Assembly: GCA_918797485.1 (NCBI GenBank)
Contig: CAKKNE010000002.1
Span: forward strand, 5,952,001 to 6,016,000
From: Pelagomonas calceolata
Taxonomy: Eukaryota
Direction of reading: 5' to 3'
DNA length: 64,000 bases
In this document: positions 1-64,000 of the stretch, piece by piece
Numbering within the stretch: the first letter of the stretch is position 1
How the letters are laid out: every line of letters begins with the position of its first letter
Made by a program: the position numbers and the translations under genes
Notes under the pieces: model-generated
The model's input: the letters and a program-made list of their open reading frames with translations, nothing else
Told to the model about the DNA's origin: nothing
Databases searched by the model: none

Positions 1-2132
1 CCGCCGCGAGCGCGGCGGAAGCTCGGGAGCAGGCGAGCAATGCGCGCGCCGCGGCGGCCGAGCGCCGGGCGGCGCAAGCGGAGGCGGCGCTCAAAGCTCG
101 GGAGCAGGCGAGCAATGCGCGCGCCGCGGCGGCCGAGCGCCGGGCGGCGCAAGCGGAGGCGGCGCTCGGAGCCGCGAAGCCGGTCGCCGCGGCGGGCGCG
201 CCAGTCTACGCTCCGGGCCAGCGCCCCTCGTGGATGACGCAGGTCGACTGCTCGGCCTACGACTACTCCTGCGCGTCGTCGCGCATGCGCGGCGCCTACG
301 AGGCCTACCCGCTGCACCGGCCGCCGAGCGAGATCTCGGACACGCTGCCGTTGGACGCGGACGGCGGCGCCGCGTTCCGCAAGCGCATTCTCGCGCGGCT
401 CGTCGCGCCGGCCGCGCCGGCCGCGGCGCCGTCGCGACGGTGGTGGCTCGCGGCGACGGCCTCCGACGAGGGCGCCGTACAAGTCTCCAAGGACCCCGAA
501 ACGACGCGGCGAGCGCTGGAGGCGTCGCGATTGACGTCGCTCGACGACCGCCTGCAGGCCGCCGTTTCCTCGGAAGGCGCCGTGCCCGGCTCCACGGTCC
601 TCCCCGCACCGCTCAGCAAGCGCCTGGCCTGGACGATGATGGACAAAAAGTACGCGCACGACATGCTCTTCGACGTCGCGCACATGGCGCGGCACGTCGC
701 CGGCTTCGAGAAGCTCGTCGTGGTCGCGCTGGACGAGCCGACGACGCGCGCCTGCGCCGCGGGCAGCATCAGCGCGGCGTCCGCCGGCGCGTCACAAACC
801 AGTGGAATTCAGGCGTCCGGCAAGATGAAGGGCGTGTCGAATGCATTGGTTGAGGTCGTGCAGGGGGCCAAGTTCAAGGCCTCGCTCTGGTTCGTGCAGA
901 AAGGTTACGACTTTGTGTTCTTCGAGGCCGACGTGTGGTTCACGAAAAGAGTGGATGTGCTCTGGAGCGCCGCGCACCGGGACGTCGTCACTTATCAGGA
1001 GTCGCGCACGCTGCCGTTGGAGGAGGTGGACTTGTACGTCGCGGCGCACCAGAACAATCCAACCTCCACAAACATCGGCGTCTACGCCGCGCGCGCGACG
1101 GACGCGTCCCGCGAGTTCTTTTCGGGCTTGCTCGAGGAGATGCGGCTGAAGCCCGGCAAGCACGACCAGTTGTTGTTTCACAATTTGTTGACGTGGCACC
1201 GCATGAAGCCGTCGCAGCCCGTCCCCGGGGACTGGGGCGACGCTCCGAAGGTACCGAGACCGACGAACCCGGCGGCCTGGGCGTTCATCGACAACCACCA
1301 GGGCGTGGCCTCGACGCACCCGATCATCACGCAGGACACGGCCTTCGTCCACACCCTGGGCAACGTCCCGTTAGATTCCCAGGAGGGCAAGAAGATCCAG
1401 TCCAAGGAGCTCGGGGCCTGGCACGGGCTCGGGAGTCCCCCGGGGACGCCGTCCTACTACGGTGCTTCGGCGCACGACGGCCGCACGAAATACCTCGCGC
1501 TGGACGGCTCTCCCTTAAACGGCATCTCGCTGTGCGAGCGGGACGGCTACCACAATGGTAGGATAGCGAAGGCGCGCGTGGCCGTTTTATTAGCGTTGGC
1601 CGCGCACACGGGCCGCGTGCTGCTGCTCCCGCGCGTCGTGGTCGACTACCACCAGTACTTTCTGTGGACGTTCCTCGACTTGAAAAGTGTCGGCTACGGC
1701 GTCGAGTGGCGAGAGACGAACTTCCCCTCGAACCCGCGGAGCTGGAAGAACGGCACGCACGCGTTCGGGTCATCGGCGCGCGTGTCGCTCCAGAAGCACG
1801 CCGTGGGGACGATGACCGCCGCGGGGCCGCGGTGGGCGGCACCGCCAAAAGGAGGCGCGTTGGCCGACCTCTTGGCCGCGGCCCTGAAGCCCCACGACGG
1901 CGCGGAGCTGTTGCTGGTCGACCTGGCCTTTGCGGATGAAAGGTTTGTTTCGACTCTGGCGAACTGCGAGTCCGAGCAAGCATGCGAGCGGCGTGGTATT
2001 CCGTGGGAGCTCGTACAACTCTATCGGAAACTGCGGTGGTGCGGGCAATCGATAGACCTCGAGCGGCTCGCGGCCAAGAGCTTCCAGGGGTGGGACTGCT
2101 TCGGCAAGGGGCGCGCGCCGCCGGCCGTGTGA
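1..2132 (+). CDS. Nucleotide-diphospho-sugar transferase (GT77-like), 5' end probably outside the window
   Basis: The frame of ORF 234..2132 is open back to base 3 (AASAAEAREQASNARAAAAERR...). Motif KFKASLWFVQKGYDFVFFEADVWF is a DxD-like motif in the K-x-L-x-G-Y-x-V-x-x-x-D-x-D context, followed by NIGVYAAR and HDQLLF. Confidence 0.7.
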   Translation, partial: AASAAEAREQASNARAAAAERRAAQAEAALKAREQASNARAAAAERRAAQAEAALGAAKPVAAAGAPVYAPGQRPSWMTQVDCSAYDYSCASSRMRGAYEAYPLHRPPSEISDTLPLDADGGAAFRKRILARLVAPAAPAAAPSRRWWLAATASDEGAVQVSKDPETTRRALEASRLTSLDDRLQAAVSSEGAVPGSTVLPAPLSKRLAWTMMDKKYAHDMLFDVAHMARHVAGFEKLVVVALDEPTTRACAAGSISAASAGASQTSGIQASGKMKGVSNALVEVVQGAKFKASLWFVQKGYDFVFFEADVWFTKRVDVLWSAAHRDVVTYQESRTLPLEEVDLYVAAHQNNPTSTNIGVYAARATDASREFFSGLLEEMRLKPGKHDQLLFHNLLTWHRMKPSQPVPGDWGDAPKVPRPTNPAAWAFIDNHQGVASTHPIITQDTAFVHTLGNVPLDSQEGKKIQSKELGAWHGLGSPPGTPSYYGASAHDGRTKYLALDGSPLNGISLCERDGYHNGRIAKARVAVLLALAAHTGRVLLLPRVVVDYHQYFLWTFLDLKSVGYGVEWRETNFPSNPRSWKNGTHAFGSSARVSLQKHAVGTMTAAGPRWAAPPKGGALADLLAAALKPHDGAELLLVDLAFADERFVSTLANCESEQACERRGIPWELVQLYRKLRWCGQSIDLERLAAKSFQGWDCFGKGRAPPAV
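19..167 (+). repeat. In-frame tandem duplication, period 75 bp (25 aa, coiled-coil-like)
   Basis: 19-92 and 94-167 are identical (aagctcgggagcaggcgagcaatg...ggcgctc). Confidence 0.95.
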
Positions 2133-2192
2133 ATTAAGTGATCTAGATTGTCAGTACGGCTCCCCATCACCGGATCTTCTTCTCGGCGACGA

Positions 2193-2813
2193 CTACCGCG
2201 AACCCGTACTCGTCCTATGTCCAAAGGGTGAGCCTCGCGCGAGCGGACGCGACTCCCGACACACACCAAAAAAAAGGCCCACCATACAGCGCGTCCCAGT
2301 GCCCCTCTAAGCAACAGTCAAACCGAGTAGAACGCCGCGGCGTCGGAGGCGTGGCTCGACGGCTCGGCATAGGGCATGGGAGACTAAAATCCGTGACTCG
2401 CCTCTACAGCGCGCGGCCGCTCGCAGATACCCGACGCCAAGATGTTCACCAAACCTTTCAAGACGCACCACAAGCTCGCCGGCGCGCTCGCGTTCGGCCT
2501 CCTTTGCGCCTATGCGTGCGCCGACGACTTCGTCGCGAGACGCGTCAGGGAGATCGCCGGCGAGCACCGGGCGACGGGCCACCAGGCGCTCTCCCGCTAC
2601 GAGGCCCACCAGGGGTCGACGTCCGCGTCTCGAGCCCGCCGTCTTGCACACCGGCCAGCCCGCGCTGCGGCTAGACGACATCTTCCCCGTCGCAGGTCGA
2701 AGCTGACGCATAGGATCGATAGACGTGTTAGCTCGGGAGGCGTGGTCTAAACGCGACAGTCATGCCCAGGCCTCGGCCGTCAAATCTACCGCGACCCCGT
2801 ATTCGTCCTAGGT
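2193..2813 (+). repeat. 28-bp imperfect direct repeats (2193-2220, 2786-2813) bracketing a degenerate intergenic segment
   Basis: ctaccgcgaacccgtactcgtcctatgt vs ctaccgcgaccccgtattcgtcctaggt, 25/28 identical. Confidence 0.75.
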
Positions 2814-2894
2814 ATGGGTCGGCTTGATGTACATCTTCATGTTCCTTTATTTATTTTTGGAGCGAGCGGGTAACCCACTAGATTTTGCCATGAT

Positions 2895-3083
2895 GGGGCG
2901 CGGCTTCCAGAGGCCCGCACTTGTGGGCTAGCGGCCTGTAAGACACTAGCAAGCCATGAGCTGGCGATGAGTCAGTTCGGCAATGAGCCAGTTTGAGGAG
3001 ATCCCGTCCCCGGGACGCGGCTTCCAGGGCTCCCGCGTTAGGAAATCCCGCGTGGGCTAGCGGCCTGTAAGACACTAGCAAGC
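2895..3083 (+). repeat. Two tandem copies of the intergenic element ending in GCTAGCGGCCTGTAAGACACTAG (motifs 2927-2949 and 3056-3078)
   Basis: 2961-3083 is a near reverse complement of ~19694-19816. The upstream partial copy shares cgcggcttccag and the motif. Confidence 0.9.
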
Positions 3084-3198
3084 ATGAGCTCTCGGCAAGT
3101 CTCGCAGGACATAGAGGCTTGTGTCAGGACCACTGCTCATGCGCGACTAGGTTTTGGGGACGCTGCAGGCTACTGGCACAACTGCGCAGCGCCGCAGC

Positions 3199-6100
3199 AT
3201 GGGCAAGAAAACAGCGCGCGGACGCGGCCACCAGGGCGGCCGCAAGCCACCGAAGGGCGCGCGCCGGTTCAAGGGCGGCCGCGTCGCGCCGCGCGCCGAG
3301 CAGCTGCACTTCCCCGACGACGTGCAGGCCGTCGTCTGCGAACTCCTGTGCGATCTGCGCCTGCCGACGACGACGGACATGCTGGCGCGACGGAAGCTGG
3401 AGAAGTATAAGAAGGAGCCGCGCAAGGTCCTCAAAGCGCTCGAGGCGCGGCGCCGCGGCGCGTGTCAGGAGGCATTCGGCGTCGCGCCGCCAACGCCGCC
3501 GCCGGTAAGGAAGGAGGGCCGCGTGCGGCTCAATTTGGCGGCGGAGACCGTGAACTGCAAGAGCGGCAAGCGCTCGCGCGGCGCGGCGCGGTTGCTGGTC
3601 GTCGACCGCGCCGACGACGTGACAAAACTTTTGGCCAAGGCCAAGACGCTCCTGAAGACGAAGAGGGCGCCGCGCGTCGCGTACGTCGCGGACACGGGTC
3701 TGGAGCTGCGCGACACGCGCGGCGTCGAGGACGGGACCCTCGTCTGCGTCTCCGACGACGCGCCGGCCCCGGAGCCCCCGAAGGCTCCGGAGCAGGCCCT
3801 CGAGCTCGGCTCGCCGGCGGCCTGGGACGGCCTCGCGTTGACGGCGACGACGCCGCGCGAGGGGGCCGTCGCTCCGTCGCGCGAGGAGGCCGTCGCTCCG
3901 CCGCGCGAGGAGGCCGTCGCTCCGTTGCCGTCGCCGGCGGAAAACCGCGGCGCGGCGCCCGTGCGGATCGACGCCGGCAGGAAGGCGGCCATGGACGCGA
4001 TCCGCGAGCGCCTGCCGGCGCACGCGTTCCGCGCCCGGATCCTCGACGCCGTCCGCGCGAACCGCGTCGTCGTCGTCGCCGGCGCGACGGGCTGCGGCAA
4101 GTCGACGCAGATCCCGCAGTTTCTGCTGGAGGATGCCGCGGCGCGCGTCGTCGTCACGCAGCCGCGGCGCGTCGCCGCCGTGTCGCTGGCGGAGCGCGTC
4201 CACGGCGAACGCGCCGAGCGGGTGGCGCTGGGCGAGGGCTCCGTGGGCTATAGCGTTCGCTTGGACGTGCGGCGGTCCGCGGCGACGCGGCTGGAGTTCG
4301 TGACGGTGGGCGTGTTGTTGAGGCGGCTCCAGCGGCCCGACGGCCTGGCCGACGTGACGCACGTCGTCGTCGACGAGGCCCACGAGCGGGACGTGCTGAC
4401 GGACTTTTTGCTGGTGGCCCTCAAGACGAAGACGCTGCCCACGACGAGCGTGAAGCTCCTGGTCATGTCCGCGACGCTGGACGCGGGCCTCTTCGCGTCG
4501 TACTTCGGCGGCGCCGCGGCGGTGGAAATCCCGGGCCGGCTGCACCCCGTCCAGCACCGCTTCGCCGACGCCTGCGCGCGGCGCGTCGCCGAGGCGGCGA
4601 CGGGCTCGCGGCGCGCGCGGGACGCCTGGCGGCGCCTCGGCGCCGCGAGGCTCCCGGCCGCGGGCGACGACGGCCTCACGCCGCTCGTCGACGGGCCGCT
4701 GGACGTCGACGCCGTCGCGGCGCTCGTCGCGGCCATCCACGAGACCGACGCCGACGCGTCGAACGCCATTCTATGTTTCGTGCCCGGCGCGGCCGAGGTC
4801 GACAAGCTGTGCCGGGCCGTGGCGCGCGACCTGCGGCGTGCGACGGTCGTGCCCTTGCACGGGTCTCTGCCGCCGCGGGACCAGCGGCGCGCGTTCCAGC
4901 GGCCGCCGAAGGACTCGCGGAAGGTCGTCGTCAGCACGAACGTCGCCGAGACGTCCATCACCATCGACGACGTCGTGCACGTCGTGGACACGGGCCGAGC
5001 GAGAGAAATTCGGTACAACGCGGCGTCGGGCGTCGCGTCGCTGAGCGAGGTGCGCGTGGCCCGGGCGGCGACGACGCAGCGGGCGGGCCGGGCGGGGAGG
5101 GTGAAGCCGGGCACGTGCTGGCACGCGTACCCCGAGGCCGACCTGGGCGTGCTGCCGGCGCACGCAGCGCCGGAGATGCTCCGGACGCCGCTGCAGGACC
5201 TCGTGCTGCAGGTCCTGAAGCTGGGGCTCGGCGGGCCGCGGCAATTTCTTGGGGCGGCGCCCCAGCCCCCGCCGACGCGAGCGGTCGACGCGGCCCTCGA
5301 CGACCTGCTGGCCATCGGGTGCGTCGCGCGCGTAGGCGGCGAGGAGGTTGCCGACGACGACGACGAGTCGTCGAGCGACGACGACGAGAACCCGCACGGC
5401 GACGACGGCGAGCTCTTCTCGTTCAGCAGCGCCATGCTCGCGGAGAGTAGCCACGACGAGGAAGACGACGAGGAGGACGCGCCGATCGAGGACGACCGGT
5501 GGCTCCTCACGCCGCTGGGCGAGCACGTCGCGTCGCTGCCGGTGGACTGCCGCGTCGGCAAGCTGCTGATCTACGGCTGCGTGTTCGGCTGCGCGGACGC
5601 CTGCCTGACGGCCGCGGCGGGCATGTCGCTCGCGCGGGGCCTGTGGCGCGCGCCGCCGCAACTACGAAGGGAGGCGTCGCTCGCCAAGAAGCGGCTCGCC
5701 CAGGGCGACGGCTCGGACCTGCTGGCCGCGGTGCGCGCGCACGAGGCGGCGTCCGCGCTGGACGCCGAGGCGCGGCGGCGGTTTTGTCGAGACCACTTCG
5801 TGGACGAGCGGGCTCTCCAAGAGCTGGGCGGGCTGCGGCGCCAGTTCCGGTCTCATCTCGTGGACGCGGGGCTCCTCGACGCGGACGCTCCGCGACGGCC
5901 GCTGGCGGACGCGCTCGCGCTCGTGAGGGGCTTGTTGGTGGCCGGCCTCAACCCCCACGTCGCGCGCAAGGACCGCGAGGCCCCGGACGCGTCGCTGCGG
6001 TGCAAGGGCAACCAGCGCTGGTGGGTCCACCCGCAGTCCGTCAACTTCGAACTCCTGGGCGGGCGGGGCGACGCGCGGAAGCCGCGGTACGTCGTCTACA

Positions 6101-6399
6101 ACGCCCGGCTGAAGACGTCGAAGCCCTACCTCCTGGACACGTCGCTCGCGTCGCCGGCGGCGCTCTGCCTCTTCGGTGGGTCGTTGCGACGGACGCTCAA
6201 GGGGACGTACCTCGTCCTCGACGGCTGGCTGCCCTTCAAGGCGACGGACCACGCGCAGCTTGCTTTATTGGCGCTGCGGCGCGAGGTCGACGCGCTCGTG
6301 CTCGCGACCGTGGCGGGGCACGCGTCGCGCGCGAGCCTCGCGCCGACGGCGAAGGCCGTCAGGGACGTGCTGGCGCTGCTGGCGTCCGCCGACATGTGA
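3199..6399 (+). CDS. DEAH-box RNA helicase (DHX57/DHX36/DHX29 subgroup)
   Basis: Motifs GATGCGKST, TQPRRVAA, DEAHER, MSAT, TNVAETSITI, QRAGRAGR, then HA2-like (LTPLGEHVASLPVD) and OB-like (VHPQSVN) segments. First ATG at 3199. Confidence 0.95.
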   Translation: MGKKTARGRGHQGGRKPPKGARRFKGGRVAPRAEQLHFPDDVQAVVCELLCDLRLPTTTDMLARRKLEKYKKEPRKVLKALEARRRGACQEAFGVAPPTPPPVRKEGRVRLNLAAETVNCKSGKRSRGAARLLVVDRADDVTKLLAKAKTLLKTKRAPRVAYVADTGLELRDTRGVEDGTLVCVSDDAPAPEPPKAPEQALELGSPAAWDGLALTATTPREGAVAPSREEAVAPPREEAVAPLPSPAENRGAAPVRIDAGRKAAMDAIRERLPAHAFRARILDAVRANRVVVVAGATGCGKSTQIPQFLLEDAAARVVVTQPRRVAAVSLAERVHGERAERVALGEGSVGYSVRLDVRRSAATRLEFVTVGVLLRRLQRPDGLADVTHVVVDEAHERDVLTDFLLVALKTKTLPTTSVKLLVMSATLDAGLFASYFGGAAAVEIPGRLHPVQHRFADACARRVAEAATGSRRARDAWRRLGAARLPAAGDDGLTPLVDGPLDVDAVAALVAAIHETDADASNAILCFVPGAAEVDKLCRAVARDLRRATVVPLHGSLPPRDQRRAFQRPPKDSRKVVVSTNVAETSITIDDVVHVVDTGRAREIRYNAASGVASLSEVRVARAATTQRAGRAGRVKPGTCWHAYPEADLGVLPAHAAPEMLRTPLQDLVLQVLKLGLGGPRQFLGAAPQPPPTRAVDAALDDLLAIGCVARVGGEEVADDDDESSSDDDENPHGDDGELFSFSSAMLAESSHDEEDDEEDAPIEDDRWLLTPLGEHVASLPVDCRVGKLLIYGCVFGCADACLTAAAGMSLARGLWRAPPQLRREASLAKKRLAQGDGSDLLAAVRAHEAASALDAEARRRFCRDHFVDERALQELGGLRRQFRSHLVDAGLLDADAPRRPLADALALVRGLLVAGLNPHVARKDREAPDASLRCKGNQRWWVHPQSVNFELLGGRGDARKPRYVVYNARLKTSKPYLLDTSLASPAALCLFGGSLRRTLKGTYLVLDGWLPFKATDHAQLALLALRREVDALVLATVAGHASRASLAPTAKAVRDVLALLASADM

Positions 6400-7679
6400 G
6401 TCATAGGTCTTGTTTTTGTCCGTTTTTTGTTTTATAGGTGCTAGGACGGCGATCTCCCTGAGAGACAACTACTGGGGCTCCAAGCCAGGTCCGACACCCG
6501 GGGGGGTCTGTCGAACGACCCGACGAGATTCAGACTCGTCCAGCGGGCCGTCGGACCGAAGGGGAGGTTTTGACTTCTCGCATAGGTATGGCTCCTAGTA
6601 GTAGGGGTACTAGTACCCCCCGCGTTTACCGAAGTAAGGTGTCCATTGTTTGTCCGCAGGAGGTCTCTGTTTCCGGAGGCTTCTGACCGCTCCAAACTCC
6701 GGGGATGTGCACTTAACGAGTAGTAGACATCGGTGCGTGGAAGCTCCGCGGCGCCGCCGGCTAATTCCTAGATCTGCACTTGTCCGCGAACGAAAGCGCC
6801 ATGCAGTCGTATGAGTATCGTTCGGTTCGATACTGGTCCAAAGAGATCAATGGGACACTTACTGGGGGGCGAAAAAAATAATTTTTTTAATTCGCGATAT
6901 TGACGGTCCCACCATGACGGCCGCGTCGATGGAATCCTGTACACCGACTTTTGGCTCCGCGAATTCACTAACGCGGCCGACGAGATAAAGAATTCTTCCC
7001 GATCGAGGCGAAACTCGGCCGACGCGCGCGAAGAGGCGGCCGGGCTAGGCGGTGGTCTGTGGCCCGGGGCCGGTGCTGTGTGAGACCTCTCACGGCGCGA
7101 TGGGGCGCTCTTAGCCCTGGGGCGGTCGCCGGTCGGGCCGGGTCGGCGCTACATAATGGATAATTCGCAGGAACTCGGGGGATTGATCCAGCTCGGAGAG
7201 ATACGTCGAAAACCGGTCTCAAACTAGACCGACTACGAACCGACTACATAGGCCTCTCTGGCCTTGATCGTGCGTAGTACCCCGGGGTCACGACCAGACG
7301 ACGCTCGTATCTAGCACTCGTCCCTGGAAGTCCCGAGCCTACCCCCGCGTAATCTCATGACTTCGAACAAACTACACTAAGAAAAGTAGCCCCAGCGGCC
7401 CCCCGCCAAAAAACGACGTAAACAGACCGAAACATTAGCAAGCGCGGCGAAGATAGGTTTTGTCGAGAAGCCGATCGCTAAGACCGCTCCGGGCACCTCC
7501 GGGAGGCATATGTTCTGCCGCGGGGCGCGCCTCAACGCAGGATCAGCGCCTCCCAATTGCGCAAAGCGTCCAAAAACGCTGCCCACAGGCCTCGCGATGG
7601 GTTTGGCAGGAGCGTTGCTATCAAGACGACGGCCAGAGATGCCATAACGCCCCGCGGCGCCAGACAAGCAGCGGCGGCC

Positions 7680-10256
7680 ATGGACTCCACCGAGACGACA
7701 CCGCGGCTCCAGCGGCGCCAGAGCTCCATTGATTTGTTGGCGCGGAGCCAGCGGCGCAGCGCGCGGCCGCCGTCGCGCCTTCGGCGCTGGATGCGAAGGC
7801 TCGCAAGCCTCCGGCGGCTCCGGAGCAAGGACGCGGTCGAGGCGCACGTCAACCTGCGGATGGACCAGGACGCGCGCTGGACCGTGAAGGAGTACCTCCT
7901 GGGGCACGTCGTCGGCCAGTTCGTCATGCTCTTCGTCATCGCCGTGGGCCTGGTCTGGGCGGGCACGCTCGCCTGGATCGCGGCGTGCACGTATCTGACG
8001 CCGCGGCGGCGCGCGAAGACCCCCGACTACAACACCAGCGTGATCCAGGCCCTCTGGTTCTCCTGGGGCGTCTTCTTCGACCCGGGGACGCAGACCGGCA
8101 TCGTGGCGGACGAGTACGTCGCGGTCAAGGTCGTGGCCGTCGCGTTTTCGGTCGTGGGGTTTTTGTTTAACCTCGTGCTCCTGGGGTTGATCGTGGAGCG
8201 GGTCAAGATCTTTCTGGACCGCATGGTCGAGACGTACGGGAAGATCGTGTGCACGAAGCACATTCTGGTGCTGGGCTGGACGGACCGGACGCTGTTTTTG
8301 TTGGGAGAACTGGCGGAAATGGCCCAGGGCAACGCCGCCCAGAAACGGACGACGATCGTCGTCCTGGGCGACCTGTCCCCGGCGGAGCAGCGCGCGGAGA
8401 TCCGGCAGGCCTTTCCGTCGTGGCGGGCGGCGTTTCCCGCGGTCGACGTCGTCTGCCGGCAGGGGAGGGCCTACGAGGTCGAGGACCTCGCCCGGGTCTC
8501 GGCCCAGGCGGCGGACACGCTCGTCATCCTGGGCGCGTCGCGCATCCCGAGGGACGCCGACGCGCAGACCATATCGACCGTGCTGGCCCTGAGGGCGCTC
8601 CCGTCGGCGCCCAAGTCCAAGTTGATCGCCGAGTTCCGCCTGTCGCAGTCGACGCACGTCTTCGATCGCGTCGGCGGCGACCGGAAATTAGTACCCATCC
8701 TCGCGGCGACGGTCGTCGACGCCGCGTTGGTGCGATGCGCGCTCGTCCCGCCCGTGGGCGCCGTGGCGCTGGACCTGTTGTCGTTCGAGGGCCAAAACAT
8801 AGAAATGATCCGCGCCGACAGGGCGGGCTGCGGCGGGCGGACCTTCGAGGACGTCAGGCGGCATTTTCGGACGGCCGTGGTCCTGGGCCTGGCGAGCAAG
8901 GAGAAGAAGAGCGTCGTGCTGGCGCCGCCCGACGACCGCCTCGTCGTGGACGACGACCTCGTCGTGTGCATCGCCGAGGACCAGACGGCGCTCTCCGACA
9001 TTAGCGAGCGCGCGACGCCGAGGGTGACGCCCCAGGACGTGCTGCGGCGGGCGGCGGGGCTCACGGGCCGCCGCCGGCTGGAGACGATCCCCGTGGACGT
9101 GCCGCGCGTCGACGTGGCGCTGGTCGGGTGGAACGACCGGGTCGTGCCGCTGCTCCGGGAGCTCGACCGGCACGTCGCGTCCGGCTCGGTCGTGCACGTC
9201 CTGTCCGAGAGGAGGTTGGACGAGCGGGAGCGCTCGCTGAAGGAGGAGGGGCTGACGCTGAAGGGCGAGTCGGTCTTCCGGGAGGACGACATCGGGCTGC
9301 GGAACGTGACCCTCGACCACGTCGTCGGCTTCGCGACGGACGTCTCTCAGCTCCGGCGGCTGCCGCTCGCGACCCTCGAGGCGGCCATCGTCATGGCCGA
9401 CATTGATCAGAACGCGGTGCAGTCGACGTCCGGCGCGGAGCTGCAGCTGGCCGACTCGGAGACGATCACCTCGACGCTGCTGCTGAGAGATATGCACGAA
9501 CGCTGTCGAGCCAAGGGCAAGGCGGAGTCGCCGCTGGTCATCGTGCCCCAGTTCCTGGACGTGCTGACCACGCGCGTGTTCAAGAGGCATCCCGGTTTGT
9601 TGGAGGAGGAGAGCGACGCCAACGCGATGGTCGGCGAGGACTCGTCCGACGACGACGCCGCGGCGCCCGGGTCGGCCTTTGGTGTGGGGCGGACGCTGTG
9701 CGTGCACCGGAACTTCCTGGAGACCGCGGCGCTGACGTCCTCGGCCTTGTCGATCTACGGCGCGATGGCGCTGCGCGCGCTACTAGGATTGGACGAAGCC
9801 CTGGGTCGACGCGCCGTCGGGCCGCCCCGGCTGCGCGTCGTGCGCTGCGACGCGTGCCTCGAACGGCCGTCGATCCGCCCCCGAGCCTTCGACGACCTCA
9901 ACGACGCCGTGCGACGGAAGTACGGCGCGTTAATGGTCGGGTGCTGTGTGGAAATCAAACCCGTGTGTCGGGTGCTCCGGCATCGCCAGCAGGCGTCGCG
10001 TCGATGGCGTGGAGGACGACGCGACGATTCAGCACGAACGCGCCGTAAAATTTTGATTTCCACACAGGTCGGGTGGTGCCGGCGGAACCGCGAGTCCCAC
10101 GGGCCGGACTACGGCGACCCGGAAGTGAACCCGCCCCGGGGCCGCGCGCTGGCCTGGCGCGGCGACGACCTGCTCGTCGTCGTCACGTCGAGCGGCATCA
10201 TGAAGTCCATCGTCGAGGCGGCGGCGCGCGGCGACGTAGCGGTCAGCGACCTTTAA
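7680..10256 (+). CDS. CASTOR/POLLUX(DMI1)-like cation channel with RCK domains; one intron 9936-10067; ~814 aa
   Basis: TM - pore (ALWFSWGVFFDPGTQ) - TM, then RCK signature HILVLGWTD and a second RCK (VALVGWND). The 132-bp in-frame introner is read through by the raw ORF. Confidence 0.85.
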   Translation: MDSTETTPRLQRRQSSIDLLARSQRRSARPPSRLRRWMRRLASLRRLRSKDAVEAHVNLRMDQDARWTVKEYLLGHVVGQFVMLFVIAVGLVWAGTLAWIAACTYLTPRRRAKTPDYNTSVIQALWFSWGVFFDPGTQTGIVADEYVAVKVVAVAFSVVGFLFNLVLLGLIVERVKIFLDRMVETYGKIVCTKHILVLGWTDRTLFLLGELAEMAQGNAAQKRTTIVVLGDLSPAEQRAEIRQAFPSWRAAFPAVDVVCRQGRAYEVEDLARVSAQAADTLVILGASRIPRDADAQTISTVLALRALPSAPKSKLIAEFRLSQSTHVFDRVGGDRKLVPILAATVVDAALVRCALVPPVGAVALDLLSFEGQNIEMIRADRAGCGGRTFEDVRRHFRTAVVLGLASKEKKSVVLAPPDDRLVVDDDLVVCIAEDQTALSDISERATPRVTPQDVLRRAAGLTGRRRLETIPVDVPRVDVALVGWNDRVVPLLRELDRHVASGSVVHVLSERRLDERERSLKEEGLTLKGESVFREDDIGLRNVTLDHVVGFATDVSQLRRLPLATLEAAIVMADIDQNAVQSTSGAELQLADSETITSTLLLRDMHERCRAKGKAESPLVIVPQFLDVLTTRVFKRHPGLLEEESDANAMVGEDSSDDDAAAPGSAFGVGRTLCVHRNFLETAALTSSALSIYGAMALRALLGLDEALGRRAVGPPRLRVVRCDACLERPSIRPRAFDDLNDAVRRKYGALMVGCCVEIKPVCRVLRHRQQASRRWRGGRRDDSARTRRKILISTQVGWCRRNRESHGPDYGDPEVNPPRGRALAWRGDDLLVVVTSSGIMKSIVEAAARGDVAVSDL
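9936..10067 (+). mobile_element. Introner intron 1 (132 bp, GT-AG)
   Basis: TSD gtcgggtg at 9936-9943 and 10068-10075. TIRs ctgtgtggaaatcaa (9944) ... ttgatttccacacag (10067). Confidence 0.95.
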
Positions 10257-10489
10257 GGTTTCCTCGTCGTTATAAGTATGGTTTATTTCCGGCGTTTGCA
10301 CGGCCGACTCCTCCCCTGCTCTGCTGGAATATTTATACAGAAACCTTATTGCCATTTCGAAGCTCCGGTTGGGCATCCTAAACGAGCAGGGAGCAGGCTT
10401 TTAGGAGCTTGTTCCTTTGTAGGTCTTCCTTAATTTATTGATGTAAATTTATTATTAGATTTTCATCCAGGAGTGTACCATGCCCCGAG

Positions 10490-10745
10490 CTAGTTGCACG
10501 AGGCGTCCGGGTGACACCGCTTCTCGCCGCCGTCGACCAACGCGTCGCCGCTTAGCGCCGGTTCCTTGTACGCGCGCTCGAGCAGGCCCCAGACCGCCGT
10601 CTCGAAGACCTCGAGGGCCTCCCGCTCGCTATGGAACGCGTACGCGCCCACGCGGGCGTGGAACGCGGCGTAGGCGCCGCCGTCGCCCGCGGCGCGCCGC
10701 AGGGGCTCGCGGCGCCGGAGCACGTCCGTCTGGTTCGTGCTCGGC
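10490..10745 (-). pseudogene. 5'-truncated coding fragment of unknown family
   Basis: Coding-like codon usage (TDVLRRREPL...EALEVFETAVWGLLERAYKE) with no ATG, embedded in AT-richer intergenic DNA. Confidence 0.4.
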
Positions 10746-11258
10746 AGCGAGGACGTCACACTACACGCGAGCGCTCCTGACCCCAACCCCCCCGGAGGGG
10801 CGTCGCGTAAAAACAAAATAACAAATCCTACCGCTCGAGCTTTTCGAGGAGAGAACGCGACTCCTCCGCTCCGAGCATAGTGGCTGCAAGTTCCTCGGAG
10901 CCGCTAGTCATGCGCGTAATAAAACAAAAAGGCCCGACAAGCTGCCACACTAGACCTGTGTACGAGAGGTCACGAACGCAGACTATATCCTGTACGACCG
11001 CCCCCGATCGGTCCATAGCGAGCGTCAATCGGTGTCACTAGAGGTGCTGCGCGCGCCGACGCGTGCGGCGCGCTGGCGCTTTCAAAGGCACCGGGGGCGG
11101 ACCGGGCGGGCGCGCGGCGGATCCGCGGGGTCCGTGGAGGGCCTGGGACCTGGCTCTGGGACTCAGGTCGCGACACGCTTCCCCGCCGCCGCCGCCGCCC
11201 GCCAGCCGCCGCCCCCCGTCCGCATCCCCGCGACGCAGCGGAGCATGAAACTGGACTC

Positions 11259-11780
11259 TTACCGCTTCACCCATTGGAACGCTTTCCGAGCTTTCTTCCG
11301 GCCCGGCTTCTTGCGCTCGACCACCCTCGCGTCGCGCGTCAACAAGCCCGCCGCCTTCAGCGCCGGTCTATGATTCGGATCATACACCTGCAGCGCGCGC
11401 GCGACGCCCAACCGGATCGCGCCCGCCTGGCCGCTCAGGCCGCCGCCGGCGACGGTCGCCCGGACGTCGAAGGCGCAGGCCGTCTTCGTGGCGAGGAAGG
11501 GCTTGATGACCTCGTCGACGTGCGTGGCCCGCTTGAAGTACTCGACCATGTTTCTCCCGTTGACGCGCACGCGGCCGTCGCCCGGGAAGACCCACACTCT
11601 TGCCGACGAGGACTTGCGCCGGCCCGTCGCGTAGGCTCGTCCCAGTTCGTCGCGGACGGCCTCGCGCGCGAGCGGTTGCGGCGCAGCTGCTGGTGCTGCA
11701 CTGGAGAGCCGAGTGCGCGCGGCGACGGCGACGTCGCGCGGCCGCACTCGCAGTGCTGAGCGTCCGAGACGTGCAATCAT
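11259..11780 (-). CDS. rps9: Nucleus-encoded organellar (probably mitochondrial) ribosomal protein uS9
   Basis: [42 protein letters not shown]-terminal QWVKR. Arg-rich N-terminal presequence from ATG 11780. Confidence 0.95.
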
Positions 11781-12236
11781 CGTCTCACAATTATTGCAAC
11801 GCAGGTGGTCTCGCGCCGCAGCGACGCACAGCGTCTCGAGGATCGCGCGAGAAAAGAGGACCTGCTCCGTTTGGGACCTCTCACTTTGCGCCAGGCTCAC
11901 GTGATCCCTGCCCCTATTTTACGGGTTTTTTACTCTCGCAAAATGGATGGTTGAGAACGGTCACTGATCTCACCACGTACCTCACAACTATCAGCTCGTT
12001 TAAAAATTGTGTGGGCTTTGGAGGCCTTAGACTCGAGGCATACGAGCTTGTACTCGGCTGCAAGGACGCGCCGCGGACGACGCAGCATTCGTGCCGCTGA
12101 TTGCGCTACGACAGCACAACACCTTTTGGTGTCCACGACTCGCACGTTTTCTGGCGCGCACGCGGCACTGAAAGGCAGCTAGACAACCGTGCTCTCCGAA
12201 CGCAGGGAGAGCACCGCGTGGTCGCATAACTGAGCC

Positions 12237-13481
12237 ATGCGAGCTGTACTGCTGTTCGTCGTCAGTGGCGCAGCCCTGCACTCAAATCACCAGAGCGCAC
12301 CACTGCTGCCGCAACCGGACCGCCGCCTCTTCATCCGAGCGCTAGCGTCGACCGCGGCGTCGGTGCCGGCAGTCGCGAGCGCCGAGCGCACGGGCCTCCT
12401 GGACGTCGACGCGACGGGCCTCTCGTTGGGGCGGGCCTTCGAGCTCTCGCTGCCGAAGCCGGAGCTGCCAAGGGCGAACCGGGCGCCGCTCGACCAGAAA
12501 TTCGCCGTGTGCATGATGCGGAGTAGTTACAACACCGTCGACGAGCTCGACTTCTGCGCCATGGACGCGTTCCAGAAGCGGTTCTTCCTCATTCGCCAGG
12601 ACGAGTGGCAGCCGTACCTCGCGCGGGCCCGCGCGGCGCTGGGCCGGCCGCCCGAGCAGGGCGACCTCACGGACCCGCTCTACTTCGACTTCATCTCGTT
12701 CGCCCAGTACGAGACGATCAACGACTTCCTGAAGAGGCCCCGGAAGCTGTTCGAGGAGCTCGTGAGCGCCGAGGGCGAGACGCGCGTCGTCGCGCGGAAC
12801 GCGTCGTCCGTCGCGGATGATCGACTCCTCGCCGCGGAGCACGGGCGGCGAGTGGGCGACAAGGTGCTCGATTTCGTCCTCGAGCGGTTCGCGTCGACGT
12901 CGTACACGCAAGTCCAGGTCTCGCCCCGTGTGGAAATCAGCCAGTGAGTTAGGTTGACGTCGACGGCGCGGGACGCCCGAAATTTGATTTCCACACAGGT
13001 CTCGCCGGAGCTCTCGCCCGTCGCCGTCGAGGCGAACGCCCAGAAATTAGTCACGCTGCTCGCGGTGCTCGGCTTTAGCATCGACAGCGTTGCGGAGCGG
13101 CGCGGGAACAAGTTGCTGGTCACCTTTATTGGGGCGGCGAACTGCTGGGGCCTGCGGAGCCTGAGCCAGGGCAACCCGCTGGCGCGGCCGCCGCTCGTGA
13201 ACGACTTCGGCGCCAAGGTCGTCGGATGTGTGAAAATCAAAATTTTACGGCACGTTCGGCGTGGCGGTTCCTCACCGCTCGACGGGGCCAGCACGGCAGC
13301 GCCATCGCCGAGAAATGACTTCGTGAAGAATTATCGGGTGCACCCTACGCACTGGTCGATTTCCACACAGGTCGTCGGCGCGTGGCTCGCGCGGTGCGGC
13401 TACGCCGGGAGCCGCGAACCCGCGGCGACTACGTTCGACGCGGCGAGGTGCGCGTACACGCACGAGTTCCGGCTCGCGTGA
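12237..13481 (+). CDS. Probable plastid/thylakoid protein of unknown function; introns 12918-12998 and 13218-13370; ~336 aa
   Basis: Signal peptide plus RR-hydrophobic-ASA (Tat-like) leader; block QGDLTDPLYFDFISFAQY. Removing the two introners joins ORFs 12237 and 12954 in frame. Confidence 0.75.
12918..12998 (+). mobile_element. Introner intron 2 (81 bp, GT-AG, short derivative)
   Basis: TSD gtctcgcc at 12918-12925 and 12999-13006. TIRs ccgtgtggaaatca ... tgatttccacacag. Contains in-frame stops. Confidence 0.95.
13218..13370 (+). mobile_element. Introner intron 3 (153 bp, GT-AG, element reversed)
   Basis: TSD gtcgtcgg at 13218-13225 and 13371-13378. Ends atgtgtgaaaatcaa ... tcgatttccacacag. 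Confidence 0.95.
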
Positions 13482-13493
13482 GTAATTATCAAT

Positions 13494-14039
13494 TTGTGTG
13501 TCGTAAATATTATAGAATCGTTAGTTGAGCGGACGCGCGGGTGCGGGGAGCCGGTCCACGAGGAACGGCGGGAGCTTCGCGAGGCCGGCCTCTGCATCGT
13601 GAACCTCGCAGCCGCGCTCCCCCAAGTCACCTTCCTCGTGCCGCACACCATTAAAAATAGGGCCGGATTTCCAGGCTGCAGAAACAACGGGAAAGTCATC
13701 CAGGACGTCGGTCTTATGCCTTCGTGCTCCGTCCAGCTTGACATCTCGTGGGGCACGCACGTCTCCCACCACACCAACACGAAGACCATTATCGCAGCGG
13801 CGAATGGCCGCGTCCCCGTCGTCGAGATGCCCACGAACACGCTAGCGGCGGGCTTCCTCTTCGGGGAAGTCGTTCCGCAGAGCGCCTCGGTCCAGCAGTG
13901 GGCCTCGGCGGTGACCAGGGCGCTCGAGCGATCGGACGATGACCGCTCCGCGATGCAAGCCTACGCGCGCACAATGTATTCCTGGGCCAACGTCCTACAC
14001 GCAGACCTCGTCGACTATCTATACACTCTTTCCTCATAA
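13494..14039 (+). pseudogene. Probable 5'-truncated glycosyltransferase (GT-B-like C-terminal) fragment
   Basis: No ATG at the start; begins 13 bp after the previous stop. IAAANGRVPVV and MQAYARTMYSWANV resemble the end of GT4-type domains. Confidence 0.45.
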
Positions 14040-14272
14040 AACGTCACGGACGGTCACGGAGAGACGTGGCATGCTGCGAAGCCCGTATCCCCATTTTCCG
14101 ATGGGAGTCATGTATTCAGGGGAAACACCGATTCTACTACGGAAGTGGTCAACCGTTTAGCAGAGCCTGAACAGCGCGCTATGTTTAATTTCCAACCAAG
14201 GAGTACAAATATTATTCTTCACCGTGCATGTGCGTCGAGGTTTACTCCTCGGCAGAGACAGCAGCGGTTTTG

Positions 14273-14342
14273 GGGCGCGGCTTCCAGGGCTCCCGCGTGC
14301 GTGAGGAAATCCCGCGTGGGCTAGCGGCCTGTAAGACACTAG
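14273..14342 (+). repeat. Partial intergenic element with terminal motif (14320-14342)
   Basis: gggcgcggcttccagggctcccgcg...ggaaatcccgcgtgggctagcggcctgtaagacactag matches 3016-3078. Confidence 0.9.
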
Positions 14343-14451
14343 GCATCCCTAGGGCCTAGCAAAAGCAAGCAAGCGCCGCGCGCGAGCTAGACAACAGTGC
14401 TATGCAAATCGTCTAGGCTGTCGACGCGAGAACTCACGCCACACACGAGCG

Positions 14452-15858
14452 ATGCGCCGCCTCCTCCTCCTTTTGTGCACGGCCGTGGCCACGGCCTGGG
14501 CCCTACCCGGCACGCCCTCGCACCGCAGACCGCTCGCGCCGCGCGCCGCCGCCGCGCCGCGAGTGAAACGCGTCGCCCCCGCGCGCCAATCCCCGAAACT
14601 GCGCGCCGTCGCGGCCGGCGGCGGGCCCGCGTGGGCCGGCGGCGTGCCCGGCTCGGTGGTGGCGGTCATCGCCGCCGCCTTCCTGAACCTGCTGGGCTTC
14701 ACGATGACGGGCCCGATCACCCCCGACCTCGCGAAGCACTTCGGGTTGCCGGTCGGCGGCAGCGCGCGCGTCGGCATGCTCACGAGCGCCTACCCCTTCG
14801 GCATGCTCGCGGGGTTGGCGGTCTGGCCCCGCCTGTCCGACAAGCGGGGCATGCGCAAGCCGATCCTGGTCCTGAGCCTGGGCGGCGTCGGCCTCGGGCT
14901 GGCGGCGCAGTCCGCGGCCCTCGCGCGGAACGCGCCGCTCTGGACGTTTTTGTCCTTGCGGGCGCTGAGCGGCGCGTGCGGCGGCGCCTCGCCCGTGGCG
15001 AAGGCGTACCTGGCCGACGCGGCGACGGACGACCAGCTGCCCCGGTGGCTCGCGTGGCGCGAGGCCGCGTCGACCTTCGCTTTCATCGTGGGGCCCTTGT
15101 TCGGCGGGCTGCTCATCCACGGCACTTCTTCTTTGGCGTCGGTCGTGGGAGTGACGGCCGCCTTTTCCCTGCTCGCGGCGGGCATCGTGGGCGTCTTCGT
15201 CGAGGAGGTCGGCGCGGACAAGCCCGTCCCGGAACGGAAGACGCCCAAGCTCCTGAGCACGGACTACACGTCGTGTCCTCTCGGTTCTTCCCTGATCGGC
15301 GCGATCGCGACGATATGCGCCATGTCGGCGCTCGAGAACGCGGGCGCCGCGTGCTGGGACGCCTTCGGGGCGGTGCTCGCGCGGAACCGGTTCGGGCTGG
15401 ACGCGCGGGGCGTCGGCGTCATGTTGACGTCGCTGGCGTGCGTCTCCTTCGGCGTCTCGACGACGTTGTTCGATAGGGTGCGGCGGCGGATCGGTCTGGT
15501 GCGGACGGCGGTCCTGGGTCTGTGCCTCGTGGCGACGGGGCTGGGGAGCGTGGGGCTGGCCAGGAACTCGCTGACGTCCTTCGGGCTCGCGGCGGCGCTC
15601 TACCAGCTCGGCAAGCCGCTCTACGCGCCGACGGTGCCGACGTTGCTGCTCCAGTGCGTCCCGCCCGATAAAAGGGGATTGGCCATGGGCATCGACGCGG
15701 CCGTGAACACGGTCGCGCGCTGCGTCGCGCCGCTCGCGCTCGGCGCGTTGTTGCGCGCCAAGGGCGAGGCCGTCGCGTTCGGCGGCGCGTCGGGCCTGGT
15801 GCTCGGCGCCGTCGGGCTGGCGCTGCTCCGCGCGCGGAACGTCCAGGTAGCCAATTAA
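14452..15858 (+). CDS. Major facilitator superfamily transporter with N-terminal targeting peptide
   Basis: ~12 hydrophobic helices; motif A-like RLSDKRGMRKP; LRALSGACGG; AFIVGPLFGG; signal peptide ending ATAWA. Confidence 0.9.
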   Translation: MRRLLLLLCTAVATAWALPGTPSHRRPLAPRAAAAPRVKRVAPARQSPKLRAVAAGGGPAWAGGVPGSVVAVIAAAFLNLLGFTMTGPITPDLAKHFGLPVGGSARVGMLTSAYPFGMLAGLAVWPRLSDKRGMRKPILVLSLGGVGLGLAAQSAALARNAPLWTFLSLRALSGACGGASPVAKAYLADAATDDQLPRWLAWREAASTFAFIVGPLFGGLLIHGTSSLASVVGVTAAFSLLAAGIVGVFVEEVGADKPVPERKTPKLLSTDYTSCPLGSSLIGAIATICAMSALENAGAACWDAFGAVLARNRFGLDARGVGVMLTSLACVSFGVSTTLFDRVRRRIGLVRTAVLGLCLVATGLGSVGLARNSLTSFGLAAALYQLGKPLYAPTVPTLLLQCVPPDKRGLAMGIDAAVNTVARCVAPLALGALLRAKGEAVAFGGASGLVLGAVGLALLRARNVQVAN

Positions 15859-15885
15859 TACAGTATTTATTTATTTAGTTTTATT

Positions 15886-16836
15886 TTAGGCGGGTAGCAG
15901 CGGCGCGGCGCCGGCCGCCTTGATGCGGAAGGACTCGACGACGTCCCCCAGGACGCGGTCCTCGCCCGACGACCACAAATCGTCCAAACAACCGGCGACG
16001 ACGCCCATGACCTCGGACCCGCCCGGCAACAACGTGAGCCGCGCGCGCTGGAGCCGGCGGATCCCGGGCGTCATGACCTCGGAGCCGGCCTCGCCCACGC
16101 GCGCCGTCGTGCCCTGGATGTCCGTCGCGATGTCGAGCTGGAGCACGTCGCCCCGCACGCTCAGCGAGCCGGGCACGGCGGTGGACGCGCGCGCCTGGAT
16201 CTGCTGCTTGCGCGCGCTCGCCGTCGCCTCCCCGTCCCGTCGTTCGCAGACGAACTGCGCCAACGCGGCGTCCTTGCCTGCGCGCGAATCAACGTCGAGC
16301 GGGCGTCGCGTCGACGGCGTGCGGGTCACGATTCGGCCGCGGGCGGAGACGCGCAACGAAAGTGGATGCGCGCACCGGTCCCTGCCGAGGTCGTTCCACT
16401 GCTTGATCTTGCCCTCGGGGAAGTAGGGGAGGGCCTCGGCCTGCTCCAGCAGTTCCTTGACCTTGAACAGCTCCACCGTGACCACCTCCGCGGTCCGCAG
16501 GTTACCGGCCGAAAAGATGACGCCGCCCCTCCGCACGATGTCGCCGTCGATCGTTCTCCGAATGGCGAACCAGTCCTTCGGGAACGTCAAATCGAACAGA
16601 GGGTCCACGTACGTGCGCAGCTTGACGTCTTGGTTCTTCTGCGGGAGGTCCTTTTCGTCCACGCCCAGGGCCTGCGCCGTCGTCCGGACCGTCGCGACGT
16701 CCTTGAACTCCTCGGCGCGCGCCGGTGGGACCGGCGCGAGTAGTGCTGACGCTGCGGCGCCGCGCAGCAGCTCTTGGCGCGTGGGTTGCGGCTTGAGCCC
16801 GGTCGTCAGACCAAGGACGAGCGCAAGCAGCCGCAT
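15886..16836 (-). CDS. PsbP-like thylakoid lumen protein; intron 16278-16385; ~280 aa
   Basis: Signal peptide plus TRQELL...PARA leader; YVDPLFDLTFPKDW and terminal VVESFRI resemble the PsbP/Mog1 fold. Confidence 0.65.
   Translation of the reverse strand: MRLLALVLGLTTGLKPQPTRQELLRGAAASALLAPVPPARAEEFKDVATVRTTAQALGVDEKDLPQKNQDVKLRTYVDPLFDLTFPKDWFAIRRTIDGDIVRRGGVIFSAGNLRTAEVVTVELFKVKELLEQAEALPYFPEGKIKQWNDLGRDRCAHPLSLRVSARGRIVTRTPSTRRPLDVDSRAGKDAALAQFVCERRDGEATASARKQQIQARASTAVPGSLSVRGDVLQLDIATDIQGTTARVGEAGSEVMTPGIRRLQRARLTLLPGGSEVMGVVAGCLDDLWSSGEDRVLGDVVESFRIKAAGAAPLLPA
16278..16385 (-). mobile_element. Degenerate introner intron 4 (108 bp, GC-AG, in frame)
   Basis: TSD gtccttgc 16270-16277 vs gtccctgc 16378-16385 (7/8). 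ctgcgcgcgaatcaac TIR remnant; internal ggcgtcgcgtcgacggcgtg matches the family core. Confidence 0.8.
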
Positions 16837-16930
16837 TTATGCGTGGCTTTACGTTGCGCACGACTGGTGCTGGTTCTGTGGACTCTCGACAGTAATGCAA
16901 TGCCGGCTTGCGAGCTGGGATGCCAGATCC

Positions 16931-16953
16931 CTAGTGTCTTACAGGCCGCTAGC
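16931..16953 (-). promoter_or_regulatory. Intergenic 23-bp motif in a divergent promoter region
   Basis: ctagtgtcttacaggccgctagc is the exact reverse complement of the consensus; 95 bp before ATG 16836. Regulatory role is inferred. Confidence 0.7.
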
Positions 16954-17039
16954 AGCGCTTGCTAGCTAGGGAGAGAGTGCTGGGTCTGTGGTTAGCATCT
17001 GACACAGGCCAGCGCCTTCAGCGCGCCCGTGCGCCATCG

Positions 17040-17663
17040 ATGCGACGCCTCATGCGCCCCCTCCTCCTGCCCCTCATCGTGCATGCGCTAAAGAGCACGG
17101 ACATCAAGAGCGTCGCCCCGGTGCAGCGCGCGGCGGCGGGGCAGGTCGTGCTCGCGCCGCGCAACGAGTACAACCACTTCCTGCGGCAAGCCGCCGTTTT
17201 GGTCGTGGAACACACGGAGCGGGGGTCGCTCGGCGTGTCGCTGGACTCGCCGACGCTGCTGACGATCGGCGAGGCGGCGAAGGGCTTGCTGGAGGACAGC
17301 GAGCTCGCGGAGAACCGACTCTTCATGGGCGGCGAGTACGGCGGCGACAGCGCGACGATGATCCACGCGTGCGAAGACGTCGCGGGTGCGCGGCGGCTCG
17401 GCGGGTCGGATTTGTTCCTGGGGGGCCTCGCCGACGCGGCGAAGCGCGTCAACGCCGGCATCAACCGCCCGGAGGACTTCAAGTTCTTCTTCAACTTCTG
17501 CAAGTGGGCGCCGGGCGAGTTGGACGACGCCATCGCCGACGGGCGGTGGCGGGCGCTCACGGGCGTGCCGCGCGAGGTCGTCCTCGACCAGGACCCGTTC
17601 GCGGACCGGGGGAAGCTCTGGCGGACGCTCGGGCGGGCGGCGAAAAGGAATCATCGTGTGTAA
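17040..17663 (+). CDS. DUF179 (AlgH/YqgE-like) protein
   Basis: FLRQAAVLVVEHTERGSLGVSLDSP, LFMGG, FKFFFNFCKWAPGELDDAIADGRW, LWRTL. Confidence 0.85.
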   Translation: MRRLMRPLLLPLIVHALKSTDIKSVAPVQRAAAGQVVLAPRNEYNHFLRQAAVLVVEHTERGSLGVSLDSPTLLTIGEAAKGLLEDSELAENRLFMGGEYGGDSATMIHACEDVAGARRLGGSDLFLGGLADAAKRVNAGINRPEDFKFFFNFCKWAPGELDDAIADGRWRALTGVPREVVLDQDPFADRGKLWRTLGRAAKRNHRV

Positions 17664-18129
17664 ATTTTGTTTGCTTGTACTAATGCGCTCGACAATTGCT
17701 TCTTGGCTCAACATCCTCCAAAATCACGCCAGGCAAAAGCAGGCTGAGCTCGCCCAGACGCCGCCGCAGCGACGGCGCACCTCGAACGTCGCTCACGCGA
17801 GGTCGTGGCGAGCATCAATCAGCGTTCGCCCGCTCGACGCGCCACAGATCGCTCGCATGAGTTTCATCGACCGCGCCAGCGACGGCGCACGCGAGAGAGA
17901 GAAGGAGACGTGCAGGGGCCATAATTTTTAGTGCGCGGCGCTTCCCCGCGCGACTTGTGTAGAGAGTACTTAAGCGTACTAGACTTATTTTTCACCGGCG
18001 AGCTGATCGCCGATAGCCGGGAAATTAATTTAGACCACTTTCGTTTTTCTCGCCCAGAGCCGTGAGCCGTCCTGAGGCCTCCCTGGACACCTCCCGGGCA
18101 CGGACACCGCGCGGGGAGGGGGGCAGTTT

Positions 18130-18522
18130 TTGGCGCTTGGTACCGCGGTGTTCGAGCTGGGCCCGGAGAGCTCCGTGGCGCTCGACAAGACGTACCTCGA
18201 CGAACGCGTACGAGTCATCCGCGGAGGCGTCTCCAACATTCCATTCGTGATGACTCGGGTCGCCGCGGCCGACGCGACGGCCGCGGACGAGTGGCGGCGC
18301 ATCGCCGCGTGCGAGCGCGTCATTAAACCGAAGGGCTTGCTCGCGCTCGCCGTCGGCGCCGCGGCGCTCGTCGGCGGCGCGTGCCGGAGGCCCGTCGTCG
18401 GGCTGCCGCTGCTCGTCCTGGGCCTGGCCGTCGCCGCGTCCTCGGGTGGCATCGTGGTGGACGACGAGGGCAGGTCGGTCGGCGACGAGAAGCTGCTGGC
18501 CGACGCGGCGTGGAATCGATGA
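18130..18522 (+). pseudogene. 5'-truncated PAP/fibrillin-like fragment with C-terminal TM hairpin
   Basis: LDKTYLDERVRVIRGG resembles fibrillin TYLDxxLRIxRG. No ATG and no upstream exon recognised. Confidence 0.55.
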
Positions 18523-18582
18523 GGTTTCACAGTTAAATATATAGACTTCTAGCGGACCGCGGGTGGCGTGCGCGACACCACG

Positions 18583-19607
18583 CTATCGCCGCGACGTGGC
18601 GCTGCTCGAAGGGTGGCCGTCCCAGCGCGTCCCCGGCGGCGCTGGCGTGGGCGGCGCGCCCGCCAAGCCTGCGACGTGTAGCGCCAGGGCGCTCCAGTCC
18701 AAATGCGAAATATTCGGGTCCATCGCCGCGATTTCGAAACTGGCCGCCAGATGCGCCCCCAGCGGCATCGCCGTGCGAGTCGCGGCGGCGGCGTCGCGGA
18801 TCAGGCGCGCGTCCTTGAGGCCGTTTGCCATGCTGAACCCTCCTTCCGAATGGTCTCGGCGGGCGATCCTATCACCGTACCCTCGGTAGATGGCGCAGTC
18901 GAAGATCGTCGAAGTCAGCATGCGCAGCACCTGCTGCCGGTCGAGGCCGTGGCCTGTGCGCGAATCGACGTTCACGGCGCTTCCTCCACGCCATCGGCGC
19001 AAATTGCACTCACGGGTTGATTTCCACGCCGAACTTGGCCCTCCGCGAGGTCCAGACCCTCGGCCAGCGCCTCGATCGCCCCCGCGATCATGAAGTTTCC
19101 CGTCAGCTTCGCGGCCGCGGCGGCGCCAGCGGAATCCCCAAAGTCGAAGCAGCGCTCTGCGGGGGCCGCGTGGGACAGCGCCTCGTCGATCGCGCGTTGA
19201 CGCAGCGCGGCGTCGCCGCCCGAGAGGGCGAAGGAGGCCTGGCCCGCGCGCATGTTCTCCGGCCGGGCGAAGACCGGGGCGGCCACGAAGCCGACGCCTG
19301 CTTCCTGATGTTTCCTCTCGAGGTCTGTCGCGCAGACGGGCGACAGCGTCGAGACCGAGACATGCAAAAGCCCGGGCTTGGCCGCGGACAGGAGCTCGTC
19401 GGCGACCGCGGTCGCGGCGGCGTCGTCCGGGACGCAGCTCACCACAGTCGTCGACCGCGCGACGACGTCGGCGACGGACGCCACAGTCACGGCGTTTTCG
19501 AGCGTCTTCGCAGCATGTCGATCAAAGACAACCAACGATGCCTTCGAGAGCTGCTCGCCCAGCGCGCGCCCCAGGTTGCCGAGGCCTACGAGGCCCAGCT
19601 TTGCCAT
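18583..19607 (-). CDS. Beta-hydroxyacid dehydrogenase (3-hydroxyisobutyrate/6PGD NAD-binding family); intron 18954-19039; ~312 aa
   Basis: GLVGLGNLG Rossmann motif, VAAPVFARP, AKLTGNFM, GLKDARL. The 86-bp intron restores the frame (LAEG|HGLDR). Confidence 0.92.
18954..19039 (-). mobile_element. Degenerate introner intron 5 (86 bp, GC-AG)
   Basis: TIR remnants ctgtgcgcgaatcga / gttgatttccacgccg; TSD decayed (gccgtggc vs aacttggc). Length mod 3 matches the ORF frameshift. Confidence 0.8.
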
Positions 19608-19693
19608 TTGTTCTGCTTGCTGGAGTTCAGTTATGGATGGATTGCAGTCGTGCGCCAGGCTACAGCATAGATAGTAACACAGGCTCCTTGCTT

Positions 19694-19816
19694 GCTTGCT
19701 AGTGTCTTACAGGCCGCTAGCGCGCGGGATTTCCTAAACGCGGGAGCCCTGGAAGCCGCGCCCCGGGGACGGGATCTCCTCGAACTGGCTCATTGCCGAA
19801 CTGACTCATCACCTGC
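19694..19816 (-). repeat. ~125-bp intergenic element with terminal motif (19699-19721) and (CAAG)n tail
   Basis: Near reverse complement of 2961-3083; motif lies 92 bp before ATG 19607. Confidence 0.92.
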
Positions 19817-20179
19817 CCGACCGACCAAAACTTCCAATTGGGAAGTCGGCCGCGGGACCCCCGTCCTTTTGGGCACTTGCTTCGCATGGGAGCGGGCGGG
19901 ACGCGCGGCGAAGTTGCCGCATGTAAGAGACATCGCCAAGCCTTGTCCTCGTCCTCTCGTTACCGCTTAAGTACTCTCTCTCTCTCTCTCTCGTTACTCG
20001 CGCCGTCCCCCTTATGGCCGCGTCTTATACTATATGAGTGGGGCGACGCAGTGGCCCAACCTCCGTTTGTCTCCCCCCCAAGGTCCCTGCCCACTATTTC
20101 TAGCACCGTTAGAAAGGTTTCTAAAAAATTCTAGACACGATCTCATTACACGACGGGGGATGAGGGGAGGGGGGAGGGC

Positions 20180-21560
20180 TCACGCGTGCAACGCGAGCAC
20201 CTGTGAAGCGGCGACGCCCTGGAGCGGCGTGCCGTCGGCGAGCTTCACGTCGCACGTGCCCGCGTCGCCGTCGACCGCGACGACCTCGCCCGGCCGGAGC
20301 GCGCCCTCATGCGCCACGTCGACGGGCACACCCGGCGCGAGCGGCGCCTGCGTCTGGTTCGGCTTGCGCAGGCGGCGCCGCGCAACGTTTGAAGCCGTCA
20401 CGACGTCGCCCGCGACGTCGTAGGTCGGCCCCGGCGCGCGCACGCGCGTCACCGCGACGCCGATCCAGGCGAGGCCGCTCCGCGCGCAGAGGCAGAGCTC
20501 GACCTCCTCGCCCACGTTCAGGTCGCCGAGCGGCGCCGGGGGCGCCTCGTCCTCGAGCACCGCGGCGCCGGCCTCCGCGCACGCCTTGGCCGTGGCCGCG
20601 GCGGCGATCGCGGCCGCCGCGGCCGCGTCGCCGTTCGCCGCGGCGAGCGCCTGCTCGACGATGCCCAGCAACCGCTTCGGCTTGGCCGGCTTGGCCTCGA
20701 AGAGGTCCATGCCGATGCCTGTGTGGAAATCAACCAGTGCGTCGGGTGCGTTTCTCGGCGACGACGCGGCCGTCCTGGCTCGGTCGAGCGGTGAGGAATT
20801 CACACCGCCACGCCGTCGAGCAGGCGTCGCGTCGATGGCGTGGAGGACGACGCGATGATTCAGCACGAACGCGCCGTAAATTTTGATTTCCACACGGGCC
20901 AATGCCCAGGCCCAGCTCCCGCTCGTCCGGTTGGGCGTGGCTCGTCAGCGCGCAGATGAACTGCTTCTGCTCCCGCTCGACGCGCGCCTCCCACCGCCGG
21001 ATGGCCTGGGCGCACCGGTACCCGTTCATGACCGGCATCTCGATGTCCAGGAAGACGAAGTCGTACAGCCGCGTCTGCATCTGCGCGAAGGCCTGCCAGC
21101 CGTTCTGGGCCACGTCCACCACGTACCCCTTCCGCTCGAAGGTCCGCTGCAGGTAGCGGCGCACGGTGTACGAGTCGTCCGCGACCAGCATGCGGCCCGC
21201 GCGGCCCGCCGGCAGTTGTTGTAGTGTCTCGCCCGACGCCGCCGCGAGCGTGCGCATGCGCACGACCGGCGCCAGGGGCGATGTCAATGATAGGCCGTCG
21301 GCCGTCGCGCCGGACGTGTCGTCGCCGCTCGACGCGCCGCCCCGGCTCGCGTCGTCGCTGCCCCCCGAGGAGGAGTTTTCTTCGGTCTTGTGGCGCTTCG
21401 GGGGGTTCTCCGGCGCCGGCTCGTCGGTGGGGCGCTTCTTGTCGGCGTCCCGCGTCTCCGCGTCCGGGGGCGGCCGGCCGTGCGCCGGCGCGAGCGCCGC
21501 GAGGCGGTCGTAGACGGCCGCGAGGGTCTCGCCCGTGGTGAGGGGGGCGGGCTGGGCCAT
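20180..21560 (-). CDS. Response-regulator receiver protein with C-terminal Tudor-like segments; intron 20719-20905; ~397 aa
   Basis: LVADDS, FVFLDIEMPVMNGY (phospho-Asp), ALTSH and, after splicing, GMDLFEAKP. Confidence 0.9.
20719..20905 (-). mobile_element. Introner intron 6 (187 bp, GC-AG)
   Basis: TSD gccgatgc 20711-20718 vs gccaatgc 20898-20905. TIRs ctgtgtggaaatcaa ... ttgatttccacacgg. Confidence 0.95.
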
Positions 21561-22347
21561 GGCTCGTGCTGGGTGCCTTTTTGGGCGTCTCGGGCCGCGT
21601 CGGGCCCCTTTTTGGGCGCGTTTTGCGCCGCGCTCGCGGGGCCGGTTTTGCCCTACGCCTCGAAGCGGTTCCCGGGGGCGCGCCCTGGCGCAGGGGGGCT
21701 GCGGCGGGCTGTGACGACGCGTCGGCGCGGCGGTGGCGTCCGGTGGCCGGCGTGCTTCGCGTATCCTTCAAGGTGCCGTAGAGCGGGATGGGGCGCGGCG
21801 GGGCGTCTTGGCGCGGCGCCGGTGTGCGCTGGCGTTTGGCGTGGGCGTCAGCTACCTTCTGAAGCACTCACACGTCGCCGTATGGCGGAGCGGCGCGTAG
21901 CGGGGGGTTTAATTGCCAGCACACCCTTGCACGGCTCTGCACTGCGCTAGTATGCTACTACACTGGCAGCGTAAACTCGACGACGAGCGGTCCACGCGAA
22001 CTTCATCGCGAAGGCGCGCCATCCGGGAACTTAATGCCTTAATACGAGGTAGCATGCTTTGGTACATTTGCGCGGGCCAGCGACGGCGCGCGGCGGCTCT
22101 AGTGGGCGGCGTGCGAAGCCGCAGTGGAGACTCACTGCAGAGGACTGTGAATACAGTAGCCGTCGCGAGACGATGATTTTGACGCGGGGGGTCACTCTGG
22201 CTTTCTATAGGGCTTGGCCCGGCTTGCGCACTTTACTTGGTCCGCGTTTTACACGGCAAAAACTTAGCAGGATGGTCAAAACGGCCAAAAACGCGATGTC
22301 GTGAGCGACACAGACATACCGCCTCACACGACAACAAATTACACAAA

Positions 22348-23244
22348 TCACCCCTCCCCATCATCATCATTGTCGCCGAACAACCCCTCCATCGTCACGC
22401 CGTCCGGCAGCGGCGGCGGTAGCGGCGGAGCAAGACACGCCGGCAAGCGGGGCTTCTTCTTCTTCTTCGCGGCGGGCGGCGGCGCCGCCGCCGGTCGTGC
22501 CCGCTTCGCCGCCGGAGCGGGCGCGACCGCCTTCTTCGAGGGCCGCGCCCCGACGGTGCCCCACCGGGGCCGCAGCGACGTGCCGGCCCTGGAGAACGTC
22601 GTCAGGCCGACGCGCGGCTGCAGGCGCCGCGGGACCTTCGGGCCGGGGTGGGGCGGCGGCGCCGGCTCGCGGGGCGGCGGCGGCGGCGGCGACACAGGCG
22701 CCGGCGCGGGCGGCGGCGGAGGCGCGGCGGCCTCTTCCTCGTCCCCGAAGAGGCTCTCCATCGTCGGCGCGGCCCGGCGCGGCGGCTGGAGGCAGCCCGG
22801 CAGCGCGGGCCGCCTCGACGGCGCCGCCACCTTGTCCACGCGCTGCCGCCGCTTCGGCGCCGGCTTCGGCCGCGGCTTTGGGACCGCGGGCTGCGGCTCG
22901 GGCGCCGGCGCCGTCGCGCCGTCGCGCGAGTCCGTGGCCGCGTAGAGCAGCGCGGGCGTCGTCCTGCGCCGCCGGCACAAAATCGCGTCCGCCGCCTCGC
23001 GCTGCTCCGAGTCCGCGCCGATGAGCGAGTCGAAGGCGCTCTCCACCGCGCCGTCGTCGCGCCAGCCATCCGCCGGCGGCGCTTGCGGCGCAGTCACCGG
23101 CGGCGCGAAGGCGGGCGTCGACCGGCGGGGAGCGCTCTCGACGGCGCCCGTCGCGGGGTCCCGCCAGGGCACGTTCAATTTCGCGTACAGTTCGCGCCAG
23201 GCGCCGAGGTCGCAGGGCGCGTCAACGGGGCCGGGTTCGGCCAT
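22348..23244 (-). CDS. Pro/Ala-rich hypothetical protein
   Basis: Open frame with coding-like composition; repeated (P/A)CLxPP...TME(S/G)LFGD motif. Confidence 0.6.
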   Translation of the reverse strand: MAEPGPVDAPCDLGAWRELYAKLNVPWRDPATGAVESAPRRSTPAFAPPVTAPQAPPADGWRDDGAVESAFDSLIGADSEQREAADAILCRRRRTTPALLYAATDSRDGATAPAPEPQPAVPKPRPKPAPKRRQRVDKVAAPSRRPALPGCLQPPRRAAPTMESLFGDEEEAAAPPPPPAPAPVSPPPPPPREPAPPPHPGPKVPRRLQPRVGLTTFSRAGTSLRPRWGTVGARPSKKAVAPAPAAKRARPAAAPPPAAKKKKKPRLPACLAPPLPPPLPDGVTMEGLFGDNDDDGEG

Positions 23245-23496
23245 GCTTATCGTCCGCGCGGCGTCATGGGTGCAGGGCAACCATGCTGCGCACCCTGGCT
23301 GCTGCACGGCCTTGGCGTCTGTCTGATCACCGCTGCTCTCTCTCTCGTTGCTTACCCGAGTTTATTGTCGACAGGCGAGCGGCGAGCTCTCGACGCAGCG
23401 CGGCAAGGCAAAAAACGCTTGCGTTACAGAGGTCTCGCGCCGTCGGCCGGGGATTCTCTAGCTCGACGTCGTCCAAAACGCTGCGAGCCAACTAGA

Positions 23497-23545
23497 GCTA
23501 GGCCTGGTAAGACACTAGCAGTCTAGTGTCTTACAGGCCGCTAGC
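23497..23545. promoter_or_regulatory. Inverted pair of the intergenic motif between divergent genes
   Basis: gtaagacactag (23507-23518) cagt ctagtgtcttac (23523-23534). Confidence 0.75.
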
Positions 23546-23785
23546 GTCAAAGACGTCAAAAAAGCAGCAGGGATCAGAGAGAGCAGAGGACGTCTTTCGG
23601 CTCCAGAGACAAGTACCAAAGCAACGCTGTGCGCGCGACCTGAGCTTCGCCCCGCTGATTTAACCTCTGGAGCAGTGCGCAGCAGCCTTCGCACGCACCA
23701 CGCCTGCCGGCGGCAGAGAGCAGGCCCTCACTGCTACACTGTTCTCACCAAATCCACGCCCTACGAGCAAAGCACACCTTCACGG

Positions 23786-24208
23786 ATGGGAGGCGCCACA
23801 GATGTCGTCCACCGGCGCTGCGGCGACCGGCCGTGCGAGGAGATGGACGACCGCGTCGTCGAGGAGCTTCGGGCATTCATATCGCAGCGCTACTCCAGCT
23901 TCATGACGTCGACGCTCACATTCCGGCATTTGAAGCAGCACCTCTCCGATACACTCGGCCTACCGTACGGGATGTTTTCGTTGCCCGACGGGCGATACGC
24001 GGACACGCTCGACGACGAGGTCGACGCGATTGCCGTGCGCTGCGACGGTGGTGCGAGGGACGTGGAGTGCGTGTCCCAACCAGGCTACGTGCCGCGGGAA
24101 CCGCGCCTGCGTGTGCACCACGTCGCGGGCTATGGCGTGCTCGTGCTCCTCGCGGTCGTGTTGTTTCGAAAACGGCCGCGACGACGAAGTGTCGATAAGG
24201 ATAAGTAG
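23786..24208 (+). CDS. Small hypothetical protein with C-terminal TM anchor (weak DEK-C-like helix); start uncertain
   Basis: Open frame; LTFRHLKQHLSDTLG; hydrophobic GYGVLVLLAVVLF followed by RKRPRRR. Confidence 0.5.
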   Translation: MGGATDVVHRRCGDRPCEEMDDRVVEELRAFISQRYSSFMTSTLTFRHLKQHLSDTLGLPYGMFSLPDGRYADTLDDEVDAIAVRCDGGARDVECVSQPGYVPREPRLRVHHVAGYGVLVLLAVVLFRKRPRRRSVDKDK

Positions 24209-24309
24209 TCAGCTTCGTTCTCCAATTCTCCAACGAAACCGAGAGTGATGCTCTGGTGCGGGATAGAGCGAGGGTGCGCGAGACCAGCCCCCTCGACCGT
24301 GCGGGTATC

Positions 24310-24440
24310 AGCGGAGCGCGAAGGCTCCCGCTCCCGGCCTTCCGCATGCGCCAGAGGTACACGCCCGATACAGTGGAATTTCCGCTGTCCGCGCCGCCCG
24401 CGGCGACGCCGACGCACGCGACCAGAATCGCGCGAAGCAT
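24310..24440 (-). pseudogene. N-terminal fragment of a secreted sulfotransferase-like gene
   Basis: Signal peptide MLRAILVACVGVAAGG then VYLWRMRKAGSGSLR (5'-PSB-loop-like KAG-S/T). Coding character is lost immediately afterwards. Confidence 0.5.
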
Positions 24441-24749
24441 CGTCCCTCGTCACAAACCAGCGACGCCCGACAAGTCTTCGGAGGGGAGAAGTAAACGTTG
24501 GTACGAGTGTTCTGGATCACCCCAGGACGACCCCGCAGGCTCGATAGAGGGCTGCTAGCAAACTGCTAAAAGAGCTCTGAAAGCTCACAGAAGGGCAGCA
24601 TCGTATCAAAACTGCTTCTCGCACGCGTATTGCGCCGACCCTGCATCGTAGCGGACTAACGGCAGCCATAGAACGCACGAGCAAAGGGCAGCATCGCATC
24701 AAACCGCTTCTCGCACGCGTAGTGACGCAACGCGCACCGGTCAAAGGGC

Positions 24750-27700
24750 ATGGCGGTGGGCAACAACCCCCAACCGGTCGACTTGCGGGGCGCCAGCCCC
24801 CGGCGGCCCCAGAAATCGCCGCCGACCGAACCGATCGTCGTCCACCAGCCCGCGGCGGTGGTCGCGGAGCGGGCGGTCCAGCTCGACCGGAACGCGGCGC
24901 CGTGGTTCGTCGGCGTCAGCGGCGAGCTGCTCCTGGACGCGCTCCACCACGTCGACGACCCGGCGCGCGTCTCGCCGGCGGCGCGCCGGACCGTTTTGCA
25001 GACGCTGAGCCTCCCGCGGCCCGGCTTCGTGCCGCCCGCCGACCGGGACGACGAGGCCGTCTGCCGACTCGCGGTGCGCCTCGCGCGGAGCTCGTGCGAC
25101 CCGGCGCAGCTCCTGAGGTGCGACGACGTCGCCGCGCTGAGCGCCAAACTCGGATCGGCGCACGATCGGGACGCGGTGCGCGAGGCGCGCCGATTGACGC
25201 GGCGCGCGGACGGCCTCCGCTTCGCTTTGGACGATAGGGCGGTCGACGCCGCGCGCGCGCGCGGCCCGGGCGTCGCGGTCGGCGCCGTGCACGCGCTCGC
25301 GGGCGGCCTCCACCAGGTCGCGCTGCGCCTCGACGTCGATAGGGCCGTATTCATGCGGGCGGCGCGCGCGTGCCTCGGCGCGCTCGCGATGCTCTGCGCG
25401 CCGCCCGTCGACGAGGCCGCGACGGCGTTCCTGACGGACCCGCTCGGCGCCTTCCTGGCCAAGGCGCTCGCGGAGGGGGACGCGGCGCCCGTCCGCGCGC
25501 CGACGGCGCGCCTGCTGCGCCGGCTCGCGACGCACGAGACCGCGCTGGCGTCGTTGGTGGGCGGCCACCGCGCGTCCGTGCTCGAGGCCGCCGTGCGGTG
25601 GCTGCCGGAGCCGGGCCCGGCGGAGAGCCGGAGGGACTTCGCCCGCTTCCTCTGGACCGTGGCCCAGCGCAAGGAGCGCGCGCTGACGCTCGCGACACCG
25701 CAGCACCTCGTCCCGATCCTCGCGCGGATCAAGGACGCGGCGGACGACGACGCGATCCGCGAGGACTGCTGCGGCGCCCTGGCGGCCGTGACCGTCCACA
25801 GGGACGCCCTCGCGCGCTTGTTCGCCTTTCACCAGAAATCTGGGAAACGGCGTTTAATAGACGAGGTGCTCGACGTGCTGCAGCCGACGCTGGGCGCGGC
25901 CTTCGGCGAACTCCACACCGGAGAGGAGGGCGCGGCGCCGTTCCGCGCGGCGCTCAGCGGCGCCGCGAACCTGTGCTTCGTCGCGATCGTGTGCGGGCGG
26001 GCGGACGGGCGCGACACGCAGCACCACGCGCACGCGCTCAAGCGGCGCCTCGCGACGCGCGTGGAGCGGGCGCTGGCGGGCGTCGAGGTCGGGCGCGCCT
26101 TCCACTTCAGCGCGGAGCGGGTGCGGCGGCCCGACCTCGAGGACCAGCGCGCGCGCTACCACGCCACGCGCCTGTTGTGGGGCGTGCTGCGGCTGCGGGT
26201 GCTGCCCGGCGACGCCGAGCTCGAGGCGCACGACGCCGCGGCCCGGGAGGCGGCGAGCCCGGACCGGGACCGGCGGCTGGACGAGGCGCGGCGCGCGCTC
26301 CACGGGGTGGCCTCGGGGCACGCGTACGGCGACCTGCGCGACGCCGGCCTGGACTCCCTGGCCAAGGCGACGCGCGCCCTGGACGTGGCGCGCTGCAGCG
26401 CGGGCGTGGCCCGGCCGGACACGCCGGCCGCGGACCTGGGGCGGCACCAGATCCAGGACCTGCTGCGGGTCGTCGTCGACGAGACGTTCCGAGAGGACGA
26501 GGAGCCCATCCGGTGCTTCGCGGCCTGGACTCTCGCGCACTACACGCTGCGGAAGAACGACTTGGCGCACGTGGCGAACCAGGACGCCTTCGCGCGCCTG
26601 GCGTCGCTCGTCGTCGACGGCGACCTCGTCGGCGCCGTCTCGAGGAAGGCCAAGGCCGGCGACCTCGAGGCGAACGACTACGCGCTCCTCACCGTGAGGC
26701 TCGTGGCGCGCACCCTGAAGAACCTGGCCGGCCACGAGCTCACGGCGGCGCTCGCGGCGGACGGCGCGACGAAGCGCGACGAGAGCTCCGGGGAACTGCG
26801 GGCGCTCAACAGGTTGGTGAGCGTGGGCTGGGATCTGGTGGGCCGGGTCCCGGACCGGCCGAAGTTAAGGAGGTTTCTCCTCCGGGGACACCTGGCCGAG
26901 GAGCTCGCGGCCTGCGACGCCGACGGTCCGTGCTATCGATGCACGCCCTACGCGATCGCGGGCGCCGGCCGGGACCGGCGGCGCGCGGAGGCGCCCGAGC
27001 TGGCGGTACGCGCCGAAGTCGGCGACGTCGTGAGCGGCGAGGCCGCGGACAACATCAGCGTGCTGGACGAGGCCGCCCAGGCGCTCGAGCGCCTGGCGGC
27101 GCACAAGCGCGCCCGCGAGGAGTTCGCCTCGCACGGCGTGCTCCAGAACGTCGTGGCGCTGGCGCTCGCGGGGAACGCCGGCCCGCACGCGAGCCGGCCG
27201 GGACGGTACAAGTTCGACGCGGCCGTGGCGTTCGAGGCGCTGATGGACGCGCCGCGCGAGACCTTCCAGCGCGTCGTGACGCTCGCGCCCGACGCGCGCG
27301 GGAAGCACCGGGCGCGCTGGCTCGTCGGGGACGTCGCGCGGCTCGTCGTCCAGACGCTCGAGGACGGCGAGGCGCGGCCGGCGCGCCTCGCGCTGCAGCT
27401 CTGCGCGCGGCTCGTGGCGCACGACTACGCCGACGGCGCGGACGCGCGGCCCCACGGGAACGACGTCGTCGACGCGGGCGAGTCCGACGACGACGACGCG
27501 GCGCACCGACTCCGCGAAGGCGACCAGGTCCTGGTGTACGCCGCCAAGCTCTGGGAGGGGCCGCGCAGCGGCCGGTGCGTGGGCGCGCGGGGCGACCGCG
27601 TCGACGTGCGGATGGACCGGGGCGGCGCGTTCGCCGACGTGCCGGTCGTCGCGGAGGCACCGTTGAAAGGAGAGGCGCCCGTCGCGCGCCCGGCGACGGC

Positions 27701-30700
27701 GGCTCCGGAAAGGGACTGCGCGAGCCTGTTCCTGCACCTCGCGCGGCTCCACGAGCGCCTGGGCCGCGCCCTGGGGAAGCAGGACCCGGAGGACGCGCGG
27801 ACGCTCGGCGCGACGTGCGACTTCGTCGAGGCCCTGGCCGAGACGGCGAAGCGCTACCTCGCGCTCGGCCACGCGCGCGAGGCCCGCGCGGTCTTCGAGG
27901 CCGTGGCGCCCCTGTGCACGCGGCAGCTCGCCCGGCTCGCGCCGGGCCCCTGCGACGCGACGAGCGGGACGGTGCCCCTGTACCTGCGCCTGCTCGCCGC
28001 CGGGCACACGGAGCCCCACGTCAAGCGGCACGCGCTGCGGGCCGTCGACGCGTGCCTCCTCCGCCGCGCGCTGCCGTCGTCCGACGTCCAGGGGAAGGTC
28101 GTGCTGATGGCCGAGTTCGGCCTCAGCAGGGAGGACGCCAGCCAAGCGCTCCACGACGCCGGCGGCGACCTCGAGCGGGCCCGGGCGGCGCCGGCGCCCG
28201 TCGAGGCGACGCGGACGCCCGCGACGCCGCGCAGAAAGACGAGCACGGCCGACGCGGAGTACCTGGCGTCCTTGTTCCGGGCGCTGCTCCGCGTCGAGGA
28301 GCTCGCGCGCGCGCGCGACGACTCGCGCCGGACGCGCGCGCTCGCGGGCGAGCAGGCTCGGCTCGCCGGCATGGTCTCGGACGACACGCTCCGCGCGTAC
28401 CACGACCGCGCCGCGTCGTTCCGGCCGACGCGGTCGGGCCTCGCGCGCCTCGGCGACGGGTCGTCGCGCGCGTCGTCGTTCCGGTCCGGGCGCCTGGCGT
28501 CCACGCCGCAGTCGCGCTCCGCGCCGGGGACGCCCTGGACGCCGCAGCGCCAGCGCGACGCGGAGACGCGGGGGCGCGCGGGCGTCGTCGACACGCTGCT
28601 GTACGGGGCCCTCGCGGAGCGGTCCGACGCGCGCGACGGGAAGGAGACGGATCTCGGGCCCGTGCACGCGCTGCTGCGGCGCGCGTGCTGCGCGGTCGTG
28701 GAGGCGTCCATCGCCGCGGTGGCGGACGCGGCGCCGCCGGCCTCGAAGAAATTTTTCAAGGGGGACGCGGTGCTCGCGGACTGGAACGGCCGCGGCACGT
28801 ACTACCCGGGCACGATCGTCGCGACGAAGGGCACGGCGTACGACGTGCGGTACGCGGACCGGGAGACGGAACGTAACGTCACGCACGCGCGCATCCGGCG
28901 CAGGGGCGACGCGCGCCTGAGCACGCGCGAGCACGAGTTCCGGCGAGGCGACCGCGCGCACGGCGCGGCCGACGCGGAGGCCCGGGAGGCGTGCCGCGGC
29001 GCGCTGCGAGCCCTCGCGGAGCTCGGGGCGCGCCGCCTCGCGGCGCAGGGGCACGCGAGCGACGCGCGGCCGACGGAGACGCCGGCGTTCGCCCGGGCGC
29101 TCGTCACGTGCCTCAAGTGCCACCCGGCCTGCGGCGGCTCCGACCGGTTGCTGGCGGTCGAGGCGTGCGGCCTCGCGCCGCGGCTCTGCGCGGACCTGAA
29201 CCAGCGCCTGGGCCTCGTCTTCCCCGCCGCGGGCGGGGCCGACGCGGCGTCGGGCGTCCTGCCCCCGCTCGCGGCCCTCGCGGCGGCGGAGGACGTCGCG
29301 GCGGCGGCGGCGGCCGCGCGGTGCCTCCGCATCGTCGTCGAGAACTCGACGGCGTGCCGCGAGGCGCTCGTGGCGCACGGCGGCGTGCGCGCGTTGGTCG
29401 TGGCGTACGCGCGCGGCGACGCGCGGTGCCGGGCCGACGTCATGGACGCGCTCGCGGCGCTCGCGCTGACGGCGAAGTCCCTCGCGGAACTCAAGACCGA
29501 CTCGGCGGCGCTGCTGCTCCTGCTGCGGTTCAAGGCCGCGGCGGCGAGCTCGACGAGCGAGGCGTCGGCGCAGACGACGGCGCACGCGGAGCGCGCGCTC
29601 GGCCACATCGCGGCCTCGCCCGCCCTCGTTTTCGTGTACGCGCTCCAGACGTGTGCCAAGCAGGTCGACAAGTTCCAGCGGCCCTGGGTCAAGGACGCCC
29701 GGCGCGGGTGGGTCCTCGCCGACGCGCCGGACCGGGACGCCTCGGTGGGCGTCGGTCTCCTGCGTCCGGGCATCGACGACTTGCTGCGCCTCGCGTGCAA
29801 CGGCGTCGAGGCCGAGGCGCGCCACGGCGGCGCCGCGGACGTCCTCGTGAGTCACGGCGCCCTGAAGCTGCTCGACGACATCATAAAAGTAAGGGACGCG
29901 GCCGTCGTCGCGACGGTCGCCGGCGCGCTCGCCTCGCTGCTGCAGCAGGTCGGGTCGAGGCCGTGCGACGACGCGACGCGCGACACGTGCAAGGACGTCG
30001 CCGACCGCCTGCTGTCGCTGGTCTGGCCGCTGTCGCACCGCGCCGCGCGGACGGTGCAGCAGGCCTTCATGCGGAAGCGCCACAACCAGAACTGGGGCGG
30101 CTGCGCGCTCGTCGTGGCGACGCCGCGCCTCGTCGGGCTGCTGGCCCTGGCGCTGGAGCGGGCGGACCTGCACCTGGACCTGGGCCTGTACCTCGTGCGG
30201 CGGGGCGCGCTCGACGCGCTGGCCGCGCGCCTGGCCCCCGACGGCCACGCGCGCGACGAGGTCTTCGGCGCGCGCGTCGACGACTCGCACCTGGGACTTG
30301 GCGATAGGCACGCGGCGGCGGACGCGGTCCGGGCGTCCGTCGGCGCGGCGCCGCGCCACCTGCCGCCCGTCGTCCAGGTCCTGTCGGCGCTCGCGCGCCT
30401 CGCCGTGCACGCGCCGCCGCACGCCCCCGCCGGGAACGTGGCGCGGTCCCTGTCCATCGTGGGCGCCTTCCACCGGAGCCCGCGGTGCCGGCACCTCGCG
30501 ACGCTCGCGCTGCGGCGGCTGCGGCCGCAGGCCGCGACGCGGGGCGACACGTTCTTCGGGCTGCGGGCCGGCGACGAGCGCCCGACGCCGCCGCACCCGC
30601 GGACGTGGAGCGACGACGACGCCGCGACGTGGCTCGGGGCCGTCGGCTTCGGGGCCGTCGGCGCGGCGCTGCGCGCCTATCTCGCGGACGTCCGGGACGA

Positions 30701-33700
30701 GCGCGAGACGACGCGCAAGCGCGCGGGCCGCATCATGGCCACGAAGCGCGAGCGGCGCGCGGCGCTGCTCCGCCGCAGCCGCGCGTCGATCGACGCGGAC
30801 CTCGGCGCCGGCGCGCTCCTGCTGCGCCTGGCGGCGCGGGACGTCGACGCCGCCGGCGCGCTCGGCGCGCACGTGGCGAAAGCGGGCGTCCACCTCGACG
30901 TCGAGGCCTTCTGCGCGGAGCTGCGGGAGCTCCACCTGCGCGGGCGCGAGGCCGAGGTCCGCTTCGGCCAGTCCATCCGGTTGCCGCGCGCGCTGCTCGA
31001 CGAGGAGGCCGAGGCGACCGACGACCACGCGAACGGCATCGTCGTGCTGTCGGCGGCGCACGTGAGGCGGTACCGGGCGCTCGTCGCCGAGGCGGAGCAC
31101 GTCCTCCGTCGGTGCGCCGACGGCACGGACCGCAAGGAGGTCGACGACCTGACGGTCCGCGTCCTGAGCTGCGCCAAGCAGGCGCTGGACACGTTCGACG
31201 AGAACGACGACGGCGCCGCGCGCCGCGCGGCCCGCGAGGCGGTCAGCGTGGCCAAGGACGTGCGCGACGCGGTGGCGCTCCACCGCGTCAAGGTCCGAGC
31301 GACGACGGGGGGCGAAGACACGCTCTGGTACGAGCTCTCGGCGCACACGACGCTCCAGTGGTTCAAGGACAACCGGGAGCGCAGCCGCCGCATCACGGGC
31401 GGCGACGACGTGTGCCTCTGGCCCTCGGACGGCGCCGGCCCGGAGGCCGCGCGCGCGCGCATGCACCGCCGGAGCAAGCGGACGCCCGAGTCGATGCTCC
31501 AGAAGTACGCGGCGATCCGGGCCGTGGACGCGCGCGGCCTCGCGCACTGCTTCGAGGTGCGCATCGTGAACCCGGACGCGCTCGGCGAGGACAAAATCAC
31601 GGCGCTGATGGGCGCCGCGCGCGACTCGGACATCGACACGGTCAAGCTGCTCTACGACGGCGTCGACGCCTGTGTGGAAATCAACCAGTGCGTCGGGTGC
31701 ACCCGACAATTCTTCATTAAGTCATTTTTCGGCGATGACGCGGCCGTCCTGGCTCCGTCGAGCGGTGAGGAACCGGTATCACCACGCCATCGAGCAGGCG
31801 TCGCGTCGATGGCGTGGAGGACGACGCGACGGTTCAGCACGAACCCGCCGTAAAATTTTGATTTCCACACAGGTCGACGCCGAGGTGCAGGAGGCGCGGC
31901 GGGGCGACGCGCCGACGCAGCGGGACGCCCGCTATGCCTGCCTCCCCTGGCCGGCGCGGCCCGACGCGTGGGACGCCACCGGCAAGACGGCGCTCCACCA
32001 TGCGCTCCTGGCGGTGCGCGCGTCCGTCGACGTGTCGTTCGAAGCGACGGCGGCGGCCGTCGACGTGGCGCGACTCCTGCTGGACCGCGTCGGCGACGCC
32101 GACGCCTACGAGTTTGGCGCCGACGTGACCACATTCATGGCCGGGGACGTGCCGGACGACCTGGTGCCTCGACCCCTGGTGATATGCGGCTCCGCCACGT
32201 TCGAGGGCATCACGTTCGAGGACGCGAACCGACCCACGGCCAGGGAGAGCTTCCGGGACGCGATCGGGGGCGTCGTCGGGCGGGAGGTGGAACATCTGTC
32301 GCTCGCGCGCGTGGCGGCGGACGGCGTGGTCGTCGCCTTCGGGATCGGCGCGACGGCCGACGAGCTCGCGGCGGCGGCGCCCGGGGCGAAGAGCTCGTCC
32401 TGGGGCTCGGCCATCGGCGCGTCGCCGCTGGCCTTCGGGGGGTCCGACGTCCAGCCCTGGATCGCGGCCGTCGCGTCCAAGCTGCGAGCGGCCGAGGACG
32501 ACCCGTCCCTCCTCGACAACGCCCTCGCCGCGGCGAGTACCAGCTGCGGCTTGTATACAACATTCGCCAAGGTCAAGACGACGAGCATGGACCTCAAATC
32601 GACGACGGCCGCGGCGATCGCCGTCGAGAGCTACGGGGCGGCGGTCGCGAGGGGCACCGCCGGCCTCGGCGGCGAGGCGGACGCGCCGAGGGACGAGAGG
32701 GTCAAGCTCCTGGACGGCCTGCTGGCGCACATGTTCGCGCGCGGGATAGCGCTCACGCCGGAGGCCGTCGCGCTCGCCCGGAAGCAAGGCCTGCTCGAGC
32801 GGATTCGCTACGTGTACGTGGAGCACGTCCGCGACCGCGACGCCCTCAAGGAGATGCTGGTCGCGCGGACGGACGTCTTCCTGCGGAGCGGGCCGCCCGC
32901 CGAGGGAGAAGATCCGGTCGCGGAGTGGGAGCGTCCCGTCTTCAAGTGCAAGAACCTCCAGGACGCCTCGAAGAAGATGTGGGACGAGCGGCACCGGTTC
33001 CTGAACAACCAGAAGATCTTCCGCTACCTGCTCTTCATGATGATGGTGCTGGTGGTGGCGTTCTTCTGGGTGGGCATGGACTTCGTGTTTCTGTCGCGGG
33101 ACGGCGCGCAGCAGGCCGTGGCGATGCGCTTCGTCGACGAGGAGTGGTCGCCCGGGAACACGTTCATGGAGCTGGCGACGCCGGGCGACTGGTGGGCCTG
33201 GGCGGAGGGGCCGCTGCTGGACGCGCTCTACGAGGACCCGCTGCCGGTGTGGGACGGCCGGGGGCGGCCCCGCGCGGCGGCGGCGGCGCAGCGGCGCTTC
33301 CCCCTGCTCGGGGGCCTGGGCACGGCCGTCGGCGCGCCGCGTTTGCGCATGCTTGCCACGAAGCCGGGCAAGAGCGGGCCTACCGGCGCCTGCGGCTACG
33401 GCCGGCTGCCGGGCGCGAAGAGCGACCGGGCGCGCCTGGCGGATCCCAAGGAGGAAAGTTTCTGCTTCAGCTACTACTCCGAAAAGACGGAGCTCAAGAA
33501 AGACCTACGCGCGACCGACGCCCGCGTCGGGAAAGCGCTCGAGCACCGAAAAACCGGGGAAGGGTCGTGGCAGGGGTGGCGCTGGCGGGCGCCCAAGGTC
33601 TACGGCTACCAAAAGGACCTGTTCCACGGCTACCCGGGAGCCGGGGGCTACCTCGCGCACTTTCCCCGCGACCCCGAGGCCGGAGCGGCGCTCGTCGAAG

Positions 33701-35548
33701 GCCTCAAGAACACGTCCTGGATCTCGGCGAACACGAGGGCGGTCTTCTTCGAGGCCGTCGTGTACGCGCCGGCCGACCACTGGGGGTACAACCTCCTGGT
33801 CGAAGTGGCCCTGAACGCCGAATTCTCGCCGACGGGCGCCGTCGTGACGAGCGGCCGCGTGCAGTCGTCGCGCATCTTCCTGTACGACACGTGGCGCGAC
33901 TTCGTGCGCCTCGTGCTCGAAGTCCTCGTCGTGCTCTACGTGTGGTACTTCGAGATGCGGGAGGAGGTCCAGCAGATCACGCTCAAGGCCCTCTCCGGCG
34001 ACGCCGCCCAGTCGGAGATCAAGGCGCTCCGGGAGTGGCGGCGGAACTTCGCCTCCGCGCTGGGCGAGTACTGGAACGCGCACTTTAACTTCCTCGACGT
34101 CATGCGCATCCACGTCTTGTACGTGTGGATCGTGGGCGTCCACGTCTGCGGCGTGTGGTTCACGCACACCATCCCCTGGCGCGACCTCATGTTCGATAGG
34201 GAGCGCGACCCGACCGCGTACGTCAAGGACGCGGCCGACGTGTCGTTCGCGCTCCAGCTCGCGCGGGTGCGCATGATGTTCGTGGCGCTGTACGTGGCGC
34301 TGTGCTTCCTGAAGCTGCTCAACATCATGAGGGTCCAGGACGACCTCTTCGTGATCATCATCATCGAGATGTTCAAGAAGGTCATCTCCTTCCTGATCGT
34401 CGTGCTCATCATCGTGAGCGGCTTCGCGTTCTTCGCGTTCTTCTCGCGCATCGGCGGGTCCCAGGCTGTGTGGAAATCAAATTTTACGGCGCGTTCGTGC
34501 TGAATCGTCGCGTCGTCCTCCACGCCATCGACGCGACGCCTGCTCGATGGCGTGGCGGTGTGAATTCCTCGCCGCCCGACCGAGCCAGGACGGCCGCGTC
34601 ATCGCCGAGAAATGACTTAGTGAAGAATTGTCGGGTGCACCCGACACACTGGTTGATTTCCACACAGGTCCCAGGCGGCCATGGGGGGCACGCCCGACAA
34701 GATCGGCGGCGGCGACGTCTTCTGGCACACGCTGTTCCAGCAGTTCGCGCAGCTCAACGGCGACTTCGACTTCGCGGAGAGCTGGCACCTGTGTGGAAAT
34801 CAACCAGTGTGTCGGGTGCACCCGACAATTCTTCACTAAGTCATTTCTCGGCGATGACGCGGCCGTCCTGGCTCGGTCGGGCGGCGAGGAATTCACACCG
34901 CCACGCCGTCGAGCAGGCGTCGCGTTGATGGCGTGGAGGACGACGCGACGATTCGGCACGAACGCGCCGTAAAATTTTGATTTCCACACAGGCTGGCACA
35001 CGGCGCAGCTCGCCGGCGTCGCCTGGACGCTCTTCGCGCTGATCGTCCTGCCCATACTGCTCATGAATCTGCTGATCGCGATCATGAGCGAGGCCTACGA
35101 GGAGGTCAAGGCCCACGCCGCGGCGCGGTTCTGTCACCTCCAGCTCGACACGCACTCCGACGAGTACGCGCGGAAGCGGCGGCAGCGGCTCGGCAGCGGG
35201 ACCGGGAAAGGATACACGTGGGAATTCCTCACGCAGTGGATGGTGCTCATATTCGCGAGCGTCTTCTTTCCGTTTTTGGCGCTCTACGACCTGTATTGCA
35301 GGGCGTGCGCCAGCCTCCGGGCCCTCTACAAGTACACGGAGGGCTTTTTCGAGATCGAGGAGGAGTTTGCGGGGACCGAGACCCTCGCGCGGCGCCAGGC
35401 GCGGCGATGCTTCTACGCGTGCTTCGCCAGGACGCGCGCGTCGGGCGCGAAGGTCGTCCCCACCACGCCCAAGGGCGGCGCGGCGGCGTTCGACGATGAG
35501 ACGCTGCTCCGCGAGTCGCGGCGGCGCTCCGTAGCTAAAGTGTTGTGA
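24750..35548 (+). CDS. Giant (~3388 aa) multidomain polycystin/TRP-type cation channel; introns 31662-31872, 34458-34667, 34781-34991
   Basis: Three introner excisions join ORFs 24750, 31672 and 35063 in frame. PKD2-like features WWAWAEGPLLDAL, WISANTRAVFFE, pore QLNGDFDF, S6 LLMNLLIAIMSEAY. N-terminal ARM-like, UBA-like, Tudor-like, IQ-like, SAM-like and ankyrin-like segments. Confidence 0.85.
31662..31872 (+). mobile_element. Introner intron 7 (211 bp, GT-AG, full length)
   Basis: Perfect TSD gtcgacgc at 31662-31669 and 31873-31880; perfect TIRs ctgtgtggaaatcaa/ttgatttccacacag. Confidence 0.97.
34458..34667 (+). mobile_element. Introner intron 8 (210 bp, GT-AG, element reversed)
   Basis: Perfect TSD gtcccagg at 34458-34465 and 34668-34675; perfect TIRs. 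Confidence 0.97.
34781..34991 (+). mobile_element. Introner intron 9 (211 bp, GC-AG, full length)
   Basis: Perfect TSD gctggcac at 34781-34788 and 34992-34999; perfect TIRs. Confidence 0.97.
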
Positions 35549-35577
35549 TAATCGATTGAGTTAAACATTACTATTAT

Positions 35578-38500
35578 TCAGTGGTCGAAGCCGGGGACCT
35601 TGGACGTGTGGTCGAAGCCCGGGATCTTCCGGAGCCGCCCCTTGCCCCGGCGCCGCTCGGCCTTTCGTCGCGCTCGTTCCTTTTCGAGCTTCTTCATCTC
35701 CCCGTAGGTCATGGGCGCCTTCTTCTTCTTCTTCTTCTTGATCGGCGTCACCGCCGCCACGCCCCGCTCGATCTGGTGCTCGATCTTGTGCGCGGCCGTC
35801 GCCGCGGCGGCCTCGACCTCGTGCTCCTTCTTCGACAGCCACGAGAAGAAGCCGCCCCCGCCCTTCTTCTTCTTGGGCTTCTGCTTCGGCGAGCGCCCGC
35901 GCGCGGACCCGCGCGAGCCGAACCAGCTCCGGCGCGACGGGGACCGCGACCGGTCGAGCAGCAGGTAGGTGCGCGGCACGTAGCCACACTCGTCATTGCC
36001 CCTCGTCGCGAAGATCCAGCCCGGCGCGTCGGAGAGCTCGCTCTTCAGGACGACGACGGCCGCGCCGGCCTCGAGGCTCATCTCCGTGCTCTCCTCGGGG
36101 ACGTGACCGCGCCGCGCCACGATTTTGCAGAGGTCGCTCCGGGACCCGGGCTTCGCGTCGGGCTCGTGCGTCCTGCGCTGCCGCCAGTGCGCCGCGCTCT
36201 CCTTGCGCGACGCCTTCTTCGGCGACGGCGACCGCGACGACCGCGACCCGAGCGACCACCGCGACGTGCGCGCGCCGTCCTCCGAGATTTCTGATGACTG
36301 CGACCACGCCGACCCCGGGCGGTCCTCCTCCGCCGAGCGCTCGTCCTCGGCGTCCTGGGCCTTCCGCGCCGCCTCGGCCTCCGCGAGCTCCCTCTTGTAC
36401 ACGTCCACCCTCGATAGGCAGTGCTTGACGTAGTGCTCCTGGTCCCTCCGTCGTTTCTCCGCCGCCTCCCACGCGCGCCGCTCCGCGTCCCAGACCCGCT
36501 GCACCGCCCGCCGCGCGTCCGCGGCCCGCCGGTTGATCTCGTAGTCGTGGAGCCACGTGTCGTCGTCGCGTCTTATGGCGATCCGCTTCGTGTAGTGCAG
36601 CGGCGCCTGGCGCTGCGAGACGGGCGCCCGGACCGGCATCGGAGTCGTCGCGTCCTCGTAGGAATGCGCGCCGGGCCTGAACTTCCCTCGCATGCGCCGC
36701 TCCGCCCGCGACATCTCCGTGTCCCGCTCGTACGTGCGCGAGAGGCGCTGCTGCTCCGCGCTGTCCCGCCAGGGCCCCTCCAGGAAGGCCTCCTGGACCT
36801 CGGTCACCGTGCCCGCGCGCACCTCCGCCATCCGCCGCTCGCGCTCCTCCTTGAGGACGATGATGCGCGCCTCCATCTGGGCCTCGAAGTCCGCCTCCTC
36901 GCGCGCCGACGCCGCGTCGAGCTGCGCCTGGCCCTCGAGCGCCTCGCCGAGCTGGGCCTGGCGCTGGGCCTCGATGATGGCGCGTTGTTTGTCGGCCTGC
37001 TTCTGGAGGTAGGCCTTGCGGGCGGCCGGGTCCATGGTGATCTTCTTGGGCGGCGCCTTCTTTTTGATTTTGAACTCGTAGAAGTTCTCGTGGTGGTCGC
37101 TCTTCGACCCTTCGTCCAGGGTAAGCGCCTTGAGGAGGTGGTGCCGCCGGTGGGAGTTGCGCAGCGTCAGGGTCGTCGACTGCTTCGCTTTGGACGGGCT
37201 GAGCTGCAGCTGGAGGTTCGTCGCCGTCGACTCGCGGGAGACGGGCCGCGAGAGCGTCCGGCCGCGGTCGCGGAACGTGGCCAGCGCTTGCGTGGGCGTC
37301 GGCGACGGCGGCCGCGCGCGTCGCTCCGCATCCGTCACGTCGTACCTCTTCAAATCCAGGTGCTCGTCCCGCGCGAAGTGGTGGATCAGCGGCTTGTGGT
37401 CGTCTAGGACGAAAGGGACGTCCGCGAGGTCTACCTCTCGCTCCGTATTCGAGAGGTCGAAGTGCAGGTGGTACTTGGTCGCGGCCCGCAGAGCCGCGCG
37501 AGCCTCCTTCCGCAGCGCCTCGGCCGCGTCGCGGTAGCCCTCCCACTCCTCGTTGGTCGCGAAGCGCTCGCCTTCCCGCGAGCGCAAACACCGCCGCTCG
37601 GCCTCCTCCAGGGCCCGTTCCAGAGATTTGGTGGGCCTTCCCACCACGGTGGCGTGCTCGCCGATAGACGACAACCGAAAGGAGGGCAGTCGTAGCCGGC
37701 AGCCCTTTTTCAACTCGTCCACGAAGGCCGCCCGCCGGTTGTCGTGGTAGATCGCGTCTCGTTCGTGAATTTTCCGATCTACGACGACGTACGCACCGTC
37801 CTCGTCCTTCTCCTTGACCTCCTCGGTCCACCGATACGTGCCCAGTCCCTTCGCGTCGTCGCGCGAAAACGTGCCCTCCCACGACGAGCCGTCGTCGAAG
37901 AACCACGTCCCCCGGCCGTGGCGCCGGCCGCGCACGTAGTCGCCCTCGTACACGGTGTTCCCGTTGTTCGCGCGGAACTCGCCCCGGCCGTGCGCGTGCC
38001 AGTCGACGAACGGTCGCAGGGCCTTGAGCATCTGCCGCTCCTTGCCCACGCGCTTCTTCACGAAGAGCGTCATCTCCGCCCGTTGCTCGTCCGACAGGGA
38101 ATTGAGCGTCGCGCCGAGGTCGCACTTCTCCACGAGGAACAGCTGCTTCGCGTCGTCCTCGAGCTGCTGCGGGTCCTTCCCCTGGTACTCGTAGTCCCCG
38201 AAGTACTGGCCGCCCGTGGTTTGCTTCACCAGGTGGTGGAACGTCGGCTTGTGCTTATCGTATTGGTCGACGTCGAAGTAGGTCTTCGTCTTGCGTTCGT
38301 TCTCCTCGACCTCTCGGACCAGCGCCTCCTGCCGTTCGATTTCGAGCTGTTTCTGCCGCTCCTCCTCTCGAACGCGTGCTTCCTCCTCCCGCCGCAGGGC
38401 GAGCTGGCGCGCCTCCTCCGCCTCGCGCTGGGCCGCCCTCACGCGGAGCGCCTCCTTCTCCTGGACGGCGCGCTTCTGGGCGCGCTCCCGCCGCAGGAGG

Positions 38501-38604
38501 TCGGCGATGGACATTTCCTTCTTCTCGGGCATGTGTCCCTCTTCGGAGTCGAGGGCCCTCATGACCAGCCCATGGGCGCCCGAAGGGAGTTGGTAGCCCG
38601 GCAT
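35578..38604 (-). CDS. Coiled-coil protein with MORN repeats and C-terminal SH3 domain
   Basis: MORN: YEGDYVRGRRHGRGTWFFDDGSSWEGTF. SH3-like: EMSLEAGAAVVVL...GWIFATRGNDECGYVPRTYL. First ATG 38604. Confidence 0.85.
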   Translation of the reverse strand: MPGYQLPSGAHGLVMRALDSEEGHMPEKKEMSIADLLRRERAQKRAVQEKEALRVRAAQREAEEARQLALRREEEARVREEERQKQLEIERQEALVREVEENERKTKTYFDVDQYDKHKPTFHHLVKQTTGGQYFGDYEYQGKDPQQLEDDAKQLFLVEKCDLGATLNSLSDEQRAEMTLFVKKRVGKERQMLKALRPFVDWHAHGRGEFRANNGNTVYEGDYVRGRRHGRGTWFFDDGSSWEGTFSRDDAKGLGTYRWTEEVKEKDEDGAYVVVDRKIHERDAIYHDNRRAAFVDELKKGCRLRLPSFRLSSIGEHATVVGRPTKSLERALEEAERRCLRSREGERFATNEEWEGYRDAAEALRKEARAALRAATKYHLHFDLSNTEREVDLADVPFVLDDHKPLIHHFARDEHLDLKRYDVTDAERRARPPSPTPTQALATFRDRGRTLSRPVSRESTATNLQLQLSPSKAKQSTTLTLRNSHRRHHLLKALTLDEGSKSDHHENFYEFKIKKKAPPKKITMDPAARKAYLQKQADKQRAIIEAQRQAQLGEALEGQAQLDAASAREEADFEAQMEARIIVLKEERERRMAEVRAGTVTEVQEAFLEGPWRDSAEQQRLSRTYERDTEMSRAERRMRGKFRPGAHSYEDATTPMPVRAPVSQRQAPLHYTKRIAIRRDDDTWLHDYEINRRAADARRAVQRVWDAERRAWEAAEKRRRDQEHYVKHCLSRVDVYKRELAEAEAARKAQDAEDERSAEEDRPGSAWSQSSEISEDGARTSRWSLGSRSSRSPSPKKASRKESAAHWRQRRTHEPDAKPGSRSDLCKIVARRGHVPEESTEMSLEAGAAVVVLKSELSDAPGWIFATRGNDECGYVPRTYLLLDRSRSPSRRSWFGSRGSARGRSPKQKPKKKKGGGGFFSWLSKKEHEVEAAAATAAHKIEHQIERGVAAVTPIKKKKKKKAPMTYGEMKKLEKERARRKAERRRGKGRLRKIPGFDHTSKVPGFDH

Positions 38605-38763
38605 CTTTGGTACTCGGCGCGCGAGGCAGCCCCAACGCACTCTTGGGCTAGCAGATCATCACGCGTGCTCTCGCGTTGCAACGCGGCAGCCGCAAATCTA
38701 GTGCTCTCGCGTTGCAACGCGGCTCTGCAGAGGCGCTCGTCGACGGCGCTACCCGGTGCCTGG

Positions 38764-38784
38764 CTAGTGTCTTACGCCGCTAGC
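38764..38784 (-). promoter_or_regulatory. Intergenic motif variant
   Basis: ctagtgtcttacgccgctagc, 160 bp before ATG 38604. Confidence 0.7.
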
Positions 38785-38949
38785 TCGGCACTCCTGGCTT
38801 TTGCGTCTTCATCGTTTCGACGCGGTTGAGGCGTGGGCTTCAGGGGGCGGAGACCACCCTCGTTCGGAGGCGTCACTGTCCTGGCGGCGCGAGCCTGGGG
38901 AAGTCAGGACAAGTTTTTTATCAATCTCCGACACAAGCCACCAGCTGCT

Positions 38950-39279
38950 ATGTCGATCGCCTGGCGCGCGATTCTCGTCGCGGGTCTCGCCGCCGGCGAG
39001 GAGGCGACGCTCGCGTCGTTGACGGGCCTCTTCCAGCGCGAGCCCGAGCGCGCGGCGGCCCTCGTCGCCACGGCGCGGACGCGCGCGATCAACCAGTCGC
39101 GCCACAGTGAGGGGCACGAGACGTACTTCCGGCAGCGGCGGCGCGTCGAGGCGGCCGTCGGAGACTACCGCTTCTACGTGCACACGGGCGGCGCGTTCGA
39201 CGCGATCACGACGGCCCTCTTCGCGGACGCCAATCGCAATGTGTTAGATCGCGCTGTGCCGCGAGGGACAGATAAGTGA
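38950..39279 (+). pseudogene. N-terminal fragment of a secreted protein (possibly exostosin/GT47-like)
   Basis: Signal peptide MSIAWRAILVAGLAAG; YRFYVH resembles GT47 starts. Runs into the convergent fragment near 39240. Confidence 0.4.
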
Positions 39280-39643
39280 CGCCCTCGAAGCCACTCGCGA
39301 GCGCTTCGTACTCATCGTCGGGCGTGATGGCGTCGCCTACCACTATTAAACACCAGCCGGGCGCCGCCGCGACCGAGCGGATGGCATCCGTCGGCGCGTT
39401 GATTGTCGTCACGACGGCGGCCTTGCGGCAACGCCGCGGCGCTTCGGGGAGCGGACGCGCGGCCGTGGCCGTGGCCGGCGCCTGGTACGTGCGACTCAGC
39501 GGCCGCCAGAGCTGACCACTCGTCGCCGCGCTCGCTTCGCCGAGTTCACGTACGGCGTTCCCACCGGCGGCGGCGGCCGTGCGGACGGCGGCGAGCGCGA
39601 GAAGCGCCGCCGCCGTCGTCCCGTGTACCGCGCGCCAGCGCAT
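39206..39643 (-). pseudogene. N-terminal fragment of a STELLO-like (DUF288) glycosyltransferase
   Basis: Signal anchor then AVVTTINAPTDAI...PGWCLIVVGDAITPDD...TYLSLAAQRDL; ends long before a full domain. Confidence 0.7.
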
Positions 39644-39779
39644 CGCGAGTGCGGCGTTCCGGGGGCGCTTTTTTTGGTGGGACGCGTCCGACCGCCCACG
39701 CATGCATAGGAAAAAGCGCTAGACGCAACACGGGGCCTCAGCTGGCGGGAGGACGCACCGACGATCACACAAACAACAC

Positions 39780-40343
39780 TTAAACACCGTCATGCCGATA
39801 CTTGCACGCCCTCCCCCACGTACACTTCCCCTTCAGGTGCGCGCGGCACACGAGCGTCGACGGCGGCGGCCGCGCGCGCGGCACGATCGTGTGGTCCACC
39901 GTCCACCCCTCCGGCAGATGGGAAGGCCGCAGACTGTCCACGAAGCACCGGCGCCATTCTTTTTCGAAGGCGAGGATTCTCGCCGCGAGGTCGCCGTTCG
40001 CCTCGGACGTAATTCGCCGCAGGCACCGCGCTTCCAGGGAATCGTCGTCGACCGACACTTTCGAGCGGACCTTCGGCGGCGGTCGTTCCGCAGCGACGGC
40101 CTCGATCGCCCGGCCCGGATACGCCGAAGCGACGATCGCCCTCAAATACTCGCGCCGCTCCGCCGGGATCCGTCCCTGGTCGCGGACGAGCGTCTTCGCG
40201 GCCCCAAGCGCCCGCAGCCGCGAGGCCGCCTCCTGATCTACTGCCGGCGCCGGCGCCGGCCCGAGCGCCGCTTCAAGGGAGCGGCTCCTCGCACGATAGA
40301 CCGGCTCGACGACGTCCCTGCATCTTAGACACAAACCCGTCAC
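39780..40343 (-). pseudogene. 5'-truncated EXD2 C-terminal-like region plus CCCH zinc finger
   Basis: LCLRC...FEKEWRRCFVDSLRPSHLPEGWTVDH resembles the EXD2 C-terminus; CRAHLKGKCTWGRACKYRH is C-x7-C-x5-C-x3-H. No ATG; starts 14 bp after the upstream stop. Confidence 0.65.
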
Positions 40344-40356
40344 TACTAAGTTCTAA

Positions 40357-42561
40357 TTACCGTCCCCCTTGCGGCAGCAGCTTCTCCAGGTGCGGCGCGA
40401 GGGCCTCGTAGAAGTCGACGACGCCCGCGTTCGCGATGCTCCCCCGGTTCGCGACGGGCCGCCCGCGCAGCAGGTTCATGCAGGCCATCTCGACCTTCTT
40501 CCCGTTGTTCGTCCGCGGCACGTCCGGCACGCGGCACACGATCGCGGGCACGTGCCGCGGCGAGCCCCGCTCCCGGATGGTCGTCTTCAGGGCCTTCGCG
40601 AAGGCGTCGTCGCACCGGCACAGCTCGACGAGCGCGTCCGCGTCGCCCGCGGCCGCCGCCGCCGTCAGCGCGTCGCGCGCGGCGGCGTCCGCGACTTGCA
40701 CGAAGAGCACGACGCGGACGTCGTCGATCTCCGTGTCGCCGTCCCGGGCGACGAAGGGCTGCGCCGAGACGAGCGCATCACTAAAATCCGGCGACGCGTC
40801 GAGCAGGGGCTCGATCGCGTTGTAGATCTCGGCCGTGCCGATGCGCACGCCGCCGGGGTTGAGCGTGGCGTCGCTCCGGCCGTGGATGATCAAACCGCCG
40901 TTTTCTGTAGGCTCGACCCAGTCCCCGTGCTGCCACGCGCGGCCGCCGCCGAAGGCGTCGTCGAAGTACGCCGCGCGGTACTTCGAGCCCTCTCTATCAT
41001 CACCGAGGAAGGCCAGCGGCGCGCAGGGGAAGGCGCTCCGGCAGGCCAGCTCGCCCTGCTCGCCCGCGGCGACCTCGCCGTCGCCCGCCTCATCCAGAAC
41101 GGCGACGTCGAGCCCGAGGCCGGCCGACTGGAGCTCCGCCTCGAAGACCGGCAGCCAGGGGTTGCCGCCGTGGAAGGACCCGTTGAGGTCCGTGCCGCCC
41201 GACGTCGAGTGGAGCCCCACGCCGGGCTTTTGGGAGGCGAGCCACGCGTACGCCGACGGCGGGCACGGCGACCCCGTCGAGCCGACGCGCTTCAGCGCCG
41301 CCAAGGGAGGCAGTGTCAAATTCTCCGCGGCGCAGGCGCCGAGGTAGCGCGCCGAGCCCCCTAATAAAACACTGTCTGATGATTGCGCGACGTCCCAGAG
41401 ATAGCCCACTGTATTTTTGCCCCGGGCGGGGCAGAACGTCGCGTCGCCATCATACAGCACGGCGGCGCCGCCCGTCGTCAGCGCCGCTCCTAATAACCAG
41501 TTCCACATCATCCACCCGGTCGTCGTGTACCACAGGCTCCGCTCGCCCTCCCTTAAGTCCCAGTGGAGCGAGCCCTCCTTGGCGTGGTTCAGCGCCACGC
41601 CCGGGCCCTGCACGATGCACTTGGGCTTTCCGGTAGTGCCGCTGCTGAACATAACATACGCGGGCCGGTCAAAGCCGCCCCTATCATACAAACACGGCGC
41701 GCCCGGCGCGCCGTAGTCCCGCGCCGCGACGGCGGGGAAGGGCAGTTTTACTGAAGAATCCATGGCCGCGTCGCCCGCGAACCCGTAGGGGAGGACGACG
41801 GCCCGCGCCGTCGTCTTCAGCGCGTCTCCTATCCCCGTGAAGTTTGATATTTTGTCCACCACATCAAATTCCCTCCCCCGATAGGAGTAGGCATCACTCA
41901 CAAACAGGACCTTGGGCTCCACCTGCGCCAGGCGGTCGAGGCAGCCCCGTTCCCCGAAGTCGGGCGACACCGACGACCACGCCGCGCCGAGCGACGTCGC
42001 GGCGAGCATCGCCGCGGCCGCGCCGGCGTCGTTCGCGACGACGCCGGCGACGCGGTCGCCCGGCCCGACGCCGTCCGCCGCCAGGCCCGCGCGGAGCCGC
42101 CCGACTTCCTCCCGGAGCGCGCCGTACGTCGTCTCGACCGGCGCCGCCGACCGCTCCGTGTACGACAGCAGGGCCAGGTTCTCGTCCGGCTTGTGCGGCC
42201 CCTCGAGCAGGAGCTCGGCGTGGTTGACGGCCGCGTCGGGGAACCAGTCGACCGCGCCGGGCGGGCCGGAATCGCGCCACGGCACCGCGCCGCGCGCGTC
42301 CCGCTCCCGGGGCCCGAGCGACCCCGGCAGGCGCACCGCATCAAAGACCGCCCGCCAGAACTGCCGCGGCTCGCTCACGCTCCGCGCGTGCAGCCGCTCG
42401 TAGTGCCGCCGGTCGTAGCCGCGCGGCCCGGCGCAGCCGATGAGCTTGTCGGAGAAGGCCGCCAGCCGGCTCGTGTTGACGTCGGCGAGCTGGGGCTTGA
42501 ACGACGGCGCCTTCGTGCCCAGCGCGCGAGCGGCGCCGCGGGAGAGGGCTCTCCGAGCCAT
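40357..42561 (-). CDS. AACS: Acetoacetyl-CoA synthetase (AMP-forming), probable mitochondrial presequence
   Basis: YVMFSSGTTGKPKCIV, YTTTGWMMWNWL, STSGGTD, WQHGD, GRSDATLNPGGVRIGTAEIY, GKKVE. Confidence 0.95.
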   Translation of the reverse strand: MARRALSRGAARALGTKAPSFKPQLADVNTSRLAAFSDKLIGCAGPRGYDRRHYERLHARSVSEPRQFWRAVFDAVRLPGSLGPRERDARGAVPWRDSGPPGAVDWFPDAAVNHAELLLEGPHKPDENLALLSYTERSAAPVETTYGALREEVGRLRAGLAADGVGPGDRVAGVVANDAGAAAAMLAATSLGAAWSSVSPDFGERGCLDRLAQVEPKVLFVSDAYSYRGREFDVVDKISNFTGIGDALKTTARAVVLPYGFAGDAAMDSSVKLPFPAVAARDYGAPGAPCLYDRGGFDRPAYVMFSSGTTGKPKCIVQGPGVALNHAKEGSLHWDLREGERSLWYTTTGWMMWNWLLGAALTTGGAAVLYDGDATFCPARGKNTVGYLWDVAQSSDSVLLGGSARYLGACAAENLTLPPLAALKRVGSTGSPCPPSAYAWLASQKPGVGLHSTSGGTDLNGSFHGGNPWLPVFEAELQSAGLGLDVAVLDEAGDGEVAAGEQGELACRSAFPCAPLAFLGDDREGSKYRAAYFDDAFGGGRAWQHGDWVEPTENGGLIIHGRSDATLNPGGVRIGTAEIYNAIEPLLDASPDFSDALVSAQPFVARDGDTEIDDVRVVLFVQVADAAARDALTAAAAAGDADALVELCRCDDAFAKALKTTIRERGSPRHVPAIVCRVPDVPRTNNGKKVEMACMNLLRGRPVANRGSIANAGVVDFYEALAPHLEKLLPQGGR

Positions 42562-43181
42562 TTTGTGCCAGCGGTGCACCGCAGCGCCGGAACGCAGCGA
42601 GTTGTGTAAATGGACGTAGTCAAAATGTAGTCGTGCACGCACGAACAGCCGATGACGACGGCTGGACGATTGCGCCGTATGCAGGCGTGTATCACCTTGC
42701 GATGGCGTCGAGCTTTGCCCACGAAAAATCGGATCGCTCCTTCTCCTAGCTGTCCGCGAGGGAGCTTTCATATAGCTGACAAGGAAGCATACGATTTATT
42801 TCGTGCGGGTCGGCCTGCTCCTCAGCTGGGCGAGTCGCCGCTGCGCCTCTAGCGCGACACTGAGCACCCCCCATAATATTTCTCTCGGCTGGAAAGGACC
42901 AGCCTCTTCGGCGCTGCGCGCTCTGGAAGCGACGCTGCGTAATTTGACTCAGCTGACACAAAAGGAGGGAAAAGGCAGTTTCAGCAAAGGACGCCCTAAA
43001 CGCCGCGCGGGGCCGCCCGCCGCGTAACGCGCAGCTCACAGCTCGTGTCGCGCGGCGTCCCAAAAAATCCTAGCGATTGAGGCGGACCCCCCGCGCGCGC
43101 GCCGGGGCGAGAGGGGCGTCCGCGCGTAGCACGCCTTTTTCCCCCCTGTAGGCTCCGGGAGCGGCGCCGCCTGCCTCCAAA

Positions 43182-44886
43182 ATGGAGTTCGCACCGCCGC
43201 CGCCGCCCGGCGGCATGAACGGCGCCGGCGCGTCGCCCGGCGCGCCGCCGGAGACGTCGCCCGACTCGGTCGCCTACACGCCGTCCGGGCCGCCGCCGGA
43301 CGCGCCCCCCGCCGTGCCCCCCGCCGCGCCGCCGGCGCCGCCGGCGCCGCCGGCCGCGCCGGCCGCGCCGCCGGCGCCCGCCGAGGCGCCGCGGGCCTCG
43401 ACGGGCGGCTTCTCGGAGCTCGGCGACGCCGACGCGGCGCCGCCGGCGGCCCCCGCGGCGCCGCCGGCCCCGCCCGCACCCGCGCCCATGGACACGACGC
43501 CGGCCGCGCCGGCGCCCGTCAAGGCGGAGCCGGCGCCGGCCGCCGCGCCCGAGGTCCCGCCGCGGCCCGTCGAGCGCTACTTCCTCACCGCGCGCTTGGA
43601 ACGGGGCCAGATCGGCGGCAAGCACCAGCAGGGCGTGGTCCTGCACGGCCCCTGGCGCAACCAGATCAACGTCGTCGGCGCGCAAGCGCGGTACAACCTG
43701 GACGTCACGCAGAACCCGATCCCGCCGGACATCACCGACCTCCCGCCGAGCGGCCAGCGCGGGCCGGCGTCCCTGCGCACTTCCTTCATCGCTTTCGTGG
43801 CCTAATGGACAAGGCGTCTCCCTCCTAAGGAGAAGATTGCGGGTTCGAGTCCCGCCGAGAGCCAAAGACGGGACCCGCGCGCCGCTCCGCAGGTGGCCCG
43901 GCCGCATGAACTTCGGCGGCACGGCCCAGACCAAGCGGACGCAGATGGTCGACCGCATGGCGCTGCGCTTCTCCAAGACGGACCCGGGCAAGTGCAAGTT
44001 CGAGGGCGAGGGCGCCAACCGCGTCGGCAAGTACGTCGTCACGGGCACGGGCGCGTTCCGCGACGGCGGCTGGGACCTGGAGTGCGAGCGCGTCTACACG
44101 CCGAACGCCCCGGCCCTGCCGCCCGCCCCGGCGGCGGGCAAGCGCGCCAAGGCGAACCCGCTCGCCTTCGCGGGCGCCGGCCCCGCGCTGTCGCCGCGGC
44201 AGCCGCGCGCCTCCGCGCCGAAGAAGGGCGCCTGGGGCGCGGCGCAGCGGGACGCCGCGGCGGAGGAGGGCGGTGCGCGGAAGAAGGCGCGGCGCGGCGG
44301 CGCGTCCGCCGCCGCGCAGGCCCTCGACCAGCGGCCGACGCTCGTCGTGCTCTACCCGCAGCCGGGCCCGGGCGGCAACCCGCTGACGGCCTACAAGTAC
44401 CCCTCGCTCTCGGCCGCGAAGAAGCGGGCCAAGGGCCTGGTCGAGAACGTGCAGTTCACGATCCGCGTGCCGCCCGAGGGCGGCGACGGCGTCGTCTTCC
44501 CGCCGGAGGGCGAGGACGCGCTGCGCTACCTGGCCGAGGCGATCGGCCACAAGGCGCTGCCGCCGCAGCCCGACGTCCAGATGCCGCCCCACGTCGTGAC
44601 CTGGGACATCGACGCGCCGAACGCGAAGCGGCGCCCCTGGGCGGCGAACGTCGCCGCCTTCTCCACGGAGCAGCGCGCCGCGGCGATGATGCGCCACCTC
44701 TACCTGACGGCGGGGCCACGCCTCAAGTACGCGTGGTGGGGCCGCTTCGACCCCGGATCCGCGGCGCAGACGGCGACGCCGCAGTGCCGGCTGACGGGCC
44801 TGGGCCAGTTCGAGCCCACGTTCCCGGTCACGTCGCTGGCCGTGCTCGAGGACCTCCAGAAGGGGCCGCCCGCGGCGGCGGCCTAG
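43182..44886 (+). CDS. Hypothetical Pro-rich protein with a predicted tRNA-containing intron (43757-43892); ~522 aa
   Basis: ORF 43182 stops inside the tRNA and ORF 43837 continues in the +1 frame. Removing 136 bp (GC...CCGCAG) gives PPSGQWPGRMNF. An alternative GT donor at 43769 (124 bp) also restores the frame. Confidence 0.7.
43791..43863 (+). tRNA. trnR-CCU: tRNA-Arg, anticodon CCT
   Basis: Acceptor GCTTTCG/CGAGAGC; D-stem GCCT/AGGC; anticodon stem TCTCC/GGAGA with loop CT-CCT-AA (43824-43826); T-arm GCGGG-TTCGAGT-CCCGC; intact A and B boxes. Confidence 0.97.
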
Positions 44887-45082
44887 CCGACGGCGACCCG
44901 GACCCACGTCGCCGTCGAGACCAACTACAAAAACCGAAAAAACATGGCGTGGCCGGCGCCCCGGCCTCCCGTCGCGACCCGTGGCACCACGGCGGCGCGC
45001 GGCGGAGACCCTCTCTTTACTACAAGTTTCTTAGACTATATATACCTGATTCGCCGGGGCCCTTGAAGCGGACGCGCCGTGG

Positions 45083-48000
45083 TCAGACGCCCAGGTCCTC
45101 GACGGACTCCACGACGCGCGGCTCCTCGGGCTCGGGAGACGGGGCTTTCCGCGTCGGTTTCCTTGACGCAGGCTTCGGCTCGGGTTCCTCGGTCGCGCCG
45201 GCACCGGCCGCGGGCTCCGGGGCAGGCTCGGCCGCGTCGGCACCGGCCGCGGGCTCCGGGGCAGGCTCGGCCGCGTCGGCACCGGCCGCAGGCTCCGCCC
45301 AGCCCTCGGGCGGGTCCCACGTCGACTCGCCCCTCGCTTCGCTGTACCAGTAGGGCATGCCCGACGCGTCGTCGACGTACCGGCACCAGTCGTTCGCGGC
45401 CGCGGTCGCGTCCGACGGCGCCTCGAACCGGAAGTCGCCGCTCGCGACGTCGTAGTAGAAGGGCTCCTCGCCCGCGATTTCGTAGGAGATCCAATCGTTC
45501 ACGACGTGCCGCAGCCGCACGGTGCCCTCCCGCAGCCTGGCCCAGGCCGCGGCCGGGTCGCCCTCGCCGTCCATCGCCGCGACGACGGCGTCCGGCCGGT
45601 CCCACTGCCCCTCCCGGGACGCGTGGTTGTACCAGAACACGGCCCGCAGCTCCGCGTCGTTGTAGGCGATCCAGTCCCCGTACACGGAGACGCGGAGGCC
45701 GTCGCTCTGGCGCAGGGACCACCGCGACGCGGACCGGCTCAGCCCGCCGTCGACGCCGGGCCGCATGAGCACGTCGTAGCCCGGGCCCCGCCGCTCGGCG
45801 AGCGCGTCCGCCACCAGGCGCTTGCAGAGCCGGTGCCCCGCGACCGTCGCCAGGAACAGCACGCTGTCGAACGCGACCGTGCCGTGGAGCCGGAACTCCG
45901 CCAGGAGCTTCGCCGCCTCGCCGTGGCGGCCCCACCGCGCGAGCTCCTCGGCCGTCCAGCCCCGGGCGTTCCGCGTGTCCGCGGGCGTGCCGGCCTCGAG
46001 CAGGAGGCGCACGCACTCGAGCGCGCCGTTGCACGCCGCGGCGTGCAGCGGCGTGTCGCCCCGCCGGTCGGCCGTCGCGCGGCACGAGCCGTCCGCGAGG
46101 TCGTGGCCGATCTCGTGCATCTCCAGCACCTCCATGATGAGCGACGCGCACGCCGGCCGGTTCGTCGCGCAGGCGACGAAGAGCGGCGTCCGCCCCGCCG
46201 CGTCCGCGACGCTCAGGTCGGCGCCGTGCTCCAGGAGCGCCTCGAGGCACTCCACCGTCGCGGCGACGTGGCCGGGCACCATGCCCCGCGCGTTCGGCGC
46301 CCGCGCGATGAAGCCGCCGCGCACCGCGGCCAGGACGTGGCGCGCGCACCGCGCCGCGCCGGCGCTCACGGCGGCGTGCAGCGGCGTGTCCCCGTTCGCG
46401 TCGGCCTGGACGGGCGCGCCCCGCTTCAGCAGCTGGAGGACGCAGTCCGGCCGGTCGTGCGCGCACGCGTAGAAGAGGGCCGTCCGCCCGCTCTCGTCCG
46501 CGCGGCTCAGGCAGCGGTCGTCGCACGTCCGGAAGAAGGCAACCTTGCCCTTGGCCGCGGCCCGGTGGCCCGCGAGGCCGTCCTCGTCGTCGTCGTCGGA
46601 CGAGTCCTCGTCTACGAACTCCGCGTCGTACGCCGCCAGGGCTTCGACCGGCTGCATGTTGGCGTCGATGCGCTTGAGGGCGTTCCGCCGCTCGAGCTCG
46701 GCGACGGCGACGTGGCGCCGCCGCCGCTCCTCCGCGAGCTCGGCCTGGCGCGCCTCGAGGCTCCGCGTGCTCACCTCGAGCGCCGCGGCCGCGGCGGCCG
46801 CGGCGGCCTCGCGGTCCCGGTCCAGGACCGCCCGCGCCCGCTCGAAGGCCTCCTGGGCCGCCGTGCGCTCCGCGGCGCGCGCCGCCTGCGCCGCCACGCG
46901 CAGCTTCACCCGCTCGATCTCCTCGAGCTTCTTCGCGGCCCGCGCGTCGGCCTCCTTCTTCTGCCGGGCGAGGCGCCGCGCGAGCTCGGCGCGCTCGCGC
47001 TTCGCGCGCAGCTCGTCCTCGCGCTTCTGCAGCTGCAGCGCCGCCGCGGCCGCGGCGGCCTCCGCGGTCGCGGCGTCCGCGGCCGCGGCGAGCTCCAGCG
47101 CGTTCCGCGCCGCCAGCGCGACCTTCTGCGCCTCCAGCCGGTCGGCGTCGCGCCGCGCCGCGGCCGCCTCGTCGCGGCGCCGCCGCTCGAGCGCCTCCGT
47201 CCGCTGCGTCGCCTCGGCGGCGGCCGCGGCCTCGGCCGCGGCGAGCTCGCGCCGCGTCCGCTCGGCCAGGGCGGCCTTCTGCGCGTCGAGGTCGTCGGCC
47301 TCGCGCTTCGCCTGGGCCTCCTCGGCGCGCCGGCGCGCCTCGAGCTCCTCGCGCCTCGTCGTCGCCTCGGCCTCGGCGGCCGCCTCGGCCGCCGCGAGGT
47401 CGCGGGCCCGCGCCTCGGCCTCGGCCGCGGCGGCGGCCTCCGCGTCCGCCAGGTCCTTGGCGTTCGCCGCCGCGAGCGCCTGCTTCCGCGCTTCCAACTG
47501 GTCGGAGGCCTCCTTCGCGGCGCGCGCCTCGGCCTGGCGCCGCGCCTCGAGTTCGGCCCGCCGTCGCGTGGCCTCGGCCGCGGCGGCCGCCTCGGCGGCC
47601 GCCAGGTCGCGCGCGCGCTGCGCCTCCCTCCGCTGGCGCTCGTCGTCGAGCGCTTGGGCCTGGGCCCGGGCCTCGGCCTCCTCGCGCTCCCGTCGCCGCT
47701 CGATCTCCTGGCGCCGGCGCGCCGCCTCGGCCGCGGCCTCGCGCTCGGCCGCCGCGAGCTCCTCGCGGCGCCGCTTCTCGAGCGTCTCGCGTTTCGCGTC
47801 GAGCTCCGCCTGCGCGCGGAGGGCCGCGGCCTCGTCCGCTCGGCGGCGCTCGTCCAGCTCGCGGCGCCGCCGGGCCGCCGTCTCCTCGGCCTCGGCCGCG
47901 GCCCGCCGGAGCTCCGCGTCGCGTGTCGCGCGCTCCTCCTCCAGCTCCTGCTGCCGCCGGCTCGCCTCGGCGTCGGCCCGCCGCTTCGCCTGGAGCAGCT

Positions 48001-49333
48001 CGGCCGCCCGCTGGGCCCGCTGGTCCTCGAGCTCGCGCTGGTGCTCGAGGGCGGCCGCCTCGGCCTCGGCCGCGGCGCGGCGGCGCTCCTCCTCGAGCTC
48101 CCGCCGCCGCCGCTCCACCTCCAGCTGGGACTCGCGCTCCGCCCGCCCGATCTCCGCGGCGCGGTGCGCCTCGAGCTCCCGCCGCTTGGCGTCGACCTCG
48201 TCCTGGAGCCGCGCCGCCCGGGCCTCGATGGCGGCCCGCTGCTGCGCGTCCTTCGACTCGACCTCGCGCAGCAGCGCGGCCTGCTTCGCCTCGGCCTCGG
48301 CCAGCGCCGCCTCGGCCCGCCGCCCGAGGCTCGCCTCGAGCTGCCGCGCGCGCGCCATGCCGCGCGCGACGCCGGCCTTGGCCGCCTCGGCGATGCGTCG
48401 TTCGTCGTCCAGGGCCTTGCGCTCCGCGGCGCGCACCCGCTCCGCCCGCCGCGCGGCCTGCGCCTCGAGCTCCGCCAGCCGCCGCGCCTCCTCGTCGAGC
48501 TGCGCCCCGGCGGCGTCCGCCCGCGCGCGCGTCGCCGCGACGGCCGCGGCGTCCTTGGGCCGCAGCGGCGACCGCGCCGCGGGCGCCCCCTCCGCGTCGA
48601 AGCCGCCCGGGTCCGCGTCCCCGACCGCGGCCCACTCGTCGCGCGACGGCCGCTGCGTGCGCGCCCGGATCTCGTTGATCTCCCGCTGCGTTTGCTCGAC
48701 CTTCGCGCGCTCCGCCGCCGCGCGGTCGCTCTGGCTCGCGGCGAACTTGCGCGCCGCCTCGGCCCGCTCCTGCTGGATGCGCTTCTGCTGCGCCCGGATG
48801 GTGCGGAAGTCGCGCGCGCGCGACGCCGGGCGCTCCGGCTTGGGCGCCGCAGGAGCCGGCGCCGGGGGAACGCCCCGCCGCGCCGACGCCGACGACTCGA
48901 ACTCGTCGAGCCGCGCCGCGTCCTTGGCCGCCTTGATCGCCTCTCTCCTGGCGGCGTCCGACGTCCTCCGCTTCGGCCGGGGCGGCGGCCGGTCCGGCCG
49001 GCTCGGCGGCGGCCGCGCGGGCCGCGCCGGCGGCTCCCGCTCCGCGGGCGGTGCGGGCTCGTGCCGCACGACGGGCGCGGCGCCGCCCCGCGTCACGCGC
49101 ACGGCGGACGGCGGCTCGGGCGACGCCGCCGCGGCGAGCGACGGGGGCTGGTGCCGTATCACGGGCGCCGCGCCGCCGCGCGTCACCGTGACGGCGCCGC
49201 GCGACGCCGTTTCCCTGTAGTGGGCCGCGCCGGCCAGCGGCGCGATCGCGTAGCCGCCGTCGTCCGACTCGTCGTCGTCCGAGATGTCATTGTAGTTCCG
49301 CGTCCCGATGCCGAAGCCGAAGCCGAGCGGCAT
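45083..49333 (-). CDS. Long coiled-coil + ankyrin repeats + three WW domains
   Basis: GRTALFYAC, GDTPLHAA (twice), GRTPLFVAC; WW-like DWIAYND..FWYN..QWDRP, DWISYE..FYYD..FEAP, DWCRYVD..YWYS..TWDPP. 39-bp tandem repeats at ~45200-45300. Confidence 0.9.
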   Translation of the reverse strand: MPLGFGFGIGTRNYNDISDDDESDDGGYAIAPLAGAAHYRETASRGAVTVTRGGAAPVIRHQPPSLAAAASPEPPSAVRVTRGGAAPVVRHEPAPPAEREPPARPARPPPSRPDRPPPRPKRRTSDAARREAIKAAKDAARLDEFESSASARRGVPPAPAPAAPKPERPASRARDFRTIRAQQKRIQQERAEAARKFAASQSDRAAAERAKVEQTQREINEIRARTQRPSRDEWAAVGDADPGGFDAEGAPAARSPLRPKDAAAVAATRARADAAGAQLDEEARRLAELEAQAARRAERVRAAERKALDDERRIAEAAKAGVARGMARARQLEASLGRRAEAALAEAEAKQAALLREVESKDAQQRAAIEARAARLQDEVDAKRRELEAHRAAEIGRAERESQLEVERRRRELEEERRRAAAEAEAAALEHQRELEDQRAQRAAELLQAKRRADAEASRRQQELEEERATRDAELRRAAAEAEETAARRRRELDERRRADEAAALRAQAELDAKRETLEKRRREELAAAEREAAAEAARRRQEIERRREREEAEARAQAQALDDERQRREAQRARDLAAAEAAAAAEATRRRAELEARRQAEARAAKEASDQLEARKQALAAANAKDLADAEAAAAAEAEARARDLAAAEAAAEAEATTRREELEARRRAEEAQAKREADDLDAQKAALAERTRRELAAAEAAAAAEATQRTEALERRRRDEAAAARRDADRLEAQKVALAARNALELAAAADAATAEAAAAAAALQLQKREDELRAKRERAELARRLARQKKEADARAAKKLEEIERVKLRVAAQAARAAERTAAQEAFERARAVLDRDREAAAAAAAAALEVSTRSLEARQAELAEERRRRHVAVAELERRNALKRIDANMQPVEALAAYDAEFVDEDSSDDDDEDGLAGHRAAAKGKVAFFRTCDDRCLSRADESGRTALFYACAHDRPDCVLQLLKRGAPVQADANGDTPLHAAVSAGAARCARHVLAAVRGGFIARAPNARGMVPGHVAATVECLEALLEHGADLSVADAAGRTPLFVACATNRPACASLIMEVLEMHEIGHDLADGSCRATADRRGDTPLHAAACNGALECVRLLLEAGTPADTRNARGWTAEELARWGRHGEAAKLLAEFRLHGTVAFDSVLFLATVAGHRLCKRLVADALAERRGPGYDVLMRPGVDGGLSRSASRWSLRQSDGLRVSVYGDWIAYNDAELRAVFWYNHASREGQWDRPDAVVAAMDGEGDPAAAWARLREGTVRLRHVVNDWISYEIAGEEPFYYDVASGDFRFEAPSDATAAANDWCRYVDDASGMPYWYSEARGESTWDPPEGWAEPAAGADAAEPAPEPAAGADAAEPAPEPAAGAGATEEPEPKPASRKPTRKAPSPEPEEPRVVESVEDLGV

Positions 49334-49846
49334 CCTTGCTGGCCGGGTTGGGGCAGCCTCACCGCACACTGCGCTACGCTGGGTGGGGCAGCCTCCAGTG
49401 CGCTACGCTGGGCGGCGGCAGCCGTTTCATATCTTCGGTGCAGCGCATGGCAGGAGCAGGCGCCAAGGCCACCGGTGCGCAGCTATTGCCAAGGCACACC
49501 CGGCCGAGCCGCTGCCGCGCAGCGCACCCGACACCCGGTACCCGCACCTTATAAGGAGCCCGCATGCGCCGGCGCTCAAGCATTCTTGACCGAAATCCCT
49601 CAGCAGACAAAGGAGCTTTAGCAAGTTTAGGACGAGATGCACGCGTGAGATGATCCATGCCCTCCATTTGTGGCGCCGTCGCAAGGGTTAGTCTGCGTCC
49701 TGAGTCCTGACCTGCTTTTGATGCAGCTACTCCCTCTGTCCGGAAGTAGGCCGTTGGATTTCTTCACGTAACTATATTCTTGCGAATCGATTACCGGTGT
49801 TATTACCGGCGCGGATACACCAGGCGCACAAAAACCAAGCTGCTTG

Positions 49847-49867
49847 TTAGTGTATTACACCGCTAGC
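49847..49867 (-). promoter_or_regulatory. Degenerate intergenic motif
   Basis: ttagtgtattacaccgctagc, followed on the minus strand by caagcagc. Confidence 0.55.
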
Positions 49868-49903
49868 CCAGGAGACTCCCTGCGTCCCCATTCTCTGGGA
49901 AAG

Positions 49904-50089
49904 CTAGTATACCGTGTCCTTACAAAAGAGCCCTACTCCGCGACCGGCGGCGCAGGAGCTCAGTCGCCGCGCACGCAGACGTGGTTCGCCATGACCGGCC
50001 CAGTAAAGAGTGAAAGTAATGAGGGCGGCGAGCGCGTACCACGGGAGGCTTCGCGTCAATGCGCGCGGCGACGGTGGCCGGCGGCGCAT
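49904..50089 (-). pseudogene. Possible N-terminal fragment of a type II membrane protein
   Basis: MRRRPPSPRALTRSLPWYALAALITFTLYWAG (basic tail plus TM), then a stop after 61 codons. Confidence 0.35.
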
Positions 50090-50170
50090 CGTGCGCACGC
50101 GGCCAGATACTACAAGCGCGCGCTCCTGGATGGTGGGTTGGATGCTGTGTCGAAAATTGGAAATGCGTGG

Positions 50171-50193
50171 GCTAGCGGCCAGTAAGACACTAG
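50171..50193 (+). promoter_or_regulatory. Intergenic motif
   Basis: gctagcggccagtaagacactag, 188 bp before ATG 50381. Confidence 0.7.
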
Positions 50194-50380
50194 ACAGCGG
50201 TGGGGGAATACTGTACAGAGCACGGCTCCGCGGGACAGAGTACCGTGTGACGCTTCGCAGCAGCTCAGACGTGCTAAAAACGCGTGCCAGCCGGAGCGGT
50301 CGCAAAGCCTAACGCCAGCAGATTGCCAGCCGACCGAGCGCTGCTCACGCGCACGAAAACAACAACAAACGCGCGTAACG

Positions 50381-51373
50381 ATGCAGTCCCCAGGAGGCAT
50401 CCCCTCGCTCGCGGACGTCCCGCAGAGCGTCATCACCGCCGCGACGCTCATGCCCTCGTCGTCGCGGCCGCTCGCCGAGGAGCCGCGGGCCATTTGTTTG
50501 CGCCACGACCGCAACCAGATCAAGAAGCGCTGCACGTGCGGCAAGGCGCGGCGCTACCGGCCGGGCCGGGGCTACGCGCCGGCGGCCGACGACGCGCGCC
50601 TCGCGGCCATCGCCGAGGCCGTCGACCCGCTCTGCGCGGCGCTGCGGACGCACACGCAGAACGCGCGCGTCGCCGAGTGGTGCTGCCGCGGGCTCCAGCA
50701 CGCGCTGGTGGACGCGCCGTCGCGCGCGATGGTGACGCGGCAGCAGAACGGCGCGCAGCTGCTGCTCCTCGTCCTCCGGACGCACGCGACGTCGGCCAAG
50801 GTCGTGCGGGAGGCGCTGCACGCGCTCGCGAACCTGAGCGGCGACGAGGACGGCGACGCCCACGCCCAGACGGCGCTGCAGATCGCGCGGAACGGCGGCC
50901 TCGAGGTGACGGCGCAGGCCATGGCCGCGCACCAGGACGACGCGCGCATCCAGGCGCTGGCCTGCGCCGTGCTCGGGCACACGTGCCGCAACGCGCCCCA
51001 CCGGCGCGAGGGCCGGGCGGCGCTCCCGCACGTCGTGCGGGCGCTCGCGACGCCCGACGCGTTCATCGACGTGCCGTTCGACGACGAGCGCTGCCACGCC
51101 ATGGCGTGCTACGCGCTCGCGGCCGTCTGCGCGGGCGACCGCGAGGCCGCGGAGGCCGCCGCCAAGCTCGGCGCGCCGGCGCTCGTCGACCACGCGCTGC
51201 GGCGCTTCGCGAAACGTGCCAGTGTCGAGCGGTGGGGGGCGCACGCCAAGGCGGCGCTGGCGGGCCCGGGCGCCGCGCCCCTCGGCGCCGCGCCGCCGGC
51301 GGGCCTCAACATCGGGCCGCCCGTCGTCGCGCAGTCCGTACCGCCGGCGTGGACCCCCGGCGCCTTCCCGTAG
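50381..51373 (+). CDS. Armadillo-repeat-like protein
   Basis: Repeats GAQLLLLVLRTH..VVREALHALANL and GGLEVTAQAMAAH..IQALACAVLG. Confidence 0.75.
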   Translation: MQSPGGIPSLADVPQSVITAATLMPSSSRPLAEEPRAICLRHDRNQIKKRCTCGKARRYRPGRGYAPAADDARLAAIAEAVDPLCAALRTHTQNARVAEWCCRGLQHALVDAPSRAMVTRQQNGAQLLLLVLRTHATSAKVVREALHALANLSGDEDGDAHAQTALQIARNGGLEVTAQAMAAHQDDARIQALACAVLGHTCRNAPHRREGRAALPHVVRALATPDAFIDVPFDDERCHAMACYALAAVCAGDREAAEAAAKLGAPALVDHALRRFAKRASVERWGAHAKAALAGPGAAPLGAAPPAGLNIGPPVVAQSVPPAWTPGAFP

Positions 51374-51395
51374 CCATGTATACCAGTAAAACAAT

Positions 51396-53992
51396 TTAGA
51401 CCATATCTCCGTCGGAGTCGCTGCTGTCGTCCGCGATGGCGAAGCCGCCCGCGGACGGCGTCGTCGCGACCTTGGCGTACTTGGGTTTGCGGTTGCGGCG
51501 CCGTCCGGGCAGCTCGAGGGACGGCGGCGCGGGCTTCGGGAAGAGCCAGCCCAGGAAGAAGCAGTCGTCGTCGTCGTCGGGCGCGTCCACGGGGCACGAC
51601 GCCTCGAGCCCCCGCACGTCCCGGCCGGCCCGGTCCACCTGTGTGGAATTCAACCAGTGCGTCGGGTGCACCCGACAATTCTTCACGAAGTCATTTCTCG
51701 GCGACGACGCGGCCGAGAACGCGCCGTAAATTTGATTTCCACACAGCGGTCGACGGCCGACGCTACCACCACTCCGCCGGTCGGCGGCGCGTCGAAGACG
51801 CAGGTCGCCTTCCGGGCGTCGCGGCCGTCGGCCAGGCCCGTCCGGCGCTCCGCGAGGGGCGACGCGTGCGCGTCGACGTAGAGCCGCACGACGACGCCCG
51901 CCGCCGCGGCGTCGGCGCACGACACGGAGCAGACCACGATCGACCGCCCGCGCGCGCAGCACCGCGCGAGGAGCGACGGCGCCCGCGTCCGCGTCAGCGA
52001 CGCGTCGACGGTCAGCCGCGCGTCGAGCTCGTCCACGGGGTCGCGCGCCGGCGCCGGCTGCGTGATCTCGTCGGCGAAGGCGTCCAGGCACTCGAGCAGC
52101 CGCGCGCGCGACGCCCGGCGGTCGGACGACTCCCCGGCCGGCGGCGGCGGCGCCTCCTCCGGCTCCGAGGGCGCCTCCGCGGCCCGCTCGGCTTCCCGCG
52201 CGGCCCGCGCCTTGTCGTCGAAGGCCCGCCGGAGGTCGGCGACGGCGTCCGCCGAGACCTCGTCGTTCGGCAGCTCCACGACCTCGACCGAGTCGCGCAC
52301 GCCGCCGACGCTCTCCGCGACCCAGACCTCGCCGCCCACGTCCTCGAAGGCCACCCACATCTCGCCCTTGGGGCCCAACCGCCGCCGCGTGCCCACGAAG
52401 TAGTCGCCCCGCCCCAGCGGCAGGGCGGCGCCGTCGACGGCGCCCCGCGGCGCGTCGCGCGGCACGACCGCCGCCTCCCGGACGCGGTACACGACGCGCC
52501 GCTCCTCCTCGCCCCGGATGGGTTTCAGGATCGCCTCGCCGTCACGCGCGCCGCGGCAGATGGCCCAGCGCTCCGCGGACCGCCGCGACCGGCGCCTCTT
52601 GGGCGTCTCGTCGCCGACGATCTTCGAGAGCTTGGACTCCAGCGTGTCGTCCTCGCCGTCGCTGGCGTCCTCGTCGCCGTCGGACGTGACGTGCGCCCAG
52701 ACCTGGCCCGACGGCGTCAGCACGACGCTCTCCGCGACGAGCACCGAGCCCAGCGGCGCGCGCGCGACGGCCTCGACGCGCCGCCGCGCGACGGGCTCCT
52801 CCTTCTTCTCCTGCAGCGTCTCGATCTGTCGCCGGGCGTTCTCGGCGGCGGCCTTCGTGGCGTCGGCGGCCTGCTTCGAGGCCCTGGCCAGCCGCTCGCC
52901 GAAGAGGTTCGCCTTCTCGCCGAGCAGCTTCGCGTTGGGCGACTTGTCCATGGCCGCCTTCATCCAGGGGAAGTTCGTGGTCGCGGCCGCGGCGGCCGGC
53001 GCGGGCGCGGGCGCCGCCGGCGCGGGCGCGGGCGCGGGCGCCCTGGGCGGCGGCGACGCCTTCTCCTGGAGCGCCGCGCGGAAGCCGCCGCCGGGCGCCG
53101 CCCGCAGCGGCAGCGCCCCGCGCGAGTACACGTTGCGGAACCACTGCTCCCGCTCGAACAGCGGCGCGGGCACGGGCTCGAGGACGTGGGCGCCCGTGTT
53201 CGCGTTCGTCGCGATGCACCACCCGTCCACGATCCAGGGCTCGTAGTCGTCGTCGCCCCGCCGGATCTCCAGCGACGCGCAGATGCGCACCCACAGGAGC
53301 CCGCGCGCCCGGTCGTCGTCGTCGTCGTCGCGCGGCGCGAGGCGGACTTCCGCCGCCCGGAAGCAGACCCAGGGCGGCACGGCCGCCGCGCGGGGCGCGT
53401 CGAGCCGCGGCGCCGTCCTCGCCGGCAGCTCCCCGGCGTAGTGCCGCGCGTAGCAGTTGCAGAAGTAGCCCGTCATCTCGACGGCCTCGAGCGCCAGCGT
53501 CGCGTCGTTCTCGCCCTCGGTCGCCGCCCGCTCGGACACGCAGACGAAGCGCTCGCCGTCGACCAGCCGCGCCCAGAGCTCGTTCGTCTGCGCGTCCCGG
53601 ATCAGCTCGGGCGCGCACCGCACGCACTCGTGGCGCCGGACCTCGCCCCGGAAGGCGGCCGTGCGGCGGGGCCCGGCGAAGAGCTGGACGGCGCGCGTCG
53701 GCGCGCGGAAGAAGCGCTCGCCCCCGGACGCCCGCGGGACCCGCGCGACGCGGCCGTCGACCTCGAGCCACGCCGGGCCGTCGAGCGTCGCCGCCGGCCC
53801 GGTGTAGCCCGCGCCGGTCTCGAGCCAGAGCCGCCGCCCGACGACGGCGTGGCGCGCCGCGGCGACGCAGCGGCCGGGCATGAGGCGCTCGACGCGGTCC
53901 TCGGCGCCCGCGCCGGGGTAGGGCGCGAGGTCGATCGGCGTGCTCGACGCGTTGACGTGGAAGTCGCCATCCGCGTCCCCCATGCTGGTCAT
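51396..53992 (-). CDS. Hypothetical protein; intron 51639-51754; ~826 aa
   Basis: Long ORF; introner removal (116 bp) joins it to the frame ending at 51396 (ASA|VDRAGRDV). Confidence 0.75.
51639..51754 (-). mobile_element. Introner intron 10 (116 bp, GT-AG, internally deleted)
   Basis: TSD cggtccac 51631-51638 vs cggtcgac 51747-51754; TIRs ctgtgtggaattcaa/ttgatttccacacag. Confidence 0.95.
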
Positions 53993-54393
53993 CGCGCTTG
54001 TGGTGAAACCGCAGGAGAGCGCCTGGGCTGCCGTTGCCTACGAAACTTTGCAGCGTCGGTAGTGGTAGCTTCGAAGCGTTGCCGAAGCGTTGCTTATACG
54101 CCAATTAAGCGATCTGGCGTAGTTTTGCCGCACTCGCAGCAAAAAGCTTGATGAATTAGCTAGCTCTAGATGCTCTAGCATGAATGCGCGCCGCGCGCTG
54201 GCCTTTGCTTTGTGATATAGGGGACCCACAGTCACGGTGCGAAGGCAACGTCTGAGACCCAATTCGTCAGCGCAGCCAACTAGCGCCCCAGAGGCTGGGA
54301 GGCCAAATCTCCAGAGGGGGGCTCTGGGACTAATCTCCGTCGCGGCGGGGACCAATTACTCTCAACCTCGCGCCGTCGGCGACCATAGTCATC

Positions 54394-55434
54394 ATGGGCA
54401 TGATGGACGACCTCCAGAAGCGGCTCGAGAAGTTCGGCAAGGACGTCGAGCGCTCCGTGACCGGCAAGAAGAAGCCGAAAGGCGGCCATACGTTAGGAGG
54501 CGCGGCGGACAGCGCGCTCGAGCACGCCTTCGACGCTTCTCGACCGCTGGGCATGACGCTGACCAAGGCCGACGACGGCCGCGCGGAGGTGACGGGCGTC
54601 GCGCAGCAGGGCCAGGCCGAGTCCAAGGCCGTGCGGATCGGGGACGTCGTCGCCGCGCTCGACGGCGCCGCGACCGACTACGACGGCTTCGTCGCGGGCG
54701 TCGCGGCCGCGCGGTCGACGGGCGCGCGGATGCGTGTGCGCTTCGCGCGGCCGCTGCCGCGCGGCGCCGCCAAGAAGGCGGCGCCGCTCTCCAACGAGCA
54801 GCGCGACGCGCGGCGCGACGCCATGGCGCGCGCCGCCGAGAAGCGCGGCCAGCCGGCGCCGCGGAAGAAGAAAGCGGCGGACGCGCCCAAGTCGCCGACG
54901 GTCTTCGAGGACGGGCCGCGGTCGGCCGAGACGCAGGCCGCCTGGGAGCGCGCGCAGCGCGGCGACGACCGCACGCGGCGCGACATGGGCTACGACCCGT
55001 TCCAGGCCGTGAGCAGCGCGGGCACGCTCGAGCACGAGCGGGCCGCGCTGCGCCAGCAGCCGGAGCCCTTCGCGGGCGGCGGCCGGCGCCTCGACGGGCA
55101 GGCGGCGTGCCCCGAGGCGGAGGTGGCCTGCGAGGCGCTGGAGCTCTGCGTCGACAAGGCGGCGGCGCTCACGTGCGCCGAGACGGTGCTCAAGCTGCTG
55201 GGGAACGCGGCCAAGGGCGACGCGAAGTTTAGGAGGGTGCGCCTCGGCAACAAGGCCGTTCAGGAAAGAATCCTCGCCGTCGACGGGGGCCTCGAGGCGT
55301 TGTGCGCGGCGGGCTTCGAGCTCGCGGAAGACGGCGACGAGACCGTGTTGCTCTTGAAGGACGGCTTCGACGCGGCGCGGCTCGACGCGGCGACCAAAAC
55401 GGTCGCCGCGGCGAAGGCGCGGCTCTCCAAGTAG
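54394..55434 (+). CDS. PDZ-like + PUB domain protein
   Basis: RPLGMTL...GQAESKAVRIGDVVAALDG (PDZ-like); TVLKLLGN...KFRRVRLGNKAVQERILAVDGGLEALCAAGF (PUB). Confidence 0.85.
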   Translation: MGMMDDLQKRLEKFGKDVERSVTGKKKPKGGHTLGGAADSALEHAFDASRPLGMTLTKADDGRAEVTGVAQQGQAESKAVRIGDVVAALDGAATDYDGFVAGVAAARSTGARMRVRFARPLPRGAAKKAAPLSNEQRDARRDAMARAAEKRGQPAPRKKKAADAPKSPTVFEDGPRSAETQAAWERAQRGDDRTRRDMGYDPFQAVSSAGTLEHERAALRQQPEPFAGGGRRLDGQAACPEAEVACEALELCVDKAAALTCAETVLKLLGNAAKGDAKFRRVRLGNKAVQERILAVDGGLEALCAAGFELAEDGDETVLLLKDGFDAARLDAATKTVAAAKARLSK

Positions 55435-55507
55435 TTCTTCGACCGGCGCTGTCTTTATCTCTCCTCGTCGTGGTGTCCGGTCGACTAGTTATTGTGTAAA
55501 AGACTTA

Positions 55508-56221
55508 CTACCTCTCGACAAGAACGAACTGCTCGCCGACCTTCGGCGAGATTTCCTTGTTCAGCACGATAAGCGCCGAGTTGATCGCCTTGCGTCCCCG
55601 TTCCCAGGCCGCCGCCGCTTGAGCCTTATCCGCTGCTTTTGCGACGTCGCCGATATCGAGCGCACACTCGTTGACGTACCACCTCGTCAAGAACAAGACG
55701 TTGCCCGGGCCGTTGTTCTCGCTCGCCATGAGGCCGTTCGCCAGGAGGCCCATGGCCCTGAGATTGTACTTGGTATCGTCCGAGGCGACCGACGCCCATG
55801 ATCCGTTGTCAACGGCACCCTTCAGCGCTCGGAAGGCCTCGACACCGGCGAGGACCCGGGCAGCATATTTCCCGTAGGCCTCGTAGCGCTGCTGTACGCG
55901 CGTGAACGGGACCGCGCCTCCGTCCGGGATCTCGCTGGTGGCGTCTTGTAGAAATGGTGGCGACCGTCCATATTTAAAGTAAAAATCTTGCGAAAACAAC
56001 ACGTTGGAGTTCATGGGGTCGCGGCTCAGCGACGCGTCCGGGTTCGACGCCATGTTTTTCGTCTCGACGAACATGCCCGGGCCGACTCCATCTGCACTGG
56101 CAACCTGGGGCGCGAGCGATGTTATCGCCGCAGCGGCGCCGGTGCACCAGCCTCTCCTTGTGACTGCTGGCTTGAGGGCTGCAGCCGTCAGCGCCGCTGT
56201 GCAGAGGAAAGTGCGTCGCAT
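55508..56221 (-). CDS. Probable thylakoid-lumen protein (helical, possibly PsbQ-like)
   Basis: Signal peptide plus TRRGW...VASA Tat-like leader; helical C-terminus. Confidence 0.6.
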   Translation of the reverse strand: MRRTFLCTAALTAAALKPAVTRRGWCTGAAAAITSLAPQVASADGVGPGMFVETKNMASNPDASLSRDPMNSNVLFSQDFYFKYGRSPPFLQDATSEIPDGGAVPFTRVQQRYEAYGKYAARVLAGVEAFRALKGAVDNGSWASVASDDTKYNLRAMGLLANGLMASENNGPGNVLFLTRWYVNECALDIGDVAKAADKAQAAAAWERGRKAINSALIVLNKEISPKVGEQFVLVER

Positions 56222-56391
56222 CGTAGAGGGTGTGAGTGAGGCTGTGAGAGCTGACGACTGTGCTCGCGCTAGTTGCAGATTAGATGCACGAGTTCAAATA
56301 TGACAAATGCTGGTCCGAGATGCAATCTGAAGCGCGTAACGAGTGGAGACGCGGCCGCGCCGCCCAGACTGGCTGTGCCTGCCAGGCATCC

Positions 56392-56440
56392 CTAGTGTCT
56401 TACCTGTCTAAGAACGATTTCCTAAGCGCGGGAGCCCTGG
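56392..56440 (-). repeat. Degenerate copy of the intergenic element
   Basis: ctagtgtcttac...gatttcctaagcgcgggagccctgg matches 19699-19752; 171 bp before ATG 56221. Confidence 0.8.
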
Positions 56441-56501
56441 GACGGCTTGCTTGGTGACATTACGCAACCCGCACGCTCTTGGCAAACACAACCACACATT
56501 T

Positions 56502-57164
56502 TTAATCTTCCTCCCCCTCGCTATCGAAAACCCCAAGCTGCTCGAGGATCTTGTCGTCGACGCCGTACGCGTTGTCGTACGTCGCGGTCAGCGAGAGCAG
56601 GAAAAATAGCGCCTCGTGCCTCGCGAGCGACAGGCCGAGCGCGCGTCCGAGGTGCCGGTGGAACTTCCGATGGAGGAAGAGCGACGACGACTCCGACTCC
56701 TCGGTGAGGACGTCCAACTGGAGCAACCGCGTCGACGCGAGCTCCACGGACCACCGGACCTCTCCGCCGGACGCCTCGTAGACGAGGCGCAGCCGGCCGC
56801 CCGAGGGCTTGAGCACCAGCACCGATTCGACGCGTTGGGATGCTCGGGCCAACACGCAGTCACGCGGCGCCTCGCAGCGGATGCGCCGCGCGAGAGCTCG
56901 AGCTAGACCCGGCGACAGCTCTCCGTACGGGTCGCGCGCAAGTATCGTCCGCAGCCGGACCGTGTCGGCGCGTCGCGATGCCTCGCGTGCGATCGCATCG
57001 AGCACCTCTTCCTCGAACGCGACGCCTTCATTAGTGTAACGCTCAGCAATGTCGCCGACGTCTCGCGCGAGCCGCAGCCTCCAAGGGATGTGCGCGCGGC
57101 GCCTCGCAAGCTTGCTTTGCAATGCGCGGCGCATCGCGCGGCGACGGCGTGCGCGCAGAGCCAT
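56502..57164 (-). CDS. Hypothetical protein
   Basis: Open frame with plausible composition; no recognised motif. Confidence 0.55.
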   Translation of the reverse strand: MALRARRRRAMRRALQSKLARRRAHIPWRLRLARDVGDIAERYTNEGVAFEEEVLDAIAREASRRADTVRLRTILARDPYGELSPGLARALARRIRCEAPRDCVLARASQRVESVLVLKPSGGRLRLVYEASGGEVRWSVELASTRLLQLDVLTEESESSSLFLHRKFHRHLGRALGLSLARHEALFFLLSLTATYDNAYGVDDKILEQLGVFDSEGEED

Positions 57165-57377
57165 TTTTGTATCGGGCTGGCAGCAAGCAGCAATGCTCAT
57201 GTACAGCAGTAGAATGCGATTAGTATGGCGAGGGCTGCTTGCCGAGCGCTCCGCGCTCAGCCAAGGAGGTGCTCTCTTGGCCCTCGGACTGCTCAGCTAG
57301 AGCTCGCGCAGCTTTCCAGCCGTCAACCGCCCTCCCGCGCCAGGCAGGCTATCCCGAGACGCCTCCGTCCCGTGAGC

Positions 57378-57399
57378 GCTAGCGGCCGTAAGACACTAG
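57378..57399 (+). promoter_or_regulatory. Intergenic motif
   Basis: gctagcggccgtaagacactag, 176 bp before ATG 57575. Confidence 0.7.
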
Positions 57400-57574
57400 A
57401 AGCCGCTCGCCGCCGTGTTTTGAGAGTGAAGCGTTTAGCCCAGGGGCTGCCCCGCAGCGCGGCCGCCGTACCGCGCTCGCAGAGGAGTCCAGGCAAAGGG
57501 GTACCACCGTACCACAGCCCGCGCGCGCCGCGCCGGGGCCCCGGAGCCGCGAACAGTGCACCGGGGGAACAGTC

Positions 57575-59493
57575 ATGGAGCGCGTGCCTATCAACGCGCC
57601 CCAGGGCCCGCTGGGGCTGATCTTCGAGCCCGAGTCCACGGTCCTCAGCAAGGTCCGCGAGACGTCGCCCCTCTACGGCCGCGTCGAGGTCGGCTGGACG
57701 CTCGTCGGCGTCGACCGCGAGGACGTGTCGCACATGGACGGCTCGCAAGTCACGAAGCTGCTGAAGATGCGCTCGCACAACCCGCAGGGCCGCCACCTCG
57801 AGTTCAAGAAGCGAAGTTTTTCGGTCAGGGAGCTGCCCGGCGACACCGCGGTCGAGGCGCCGAAGCCGCACGTCGCGGTCCGCGCGGACATCGAATTTCG
57901 GGTCGGTTCGATGGCGTGGGAGGGTCACGACGGTCGCTGTCCACGCAGGTCACGGTGCACTCGCCGGTCATGGACCTGTACGCCGTGCTCTGGTCGATCG
58001 ACGTCCTGGTCCAGAGTCTCCTGTTCCACAAGCCGAGCGGCGTGGGCGTCTACGTCGCCTACGTGTTGATCGCGTTCGGCGCGCTCACGTGCACGGCGCA
58101 CGCCTTCCACCTCGAGTGGCGGCGGAACGTGCTCGTCGTGGCGCTGGCCCTGCGCCTCGTCGACGTGGGCCTGCGGCTGCCGATGAGCTGGGACAGCGAG
58201 TGGTGGGCGCTCCAGACGGACGCCGCGCTGCTCGTGCGGCTCCTGACGGGCGCGACGGCCGGGCGGACCATCCAGCTCCAGATGGCCCTCTTCTACCTGG
58301 CGGCGGGCTTCTGGAAGCTGAACACGTCGTTCCTCGACGGCGCCTCGTCGTGCGCGTCGGTCTTTGGGGTCCAGACGGCGGCGCGCGCCGCGCTCATGCT
58401 CGGCGGCGGCGACGACCAGGCCGTCCTGGACTGGGAGGCCTTCCTCGCGCCCCTGGCCCAGACCTACACGCCGTGCATCGTCATCGCCCTGGAGATGTCC
58501 ATCGCGCTCGGCCTGCTGCTCCGGCCGAACGTGGGCGTCCGCGTCGGCGTCCTCTTCCACGCGATCAACGCCTGGGCCCCGCCGGCGCCGAACAACATCG
58601 CGTCCTTCTCCGTGGTCTGCCTCGTGCGGCTCGTGACCTTCGCGCCGAAGGCGGCCGCGGACGCGCTGCACCTCACGATGAGGAACAACTCGGCGCTCAT
58701 CTGCGCGGGCGTCGCCGCGCTGCTGGGCGCGGCGGTGCAGCAGTTCAAGGCGGGCCGGGACCCGCAGTTCATAGCCGCCGTCGGCTACCTCGTCCTCGCG
58801 CCGATCGTCCTGCTGGCGTGCCGCGGCACGTTCCCGGGCGGCAAGCGCCGCGTCCACGCGCCGAGCAAGGCGCGGACGCGGTTCGTGCTGATCGCGCTGC
58901 TCTACTGCGCCACGCCGCTCCTGGGCGTCCTCGAGCTGGGCGCGCCGAACATGTACGCGAACCTGCGCATGCGCGCGGGCTCGAACCACCTGCTCGCGCC
59001 GACGGGCCTGCTCTTCAAGACGGGGCTGCTGGGCGCGGAGACGCTCACGGTCGTCAAGACGACGTCCCAGCACGTCCTGGACTACTACCCCGGCGACTGC
59101 ACCGAGGAGCTCAAGCCCGCCGAGAACCGTGCGCGCGCCTTCGCCTCCGTCGGCATGCGGCCCTTCTTCAACTACGCGCTGAAGCGCGTCATCAAGTGCA
59201 GCTACACGAAGAACACGTGGCGCCCCTTCGACGTGCCCGCGATCGAATTAAGGCGCATCCTCGGCGAGATGAGCGCCGCGGGCAAGGCGGCGACGCTCAC
59301 GTACAAGGACGGCGACCGGACCATCCAGGTCGGCTACGACGCGGACGGCGCCCAGGTCAAGTGCACGGGCTGCACGCCGGACGACGTCGCGTCGCAGGGC
59401 CCGCTGCCCTTCTGGGCCGAGAAGTTCCTGGTGTATTTACCGTACCCCGTGCTCGCCGACGGCAACGGCGAGATGCCCTGCGCCGGGCCCTGA
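57575..59493 (+). CDS. PDZ-like domain fused to an HTTM-like multi-pass membrane domain; intron 57872-57948; ~613 aa
   Basis: APQGPLGLIF...SPLYGRVEVGWTLVGVD (PDZ-like); QMALFYLAAGFWKLNTSFL and MYANLR (HTTM-like). The 77-bp intron joins the two frames. Confidence 0.75.
57872..57948 (+). mobile_element. Degenerate introner intron 11 (77 bp, GT-AG)
   Basis: TSD gtcgcggt 57872-57879 vs gtcacggt 57949-57956; TIR remnants ccgcgcggacatcga/tcgctgtccacgcag; restores frame. Confidence 0.85.
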
Positions 59494-60058
59494 CGCTGAC
59501 CCAATTCGCTACAATAGGCCCTGACCCCCCTCTGACCGACCCGTGCTCTATGACGCGCGGCGGCGCCCGCCGGGCGGGCGTCGTCGCGCCGAGGAAATCC
59601 ACAACTCCCTCGGACGGTCCAATTCCCCAGTCGAGCGCCCGCCCCCCGGCGGGCGCGGTCCCAAATTTGAACCGCGACGCACAGCATACCGCGCTTCACG
59701 TCCTCCCCCCTGTCGAGCCGAAGAAGTCCTATTGTCTATAAACTATATAGCTGAAATTTTGGCTTGCGTGGTCCCGGGGCTGGCGGAGCCCTGGCGTGCG
59801 CAACAAAAGCTCGCTAGTGCCTCTCATTCCGCTAGAACCCCAGCGGAGGAGCGCTTGCAGTGCCCACAACCGGGCTGCAACCCGTCTTGAAACCGTTTCT
59901 GTCGCAGCATTTGCACGCGGTGATCTCTTTCAGCGAGCTGTGCAAATTCTATATATCCGCGGTGACTCCTGCAGCCGTCAGCAAGTCAGCGTCAGAGACC
60001 CTGCAAATACGTCGCTCGGGCGCCTAAAACGGACGTAGCACTGCAACGGAGTAGCAGC

Positions 60059-62101
60059 ATGAAACGACGACGACGCGTCGCAACAGCGTTGCTCCTCGCC
60101 ACCGCGACGGCGCTCGCGCCGCCCGCCGCGCGCCGGCCCCTCACCAGACTGGGCGCCGTCGACCTCGAGGCCGAGACGCCGGCCTCGAACATCCGCAACT
60201 TCGCGATCATCGCCCACATCGACCACGGCAAATCCACGCTGGCGGACCGCATGCTCGAGACGACGGCCACGGTCGCCGCGCGCGACATGCAGGCCCAGCT
60301 CCTGGACTCCATGGACTTGGAGCGGGAACGGGGCATCACGATCAAGCTGAACGCGGCGCGCATGGCCTACGAGAAGGACGGCGAGCCCTACGTGCTCAAT
60401 CTGATTGATACGCCCGGCCACGTCGACTTCAGCTACGAGGTGTCGCGCTCGCTCGCCGCCTGCGAGGGCGCGCTGCTGGTCGTCGACGCGGCCCAGGGCG
60501 TCCAGGCCCAGACGCTCGCTAATGTCTACCTGGCGCTGGAGAACGACCTCGAGATCATCCCCGTCCTCAACAAGATCGACCTGCCGGCGGCGGAGCCGGA
60601 GCGCGTCGCCGAGGAGATCGAGTCGACGATCGGCCTGGACTGCACGGACGCGATCCTGGCCTCCGCGAAGAGCGGGTTGGGCATCGGCGACGTGTTGGAC
60701 GCGATCGTGGAGCGGGTGCCGCCGCCGAGCGACGACCAGGAGAAACCGACGCGGTGCCTCATCTTCGACTCGAAGTTCGACGCGTACCAGGGCGTGGTCA
60801 CGTACTTCCGCGTCGTCGACGGGACCGGCATCGCCAAGGGCGACAAGGTCAAGTTCCTGGCCACGGGCAAGACGCACGACATCACGGAGGTCGGCGTCAT
60901 GGTGCCCGAGCGCATCCCCGTGTCGGACCGGGCCCTCAAGCCGGGCGAGGTCGGGTATTTTGTGGCCTCGATCAAGTCCGTCGACGACGCGCGGGTGGGC
61001 GACACGGTGACGGTCGTCAAGTCGCAGTCGCACGCCGTGTCCACGGACGAGGCGGAGCCGCTCCCGGGCTACGCCGAGGCGACGCCCATGGTCTTCGCGG
61101 GCGTGTTCCCGACGGACGCGGACCAGTACAACGCGCTGCGCGACGCTTTGGGAAAGCTCAAGTTGAATGACGCTGCTTTACGTTACGAGGCGGAGAACTC
61201 GCCGGCCATGGGCTTCGGGTTCCGGTGCGGCTTCCTGGGGTTATTGCACATGGAGATCGTCCAGGAGCGGCTCGAGCGCGAGTACGACGTGGATCTGATT
61301 ATTACGGCGCCGTCCGTCGTCTACAAGGTCGTGCCCCGGCAAAAGAACTCGGAGGCCGTGGTGGAGAAGGTCATGAAGGGCGAGGCGCTCAAGGAAGGCC
61401 TGATCCAGGAGGCGAGCGAGGAGGATACGCCTACAGTGTTAGTTGTGGACAACCCGTCGCGCATGCCCGACAAGGACCGGCAGCAGCACACGCTGGAGCC
61501 CTACGTGAGGCTCGAGGTCATCGCGCCCACGGAGTACACGGGGCCGCTGATGGACCTGGCGAACGAAAGACGGGGCGAGCTCGTGGACATGAAGTACCTC
61601 ACGCCGACGCGCACGACCGTAATCTACCAGATGCCCCTGGCTGAAGTGATTACGGACTTCTTCGACCAGGTCAAGTCGCGGACGCGGGGCTACGCGTCGA
61701 TGGAGTACGCGCTGTCGGGCTACCGCGAGTCGCCCCTGGTCCGGTTGGACGTCATGATTAATAAAGAACTGGCCGCGCCGCTCTCGACGGTCGTTCATGA
61801 ACAAGACGCCCAGGCCGCGGGCAAGGTCTTAGTAAGGAAGCTCAAGGAGTTCATCCCGCGCCAGATGTTCAAGGTGCCCATCCAGGCCTGCGTCGGCGCG
61901 AACATCGTCGCCAGCGTGCAGCTGTCGGCGATGCGCAAGGACGTCCTCGCCAAGTGCTACGGCGGCGACATTAGCCGGAAGAAGAAGCTCCTCCAGAAGC
62001 AGGCCAAGGGCAAGAAGCGCATGAAGGCCATGGGCAAGGTCACGGTGCCGCAGGAGGCGTTCATGGCCGTGCTGAACCTGAGGGACTCGGGGGGCGACTA
62101 A
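60059..62101 (+). CDS. lepA: Elongation factor 4 (LepA/GUF1), probably plastid-targeted
   Basis: [64 protein letters not shown]; signal peptide ending ATALAP. Confidence 0.97.
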
Positions 62102-62118
62102 AATATTAGAAAGGTACT

Positions 62119-63645
62119 TTAGAAGTGCACGGACTTTTTCGTCCCCGTGTCGATCGTCTCTGGTGGGAAGTGGCTCTGCTGCGTGAGCGTGCCCGGCGCG
62201 GGCAGCTGGACCTCGTCCAACAAGCCCTGGGACGAGTTCGTGGCCAGCGCCCACTTCGCTCGTAAGGTGGAGGCCGCCTTCTTCGCGCGCTTGACCTGCG
62301 TCTCCGCGTGCTGCCGCGTCCAGTCGAGCTTCGCCCTTAACTCAAGATAGCGCCGGTCCATGAGCTTCAGTTGGTCTTCCAGAATTTTAGAGCCTTCCTT
62401 GAGCTCCAGCACGAACTTCTCTCTTGCATTATTCCGGCGCGCGAGCGTCCTCGATCTTAGTTTCGCCGTGTCCAGGTCCTTCTCGGCCCGGCGCAACTGG
62501 TCCGTGACCTGCGCCTTCGCGCCCACCTCGTGCTTCAGGTGGACCATCAACTTCTCGACGTGGTCCGAGAGCGCCGCGACCTTCTTGCCCGTCAGCTTCG
62601 CCTCGGCCTCGGCCTTCTGGCGCTGGTCCTTCTCGGCCTTGCCCCTTGCCAACAGCTCCGTCGCCTTGTGCTTCAGCGCGCGGACGTCGTCGCCCGCGGC
62701 GAGCGCGCCGCGCAGTTCGGCGCGGAGCGACGTCTTCTCGTCCTCCGAGTGGCGCAACTTCCCGCGCAGCTTCGCGATCTCCCCCTCGAGGCGCTTGATG
62801 GCCGCCGCGACGGCCTCGTTGCCCTCGGGCGTCGGTTCCGACGACGCCGGCGGCGCCTCGGACGGCTCCTCGGAGGCGACGCTCCGCTTCGAGATGATGG
62901 TCTTCGACTGGCGCCCCTCGAGCTCCATGCTCCGTTCGCGCAGCTCGACCAATTGGAGCGTCGTGACGTTCTTGTACGCGTCGGTCGTCTTCTCGCCCCG
63001 GGAGATGCGGCCGACCAGATACTTTTTGGTCGACTCGGCGTCCGCCACTAACGTATCCCGCTCGGCCGTCACCTTGGTCAGCGTCTCGGCCAGCAACCGG
63101 TTCTTCTCGCCCTCGCCCACGATCTTCGTCGACAGGTCGTAGATCTCGTCCTGGAGCTGCGTCGTGCTGAACTCGTGGCGGGCGACGCGCGCCGCCCTCC
63201 GGTCGGCTTCTTTTCGTTGCAAGGCGTCGAGCTGCTCGCGCAGCTGCTCGTTCTCGTCCTGGAAGGCCTCGAGCTGCCTCCGCAACTGCCGGTTCAGGCG
63301 CGACGCCTCGGGGTCGAAGCCGCCGTCCCTCGTCCCGGGCGGCGACTGCCGCGACATCGGCCGGCCGTAGGCGTCCGTCGGCGCCTCGCCGCCTCGATCT
63401 CGTCCGACGGCGGCGCCGGGCCGCCCGCTGCCCATGCTGCCGTCGTCGGCGGCCCCGGGGCGCCCGGACCCCATGCTGCCGTCTTCGGCGCGCGGGTCCG
63501 GCATGGCGGGCTCGGCGCCCTCGAACTCGTCGCCGTAGTCCTCCTCGTCGCCCTCGCTCTCGTCGTCGTCGCCGTCGGCCTCGCCCGCGAAGACGCCGTC
63601 GTACTTGGCGGCGAAGTCCTCCTCGTACTCCTCCTCCTGGGACAT
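62119..63645 (-). CDS. Coiled-coil protein with acidic N-terminus
   Basis: 508-aa ORF with a heptad-rich core; 39-bp duplication encoding DGSMGSGRPGAA twice. Confidence 0.75.
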   Translation of the reverse strand: MSQEEEYEEDFAAKYDGVFAGEADGDDDESEGDEEDYGDEFEGAEPAMPDPRAEDGSMGSGRPGAADDGSMGSGRPGAAVGRDRGGEAPTDAYGRPMSRQSPPGTRDGGFDPEASRLNRQLRRQLEAFQDENEQLREQLDALQRKEADRRAARVARHEFSTTQLQDEIYDLSTKIVGEGEKNRLLAETLTKVTAERDTLVADAESTKKYLVGRISRGEKTTDAYKNVTTLQLVELRERSMELEGRQSKTIISKRSVASEEPSEAPPASSEPTPEGNEAVAAAIKRLEGEIAKLRGKLRHSEDEKTSLRAELRGALAAGDDVRALKHKATELLARGKAEKDQRQKAEAEAKLTGKKVAALSDHVEKLMVHLKHEVGAKAQVTDQLRRAEKDLDTAKLRSRTLARRNNAREKFVLELKEGSKILEDQLKLMDRRYLELRAKLDWTRQHAETQVKRAKKAASTLRAKWALATNSSQGLLDEVQLPAPGTLTQQSHFPPETIDTGTKKSVHF

Positions 63646-64000
63646 GGTTGCTTCGAACGCAGGGGCTGCCCGTCCGCGGTCGATGCGCGCGGCGGGCTGG
63701 CGGTCCTCGCTAGCCAGTGCGTTCCTGGCCGGGCAGCGCTCTAGCAGCTTTTACGGCCCGCGGGAGACGCCGATGGCAAGAGGAGGCAGCGCTACTTTTC
63801 TAGTATCTCTAGTGGCGCGTATGTTGGAACCTCGCGCGGACGTGGATAGAGGGGTACGGTCATCGATACCATGGGTCCTCCGAGCTTTACACTTTTCTAG
63901 CGAAGCCATCGAGCTGCCCCATGGCACGATGGCAATGGAACAGGGCCAGTAGCAACAAAAGGCAGCCCGAACGCGTGCAAAGACAGTGAGACAAGGGATC

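What the first reader, a model, noticed from the sequence alone, without database searches (positions are those of the whole stretch)
2927..57399. Oriented 23-bp motif GCTAGCGGCCTGTAAGACACTAG upstream of many genes
Seen: 12 copies (2927+, 3056+, 14320+, 16931-, 19699-, 23497+, 23523-, 38764-, 49847-, 50171+, 56392-, 57378+), all intergenic and none in the predicted coding sequence. Each points towards a downstream ATG, mostly 92-280 bp away (one degenerate copy ~510 bp). In divergent spacers either orientation points at a gene, but all five copies in tandem spacers (2927, 3056, 14320, 19699, 56392) are also co-oriented. The core GTAAGACACTAG is the best-conserved part, is bracketed by CTAG and contains a donor-like GTAAG. 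Inference: a lineage-specific core-promoter/TF site, a 5'-UTR splice signal, or the terminus of a promoter-targeting mobile element that has been exapted. I do not recognise it as a described element.
Basis: partly seen in the sequence, partly recalled or inferred. Interest (0 to 1): 0.8.

Follow-up and report, generated by a model that had tools for sequence, protein, structure and literature searches.

The report
Tiny mobile repeat in algal promoters
A 22-letter near-palindromic repeat sits between genes in 10 spacers of this window from the marine alga Pelagomonas, facing either way; it is the fixed end of a longer repeat that likely spread by copy-and-paste, and it may since have been kept as a promoter binding site.

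Summary
The motif is real: 12 of 12 listed copies were found, plus two missed ones, all between genes. The genome is Pelagomonas calceolata. The core is CTAG-14 nt-CTAG, a quasi-palindrome.

It is not strictly oriented. In metagenome loci, tandem spacers split 15 co- vs 12 anti-oriented, a missed window copy points away from LepA, and two pairs of homologous promoters carry it in opposite directions at the same CTAG. Splice-donor, spliced-leader and directional core-promoter readings therefore fail.

It is the fixed 3' end of a ~120-bp repeat. 15 of 124 copies keep 24-96 nt of graded 5' extension, many carry a CAAG tail, and RG precedes 71 of 111 copies (14.7 expected). The likeliest mechanism is retroposition into CTAG sites (~45%); the main rival is Replitron/REP-like HUH transposition (~25%). 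No partner enzyme was found.

The motif stays intact while homologous flanks fall to 67-80% identity (ascertainment-biased), hinting at selection or renewal. It was not found in print in my searches.

The parts
2862..2881 (+).
2894..2949 (+). Copy with about 45 nt of decayed 5' extension; exact motif at 2927-2949
2950..2960 (+). TSD-like stretch repeated (one indel) after the next copy at 3079-3090
   Evidence: seen by eye
2961..3078 (+). Longest form of the element (~118 nt): 96-nt 5' part plus exact motif at 3056-3078
14272..14342 (+). 5'-truncated copy (45-nt extension), exact motif 14320-14342; tandem spacer, co-oriented, 109 bp before MFS ATG
14343..14352 (+). Secondary GCATCC+CTAG unit after the 3' CTAG
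16931..16953 (-). Short exact copy in a divergent spacer (94 and 86 bp from the two ATGs)
19699..19816 (-). Long copy (94-nt extension), exact motif 19699-19721, CAAG tail; tandem spacer, co-oriented; protein-level hint of an empty allele in other haplotypes
23497..23545 (.). Tail-to-tail inverted pair (degenerate + copy, exact - copy, 4-nt spacer) forming a strong hairpin, z = -5.96
38764..38784 (-). Short copy with 2-nt deletion; divergent spacer
49847..49867 (-). Degenerate short copy; divergent spacer, 513 bp from both ATGs
50171..50193 (+). Copy of the T>A variant; divergent spacer
56392..56440 (-). Copy with 33-nt extension and altered left arm, followed by a GGATGC unit; tandem spacer, co-oriented
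57378..57399 (+). Short copy with 1-nt deletion; divergent spacer
59814..59835 (-). Degenerate copy with both CTAG arms intact in a tandem + spacer, pointing away from LepA (missed; counter-example to orientation)

Best explanation
The motif is the fixed 3' end of a ~120-bp dispersed repeat of Pelagomonas calceolata that lies between genes in either orientation and likely spread by target-primed reverse transcription, SINE-fashion, into RG-CTAG sites. Inferred steps: (1) a LINE-type endonuclease/RT nicks at a CTAG, which in this genome occurs almost only between genes; (2) the element RNA, ending in a small stem-loop and a short CAAG tail, primes cDNA synthesis; (3) in most events the cDNA would pair with the other target end as soon as it has copied the internal CTAG 18 nt upstream, leaving the uniform CTAG-14-CTAG unit; (4) less often synthesis runs on and leaves 24-96 nt more, sometimes with a 7-13-nt duplication; (5) resident copies supply fresh CTAGs, hence arrays, inverted pairs and the secondary 6-mer. 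Shown: the anatomy, the junction bias and the lack of strict orientation. Separately, about even odds that many copies are now held by selection as an orientation-independent promoter site rather than being renewed.
For: - Sharp 3' end, graded 5' extension: 15 of 124 copies extend 24-96 nt, always 5' and on the same strand; 0 of 356 control segments score as high.
- Tail: CAAG follows 36 of 113 copies, and 15 of 22 CAAGCAAG words lie within 30 bp 3' of a copy. In both opposite-orientation pairs the tail sits on the copy's own 3' side and is absent from the other allele.
- TSD-like repeats of 7-13 nt around four long copies: L117 and window 2927 exact; window 3056 and L040 inexact, by eye.
- RG directly 5' in 71 of 111 vs 14.7 expected.
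- Same target CTAG used in opposite orientation in L002/L040 and L031/L066.
- Suggestive empty allele at window 19699: P0032/P0033 read through the site without motif or tail peptides.
- A LINE-like RT gene is in the species annotation (Pca_5p03220) and 'helitron' is not (14,639 rows held).
Against: - No RT, Rep or transposase among 131 + 148 flanking ORFs; the one RNase H is stand-alone. No link between any RT and this 3' end was shown.
- About 88% of copies stopping at one nucleotide is unusual for retroposition.
- No general TSD beyond CTAG. All four TSD-like cases lie next to an older copy, so local duplication could mimic them.
- No Rfam family or Pol III-type head; the long form folds no better than shuffles.
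- Replitron-1 leaves the same RG and variable-TSD signature.
- No DNA-level empty/filled pair was found, and no RNA data were seen.
- Copies persist at homologous sites in diverged haplotypes, which plain neutral insertion does not predict.
Confidence: 0.45

Rival explanations
1. Single-strand HUH (Y1 Rep) transposition, Replitron- or REP-like. The two CTAGs would be nick sites at the foot of an imperfect hairpin; the 18-nt unit between them, or a longer piece, would be strand-transferred 3' of RG, with fuzzy 3' ends carried from parent copies.
For: Replitron-1 inserts 3' of RG, has short direct terminal repeats, fuzzy right ends and variable TSDs; here RG is in 71 of 111 and 3' ends of 9-12 nt are shared by unrelated loci. 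Replitron transcripts are listed for two Pelagophyceae. The motif is an imperfect palindrome (minus-strand RNA hairpin z = -2.0) and occurs in inverted pairs as bacterial REPs do. A 14-bp insert is easier for ssDNA chemistry than for a DDE synapse (inference).
Against: No Rep ORF in the flanks and no match of the motif in the Replitron supplements. The hairpin is weak as DNA (z +0.36/-0.39). Left ends of long copies are graded, not fixed. Replitron-1 and N1 share 52-53-bp ends, far longer than this unit.
Confidence: 0.25
2. A host cis-element first: a dimeric protein binds the two CTAG arms between genes, and the repeat is kept and spread by selection and gene conversion, with mobility incidental.
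For: Motif identical in 7 of 7 and 20/22 in 2 further homologous pairs whose flanks are 67-80% identical within 30 bp (unrelated baseline 52-56%). CTAG arms differ at 7 of 176 positions vs 28 of 242 inner positions (p = 0.007) and 33 of 66 at positions 9-11. Typical distance to ATG is 150-200 bp in both orientations. A quasi-palindromic site needs no orientation.
Against: Pairs were found through the motif, so conservation is inflated. Spacer length varies from 12 to 15 bp. It does not explain the one-sided 96-nt extension, the tail, the arrays or opposite orientation at one CTAG. No CG phasing on the motif. Hairpin self-repair or subfamily structure could also keep the arms.
Confidence: 0.13
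3. Excision footprint or internal-deletion remnant of a cut-and-paste DDE element that targets TA within CTAG.
For: Short copies have the form CTAG-x-CTAG. A 6-mer plus CTAG follows 16 of 131 copies in both orientations (9 and 7) and never the 5' CTAG, and is present/absent between 99%-identical alleles L003/L044. A Tc1-like DDE gene is annotated in the species.
Against: Long copies have only one end and no TA or CTAG at their 5' junction. No second end was found. The tail and RG asymmetry do not fit a symmetric integrase. This reading fits the 6-mer better than the motif.
Confidence: 0.09
4. Oriented signal: 5'-UTR splice donor, spliced-leader relic or directional core promoter.
For: Contains GTAAG; two copies have gained a CAG before it (window 56392, L009). 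Four window tandem spacers are co-oriented, and the Pfam-confirmed tandem subset leans co-oriented (11 vs 2; my tally).
Against: 15 vs 12 and 30 vs 25 overall; anti-oriented tandem cases confirmed by Pfam or by reading; inversion between homologous promoters; window copy 59814(-); some copies lie 5-14 bp after a stop codon.
Confidence: 0.03

Closest known systems
SINE / 5'-truncated non-LTR retroposon 3' ends with stem-loop and short tandem-repeat tail (L2/CR1/RTE-type; recalled knowledge, not from a call)
   Same: Fixed 3' end, graded 5' truncation, simple-repeat tail, occasional variable TSD, head-to-tail re-insertion.
   Different: About 88% of copies collapse to one 18-bp unit at an internal CTAG; no Pol III-type head or partner LINE found; copies persist at homologous promoters.
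Replitrons (PMC10288648)
   Same: RG 5' of the insertion, short direct repeats at both ends, shared sequence beyond the right repeat, variable TSD; group present in Pelagophyceae transcriptomes.
   Different: Far shorter than any described Replitron; left ends of long copies variable; no Rep found; motif absent from the paper's sequence files.
Bacterial REP/BIME (PMC8266576)
   Same: 20-50-nt imperfect palindrome, intergenic, high copy, either orientation, some inverted and tandem mosaics.
   Different: Eukaryotic; CTAG forms the stem itself rather than a GTAG tag 5' of it; inverted doublets are a minority; no TnpA_REP found.
Helitron HLE1 right end (PMC11417382)
   Same: Ends in CTAG; 5' side variable.
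   Different: Followed by T in only 2 of 131 copies; no 5' TC; no helitron entry in the annotation rows searched.
Pelagophyte Introner elements (PMC9481584, PMC9860276)
   Same: Small, high-copy mobile repeats in the same genome; several lie in this window.
   Different: Introners are ~200-bp elements with inverted ends inside genes; this repeat is intergenic and one-ended, and self-BLAST showed no shared sequence.

Membership tests
Non-LTR retroposon / SINE | Fixed 3' end with graded 5' truncation | tested here: met
   15 of 124 copies extend 24-96 nt 5' only; 0 of 356 controls
Non-LTR retroposon / SINE | 3' poly(A) or simple-repeat tail | tested here: met
   CAAG after 36 of 113 copies; 15 of 22 CAAGCAAG words adjacent; many copies have none
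Non-LTR retroposon / SINE | Variable-length target-site duplication | tested here: inconclusive
   4 long copies (2 exact; 2 inexact by eye); no general signal
Non-LTR retroposon / SINE | tRNA/5S/7SL-derived Pol III head | tested here: not met
   No Rfam hit near threshold; the longest copies may themselves be truncated
Non-LTR retroposon / SINE | Partner RT element sharing the 3' end | not testable with these tools
   No whole genome; none in 279 flanking ORFs; LINE-like RT listed for the species
Replitron | Insertion 3' of RG (Replitron-1) | tested here: met
   71 of 111 vs 14.7 expected; the G may partly be element-derived
Replitron | Short direct repeats at both termini | tested here: inconclusive
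   True for short copies (CTAG/CTAG); long copies have graded left ends
Replitron | Y1 Rep transposase in an autonomous partner | not testable with these tools
   Not in flanks; no genome-wide search possible
Helitron HLE1 | 3' CTRR followed by host T (A|T insertion) | tested here: not met
   T follows 2 of 131 copies
Helitron HLE1 | 5' TC terminus | tested here: not met
   5' junctions listed
REP/BIME | Short imperfect extragenic palindrome at high copy | tested here: met
REP/BIME | GTAG tag 5' of the hairpin and a linked TnpA_REP | tested here: not met
   No such tag in the profile; no HUH ORF in flanks
MITE / DDE transposon | Two inverted ends and a fixed TSD on all copies | tested here: not met
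   Long copies are one-ended
Spliced leader / 5'-UTR splice donor | Always sense to the downstream gene | tested here: not met
Spliced leader / 5'-UTR splice donor | Splice junction or leader seen in RNA | not tested
   No RNA reads were examined

The most novel reading that the evidence does not exclude
A eukaryotic counterpart of bacterial REP elements: an 18-bp minimal mobile unit, cut and joined at its own CTAG arms by single-strand chemistry, that has colonised thousands of promoters of one of the ocean's most abundant algae, is re-inserted and inverted at the same sites, and has become an orientation-free organiser of those promoters.
Probability: 0.2. Interest if true: 0.85.

Novelty: new variant of a known kind. 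Interest (0 to 1): 0.58.

Why it matters
The window has 14 copies in 64 kb. If that is typical, the 32-Mb genome holds roughly 7,000, near a large share of its 16,667 genes (extrapolation; genome figures). At 22 bp the repeat is too short for usual repeat annotation, and the species is reported as repeat-poor with mostly unclassified repeats. If selection holds the motif, it is a ready-made test of how a mobile element seeds a genome-wide regulatory site in a compact genome, and a first handle on promoter grammar in pelagophytes. If it is renewed instead, it is an unusually small mobile unit with a built-in truncation point.

Tried and rejected
- No whole genome was held, and five metagenome records could not be searched as genomes, so copy number is extrapolated.
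- No sequencing-read evidence was obtained, so expression, splicing and start sites are untested.
- Viral contigs: 0 matches for three patterns. Prokaryote genomes: 2 matches. L121 is an algal fragment at the start of a CTAG-poor contig. L122 has unrelated context and no 5' CTAG, so probably chance.
- A first 4th-order coding model overfitted and was replaced by a codon HMM (strand right in 40 of 40 leave-one-out tests on window genes).
- The RNase H ORF upstream of L062 looked like a retroelement end but is a stand-alone 233-codon frame with no RT.
- TSD tests in three designs were null except in arrays; two hits (L016, L061) were indexing artefacts. One of 18 settings was nominally high (8 vs 2.7) and was not taken as signal.
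- An abundant host target CTAGCAAG was rejected: 10 such sites away from masked copies, most next to a copy.
- Rfam gave only E = 6.6 (sR28) and unrelated miRNA-like hairpins.
- CG periodicity phased on the motif: none (p = 0.56).
- A divergence peak at the motif edges is only slight, so a 'break hotspot' is not claimed.
- The extension count had a contaminated null and was redone.
- N-terminal extensions of cluster proteins were informative at only one site; the others checked were not.
- A link to CTAG methylation by the Aureococcus giant virus was considered and left as coincidence: that paper found no cognate endonuclease.
- Earlier-findings look-ups were empty.
Full report
1. Observation. 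The 23-mer matches 7 times with up to 3 mismatches (0 in 100 shuffles) and its 12-nt core 13 times (1.05 expected). All 12 listed copies exist. An alignment scan adds a degenerate copy at 59814-59835(-) (1 hit in two shuffled windows at that score), and the core hit at 2870 marks another at 2862-2881(+), giving 14 copies in 10 spacers. Window genes were set from ORFs, Pfam and exact protein look-ups. Named members of two clusters are Pelagomonas calceolata proteins, one in a window-ORF cluster and one identical to a locus ORF. No whole genome was available.

2. More copies. The unit is CTAG, 14 nt, CTAG. RG precedes 71 of 111 copies against 14.7 expected, and CAAG follows 36 of 113. None of the 120 lies inside a called coding segment. 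CTAG itself is almost absent from genes (4 in 48,334 bp vs 77 in 15,666 bp), so target availability alone could give the intergenic location. Viral contigs had no match. The two prokaryote-genome matches are an algal fragment on a mixed contig and a probable chance hit.

3. Orientation. I dropped 9 homologous duplicates, leaving 111 loci. Of the 27 with a confident gene end within 300 bp, 15 are co- and 12 anti-oriented (p = 0.70; one of the 12, L010, is convergent). Gene starts within 300 bp lie downstream in 30 and upstream in 25 cases (p = 0.59), mostly 100-220 bp away either way. Against this, Pfam-confirmed ends lean co-oriented, 11 to 2 (my tally). I therefore printed 17 anti or doubtful loci in six frames (output cut, so L115 and part of L005 were not seen). 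Most read as real C-termini on the opposite strand; L032 and L069 did not. L004 is anti-oriented with Pfam hits on both sides. A modest bias cannot be excluded; strict orientation is refuted. Two pairs of homologous promoters, L002/L040 and L031/L066, have the inner segment in opposite directions at the same CTAG. In the window, tandem spacers are 4 co- and 1 anti-oriented.

4. The longer element. Self-BLAST and alignments show a shared 5' extension. It is present in 15 of 124 copies, reaching 24-96 nt, always 5' and on the same strand; none of 356 control segments scores as high. Three copies start within 2 nt of each other, so ~118 nt may be a natural unit. No second end was found. Copies form head-to-tail arrays (window 2862-3078, L117, L040) and inverted pairs (window 23497-23545, hairpin z = -5.96; L117; L082). 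Repeats of 7-13 nt flank four long copies, all next to an older copy; there is no general TSD. A 6-mer plus CTAG follows the 3' CTAG in 16 of 131 copies, in both orientations, never the 5' CTAG, and differs between 99%-identical alleles L003 and L044. The motif is an imperfect palindrome: modest as minus-strand RNA (z = -2.0), weak as DNA. Rfam shows nothing significant.

5. Polymorphism and conservation. No DNA-level empty allele turned up, but all loci were chosen for having the motif. L013 matches the window at 99.3% up to a CTAG near 6445 and then diverges, with a copy where the window has none; homology at that exact point could not be shown. Two proteins from other haplotypes of the gene at 18972-19607 extend 29-31 codons upstream without motif or tail peptides, and one shares the two residues at the element's 5' junction: a suggestive, not proven, empty site. 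In nine homologous pairs the flanks within 30 bp average 67-80% identity (unrelated 52-56%), while the motif is identical in seven and 20/22 in two. The seven were both found by exact match, so this is inflated. Still, near-identical haplotypes are common (identical proteins on 121-212 contigs), yet diverged pairs outnumber near-identical ones, which neutral decay would not predict (inference). In 22 degenerate copies the CTAG arms differ at 7 of 176 positions, inner positions at 28 of 242 (p = 0.007) and positions 9-11 at 33 of 66. Selection, renewal, subfamilies or hairpin self-repair could each do this. CG density shows no phasing on the motif.

6. Mechanism. No mobility enzyme was found in 131 nearest ORFs or in 148 of 276 further ORFs (lowest GC first). 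The species annotation (14,639 of 16,667 rows held) lists a LINE-like RT and a Tc1-like transposase and has no 'helitron' entry. One fixed end, graded truncation, a tail that travels with the copy and occasional variable duplications point to target-primed reverse transcription, with microhomology at the internal CTAG as the inferred reason for the uniform short form (about 45%). Replitron-1 shows RG targeting, short direct repeats, fuzzy right ends and variable TSDs, and the group occurs in Pelagophyceae, so HUH chemistry is the main rival (about 25%). Helitron HLE1 fails on the following base (T in 2 of 131). The overall look recalls bacterial REPs without their GTAG tag. The comparison with L2/CR1/RTE tails is recalled knowledge.

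7. Literature. Searches. The core sequence occurs in one paper, on yeast diphthamide (listing only). 'Pelagomonas' with 'promoter motif' gave none. Seen: PMC9481584, passages plus term searches of supplements 1-4 (file 4 cut, file 5 unreadable); bioRxiv 2024.10.30.620910, passages only, and its repeat table in the supplements, not seen, may list this family; PMC9860276, PMC12700378, PMC11417382 and PMC8266576, passages; PMC10288648, passages, one part of the text, Dataset S1 and term searches. The library lacks most subscription papers, and repeat databases were not searchable.

8. Verdict. A real, apparently undescribed, very short mobile-element end at high density between genes, facing either way. 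It is not a splice or directional promoter signal. Its survival at homologous promoters leaves about even odds of co-option. Interest 0.58; new variant of a known kind.

Noticed in passing
window 9944-10071, 13227-13381, 20695-20899, 31669-31876, 34452-35005, 51636-51760: Introner-like ~200-bp repeats with inverted ends inside genes, including an inverted pair at 34479-34977.
   Followed up: no
window 6445-7410 vs L013 1836-2535: Haplotypes 99.3% identical through the helicase gene diverge abruptly at a CTAG; only a 127-bp island at 87% is shared, and L013 carries a start-less coding-like fragment before its motif copy.
   Followed up: partly
window 2961-2991: The 5' end of the long form has a stem, 3-nt bulge and tandem GA/GA arrangement resembling a kink-turn or C/D-box motif; by eye only, with an Rfam sR28 match at E = 6.6.
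   Followed up: no
L010 about 2320-2370: A TTAGGG-like telomeric run lies just 5' of the long form.
   Followed up: no
L010 2154-2212, L030 1-75, L048; L066/L078/L087; L060 and window about 19940-19980: At least three other small intergenic repeat families lie near motif copies. One contains another CTAG-14-CTAG with a different middle beside a long palindrome.
   Followed up: partly
L003/L044 and 16 of 131 copies: The GCATCC/GGATGC 6-mer plus CTAG occurs only at the motif's 3' CTAG, in both orientations, and differs between alleles in three homologous pairs; possibly the footprint of a second element.
   Followed up: partly
L041 2556-3107: Only the C-terminal part of a class III aminotransferase follows the motif; no N-terminal part was seen.
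   Followed up: no
L121 / G001:C13 about 2000-4000: An algal fragment homologous to L107 sits near the start of a 77-kb contig in a prokaryote genome bin; all but one CTAG of the contig lie in it, so the contig is probably chimeric.
   Followed up: yes
L022 3-896 and 1228-2487: Low-GC locus with a DUF285 repeat protein and a weak CoiA_N hit, possibly laterally acquired genes.
   Followed up: no
window 54159-54177 and 6594-6612: Other CTAG-bounded short stretches in spacers without the motif; CTAG pairs at spacings 0, 2 and 5 recur in the loci.
   Followed up: no

Follow-up and report, generated by a model that had tools for sequence, protein, structure and literature searches.

How did eleven related elements of 69–203 bp come to lie inside coding sequence within one 64,000-nucleotide stretch of the Pelagomonas calceolata genome (contig CAKKNE010000002.1), and are they spliced out as introns? 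Transposon-driven mass intron gain is an established route, and introners of the pelagophyte Aureococcus anophagefferens were reportedly described by Huff, Zilberman and Roy in 2016. P. calceolata is cosmopolitan and culturable and has large metagenome coverage. An earlier note on this whole stretch (the window), made from the sequence, had proposed that eleven introners within 9936..57948 account for all but one predicted intron and splice out scarlessly. All eleven elements were located, and are listed here with their putative introns and host genes, the introns of E6, E10 and E11 being called from sequence and reading frame only.

E1: element 9944-10067, 124 bp; intron 9936..10067, plus strand, 132 nt, GT donor, in frame, no stop; host about 7680-10256, a Castor/Pollux-RCK ion-channel-like gene (Pfam)
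E2: element 12926-12998, 73 bp, sense; intron 12918..12998, plus strand, 81 nt, GT donor, in-frame stop; host 12237-13481
E3: element 13226-13370, 145 bp, antisense; predicted intron 13218..13370, plus strand, 153 nt, GT donor, in frame, no stop
E4: element 16278-16377, 100 bp, degenerate, antisense; intron 16278..16385, minus strand, 108 nt, GC donor, in frame, no stop; host 16836-15886, minus strand
E5: element 18954-19031, 78 bp, degenerate, sense; intron 18954..19039, minus strand, 86 nt, GC donor; host 19607-18583, minus strand, an NAD_binding_2 dehydrogenase (Pfam)
E6: element 20719-20897, 179 bp; predicted intron 20719..20905, minus strand, 187 nt, GC donor; host 21560-20180, minus strand, response-regulator receiver domain
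E7: element 31670-31872, 203 bp, full length; intron 31662..31872, plus strand, 211 nt, GT donor; host 24750-35548, plus strand, an ankyrin and polycystin-type channel gene of 3388 aa once spliced
E8: element 34466-34667, 202 bp, antisense; intron 34458..34667, plus strand, 210 nt, GT donor, five in-frame stops
E9: element 34789-34991, 203 bp; intron 34781..34991, plus strand, 211 nt, GC donor
E10: element 51639-51746, 108 bp; predicted intron 51639..51754, minus strand, 116 nt, GT donor; host 53992-51396, minus strand
E11: element 57880-57948, 69 bp, the most degenerate; predicted intron 57872..57948, plus strand, 77 nt, GT donor; host 57575-59493, plus strand

The copies are spread across eight genes and are 77–98.5% identical to E9 in aligned columns. 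They end in inverted repeats, CTG...CAG, with a terminal inverted repeat (TIR) of 15 bp. Allowing up to two mismatches, the TIR 15-mer occurs eight times in forward and nine times in reverse orientation in the window, whereas 100 dinucleotide-shuffled sequences average 0.00 and 0.01. Each strong TIR is paired inside a short element. The elements are non-coding and MITE-like, the longest stop-free frame in E9 being 67 codons. Contig depth reaches about 1e4 within elements versus 20–35 in the flanks, a figure that is not a copy number. E8 and E9 are 98.5% identical and mutually inverted, and both are full length with perfect ends and perfect duplications. As the earlier note had stated, both orientations occur: relative to the coding strand, which was called from codon bias and, for the hosts of E2–E5, also from stranded reads, five copies are sense and six antisense. 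We rejected a minus-strand, GT-donor reading of E9, given that codon bias and homologs put its gene on the plus strand.

The target duplication is exactly 8 bp: positions 1–8 of the register agree in 81 of 88 comparisons, and positions outside it agree in only 1–5 of 11. Six of the eleven pairs of duplication copies are perfect, four match at 7/8 and E5 at 5/8. The first copy on the coding strand begins with GT in seven cases (E1, E2, E3, E7, E8, E10, E11) and with GC in four (E4, E5, E6, E9), as previously claimed. Hence all eleven targets begin with GT or GC, as about 20% of coding positions do. Among the targets, GT is over-represented (7/11 versus a share of 0.25, p 0.007). Every predicted intron has CAG at its 3' end. 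The acceptor-side CAG is altered in none of the eleven copies, whereas the donor-side CTG is altered in six (Fisher two-sided p 0.012).

Intron length modulo 3 had been offered as support for splicing, since it matched the frame change in all eleven. The test is weaker than it looked: five of the eleven predicted introns are multiples of three, and at E1, E3 and E4, which are also stop-free, there is no reading-frame break to explain. In addition, removing an element with one duplication restores the frame after any such insertion, so we set the frame match aside as independent proof of splicing. The statement that the elements make up all but one predicted intron agrees with the frame map, which shows just one further same-strand break, near 43741-43897; the map is blind to stop-free introns of 3n length elsewhere in the window.

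Direct evidence of splicing comes from raw poly(A) reads (four runs of one sample), in which the junctions of E2, E3, E4 and E5 were searched for. Three of these four were found as predicted: E2 with 45 reads, in all four runs (13/9/14/9), E4 with 92 (38/27/16/11) and E5 with 39 (7/18/6/8). The joins skip exactly 81, 108 and 86 bases, respectively, and keep the downstream, exonic target copy, a call made where the two copies at a junction differ. They cover both orientations, with E2 and E5 sense and E4 antisense, and the spliced E4 product is identical to the transcript-derived protein P0004 over 280/280 residues. E4 is stop-free and is nevertheless retained in a public protein record. For E7, E8 and E9 the evidence is from protein: P0261 agrees with the predicted product across all three and crosses the E7 site exactly as predicted, and a weak Ank_2 match spans that site (E 0.0095). 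No E1 junction, nor any other splice joint, was present among the best 15 of 346 joints listed; mapping over 7000-21800 (90% likeness, three contig sets) was uninformative on the E1 and E6 junctions, where other copies swamped the joints. P0265 retains E11, and a profile search with E11 exon 2 returned no protein confirming its join. Run X15 is recorded as RNA but covers intergenic DNA evenly, and was left out of the evidence on splicing and retention. The earlier model, with the donor from the first target copy, the acceptor from the CAG of the TIR and no scar, is thus borne out at E2, E4 and E5 by junction reads, the P0004 identity and single-copy empty sites. E3 gave no junction, and at E6, E10 and E11 scarless splicing is a prediction from the DNA.

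Comparison with relatives and wild alleles, a check that had been proposed earlier, revealed empty sites. A syntenic relative (L054, a 43-kb genomic contig, about 78% identical) is empty at all five sites that it covers, E1–E5, and the empty orthologous sites hold one target copy; the E2 site is also empty in L056. Absence in relatives alone does not distinguish gain from exact loss. Within the species, L055, a wild genomic contig that spans intergenic DNA and is 97–98% identical in coding parts, carries E2 as a longer 129-bp allele and is without E3. E3 is also absent from the conspecific contig L059 and from L054, L056 and L058, and is present in the wild alleles P0055, P0103 and P0105; E3 thus segregates in wild populations. 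E8 and E9 are missing from 6/6 near-identical wild proteins that cover their sites and run straight through them, and E2, E8 and E9 probably segregate as well. E6 is present in 7/7 wild proteins covering its site. Separately, a contig of X5 stops exactly at 9943, a hint of polymorphism at E1 that we do not count as evidence.

We are highly confident that the eleven copies form a single family: short, transposon-like sequences without coding capacity that lie in genes and, as the reads show at three of them, leave the transcript as introns. A cut-and-paste transposase whose gene lies elsewhere probably inserted them, and would duplicate 8 bp of target. The upstream copy would become the donor wherever the coding-strand target opens with GT or GC. 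With inverted repeats at its ends, the element could provide the CAG of the acceptor in either orientation. Splicing would then take out the element with one target copy, leaving an mRNA equal to the pre-insertion sequence. Donor, acceptor and excision are observed at E2, E4 and E5 and predicted for the rest. Exonic insertions without a GT or GC donor would presumably be purged, and the survivors would decay and shrink, from 203 bp down to about 70 bp, with the acceptor preserved.

Spread through RNA, with excised introns reverse-spliced into new sites instead of moved by a DNA transposase, is very improbable. It would fit the finding that all eleven window copies lie in coding sequence and that no transposase was found in the proteins and gene-table matches examined. 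Reverse splicing is expected to give a single orientation and no such duplication, but the elements are inserted five sense and six antisense, have inverted-repeat ends and are each flanked by a fixed, site-specific 8-bp duplication. A narrower alternative accepts the family as described and proposes inefficient splicing for some of its stop-free 3n members, E3 and perhaps E1, which would often be retained in frame or be cleaved early within the element. In its favour, E3 yielded no junction in the four poly(A) runs, some sense-strand reads match the window letters inside it, six molecules in one run begin at 13247, within the element, and the annotated protein P0093 retains it; judging by loose ends, abundant poly(A) RNA also seems to contain unspliced copies from elsewhere in the genome. 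But depth downstream of E3, at the poorly covered 3' end, is only 0–1.4, so few junction reads were possible, and E4, equally stop-free and also kept in a public record, is clearly spliced. Given that P0055, P0103 and P0105 hold frameshifting indels in E3 and that the protein flanking E3 is conserved without the insert, we consider poor splicing unlikely.

Whether the family still moves is a separate question. It may be dead, with the empty wild alleles being exact intron losses rather than unfixed insertions. E3 fits that account: it shares just about 90% identity with the youngest copy and exists in several allelic forms, yet is missing from some alleles. Nor do we know of a partner transposase. 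The intact E8 and E9, so alike and absent from every wild protein covering them, instead have the pattern of recent, rare insertions, which makes a dead family rather doubtful. Continuing mobility in wild P. calceolata is a tentative possibility, with the young E8 and E9 private to few strains, the older E2 and E3 segregating and a transposase that would escape standard domain scans, comparable to haptophyte hATv elements with their two ORFs.

The claim that the window holds no transposase stood: there was no Pfam match to a transposase family in the 44 + 18 window proteins scanned (333 ORFs in the window). No hAT transposase was among the best 12 of 32 'hat' matches in the published gene table (14,639 rows), the matches listed including one Tc1-like DDE protein. 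A TIR scan of viral contigs gave 53 matches, all of them single and lacking a partner TIR with duplication, and we read these as chance. The prokaryote genomes scanned held one match, a truncated element end; it sits on a 2.7-kb MAG contig without transposase evidence. The mobilising transposase is likely hAT-like, on the basis of the published classification and of the 8-bp duplication, a hAT trait that is not unique to hAT. The missing enzyme is a concrete target.

The family appears to be already catalogued in P. calceolata, with published counts of 340–956 (PMC12130899, PMC9481584). Guerin et al. 2022 (PMC9481584) report 956 putative introner elements that, like the window copies, have GT and GC donors, an AG acceptor and conserved TIRs, with an intron length peak near 210 bp compared with 203 + 8 = 211 in the window; Supplementary Note 3 of that paper leaves target duplication, orientation and polymorphism unmentioned. 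Gozashti et al. 2025 (PMC12130899, sd07) list 'fam2', a 202-bp TIR element in 340 introns, with donors gt 281 and gc 42, the mechanism entry 'co-opt 5' carry 3'', the class TIR DNA / hAT and a RepBase match to hATv-2N1_EHux. We liken the window family to fam2 by species, length and mechanism (PMC12130899); the shortened window copies may appear in that table as members of different small families.

Aureococcus-type introners, a class with an insertion bias towards nucleosome linkers, have further traits that the window copies show: a repeated family, TIRs with a fixed duplication, a co-opted donor with a carried acceptor (three of four tested), both orientations and empty sites. In A. anophagefferens, likewise, one splice site is carried and the other comes from the duplication, introns form in either orientation and the cut pattern is 8 nt (bioRxiv 10.1101/2020.10.14.339549); this is a different pelagophyte, likened by mechanism. 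Micromonas introners similarly segregate in wild marine picoalgae (Simmons et al. 2015, PMC4540971), but Micromonas is a green alga in which a 3-nt duplication gives the acceptor and the element gives the donor (review PMC11282704). The Aureococcus-type mechanism invoked by the earlier note matches, but the elements appear to be already reported in P. calceolata itself. Since the route is established and the family seems to be listed for this species, the window is a clean worked example and not a new mechanism.

Because wild alleles differ in carrying or lacking the elements, selection on newly gained introns can be measured. If the family is still mobile, intron gain could be quantified through allele frequencies and observed directly in cultures. 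Stop-free, in-frame copies persist in public protein records (E4 certainly, E3 likely), and therefore P. calceolata protein sequences and introner counts are partly wrong. Our additions to the known picture are small: the within-species presence/absence, on which the literature searched held no paper for these introns among wild P. calceolata alleles, the retention of E4 in a public record though it is spliced, and the keeping of the acceptor CAG while the donor-side end decays.

The window (G+C ~70%) is densely packed with genes and carries eleven elements of one family with terminal inverted repeats (TIRs) and an 8-bp duplication; three copies are spliced exactly, and some sites are empty at related loci. 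A search for the TIR proposed in the earlier note, combined with a weight-matrix scan for paired TIRs bordered by direct repeats, recovered all eleven, here numbered E1 (9944-10067) to E11 (57880-57948). With up to 2 mismatches, the TIR 15-mer occurs 17 times in the window versus at most 1 in 100 dinucleotide shuffles. The claimed duplication length holds: positions 1-8 agree in 81 of 88 comparisons, and adjacent positions drop to 1-5 of 11. The duplication is perfect in six elements, differs by one base in four and by three bases in E5. Alignment of E1-E11 gives a single family with two distinguishable ends, in which E7-E9 (202-203 bp) are full-length, the remaining copies have internal deletions, and identity to E9 across aligned columns ranges from 98.5% (E8) to 77% (E11). 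E8 and E9 (34458-34991) are mutually inverted, 121 bp apart and 98.5% identical to each other, versus 91% to E7, 3 kb off; the pair may stem from a local hop.

All elements sit within coding sequence. With the strand set by codon bias, the upstream copy of the duplicated target begins with GT in seven cases and GC in four, CAG stands at the end of 11/11, and five elements are in sense and six in antisense orientation, which reproduces the donor and acceptor counts and the mixed orientations first noted. At the acceptor-side end CAG is kept in 11/11, whereas at the opposite end CTG is lost in 6/11 (p = 0.012); other TIR positions decay equally on both sides (12 versus 14 changes). GT targets (7/11) are in excess, since across eight coding stretches GT has a 0.25 share of the GT/GC sites (p = 0.007); the excess may reflect target choice or survival. 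The argument that length modulo 3 fits the frame is less general than proposed. Six introns are not a multiple of three and two are multiples of three with stops, but E1, E3 and E4 are multiples of three without a stop; hence the argument is weak for these three and proves splicing for none of them. The sole other same-strand frame break lies near 43741-43897, where two GT..AG introns, 43691-43892 (202 nt) or 43769-43892 (124 nt), would connect the frames, neither with a TIR or duplication. This could be a plain GT..AG intron or two separate genes; there may be no intron, given that the downstream ORF, from 43906, is recorded as a separate protein.

Raw poly(A) reads of the same organism carry predicted joints at E2, E4 and E5. 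A first mapping over E1-E6 was flooded by reads from other copies (15 of 346 joints listed); a second covered 12150-19700 with four runs from one sample at 97% likeness (all nine joints listed). In 4/4 runs, 81 bases are skipped at E2 (GT..AG, 45 reads), 108 at E4 (92 reads) and 86 at E5 (39 reads). At E4 and E5 the target copies differ and the reads retain the downstream one, which places the donor in the upstream copy. The remaining six of the nine joints connect element pieces and derive from other family copies. The predicted joint did not appear at E3 in the four poly(A) runs of this sample, where depth just past the element is only 0-1.4; some reads within E3 match the window's letters, and other genes also drop in coverage toward their 3' ends. 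Reads at 13372-13374 and 17025 (1219 in the first mapping, 52-84 per run in the second) stem from abundant poly(A) RNA in which other family copies appear unspliced, each with a single fixed flank; these copies are probably in untranslated regions. In the MFS transporter gene (14452-15858, +), RNA depth falls steeply at ~15680, ~170 bases ahead of the stop codon, in 4/4 runs, and molecule ends pile up at 15674-15688, directly past an A-rich hexamer, reflecting early cleavage or library bias.

Protein records add to this. The spliced E4 product is identical over 280/280 residues to the transcript-derived protein P0004; in four further near-identical proteins the same 36 residues are missing, and proteins P0001-P0003 carry an in-frame insert. 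NCBI, UniRef and nr hold the E4 host (16836-15886, -) as the unspliced 316-aa form, and the public record therefore misses this intron. The partial protein CAH0370048.1 (Pelagomonas calceolata), in the cluster of the E2/E3 gene, has E2 removed and E3 retained; its 6.14-Mb contig also carries six intronless proteins of the window. As a sign of true E3 retention this is weak, because E4, which is spliced, is also kept in the public record. Stop-free in-frame introners are thus retained there (E4; E3 in CAH0370048.1). The sequence of protein P0261 agrees exactly with the predicted joins at E7, E8 and E9.

Presence and absence were compared across related loci and wild proteins, in line with a check suggested earlier. 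One metagenome scan supplied six related loci. L054, a 43-kb contig from a relative with 72-83% gene identity, shows synteny over 4193-20645 and ends short of E6; it is empty at E1-E5, with a single target copy at each site, and no copy of the introner family was found in its 43 kb. L055, whose coding parts are 97-98% identical and which covers two genes and their spacer, has E2 as a longer allele and lacks E3, as does L059, a related locus that may be a transcript. Four wild proteins are opposite to L055: they lack E2 and carry E3 with indels. Partial splicing is a possible alternative to a genomic difference here, but their source contigs (1.7-2.2 kb) are longer than the expected mRNA. Both E8 and E9 are absent from 6/6 near-identical proteins spanning them; three of these begin right after the E7 site, which suggests that those three derive from DNA with E7 present. 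Wild proteins retain E5 (4/4 checked) and E6 (7/7 spanning the site), although these clusters were found via the unspliced form and are biased toward retention. The wild E2 allele (L055:2467-2595, 129 bp) has ends and duplication as in the window allele and an interior unlike the 203-bp family. Its sequence suggests a second subfamily, of which the 73-bp window E2 would be a deletion derivative. The stretch 13500-14340, which includes a 185-codon ORF, is likely accessory DNA: it is without RNA coverage, matches none of L054, L055 and L059, and has an X5 contig depth of 5.6 versus ~25. An element end at a contig tip (L060:2653-2673), in a MAG labelled proteobacterium, probably stems from algal contamination or a chimeric contig end.

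The family was probably inserted by a cut-and-paste transposase acting in trans, with exonic insertions that cannot be spliced presumably purged; its activity would be recent. As the earlier note had it, the window holds no recognizable transposase: no such family matched among 62 window proteins scanned with Pfam. A Tc1-like DDE protein is among the entries examined in part of the published P. calceolata gene table, but is an unlikely partner because such enzymes produce TA duplications (PMC10138859). The same paper describes a hATv family with two ORFs, neither matched by Pfam or HHpred, and an hATv-like partner could therefore be missed. The window family itself may belong to the hAT superfamily.

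The observation and its introner interpretation were real and correctly read. The family works like the Aureococcus-type TIR introner and agrees with it in the features tested, that pattern being taken second-hand and from Gozashti et al. 2022. Introners of this kind are already known in P. calceolata. Guerin et al. 2022 count 956 putative introners there, whose donors are GT and GC and which have AG acceptors and TIRs, and find that intron lengths peak near 210 bp; Gozashti et al. 2025 describe eleven families in the species, including fam2 (340 introns; TIR element of 202 bp; 'co-opt 5' carry 3''; hAT label), which resembles the window family in species, length and mechanism. Details of duplication, orientation and transposase may be published too. 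The points of interest are the variation in presence among wild alleles, the error in annotation and the failure to find a transposase.

Other features of the window include a 1-kb low-GC spacer (6400-7480) without coding signal, with short ORFs lacking a Pfam match, and one repeat-containing gene:

45291-48942, minus strand, long WW + ankyrin + coiled-coil protein with internal repeats of 153 bp

Downstream of the E1 host, 10353-10415 is another repeat, with contig depth ~2000-3000 versus ~30 and ~300 RNA reads with other letters. A 21-bp motif has seven intergenic occurrences (2928, 3057, 14321, 16932, 19700, 23524 and 50172), with five exact or near-exact copies within longer repeats at 2960-3039, 14270-14340 and 19737-19816. 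Contig depth is high near 19350-19843, and similar text occurs at ~38765, 56393 and 57380; the motif may be a promoter element or belong to a second dispersed repeat.

Follow-up and report, generated by a model that had tools for sequence, protein, structure and literature searches.

A tRNA-Arg(CCT) gene in a spliced intron of Pelagomonas calceolata and its recurrence in predicted introns of unrelated pelagophyte-like genes

Introduction

Nuclear tRNAs are generally taken to be products of RNA polymerase III (Pol III). Small RNAs encoded within introns are familiar from intronic snoRNAs and mirtrons. The papers on the closest described systems are cited here for their accessible text. In Caenorhabditis elegans, 44% of the tRNA genes are intronic, which matches chance expectation from intron content, 56% are in the sense orientation, and Pol III occupancy was measured; the authors treat the release of a tRNA from a spliced intron as a theoretical possibility (PMC4999229). 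The release of ordinary tRNAs from spliced introns has also been named as a possibility, with no shown case in the accessible text, in a paper that describes the tRNA-Sec of Trypanosoma brucei as a Pol II product (PMC2943599). Arabidopsis has 19 sense tRNA overlaps, and canonical nested tRNAs in that plant had no effect on splicing (PMC6152437). The arthropod RNase P RNA is intron-encoded (PMC6797745). An oligo-T tract is absent from the polycistronic tRNAs of Chlamydomonas and from 60% of Physcomitrella tRNA genes (PMC3531208).

Pelagomonas calceolata, the source of the DNA analysed here, is a globally abundant marine alga. A 2016 paper is said to describe introners in Aureococcus. The P. calceolata genome has 0.49 introns of 214 nt per 1.9-kb gene and 11% intergenic DNA, and its introners have been described (bioRxiv 2021.10.25.465678), as has a diversity of introners that includes TSD-free families (bioRxiv 2022.06.06.494994). 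The string 'trna' occurs 0 times in these two preprints. In our literature search, whose coverage was thin for subscription papers and excluded supplements, the layout described below was unreported; the words 'intronic', 'polycistronic' and 'host gene' are absent from the accessible text of a 2026 review (PMC13578239), and the accessible parts of PMC11237714 and PMC11282704 contain nothing relevant to a tRNA-intron layout.

The locus resembles the nested tRNAs of C. elegans and Arabidopsis in that a Pol II gene has a canonical tRNA within one of its spliced introns. It differs from them in that the tRNA makes up most of an intron of 112-136 nt, all cases are in sense, the oligo-T is missing, arrays occur and a whole intron recurs in unrelated genes. 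With intron-encoded stable RNAs it shares a stable or normally Pol III-made RNA that sits in sense in a Pol II intron with no terminator of its own; the cargo here, however, is a decoding tRNA, single or in an array, and its dependence on the host is putative. The trypanosome tRNA-Sec is a precedent for a nuclear tRNA that is cut from a Pol II transcript, although in that case it is one special tRNA in a polycistron and not in a cis-spliced intron, whereas here at least eight standard anticodon types with intact boxes are involved. GUT15 of Arabidopsis likewise yields a tRNA-shaped RNA from an intron of a Pol II transcript, but that is a single non-canonical tRNA-like RNA in a lncRNA and it slows splicing, while here the tRNAs are canonical, the genes are coding and the intron with junction reads is efficiently spliced. 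The polycistronic tRNAs of Chlamydomonas are comparable in their close spacing and lack of poly(T), but are not described as intronic in the accessible text (PMC3531208), in contrast to the array inside a coding gene reported here.

Results

A tRNA-Arg(CCT) in a spliced intron of a coding gene

The window, by which we mean the whole stretch of 64,000 nucleotides that was analysed (contig CAKKNE010000002.1, positions 5,952,001 to 6,016,000), is eukaryotic DNA of 70% GC. The features of the locus, in window positions, are the following.

43045..43151, + strand: 5' UTR intron without a tRNA, 107 nt, GT..AG; joint 43044->43152 in 33, 35, 18 and 42 reads
43182..43756, + strand: coding exon 1 of the host gene, a Pro/Ala-rich N-terminus followed by a conserved region, without a Pfam family
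43757..43892, + strand: GC-AG spliceosomal intron with the tRNA, 136 nt (3n+1); 768 junction reads in 4 of 4 runs; also found at 4 metagenome loci
43757..43790, + strand: 5' flank of the tRNA, 34 nt, with the GC donor, the 5' arm of the terminal stem and a pyrimidine-rich leader
43791..43863, + strand: tRNA-Arg(CCT), intact; anticodon 43824-43826; A and B boxes; A20; discriminator C73
43803..43805, + strand: in-frame TAA in the tRNA D arm, which ends the unspliced frame after 207 aa
43864..43892, + strand: 3' flank of the tRNA, 29 nt, without oligo-T, with the 3' arm of the terminal stem, the likely branch region and the CAG acceptor
43893..44886, + strand: coding exon 2 to the stop codon; spliced frame 522 aa

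ARAGORN detected a single tRNA in the window, the tRNA-Arg(CCT) at 43791-43863 (+), which scores 67.1 bits over the full Rfam model RF00005, has the cloverleaf as its minimum-energy fold and carries one G-U pair in its acceptor stem. Its A and B boxes were judged against their general consensus, and C73 is an unusual discriminator for an Arg tRNA. The sequence-only reading had described an intact tRNA in sense within an intron, set off by flanks of 34 and 29 nt and interrupting a coding gene to which it supplies an in-frame stop, and this description stands: the host frame stops at codon 208 if unspliced (207 aa, TAA at 43803) and gives 522 aa once the intron is excised.

Four poly(A) runs contained the joint 43756->43893, with GC..AG ends, in 249, 205, 140 and 174 reads. 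These runs are 4 of the 24 listed, used as raw reads from one sample at 6-12% of each run; the + strand of the joint was assigned by the usual library convention, and poly(A) libraries are blind to mature tRNA. The junction-read check proposed by the earlier reading therefore came out positive in 4 of 4 runs, and it is confirmed that the 136-nt GC-AG segment is a genuine spliced intron. That reading had left the donor open between GC 43757 and GT 43769; the GC site is the one used (768 reads), and the GT site was rejected in its favour, as no joint at 43769 is listed in the reads. Orthologues of the host protein continue through the 43756/43893 join and, together with the junction reads, refute an arrangement of two separate genes with an intergenic tRNA. 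Among named homologues, the nearest to the host protein belongs to Aureococcus anophagefferens (46% identity), and a Pfam search with the protein gave no match. Taking the depth at the 3' end of the tRNA minus the reads that run into other loci (at most ~30, 27, 36 and 18 reads), we estimate retention of the tRNA intron at no more than roughly 9-20%, a figure taken from read tables that are not strictly additive.

Other findings concern the uniqueness of the intron. It had been singled out as the sole predicted intron without introner TIR or TSD, but the 107-nt intron at 43045-43151 is also without the introner TIR word. Nor is this the sole Arg-CCT gene: at least three other Arg-CCT contexts were found in the same runs and 20 loci in a metagenome scan. 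The proposed special tie of AGG decoding to this host is weakened by the other Arg-CCT contexts in the reads and by the host itself, which uses AGG for 0 of its 32 Arg codons; AGG makes up 6.7% of the Arg codons in 21 long window ORFs.

Several other observations concern the surrounding DNA. The start of the 5' UTR intron resembles the 5' flank of the tRNA introns, and an A run at 43061 is length-variable in the reads. A shared 5' motif was considered as a marker of tRNA introns and dropped, since it has 36 matches on the two window strands against ~18 per strand expected and also starts this tRNA-free intron. Minor CG..GG joints at 44036-44373 skip 262 or 336 nt in a part of exon 2 that is very GC-rich and poorly covered, and are probably the result of template switching. 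The divergent neighbour at 40357-42561 (-) encodes an AMP-binding enzyme, which we take to be acetoacetyl-CoA synthetase-like. A 44-nt repeat family lies at window positions 2906, 3035, 14299 and 50150 in apparently non-coding DNA. Two tRNA-Gly calls with 'introns' of 1.5-1.9 kb, obtained when ARAGORN was allowed long introns, are artefacts.

Recurrence of the layout at metagenome loci

Metagenome contigs were scanned with one tRNA core, that of Arg-CCT, so that Arg-CCT genes and their neighbours are what was sampled. The scan returned 20 loci, of which 16 are GC-rich (0.64-0.78) and pelagophyte-like, while the 4 at 36-56% GC are from other eukaryotes. Scans of viral contigs and of genome contigs with the tRNA pattern gave 0 matches. 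The GC-rich loci fall into the following groups.

Group A (L001, L004, L013, L015): the window's host gene
Group B (L002, L009, L016): a protein with cold-shock, CCCH and RS-rich parts
Group C (L006, L011, L020): Auto_anti-p27 repeats
Group D (L005, L017, L018, L019): a protein without a Pfam match
Group E (L014): two gene pieces without a Pfam match
L003: a likely chimera

Gene E is presumably oxygenase-like, judged by its motifs. At the GC-rich loci the tRNA lies in sense within frame-breaking GY..AG segments, with seven complete sites in five unrelated genes, and 0 of the 16 loci are intergenic copies. Nine intron entries (seven sequences, seven distinct sites) were checked directly and the other loci were assigned by flank identity; each checked entry is a GY..AG segment of 112-811 nt whose excision restores an open frame. 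Junction reads confirm splicing for the window intron, and from reading frames and homologues the corresponding segments of the other four genes are predicted to be introns too. The cold-shock domain continues across the L016 segments and L002 holds an uninterrupted form of one L016 site, the gene C join matches an earlier repeat in the same protein, and among 80 gene D proteins 25 pass through the predicted join, 26 enter the intron and 29 are without the site. One of the gene D read-through proteins is a transcript-backed P. calceolata record, and the read-through forms may be transcripts. Taken together, tRNA genes in introns are strongly indicated to be a lineage-wide arrangement.

The poly(A) reads contain other Arg-CCT copies, in sense, with flanks that start donor-like or end acceptor-like, as well as two copies in tandem, separated by 19 nt. 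Some loose read ends agree with both flanks of L006 (30 of 30 letters) and some with an L002 donor flank over its first 20 letters; the organism of the window therefore has C-type and B-type loci, and the L006 locus is present in its poly(A) RNA. A tRNA identical to that of the window is present at another site. A joint that goes back 73 letters (48, 25, 25 and 12 reads, with 19 letters between) raised the possibility of a circular or permuted precursor, but a tandem pair elsewhere explains it better, because pairs of this kind are present in L002, L009 and L016, where the spacer is 13 nt long and has the same first five letters.

Three of the metagenome loci call for separate mention. The group A allele at L013 has an intron of 128 nt instead of 136 nt, and in its tRNA one acceptor-stem pair is lost through a change at position 3; it may be a variant allele or an assembly error. 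L008 (1-2210), which is 56% GC and from another eukaryote, carries 18 tRNAs, a 5S rRNA and an SRP RNA on one strand, some of them 0-2 nt apart, with T4 after 4 of the 18 tRNAs. In L012 (197-2373), 19 tRNAs are spread over the two strands of 2.5 kb of DNA, with spacers that are AT-rich.

A seven-tRNA array in gene B

At L016 gene B has three interruptions, at 185-995, 1080-1328 and 1613-1738. The first splits the cold-shock domain and contains seven tRNAs in sense, namely Ala-TGC, Arg-TCG, Arg-TCT, Ser-TGA, Leu-TAG, Leu-TAA and Trp-CCA, two of which are 5 nt apart; the second contains two Arg-CCT and the third contains one. The cold-shock site at which L009 and L016 carry the Arg pair is uninterrupted in L002, which instead has a donor-like flank and an Arg pair in its CCCH finger, where L009 and L016 have none. 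L002 contains the region twice, and the difference between these copies, 13 of 129 letters, makes it a probable chimera of two lineages.

Six of the seven array tRNAs have U34 anticodons, and the A-ending codons that they read make up 1.0-5.4% of the codons for the respective amino acid. The enrichment of U34 has p 0.002-0.005, for a pattern that was noticed after the fact in one array. A tRNA set under such low demand could plausibly be supplied by one copy per message. ARAGORN missed two members of the array that Rfam recovers: tRNA-Ser(TGA) at 560-665 has a T-arm insertion of ~25 nt (46.7 bits), and tRNA-Leu(TAG) at 674-774 has a D-loop insertion of ~23 nt (52.9 bits). These insertions are likely to be non-canonical tRNA introns nested in the predicted spliceosomal intron. 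A tRNA-Trp-like 3' half at 456-545, with no visible 5' half, also lies inside the array and may be a decayed copy, an assembly error or a split gene.

Relation of the intron-plus-tRNA units to one another and to introners

In groups C, D and E the tRNA is common in 73 of 73 letters, the first intron letters agree at 15-16 of 16 positions, and the 3' flanks have 17-22 matches in 18-23 aligned letters, whereas the adjoining exon letters of the different genes match at 3-9 of 16 positions, so that homology stops at the splice sites. The window intron matches the other single-tRNA introns at 12-13 of its first 16 nt, and both it and site B3 are more distant relatives. These similarities make it likely that tRNA-bearing introns jumped between genes, and the moving unit would be the exact intron, which would fit reverse splicing or a TSD-free introner route.

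The resemblance to pelagophyte introners lies in repeated introns at unrelated sites with GT/GC donors, paired ends and a following exon that mostly starts with GY; groups C, D and E, whose introns are nearly the same although their sites are unrelated, are candidate introners in the wide sense of the term. Those in the window, however, have 8-nt TSDs and a TIR of their own, while the tRNA introns keep their own donor, carry a tRNA and match at 1-6 of 8 positions in the 8-nt TSD test (eight entries; 2 of 8 for the window tRNA intron). Six window introners match at 7-8 of 8 positions; they lie at 9944, 20719, 31670, 34466, 34789 and 51639, are 108-203 nt long with a shared TIR and 8-nt TSDs, and 5 of the 6 start with GT or GC. 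The introner TIR words occur at 14 other places in the window and at 0 in the tRNA intron, which is outside the known TIR/TSD introners. The TIR word of the window's introners is also present at three loci of group D, and scans of contigs for introner words returned 0 matches and 1 short contig without a tRNA. A tRNA-derived SINE has a decayed tRNA head, an unrelated body, an A- or T-rich tail and a TSD. When these features were looked for in the tRNA introns, the tRNA was intact, the trailer was 18-29 nt, and no tail and no TSD were found.

Protein clusters bear on the age of the window intron. Among the members listed for each cluster, 14 of 15 in the host gene's own cluster start after the intron, 14 of 15 in an 83%-identical cluster pass through the intron site, and 11 of 15 in an Aureococcus-like cluster do so, the remainder of the latter two being without the region; some of the read-through members are on contigs of 9.6-193 kb. 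If the protein calls of these relatives are intron-blind, the window intron would be a recent gain. For the tRNA introns as a whole, the evidence of absence in relatives consists of protein calls and the probably chimeric L002 contig, and their sites appear to differ between lineages.

Terminators, tRNA integrity and the terminal stem

A run of T4 within 30 nt downstream is found for 1 of 14 distinct tRNA genes of the GC-rich groups. At most sites the next T4 is 489 to more than 2000 nt downstream, and there is none within 2.1 kb of the window tRNA; one spacer in L002/L009/L016 carries T5. The claim that no T4 occurs on the + strand for more than 1 kb was correct, as there is none between 43141 and 47000, but it is weak alone because 29% of window positions are without T4 in the next kb. 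The low-GC loci are not a clean control, with T4 within 30 nt for 2 of 2, 9 of 19, 4 of 18 and 0 of 1 genes. Absence of oligo-T is non-diagnostic of a Pol II origin, because tRNA genes of Chlamydomonas, Physcomitrella and the low-GC control loci are also often without it.

The uninterrupted pelagophyte tRNA copies score 61.8-69.7 bits with Rfam. The eight single-tRNA introns share a terminal stem of 9 pairs that covers the donor; pairing in it is 94%, and at three of the pairs both letters have changed. Its covariation score was reached by 1 of 500 shuffles and its pair count by 17 of 500. We consider that conservation of this stem by covariation has modest support, because the structure was derived from the same alignment of related sequences. 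The complementarity of the window intron's flanks, which had been thought to fold the intron into a stem, is real (7 perfect pairs) but does not go beyond composition, as 221 of 1000 shuffles were as good and the whole-intron z is -0.70. The hairpin was therefore rejected as a special feature of the window intron; only groups D and E gave p 0.003-0.012, uncorrected. A branch-like CTCAC lies 14-22 nt from the AG in the related introns and is altered in the window copy. In L011, L014, L017 and L019, a palindrome of the tRNA 3' strand and trailer includes this CTCAC, and the resulting hairpin could compete with the acceptor stem.

Discussion

We propose that these tRNAs are released from Pol II introns, in the manner of intronic snoRNAs, and that the introns which carry them move; we give this reading a probability of about 55%. 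Release from a Pol II intron has strong circumstantial support, by analogy with intron-encoded RNAs, because five host genes show the layout, in sense every time and with oligo-T nearly absent, and one case is a seven-tRNA array. Pol II would transcribe the host gene together with the intron and its tRNA or tRNAs, and the spliced intron would then be debranched. RNase P/Z would trim the tRNA from the excised intron and CCA would be added, the short spacers would let one intron yield several tRNAs, and whole introns would be copied to new sites.

The window tRNA shares with intron-encoded stable RNAs its position in a spliced intron, in the sense of its host and with no terminator of its own. 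Of the properties of a Pol III tRNA gene it has the cloverleaf and the boxes, and not an oligo-T shortly downstream. It would appear to work like an intron-encoded small RNA, a class of which it is a putative member. The sense orientation of 7 of the 7 complete sites is not equivalent to seven independent trials, because the sites are related by descent, and the bias could be due to the way in which the introns spread.

The strongest alternative, which we nevertheless consider unlikely, is that these are ordinary Pol III genes nested in introns, with non-canonical ends or with readthrough followed by RNase Z trimming, and with the sense bias and tight fit arising from the spread of the introns. 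Judged from their sequence, the genes could be used by Pol III, given intact A and B boxes, and nested tRNA genes are common elsewhere, as the 44% of C. elegans tRNA genes and the 19 sense overlaps in Arabidopsis attest. Also in favour of this reading, Chlamydomonas and Physcomitrella have tRNA genes that are T-less or polycistronic, T runs are scarce in DNA of 70% GC, one spacer has T5, and at the L008 locus of another eukaryote 18 tRNAs with 5S and SRP RNA share a strand on which T4 runs are few and nothing points to an intron. Against this, none of the 16 GC-rich loci is intergenic, though by our own arithmetic the intergenic DNA of P. calceolata is ~2x the intronic, all sites are in sense, and the next T4 is mostly 489 to more than 2000 nt away. 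The leaders are also GC-rich, only 20-34 nt long and begin at the donor; TFIIIB would therefore have to occupy the coding exon.

It is improbable, in our view, that the units are selfish, tRNA-derived mobile introns in which the tRNA aids spread or is inert cargo and the working tRNAs come from unseen intergenic genes. The C73 discriminator, odd for Arg, would suit such an element, as would the presence of almost the same unit in three unrelated genes, where similarity stops at the splice sites, and a terminal stem with three doubly changed pairs. Introner families free of TSDs do exist, according to the accessible text of bioRxiv 2022.06.06.494994. However, the tRNAs are undecayed (61.8-69.7 bits for the uninterrupted pelagophyte copies), the changes in the anticodon stem between copies are compensatory, the 16 loci include no intergenic Arg-CCT, and an array of seven isotypes is unlike a SINE or MITE.

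The sequence-only reading had suggested a regulatory device, in which RNase P/Z would cut the unspliced message in competition with splicing and thereby set the level of host mRNA; we hold this to be very improbable. In its favour, a tRNA-like element inhibits the splicing of its own intron in Arabidopsis GUT15 (PMC6152437), retention here would end the frame at codon 208, the donor is covered by the terminal stem, and in groups C, D and E the tRNA 3' strand can pair with the branch-like CTCAC. Against it, spliced molecules predominate in the poly(A) RNA of 4 of 4 runs with no read-end pile-up listed at the tRNA borders, the hosts are without an evident common function, and canonical tRNAs left host splicing unchanged in Arabidopsis (PMC6152437).

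Release of the tRNAs from Pol II introns is the reading we prefer, and it leads to a wider proposal that we put forward tentatively, at a little less than even odds: the alga may have moved part of its tRNA set, chiefly low-demand isoacceptors, into spliceosomal introns, so that Pol II would make these tRNAs, which would be trimmed out of excised introns one at a time or in arrays of up to seven, and the units would be mobile and create introns in unrelated genes. The lineage offers a clean test, since its introns are tiny and mostly tRNA, all in sense and terminator-free, and cultured strains and a chromosome-level genome exist. For annotation, intron-blind gene calls split such hosts, as seen in the listed members of the host gene's cluster that start after the intron. 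The finding would be categorically new if both Pol II origin and mobility were shown. If the proposal is true, intronic snoRNA clusters would have a counterpart among tRNAs, and the units would be introners of a new kind, with an essential gene as their cargo; tRNA supply would be tied to mRNA synthesis and splicing, and an intron with a needed tRNA would have grounds for being kept and for spreading, a point of relevance to the origin and fixation of introns.
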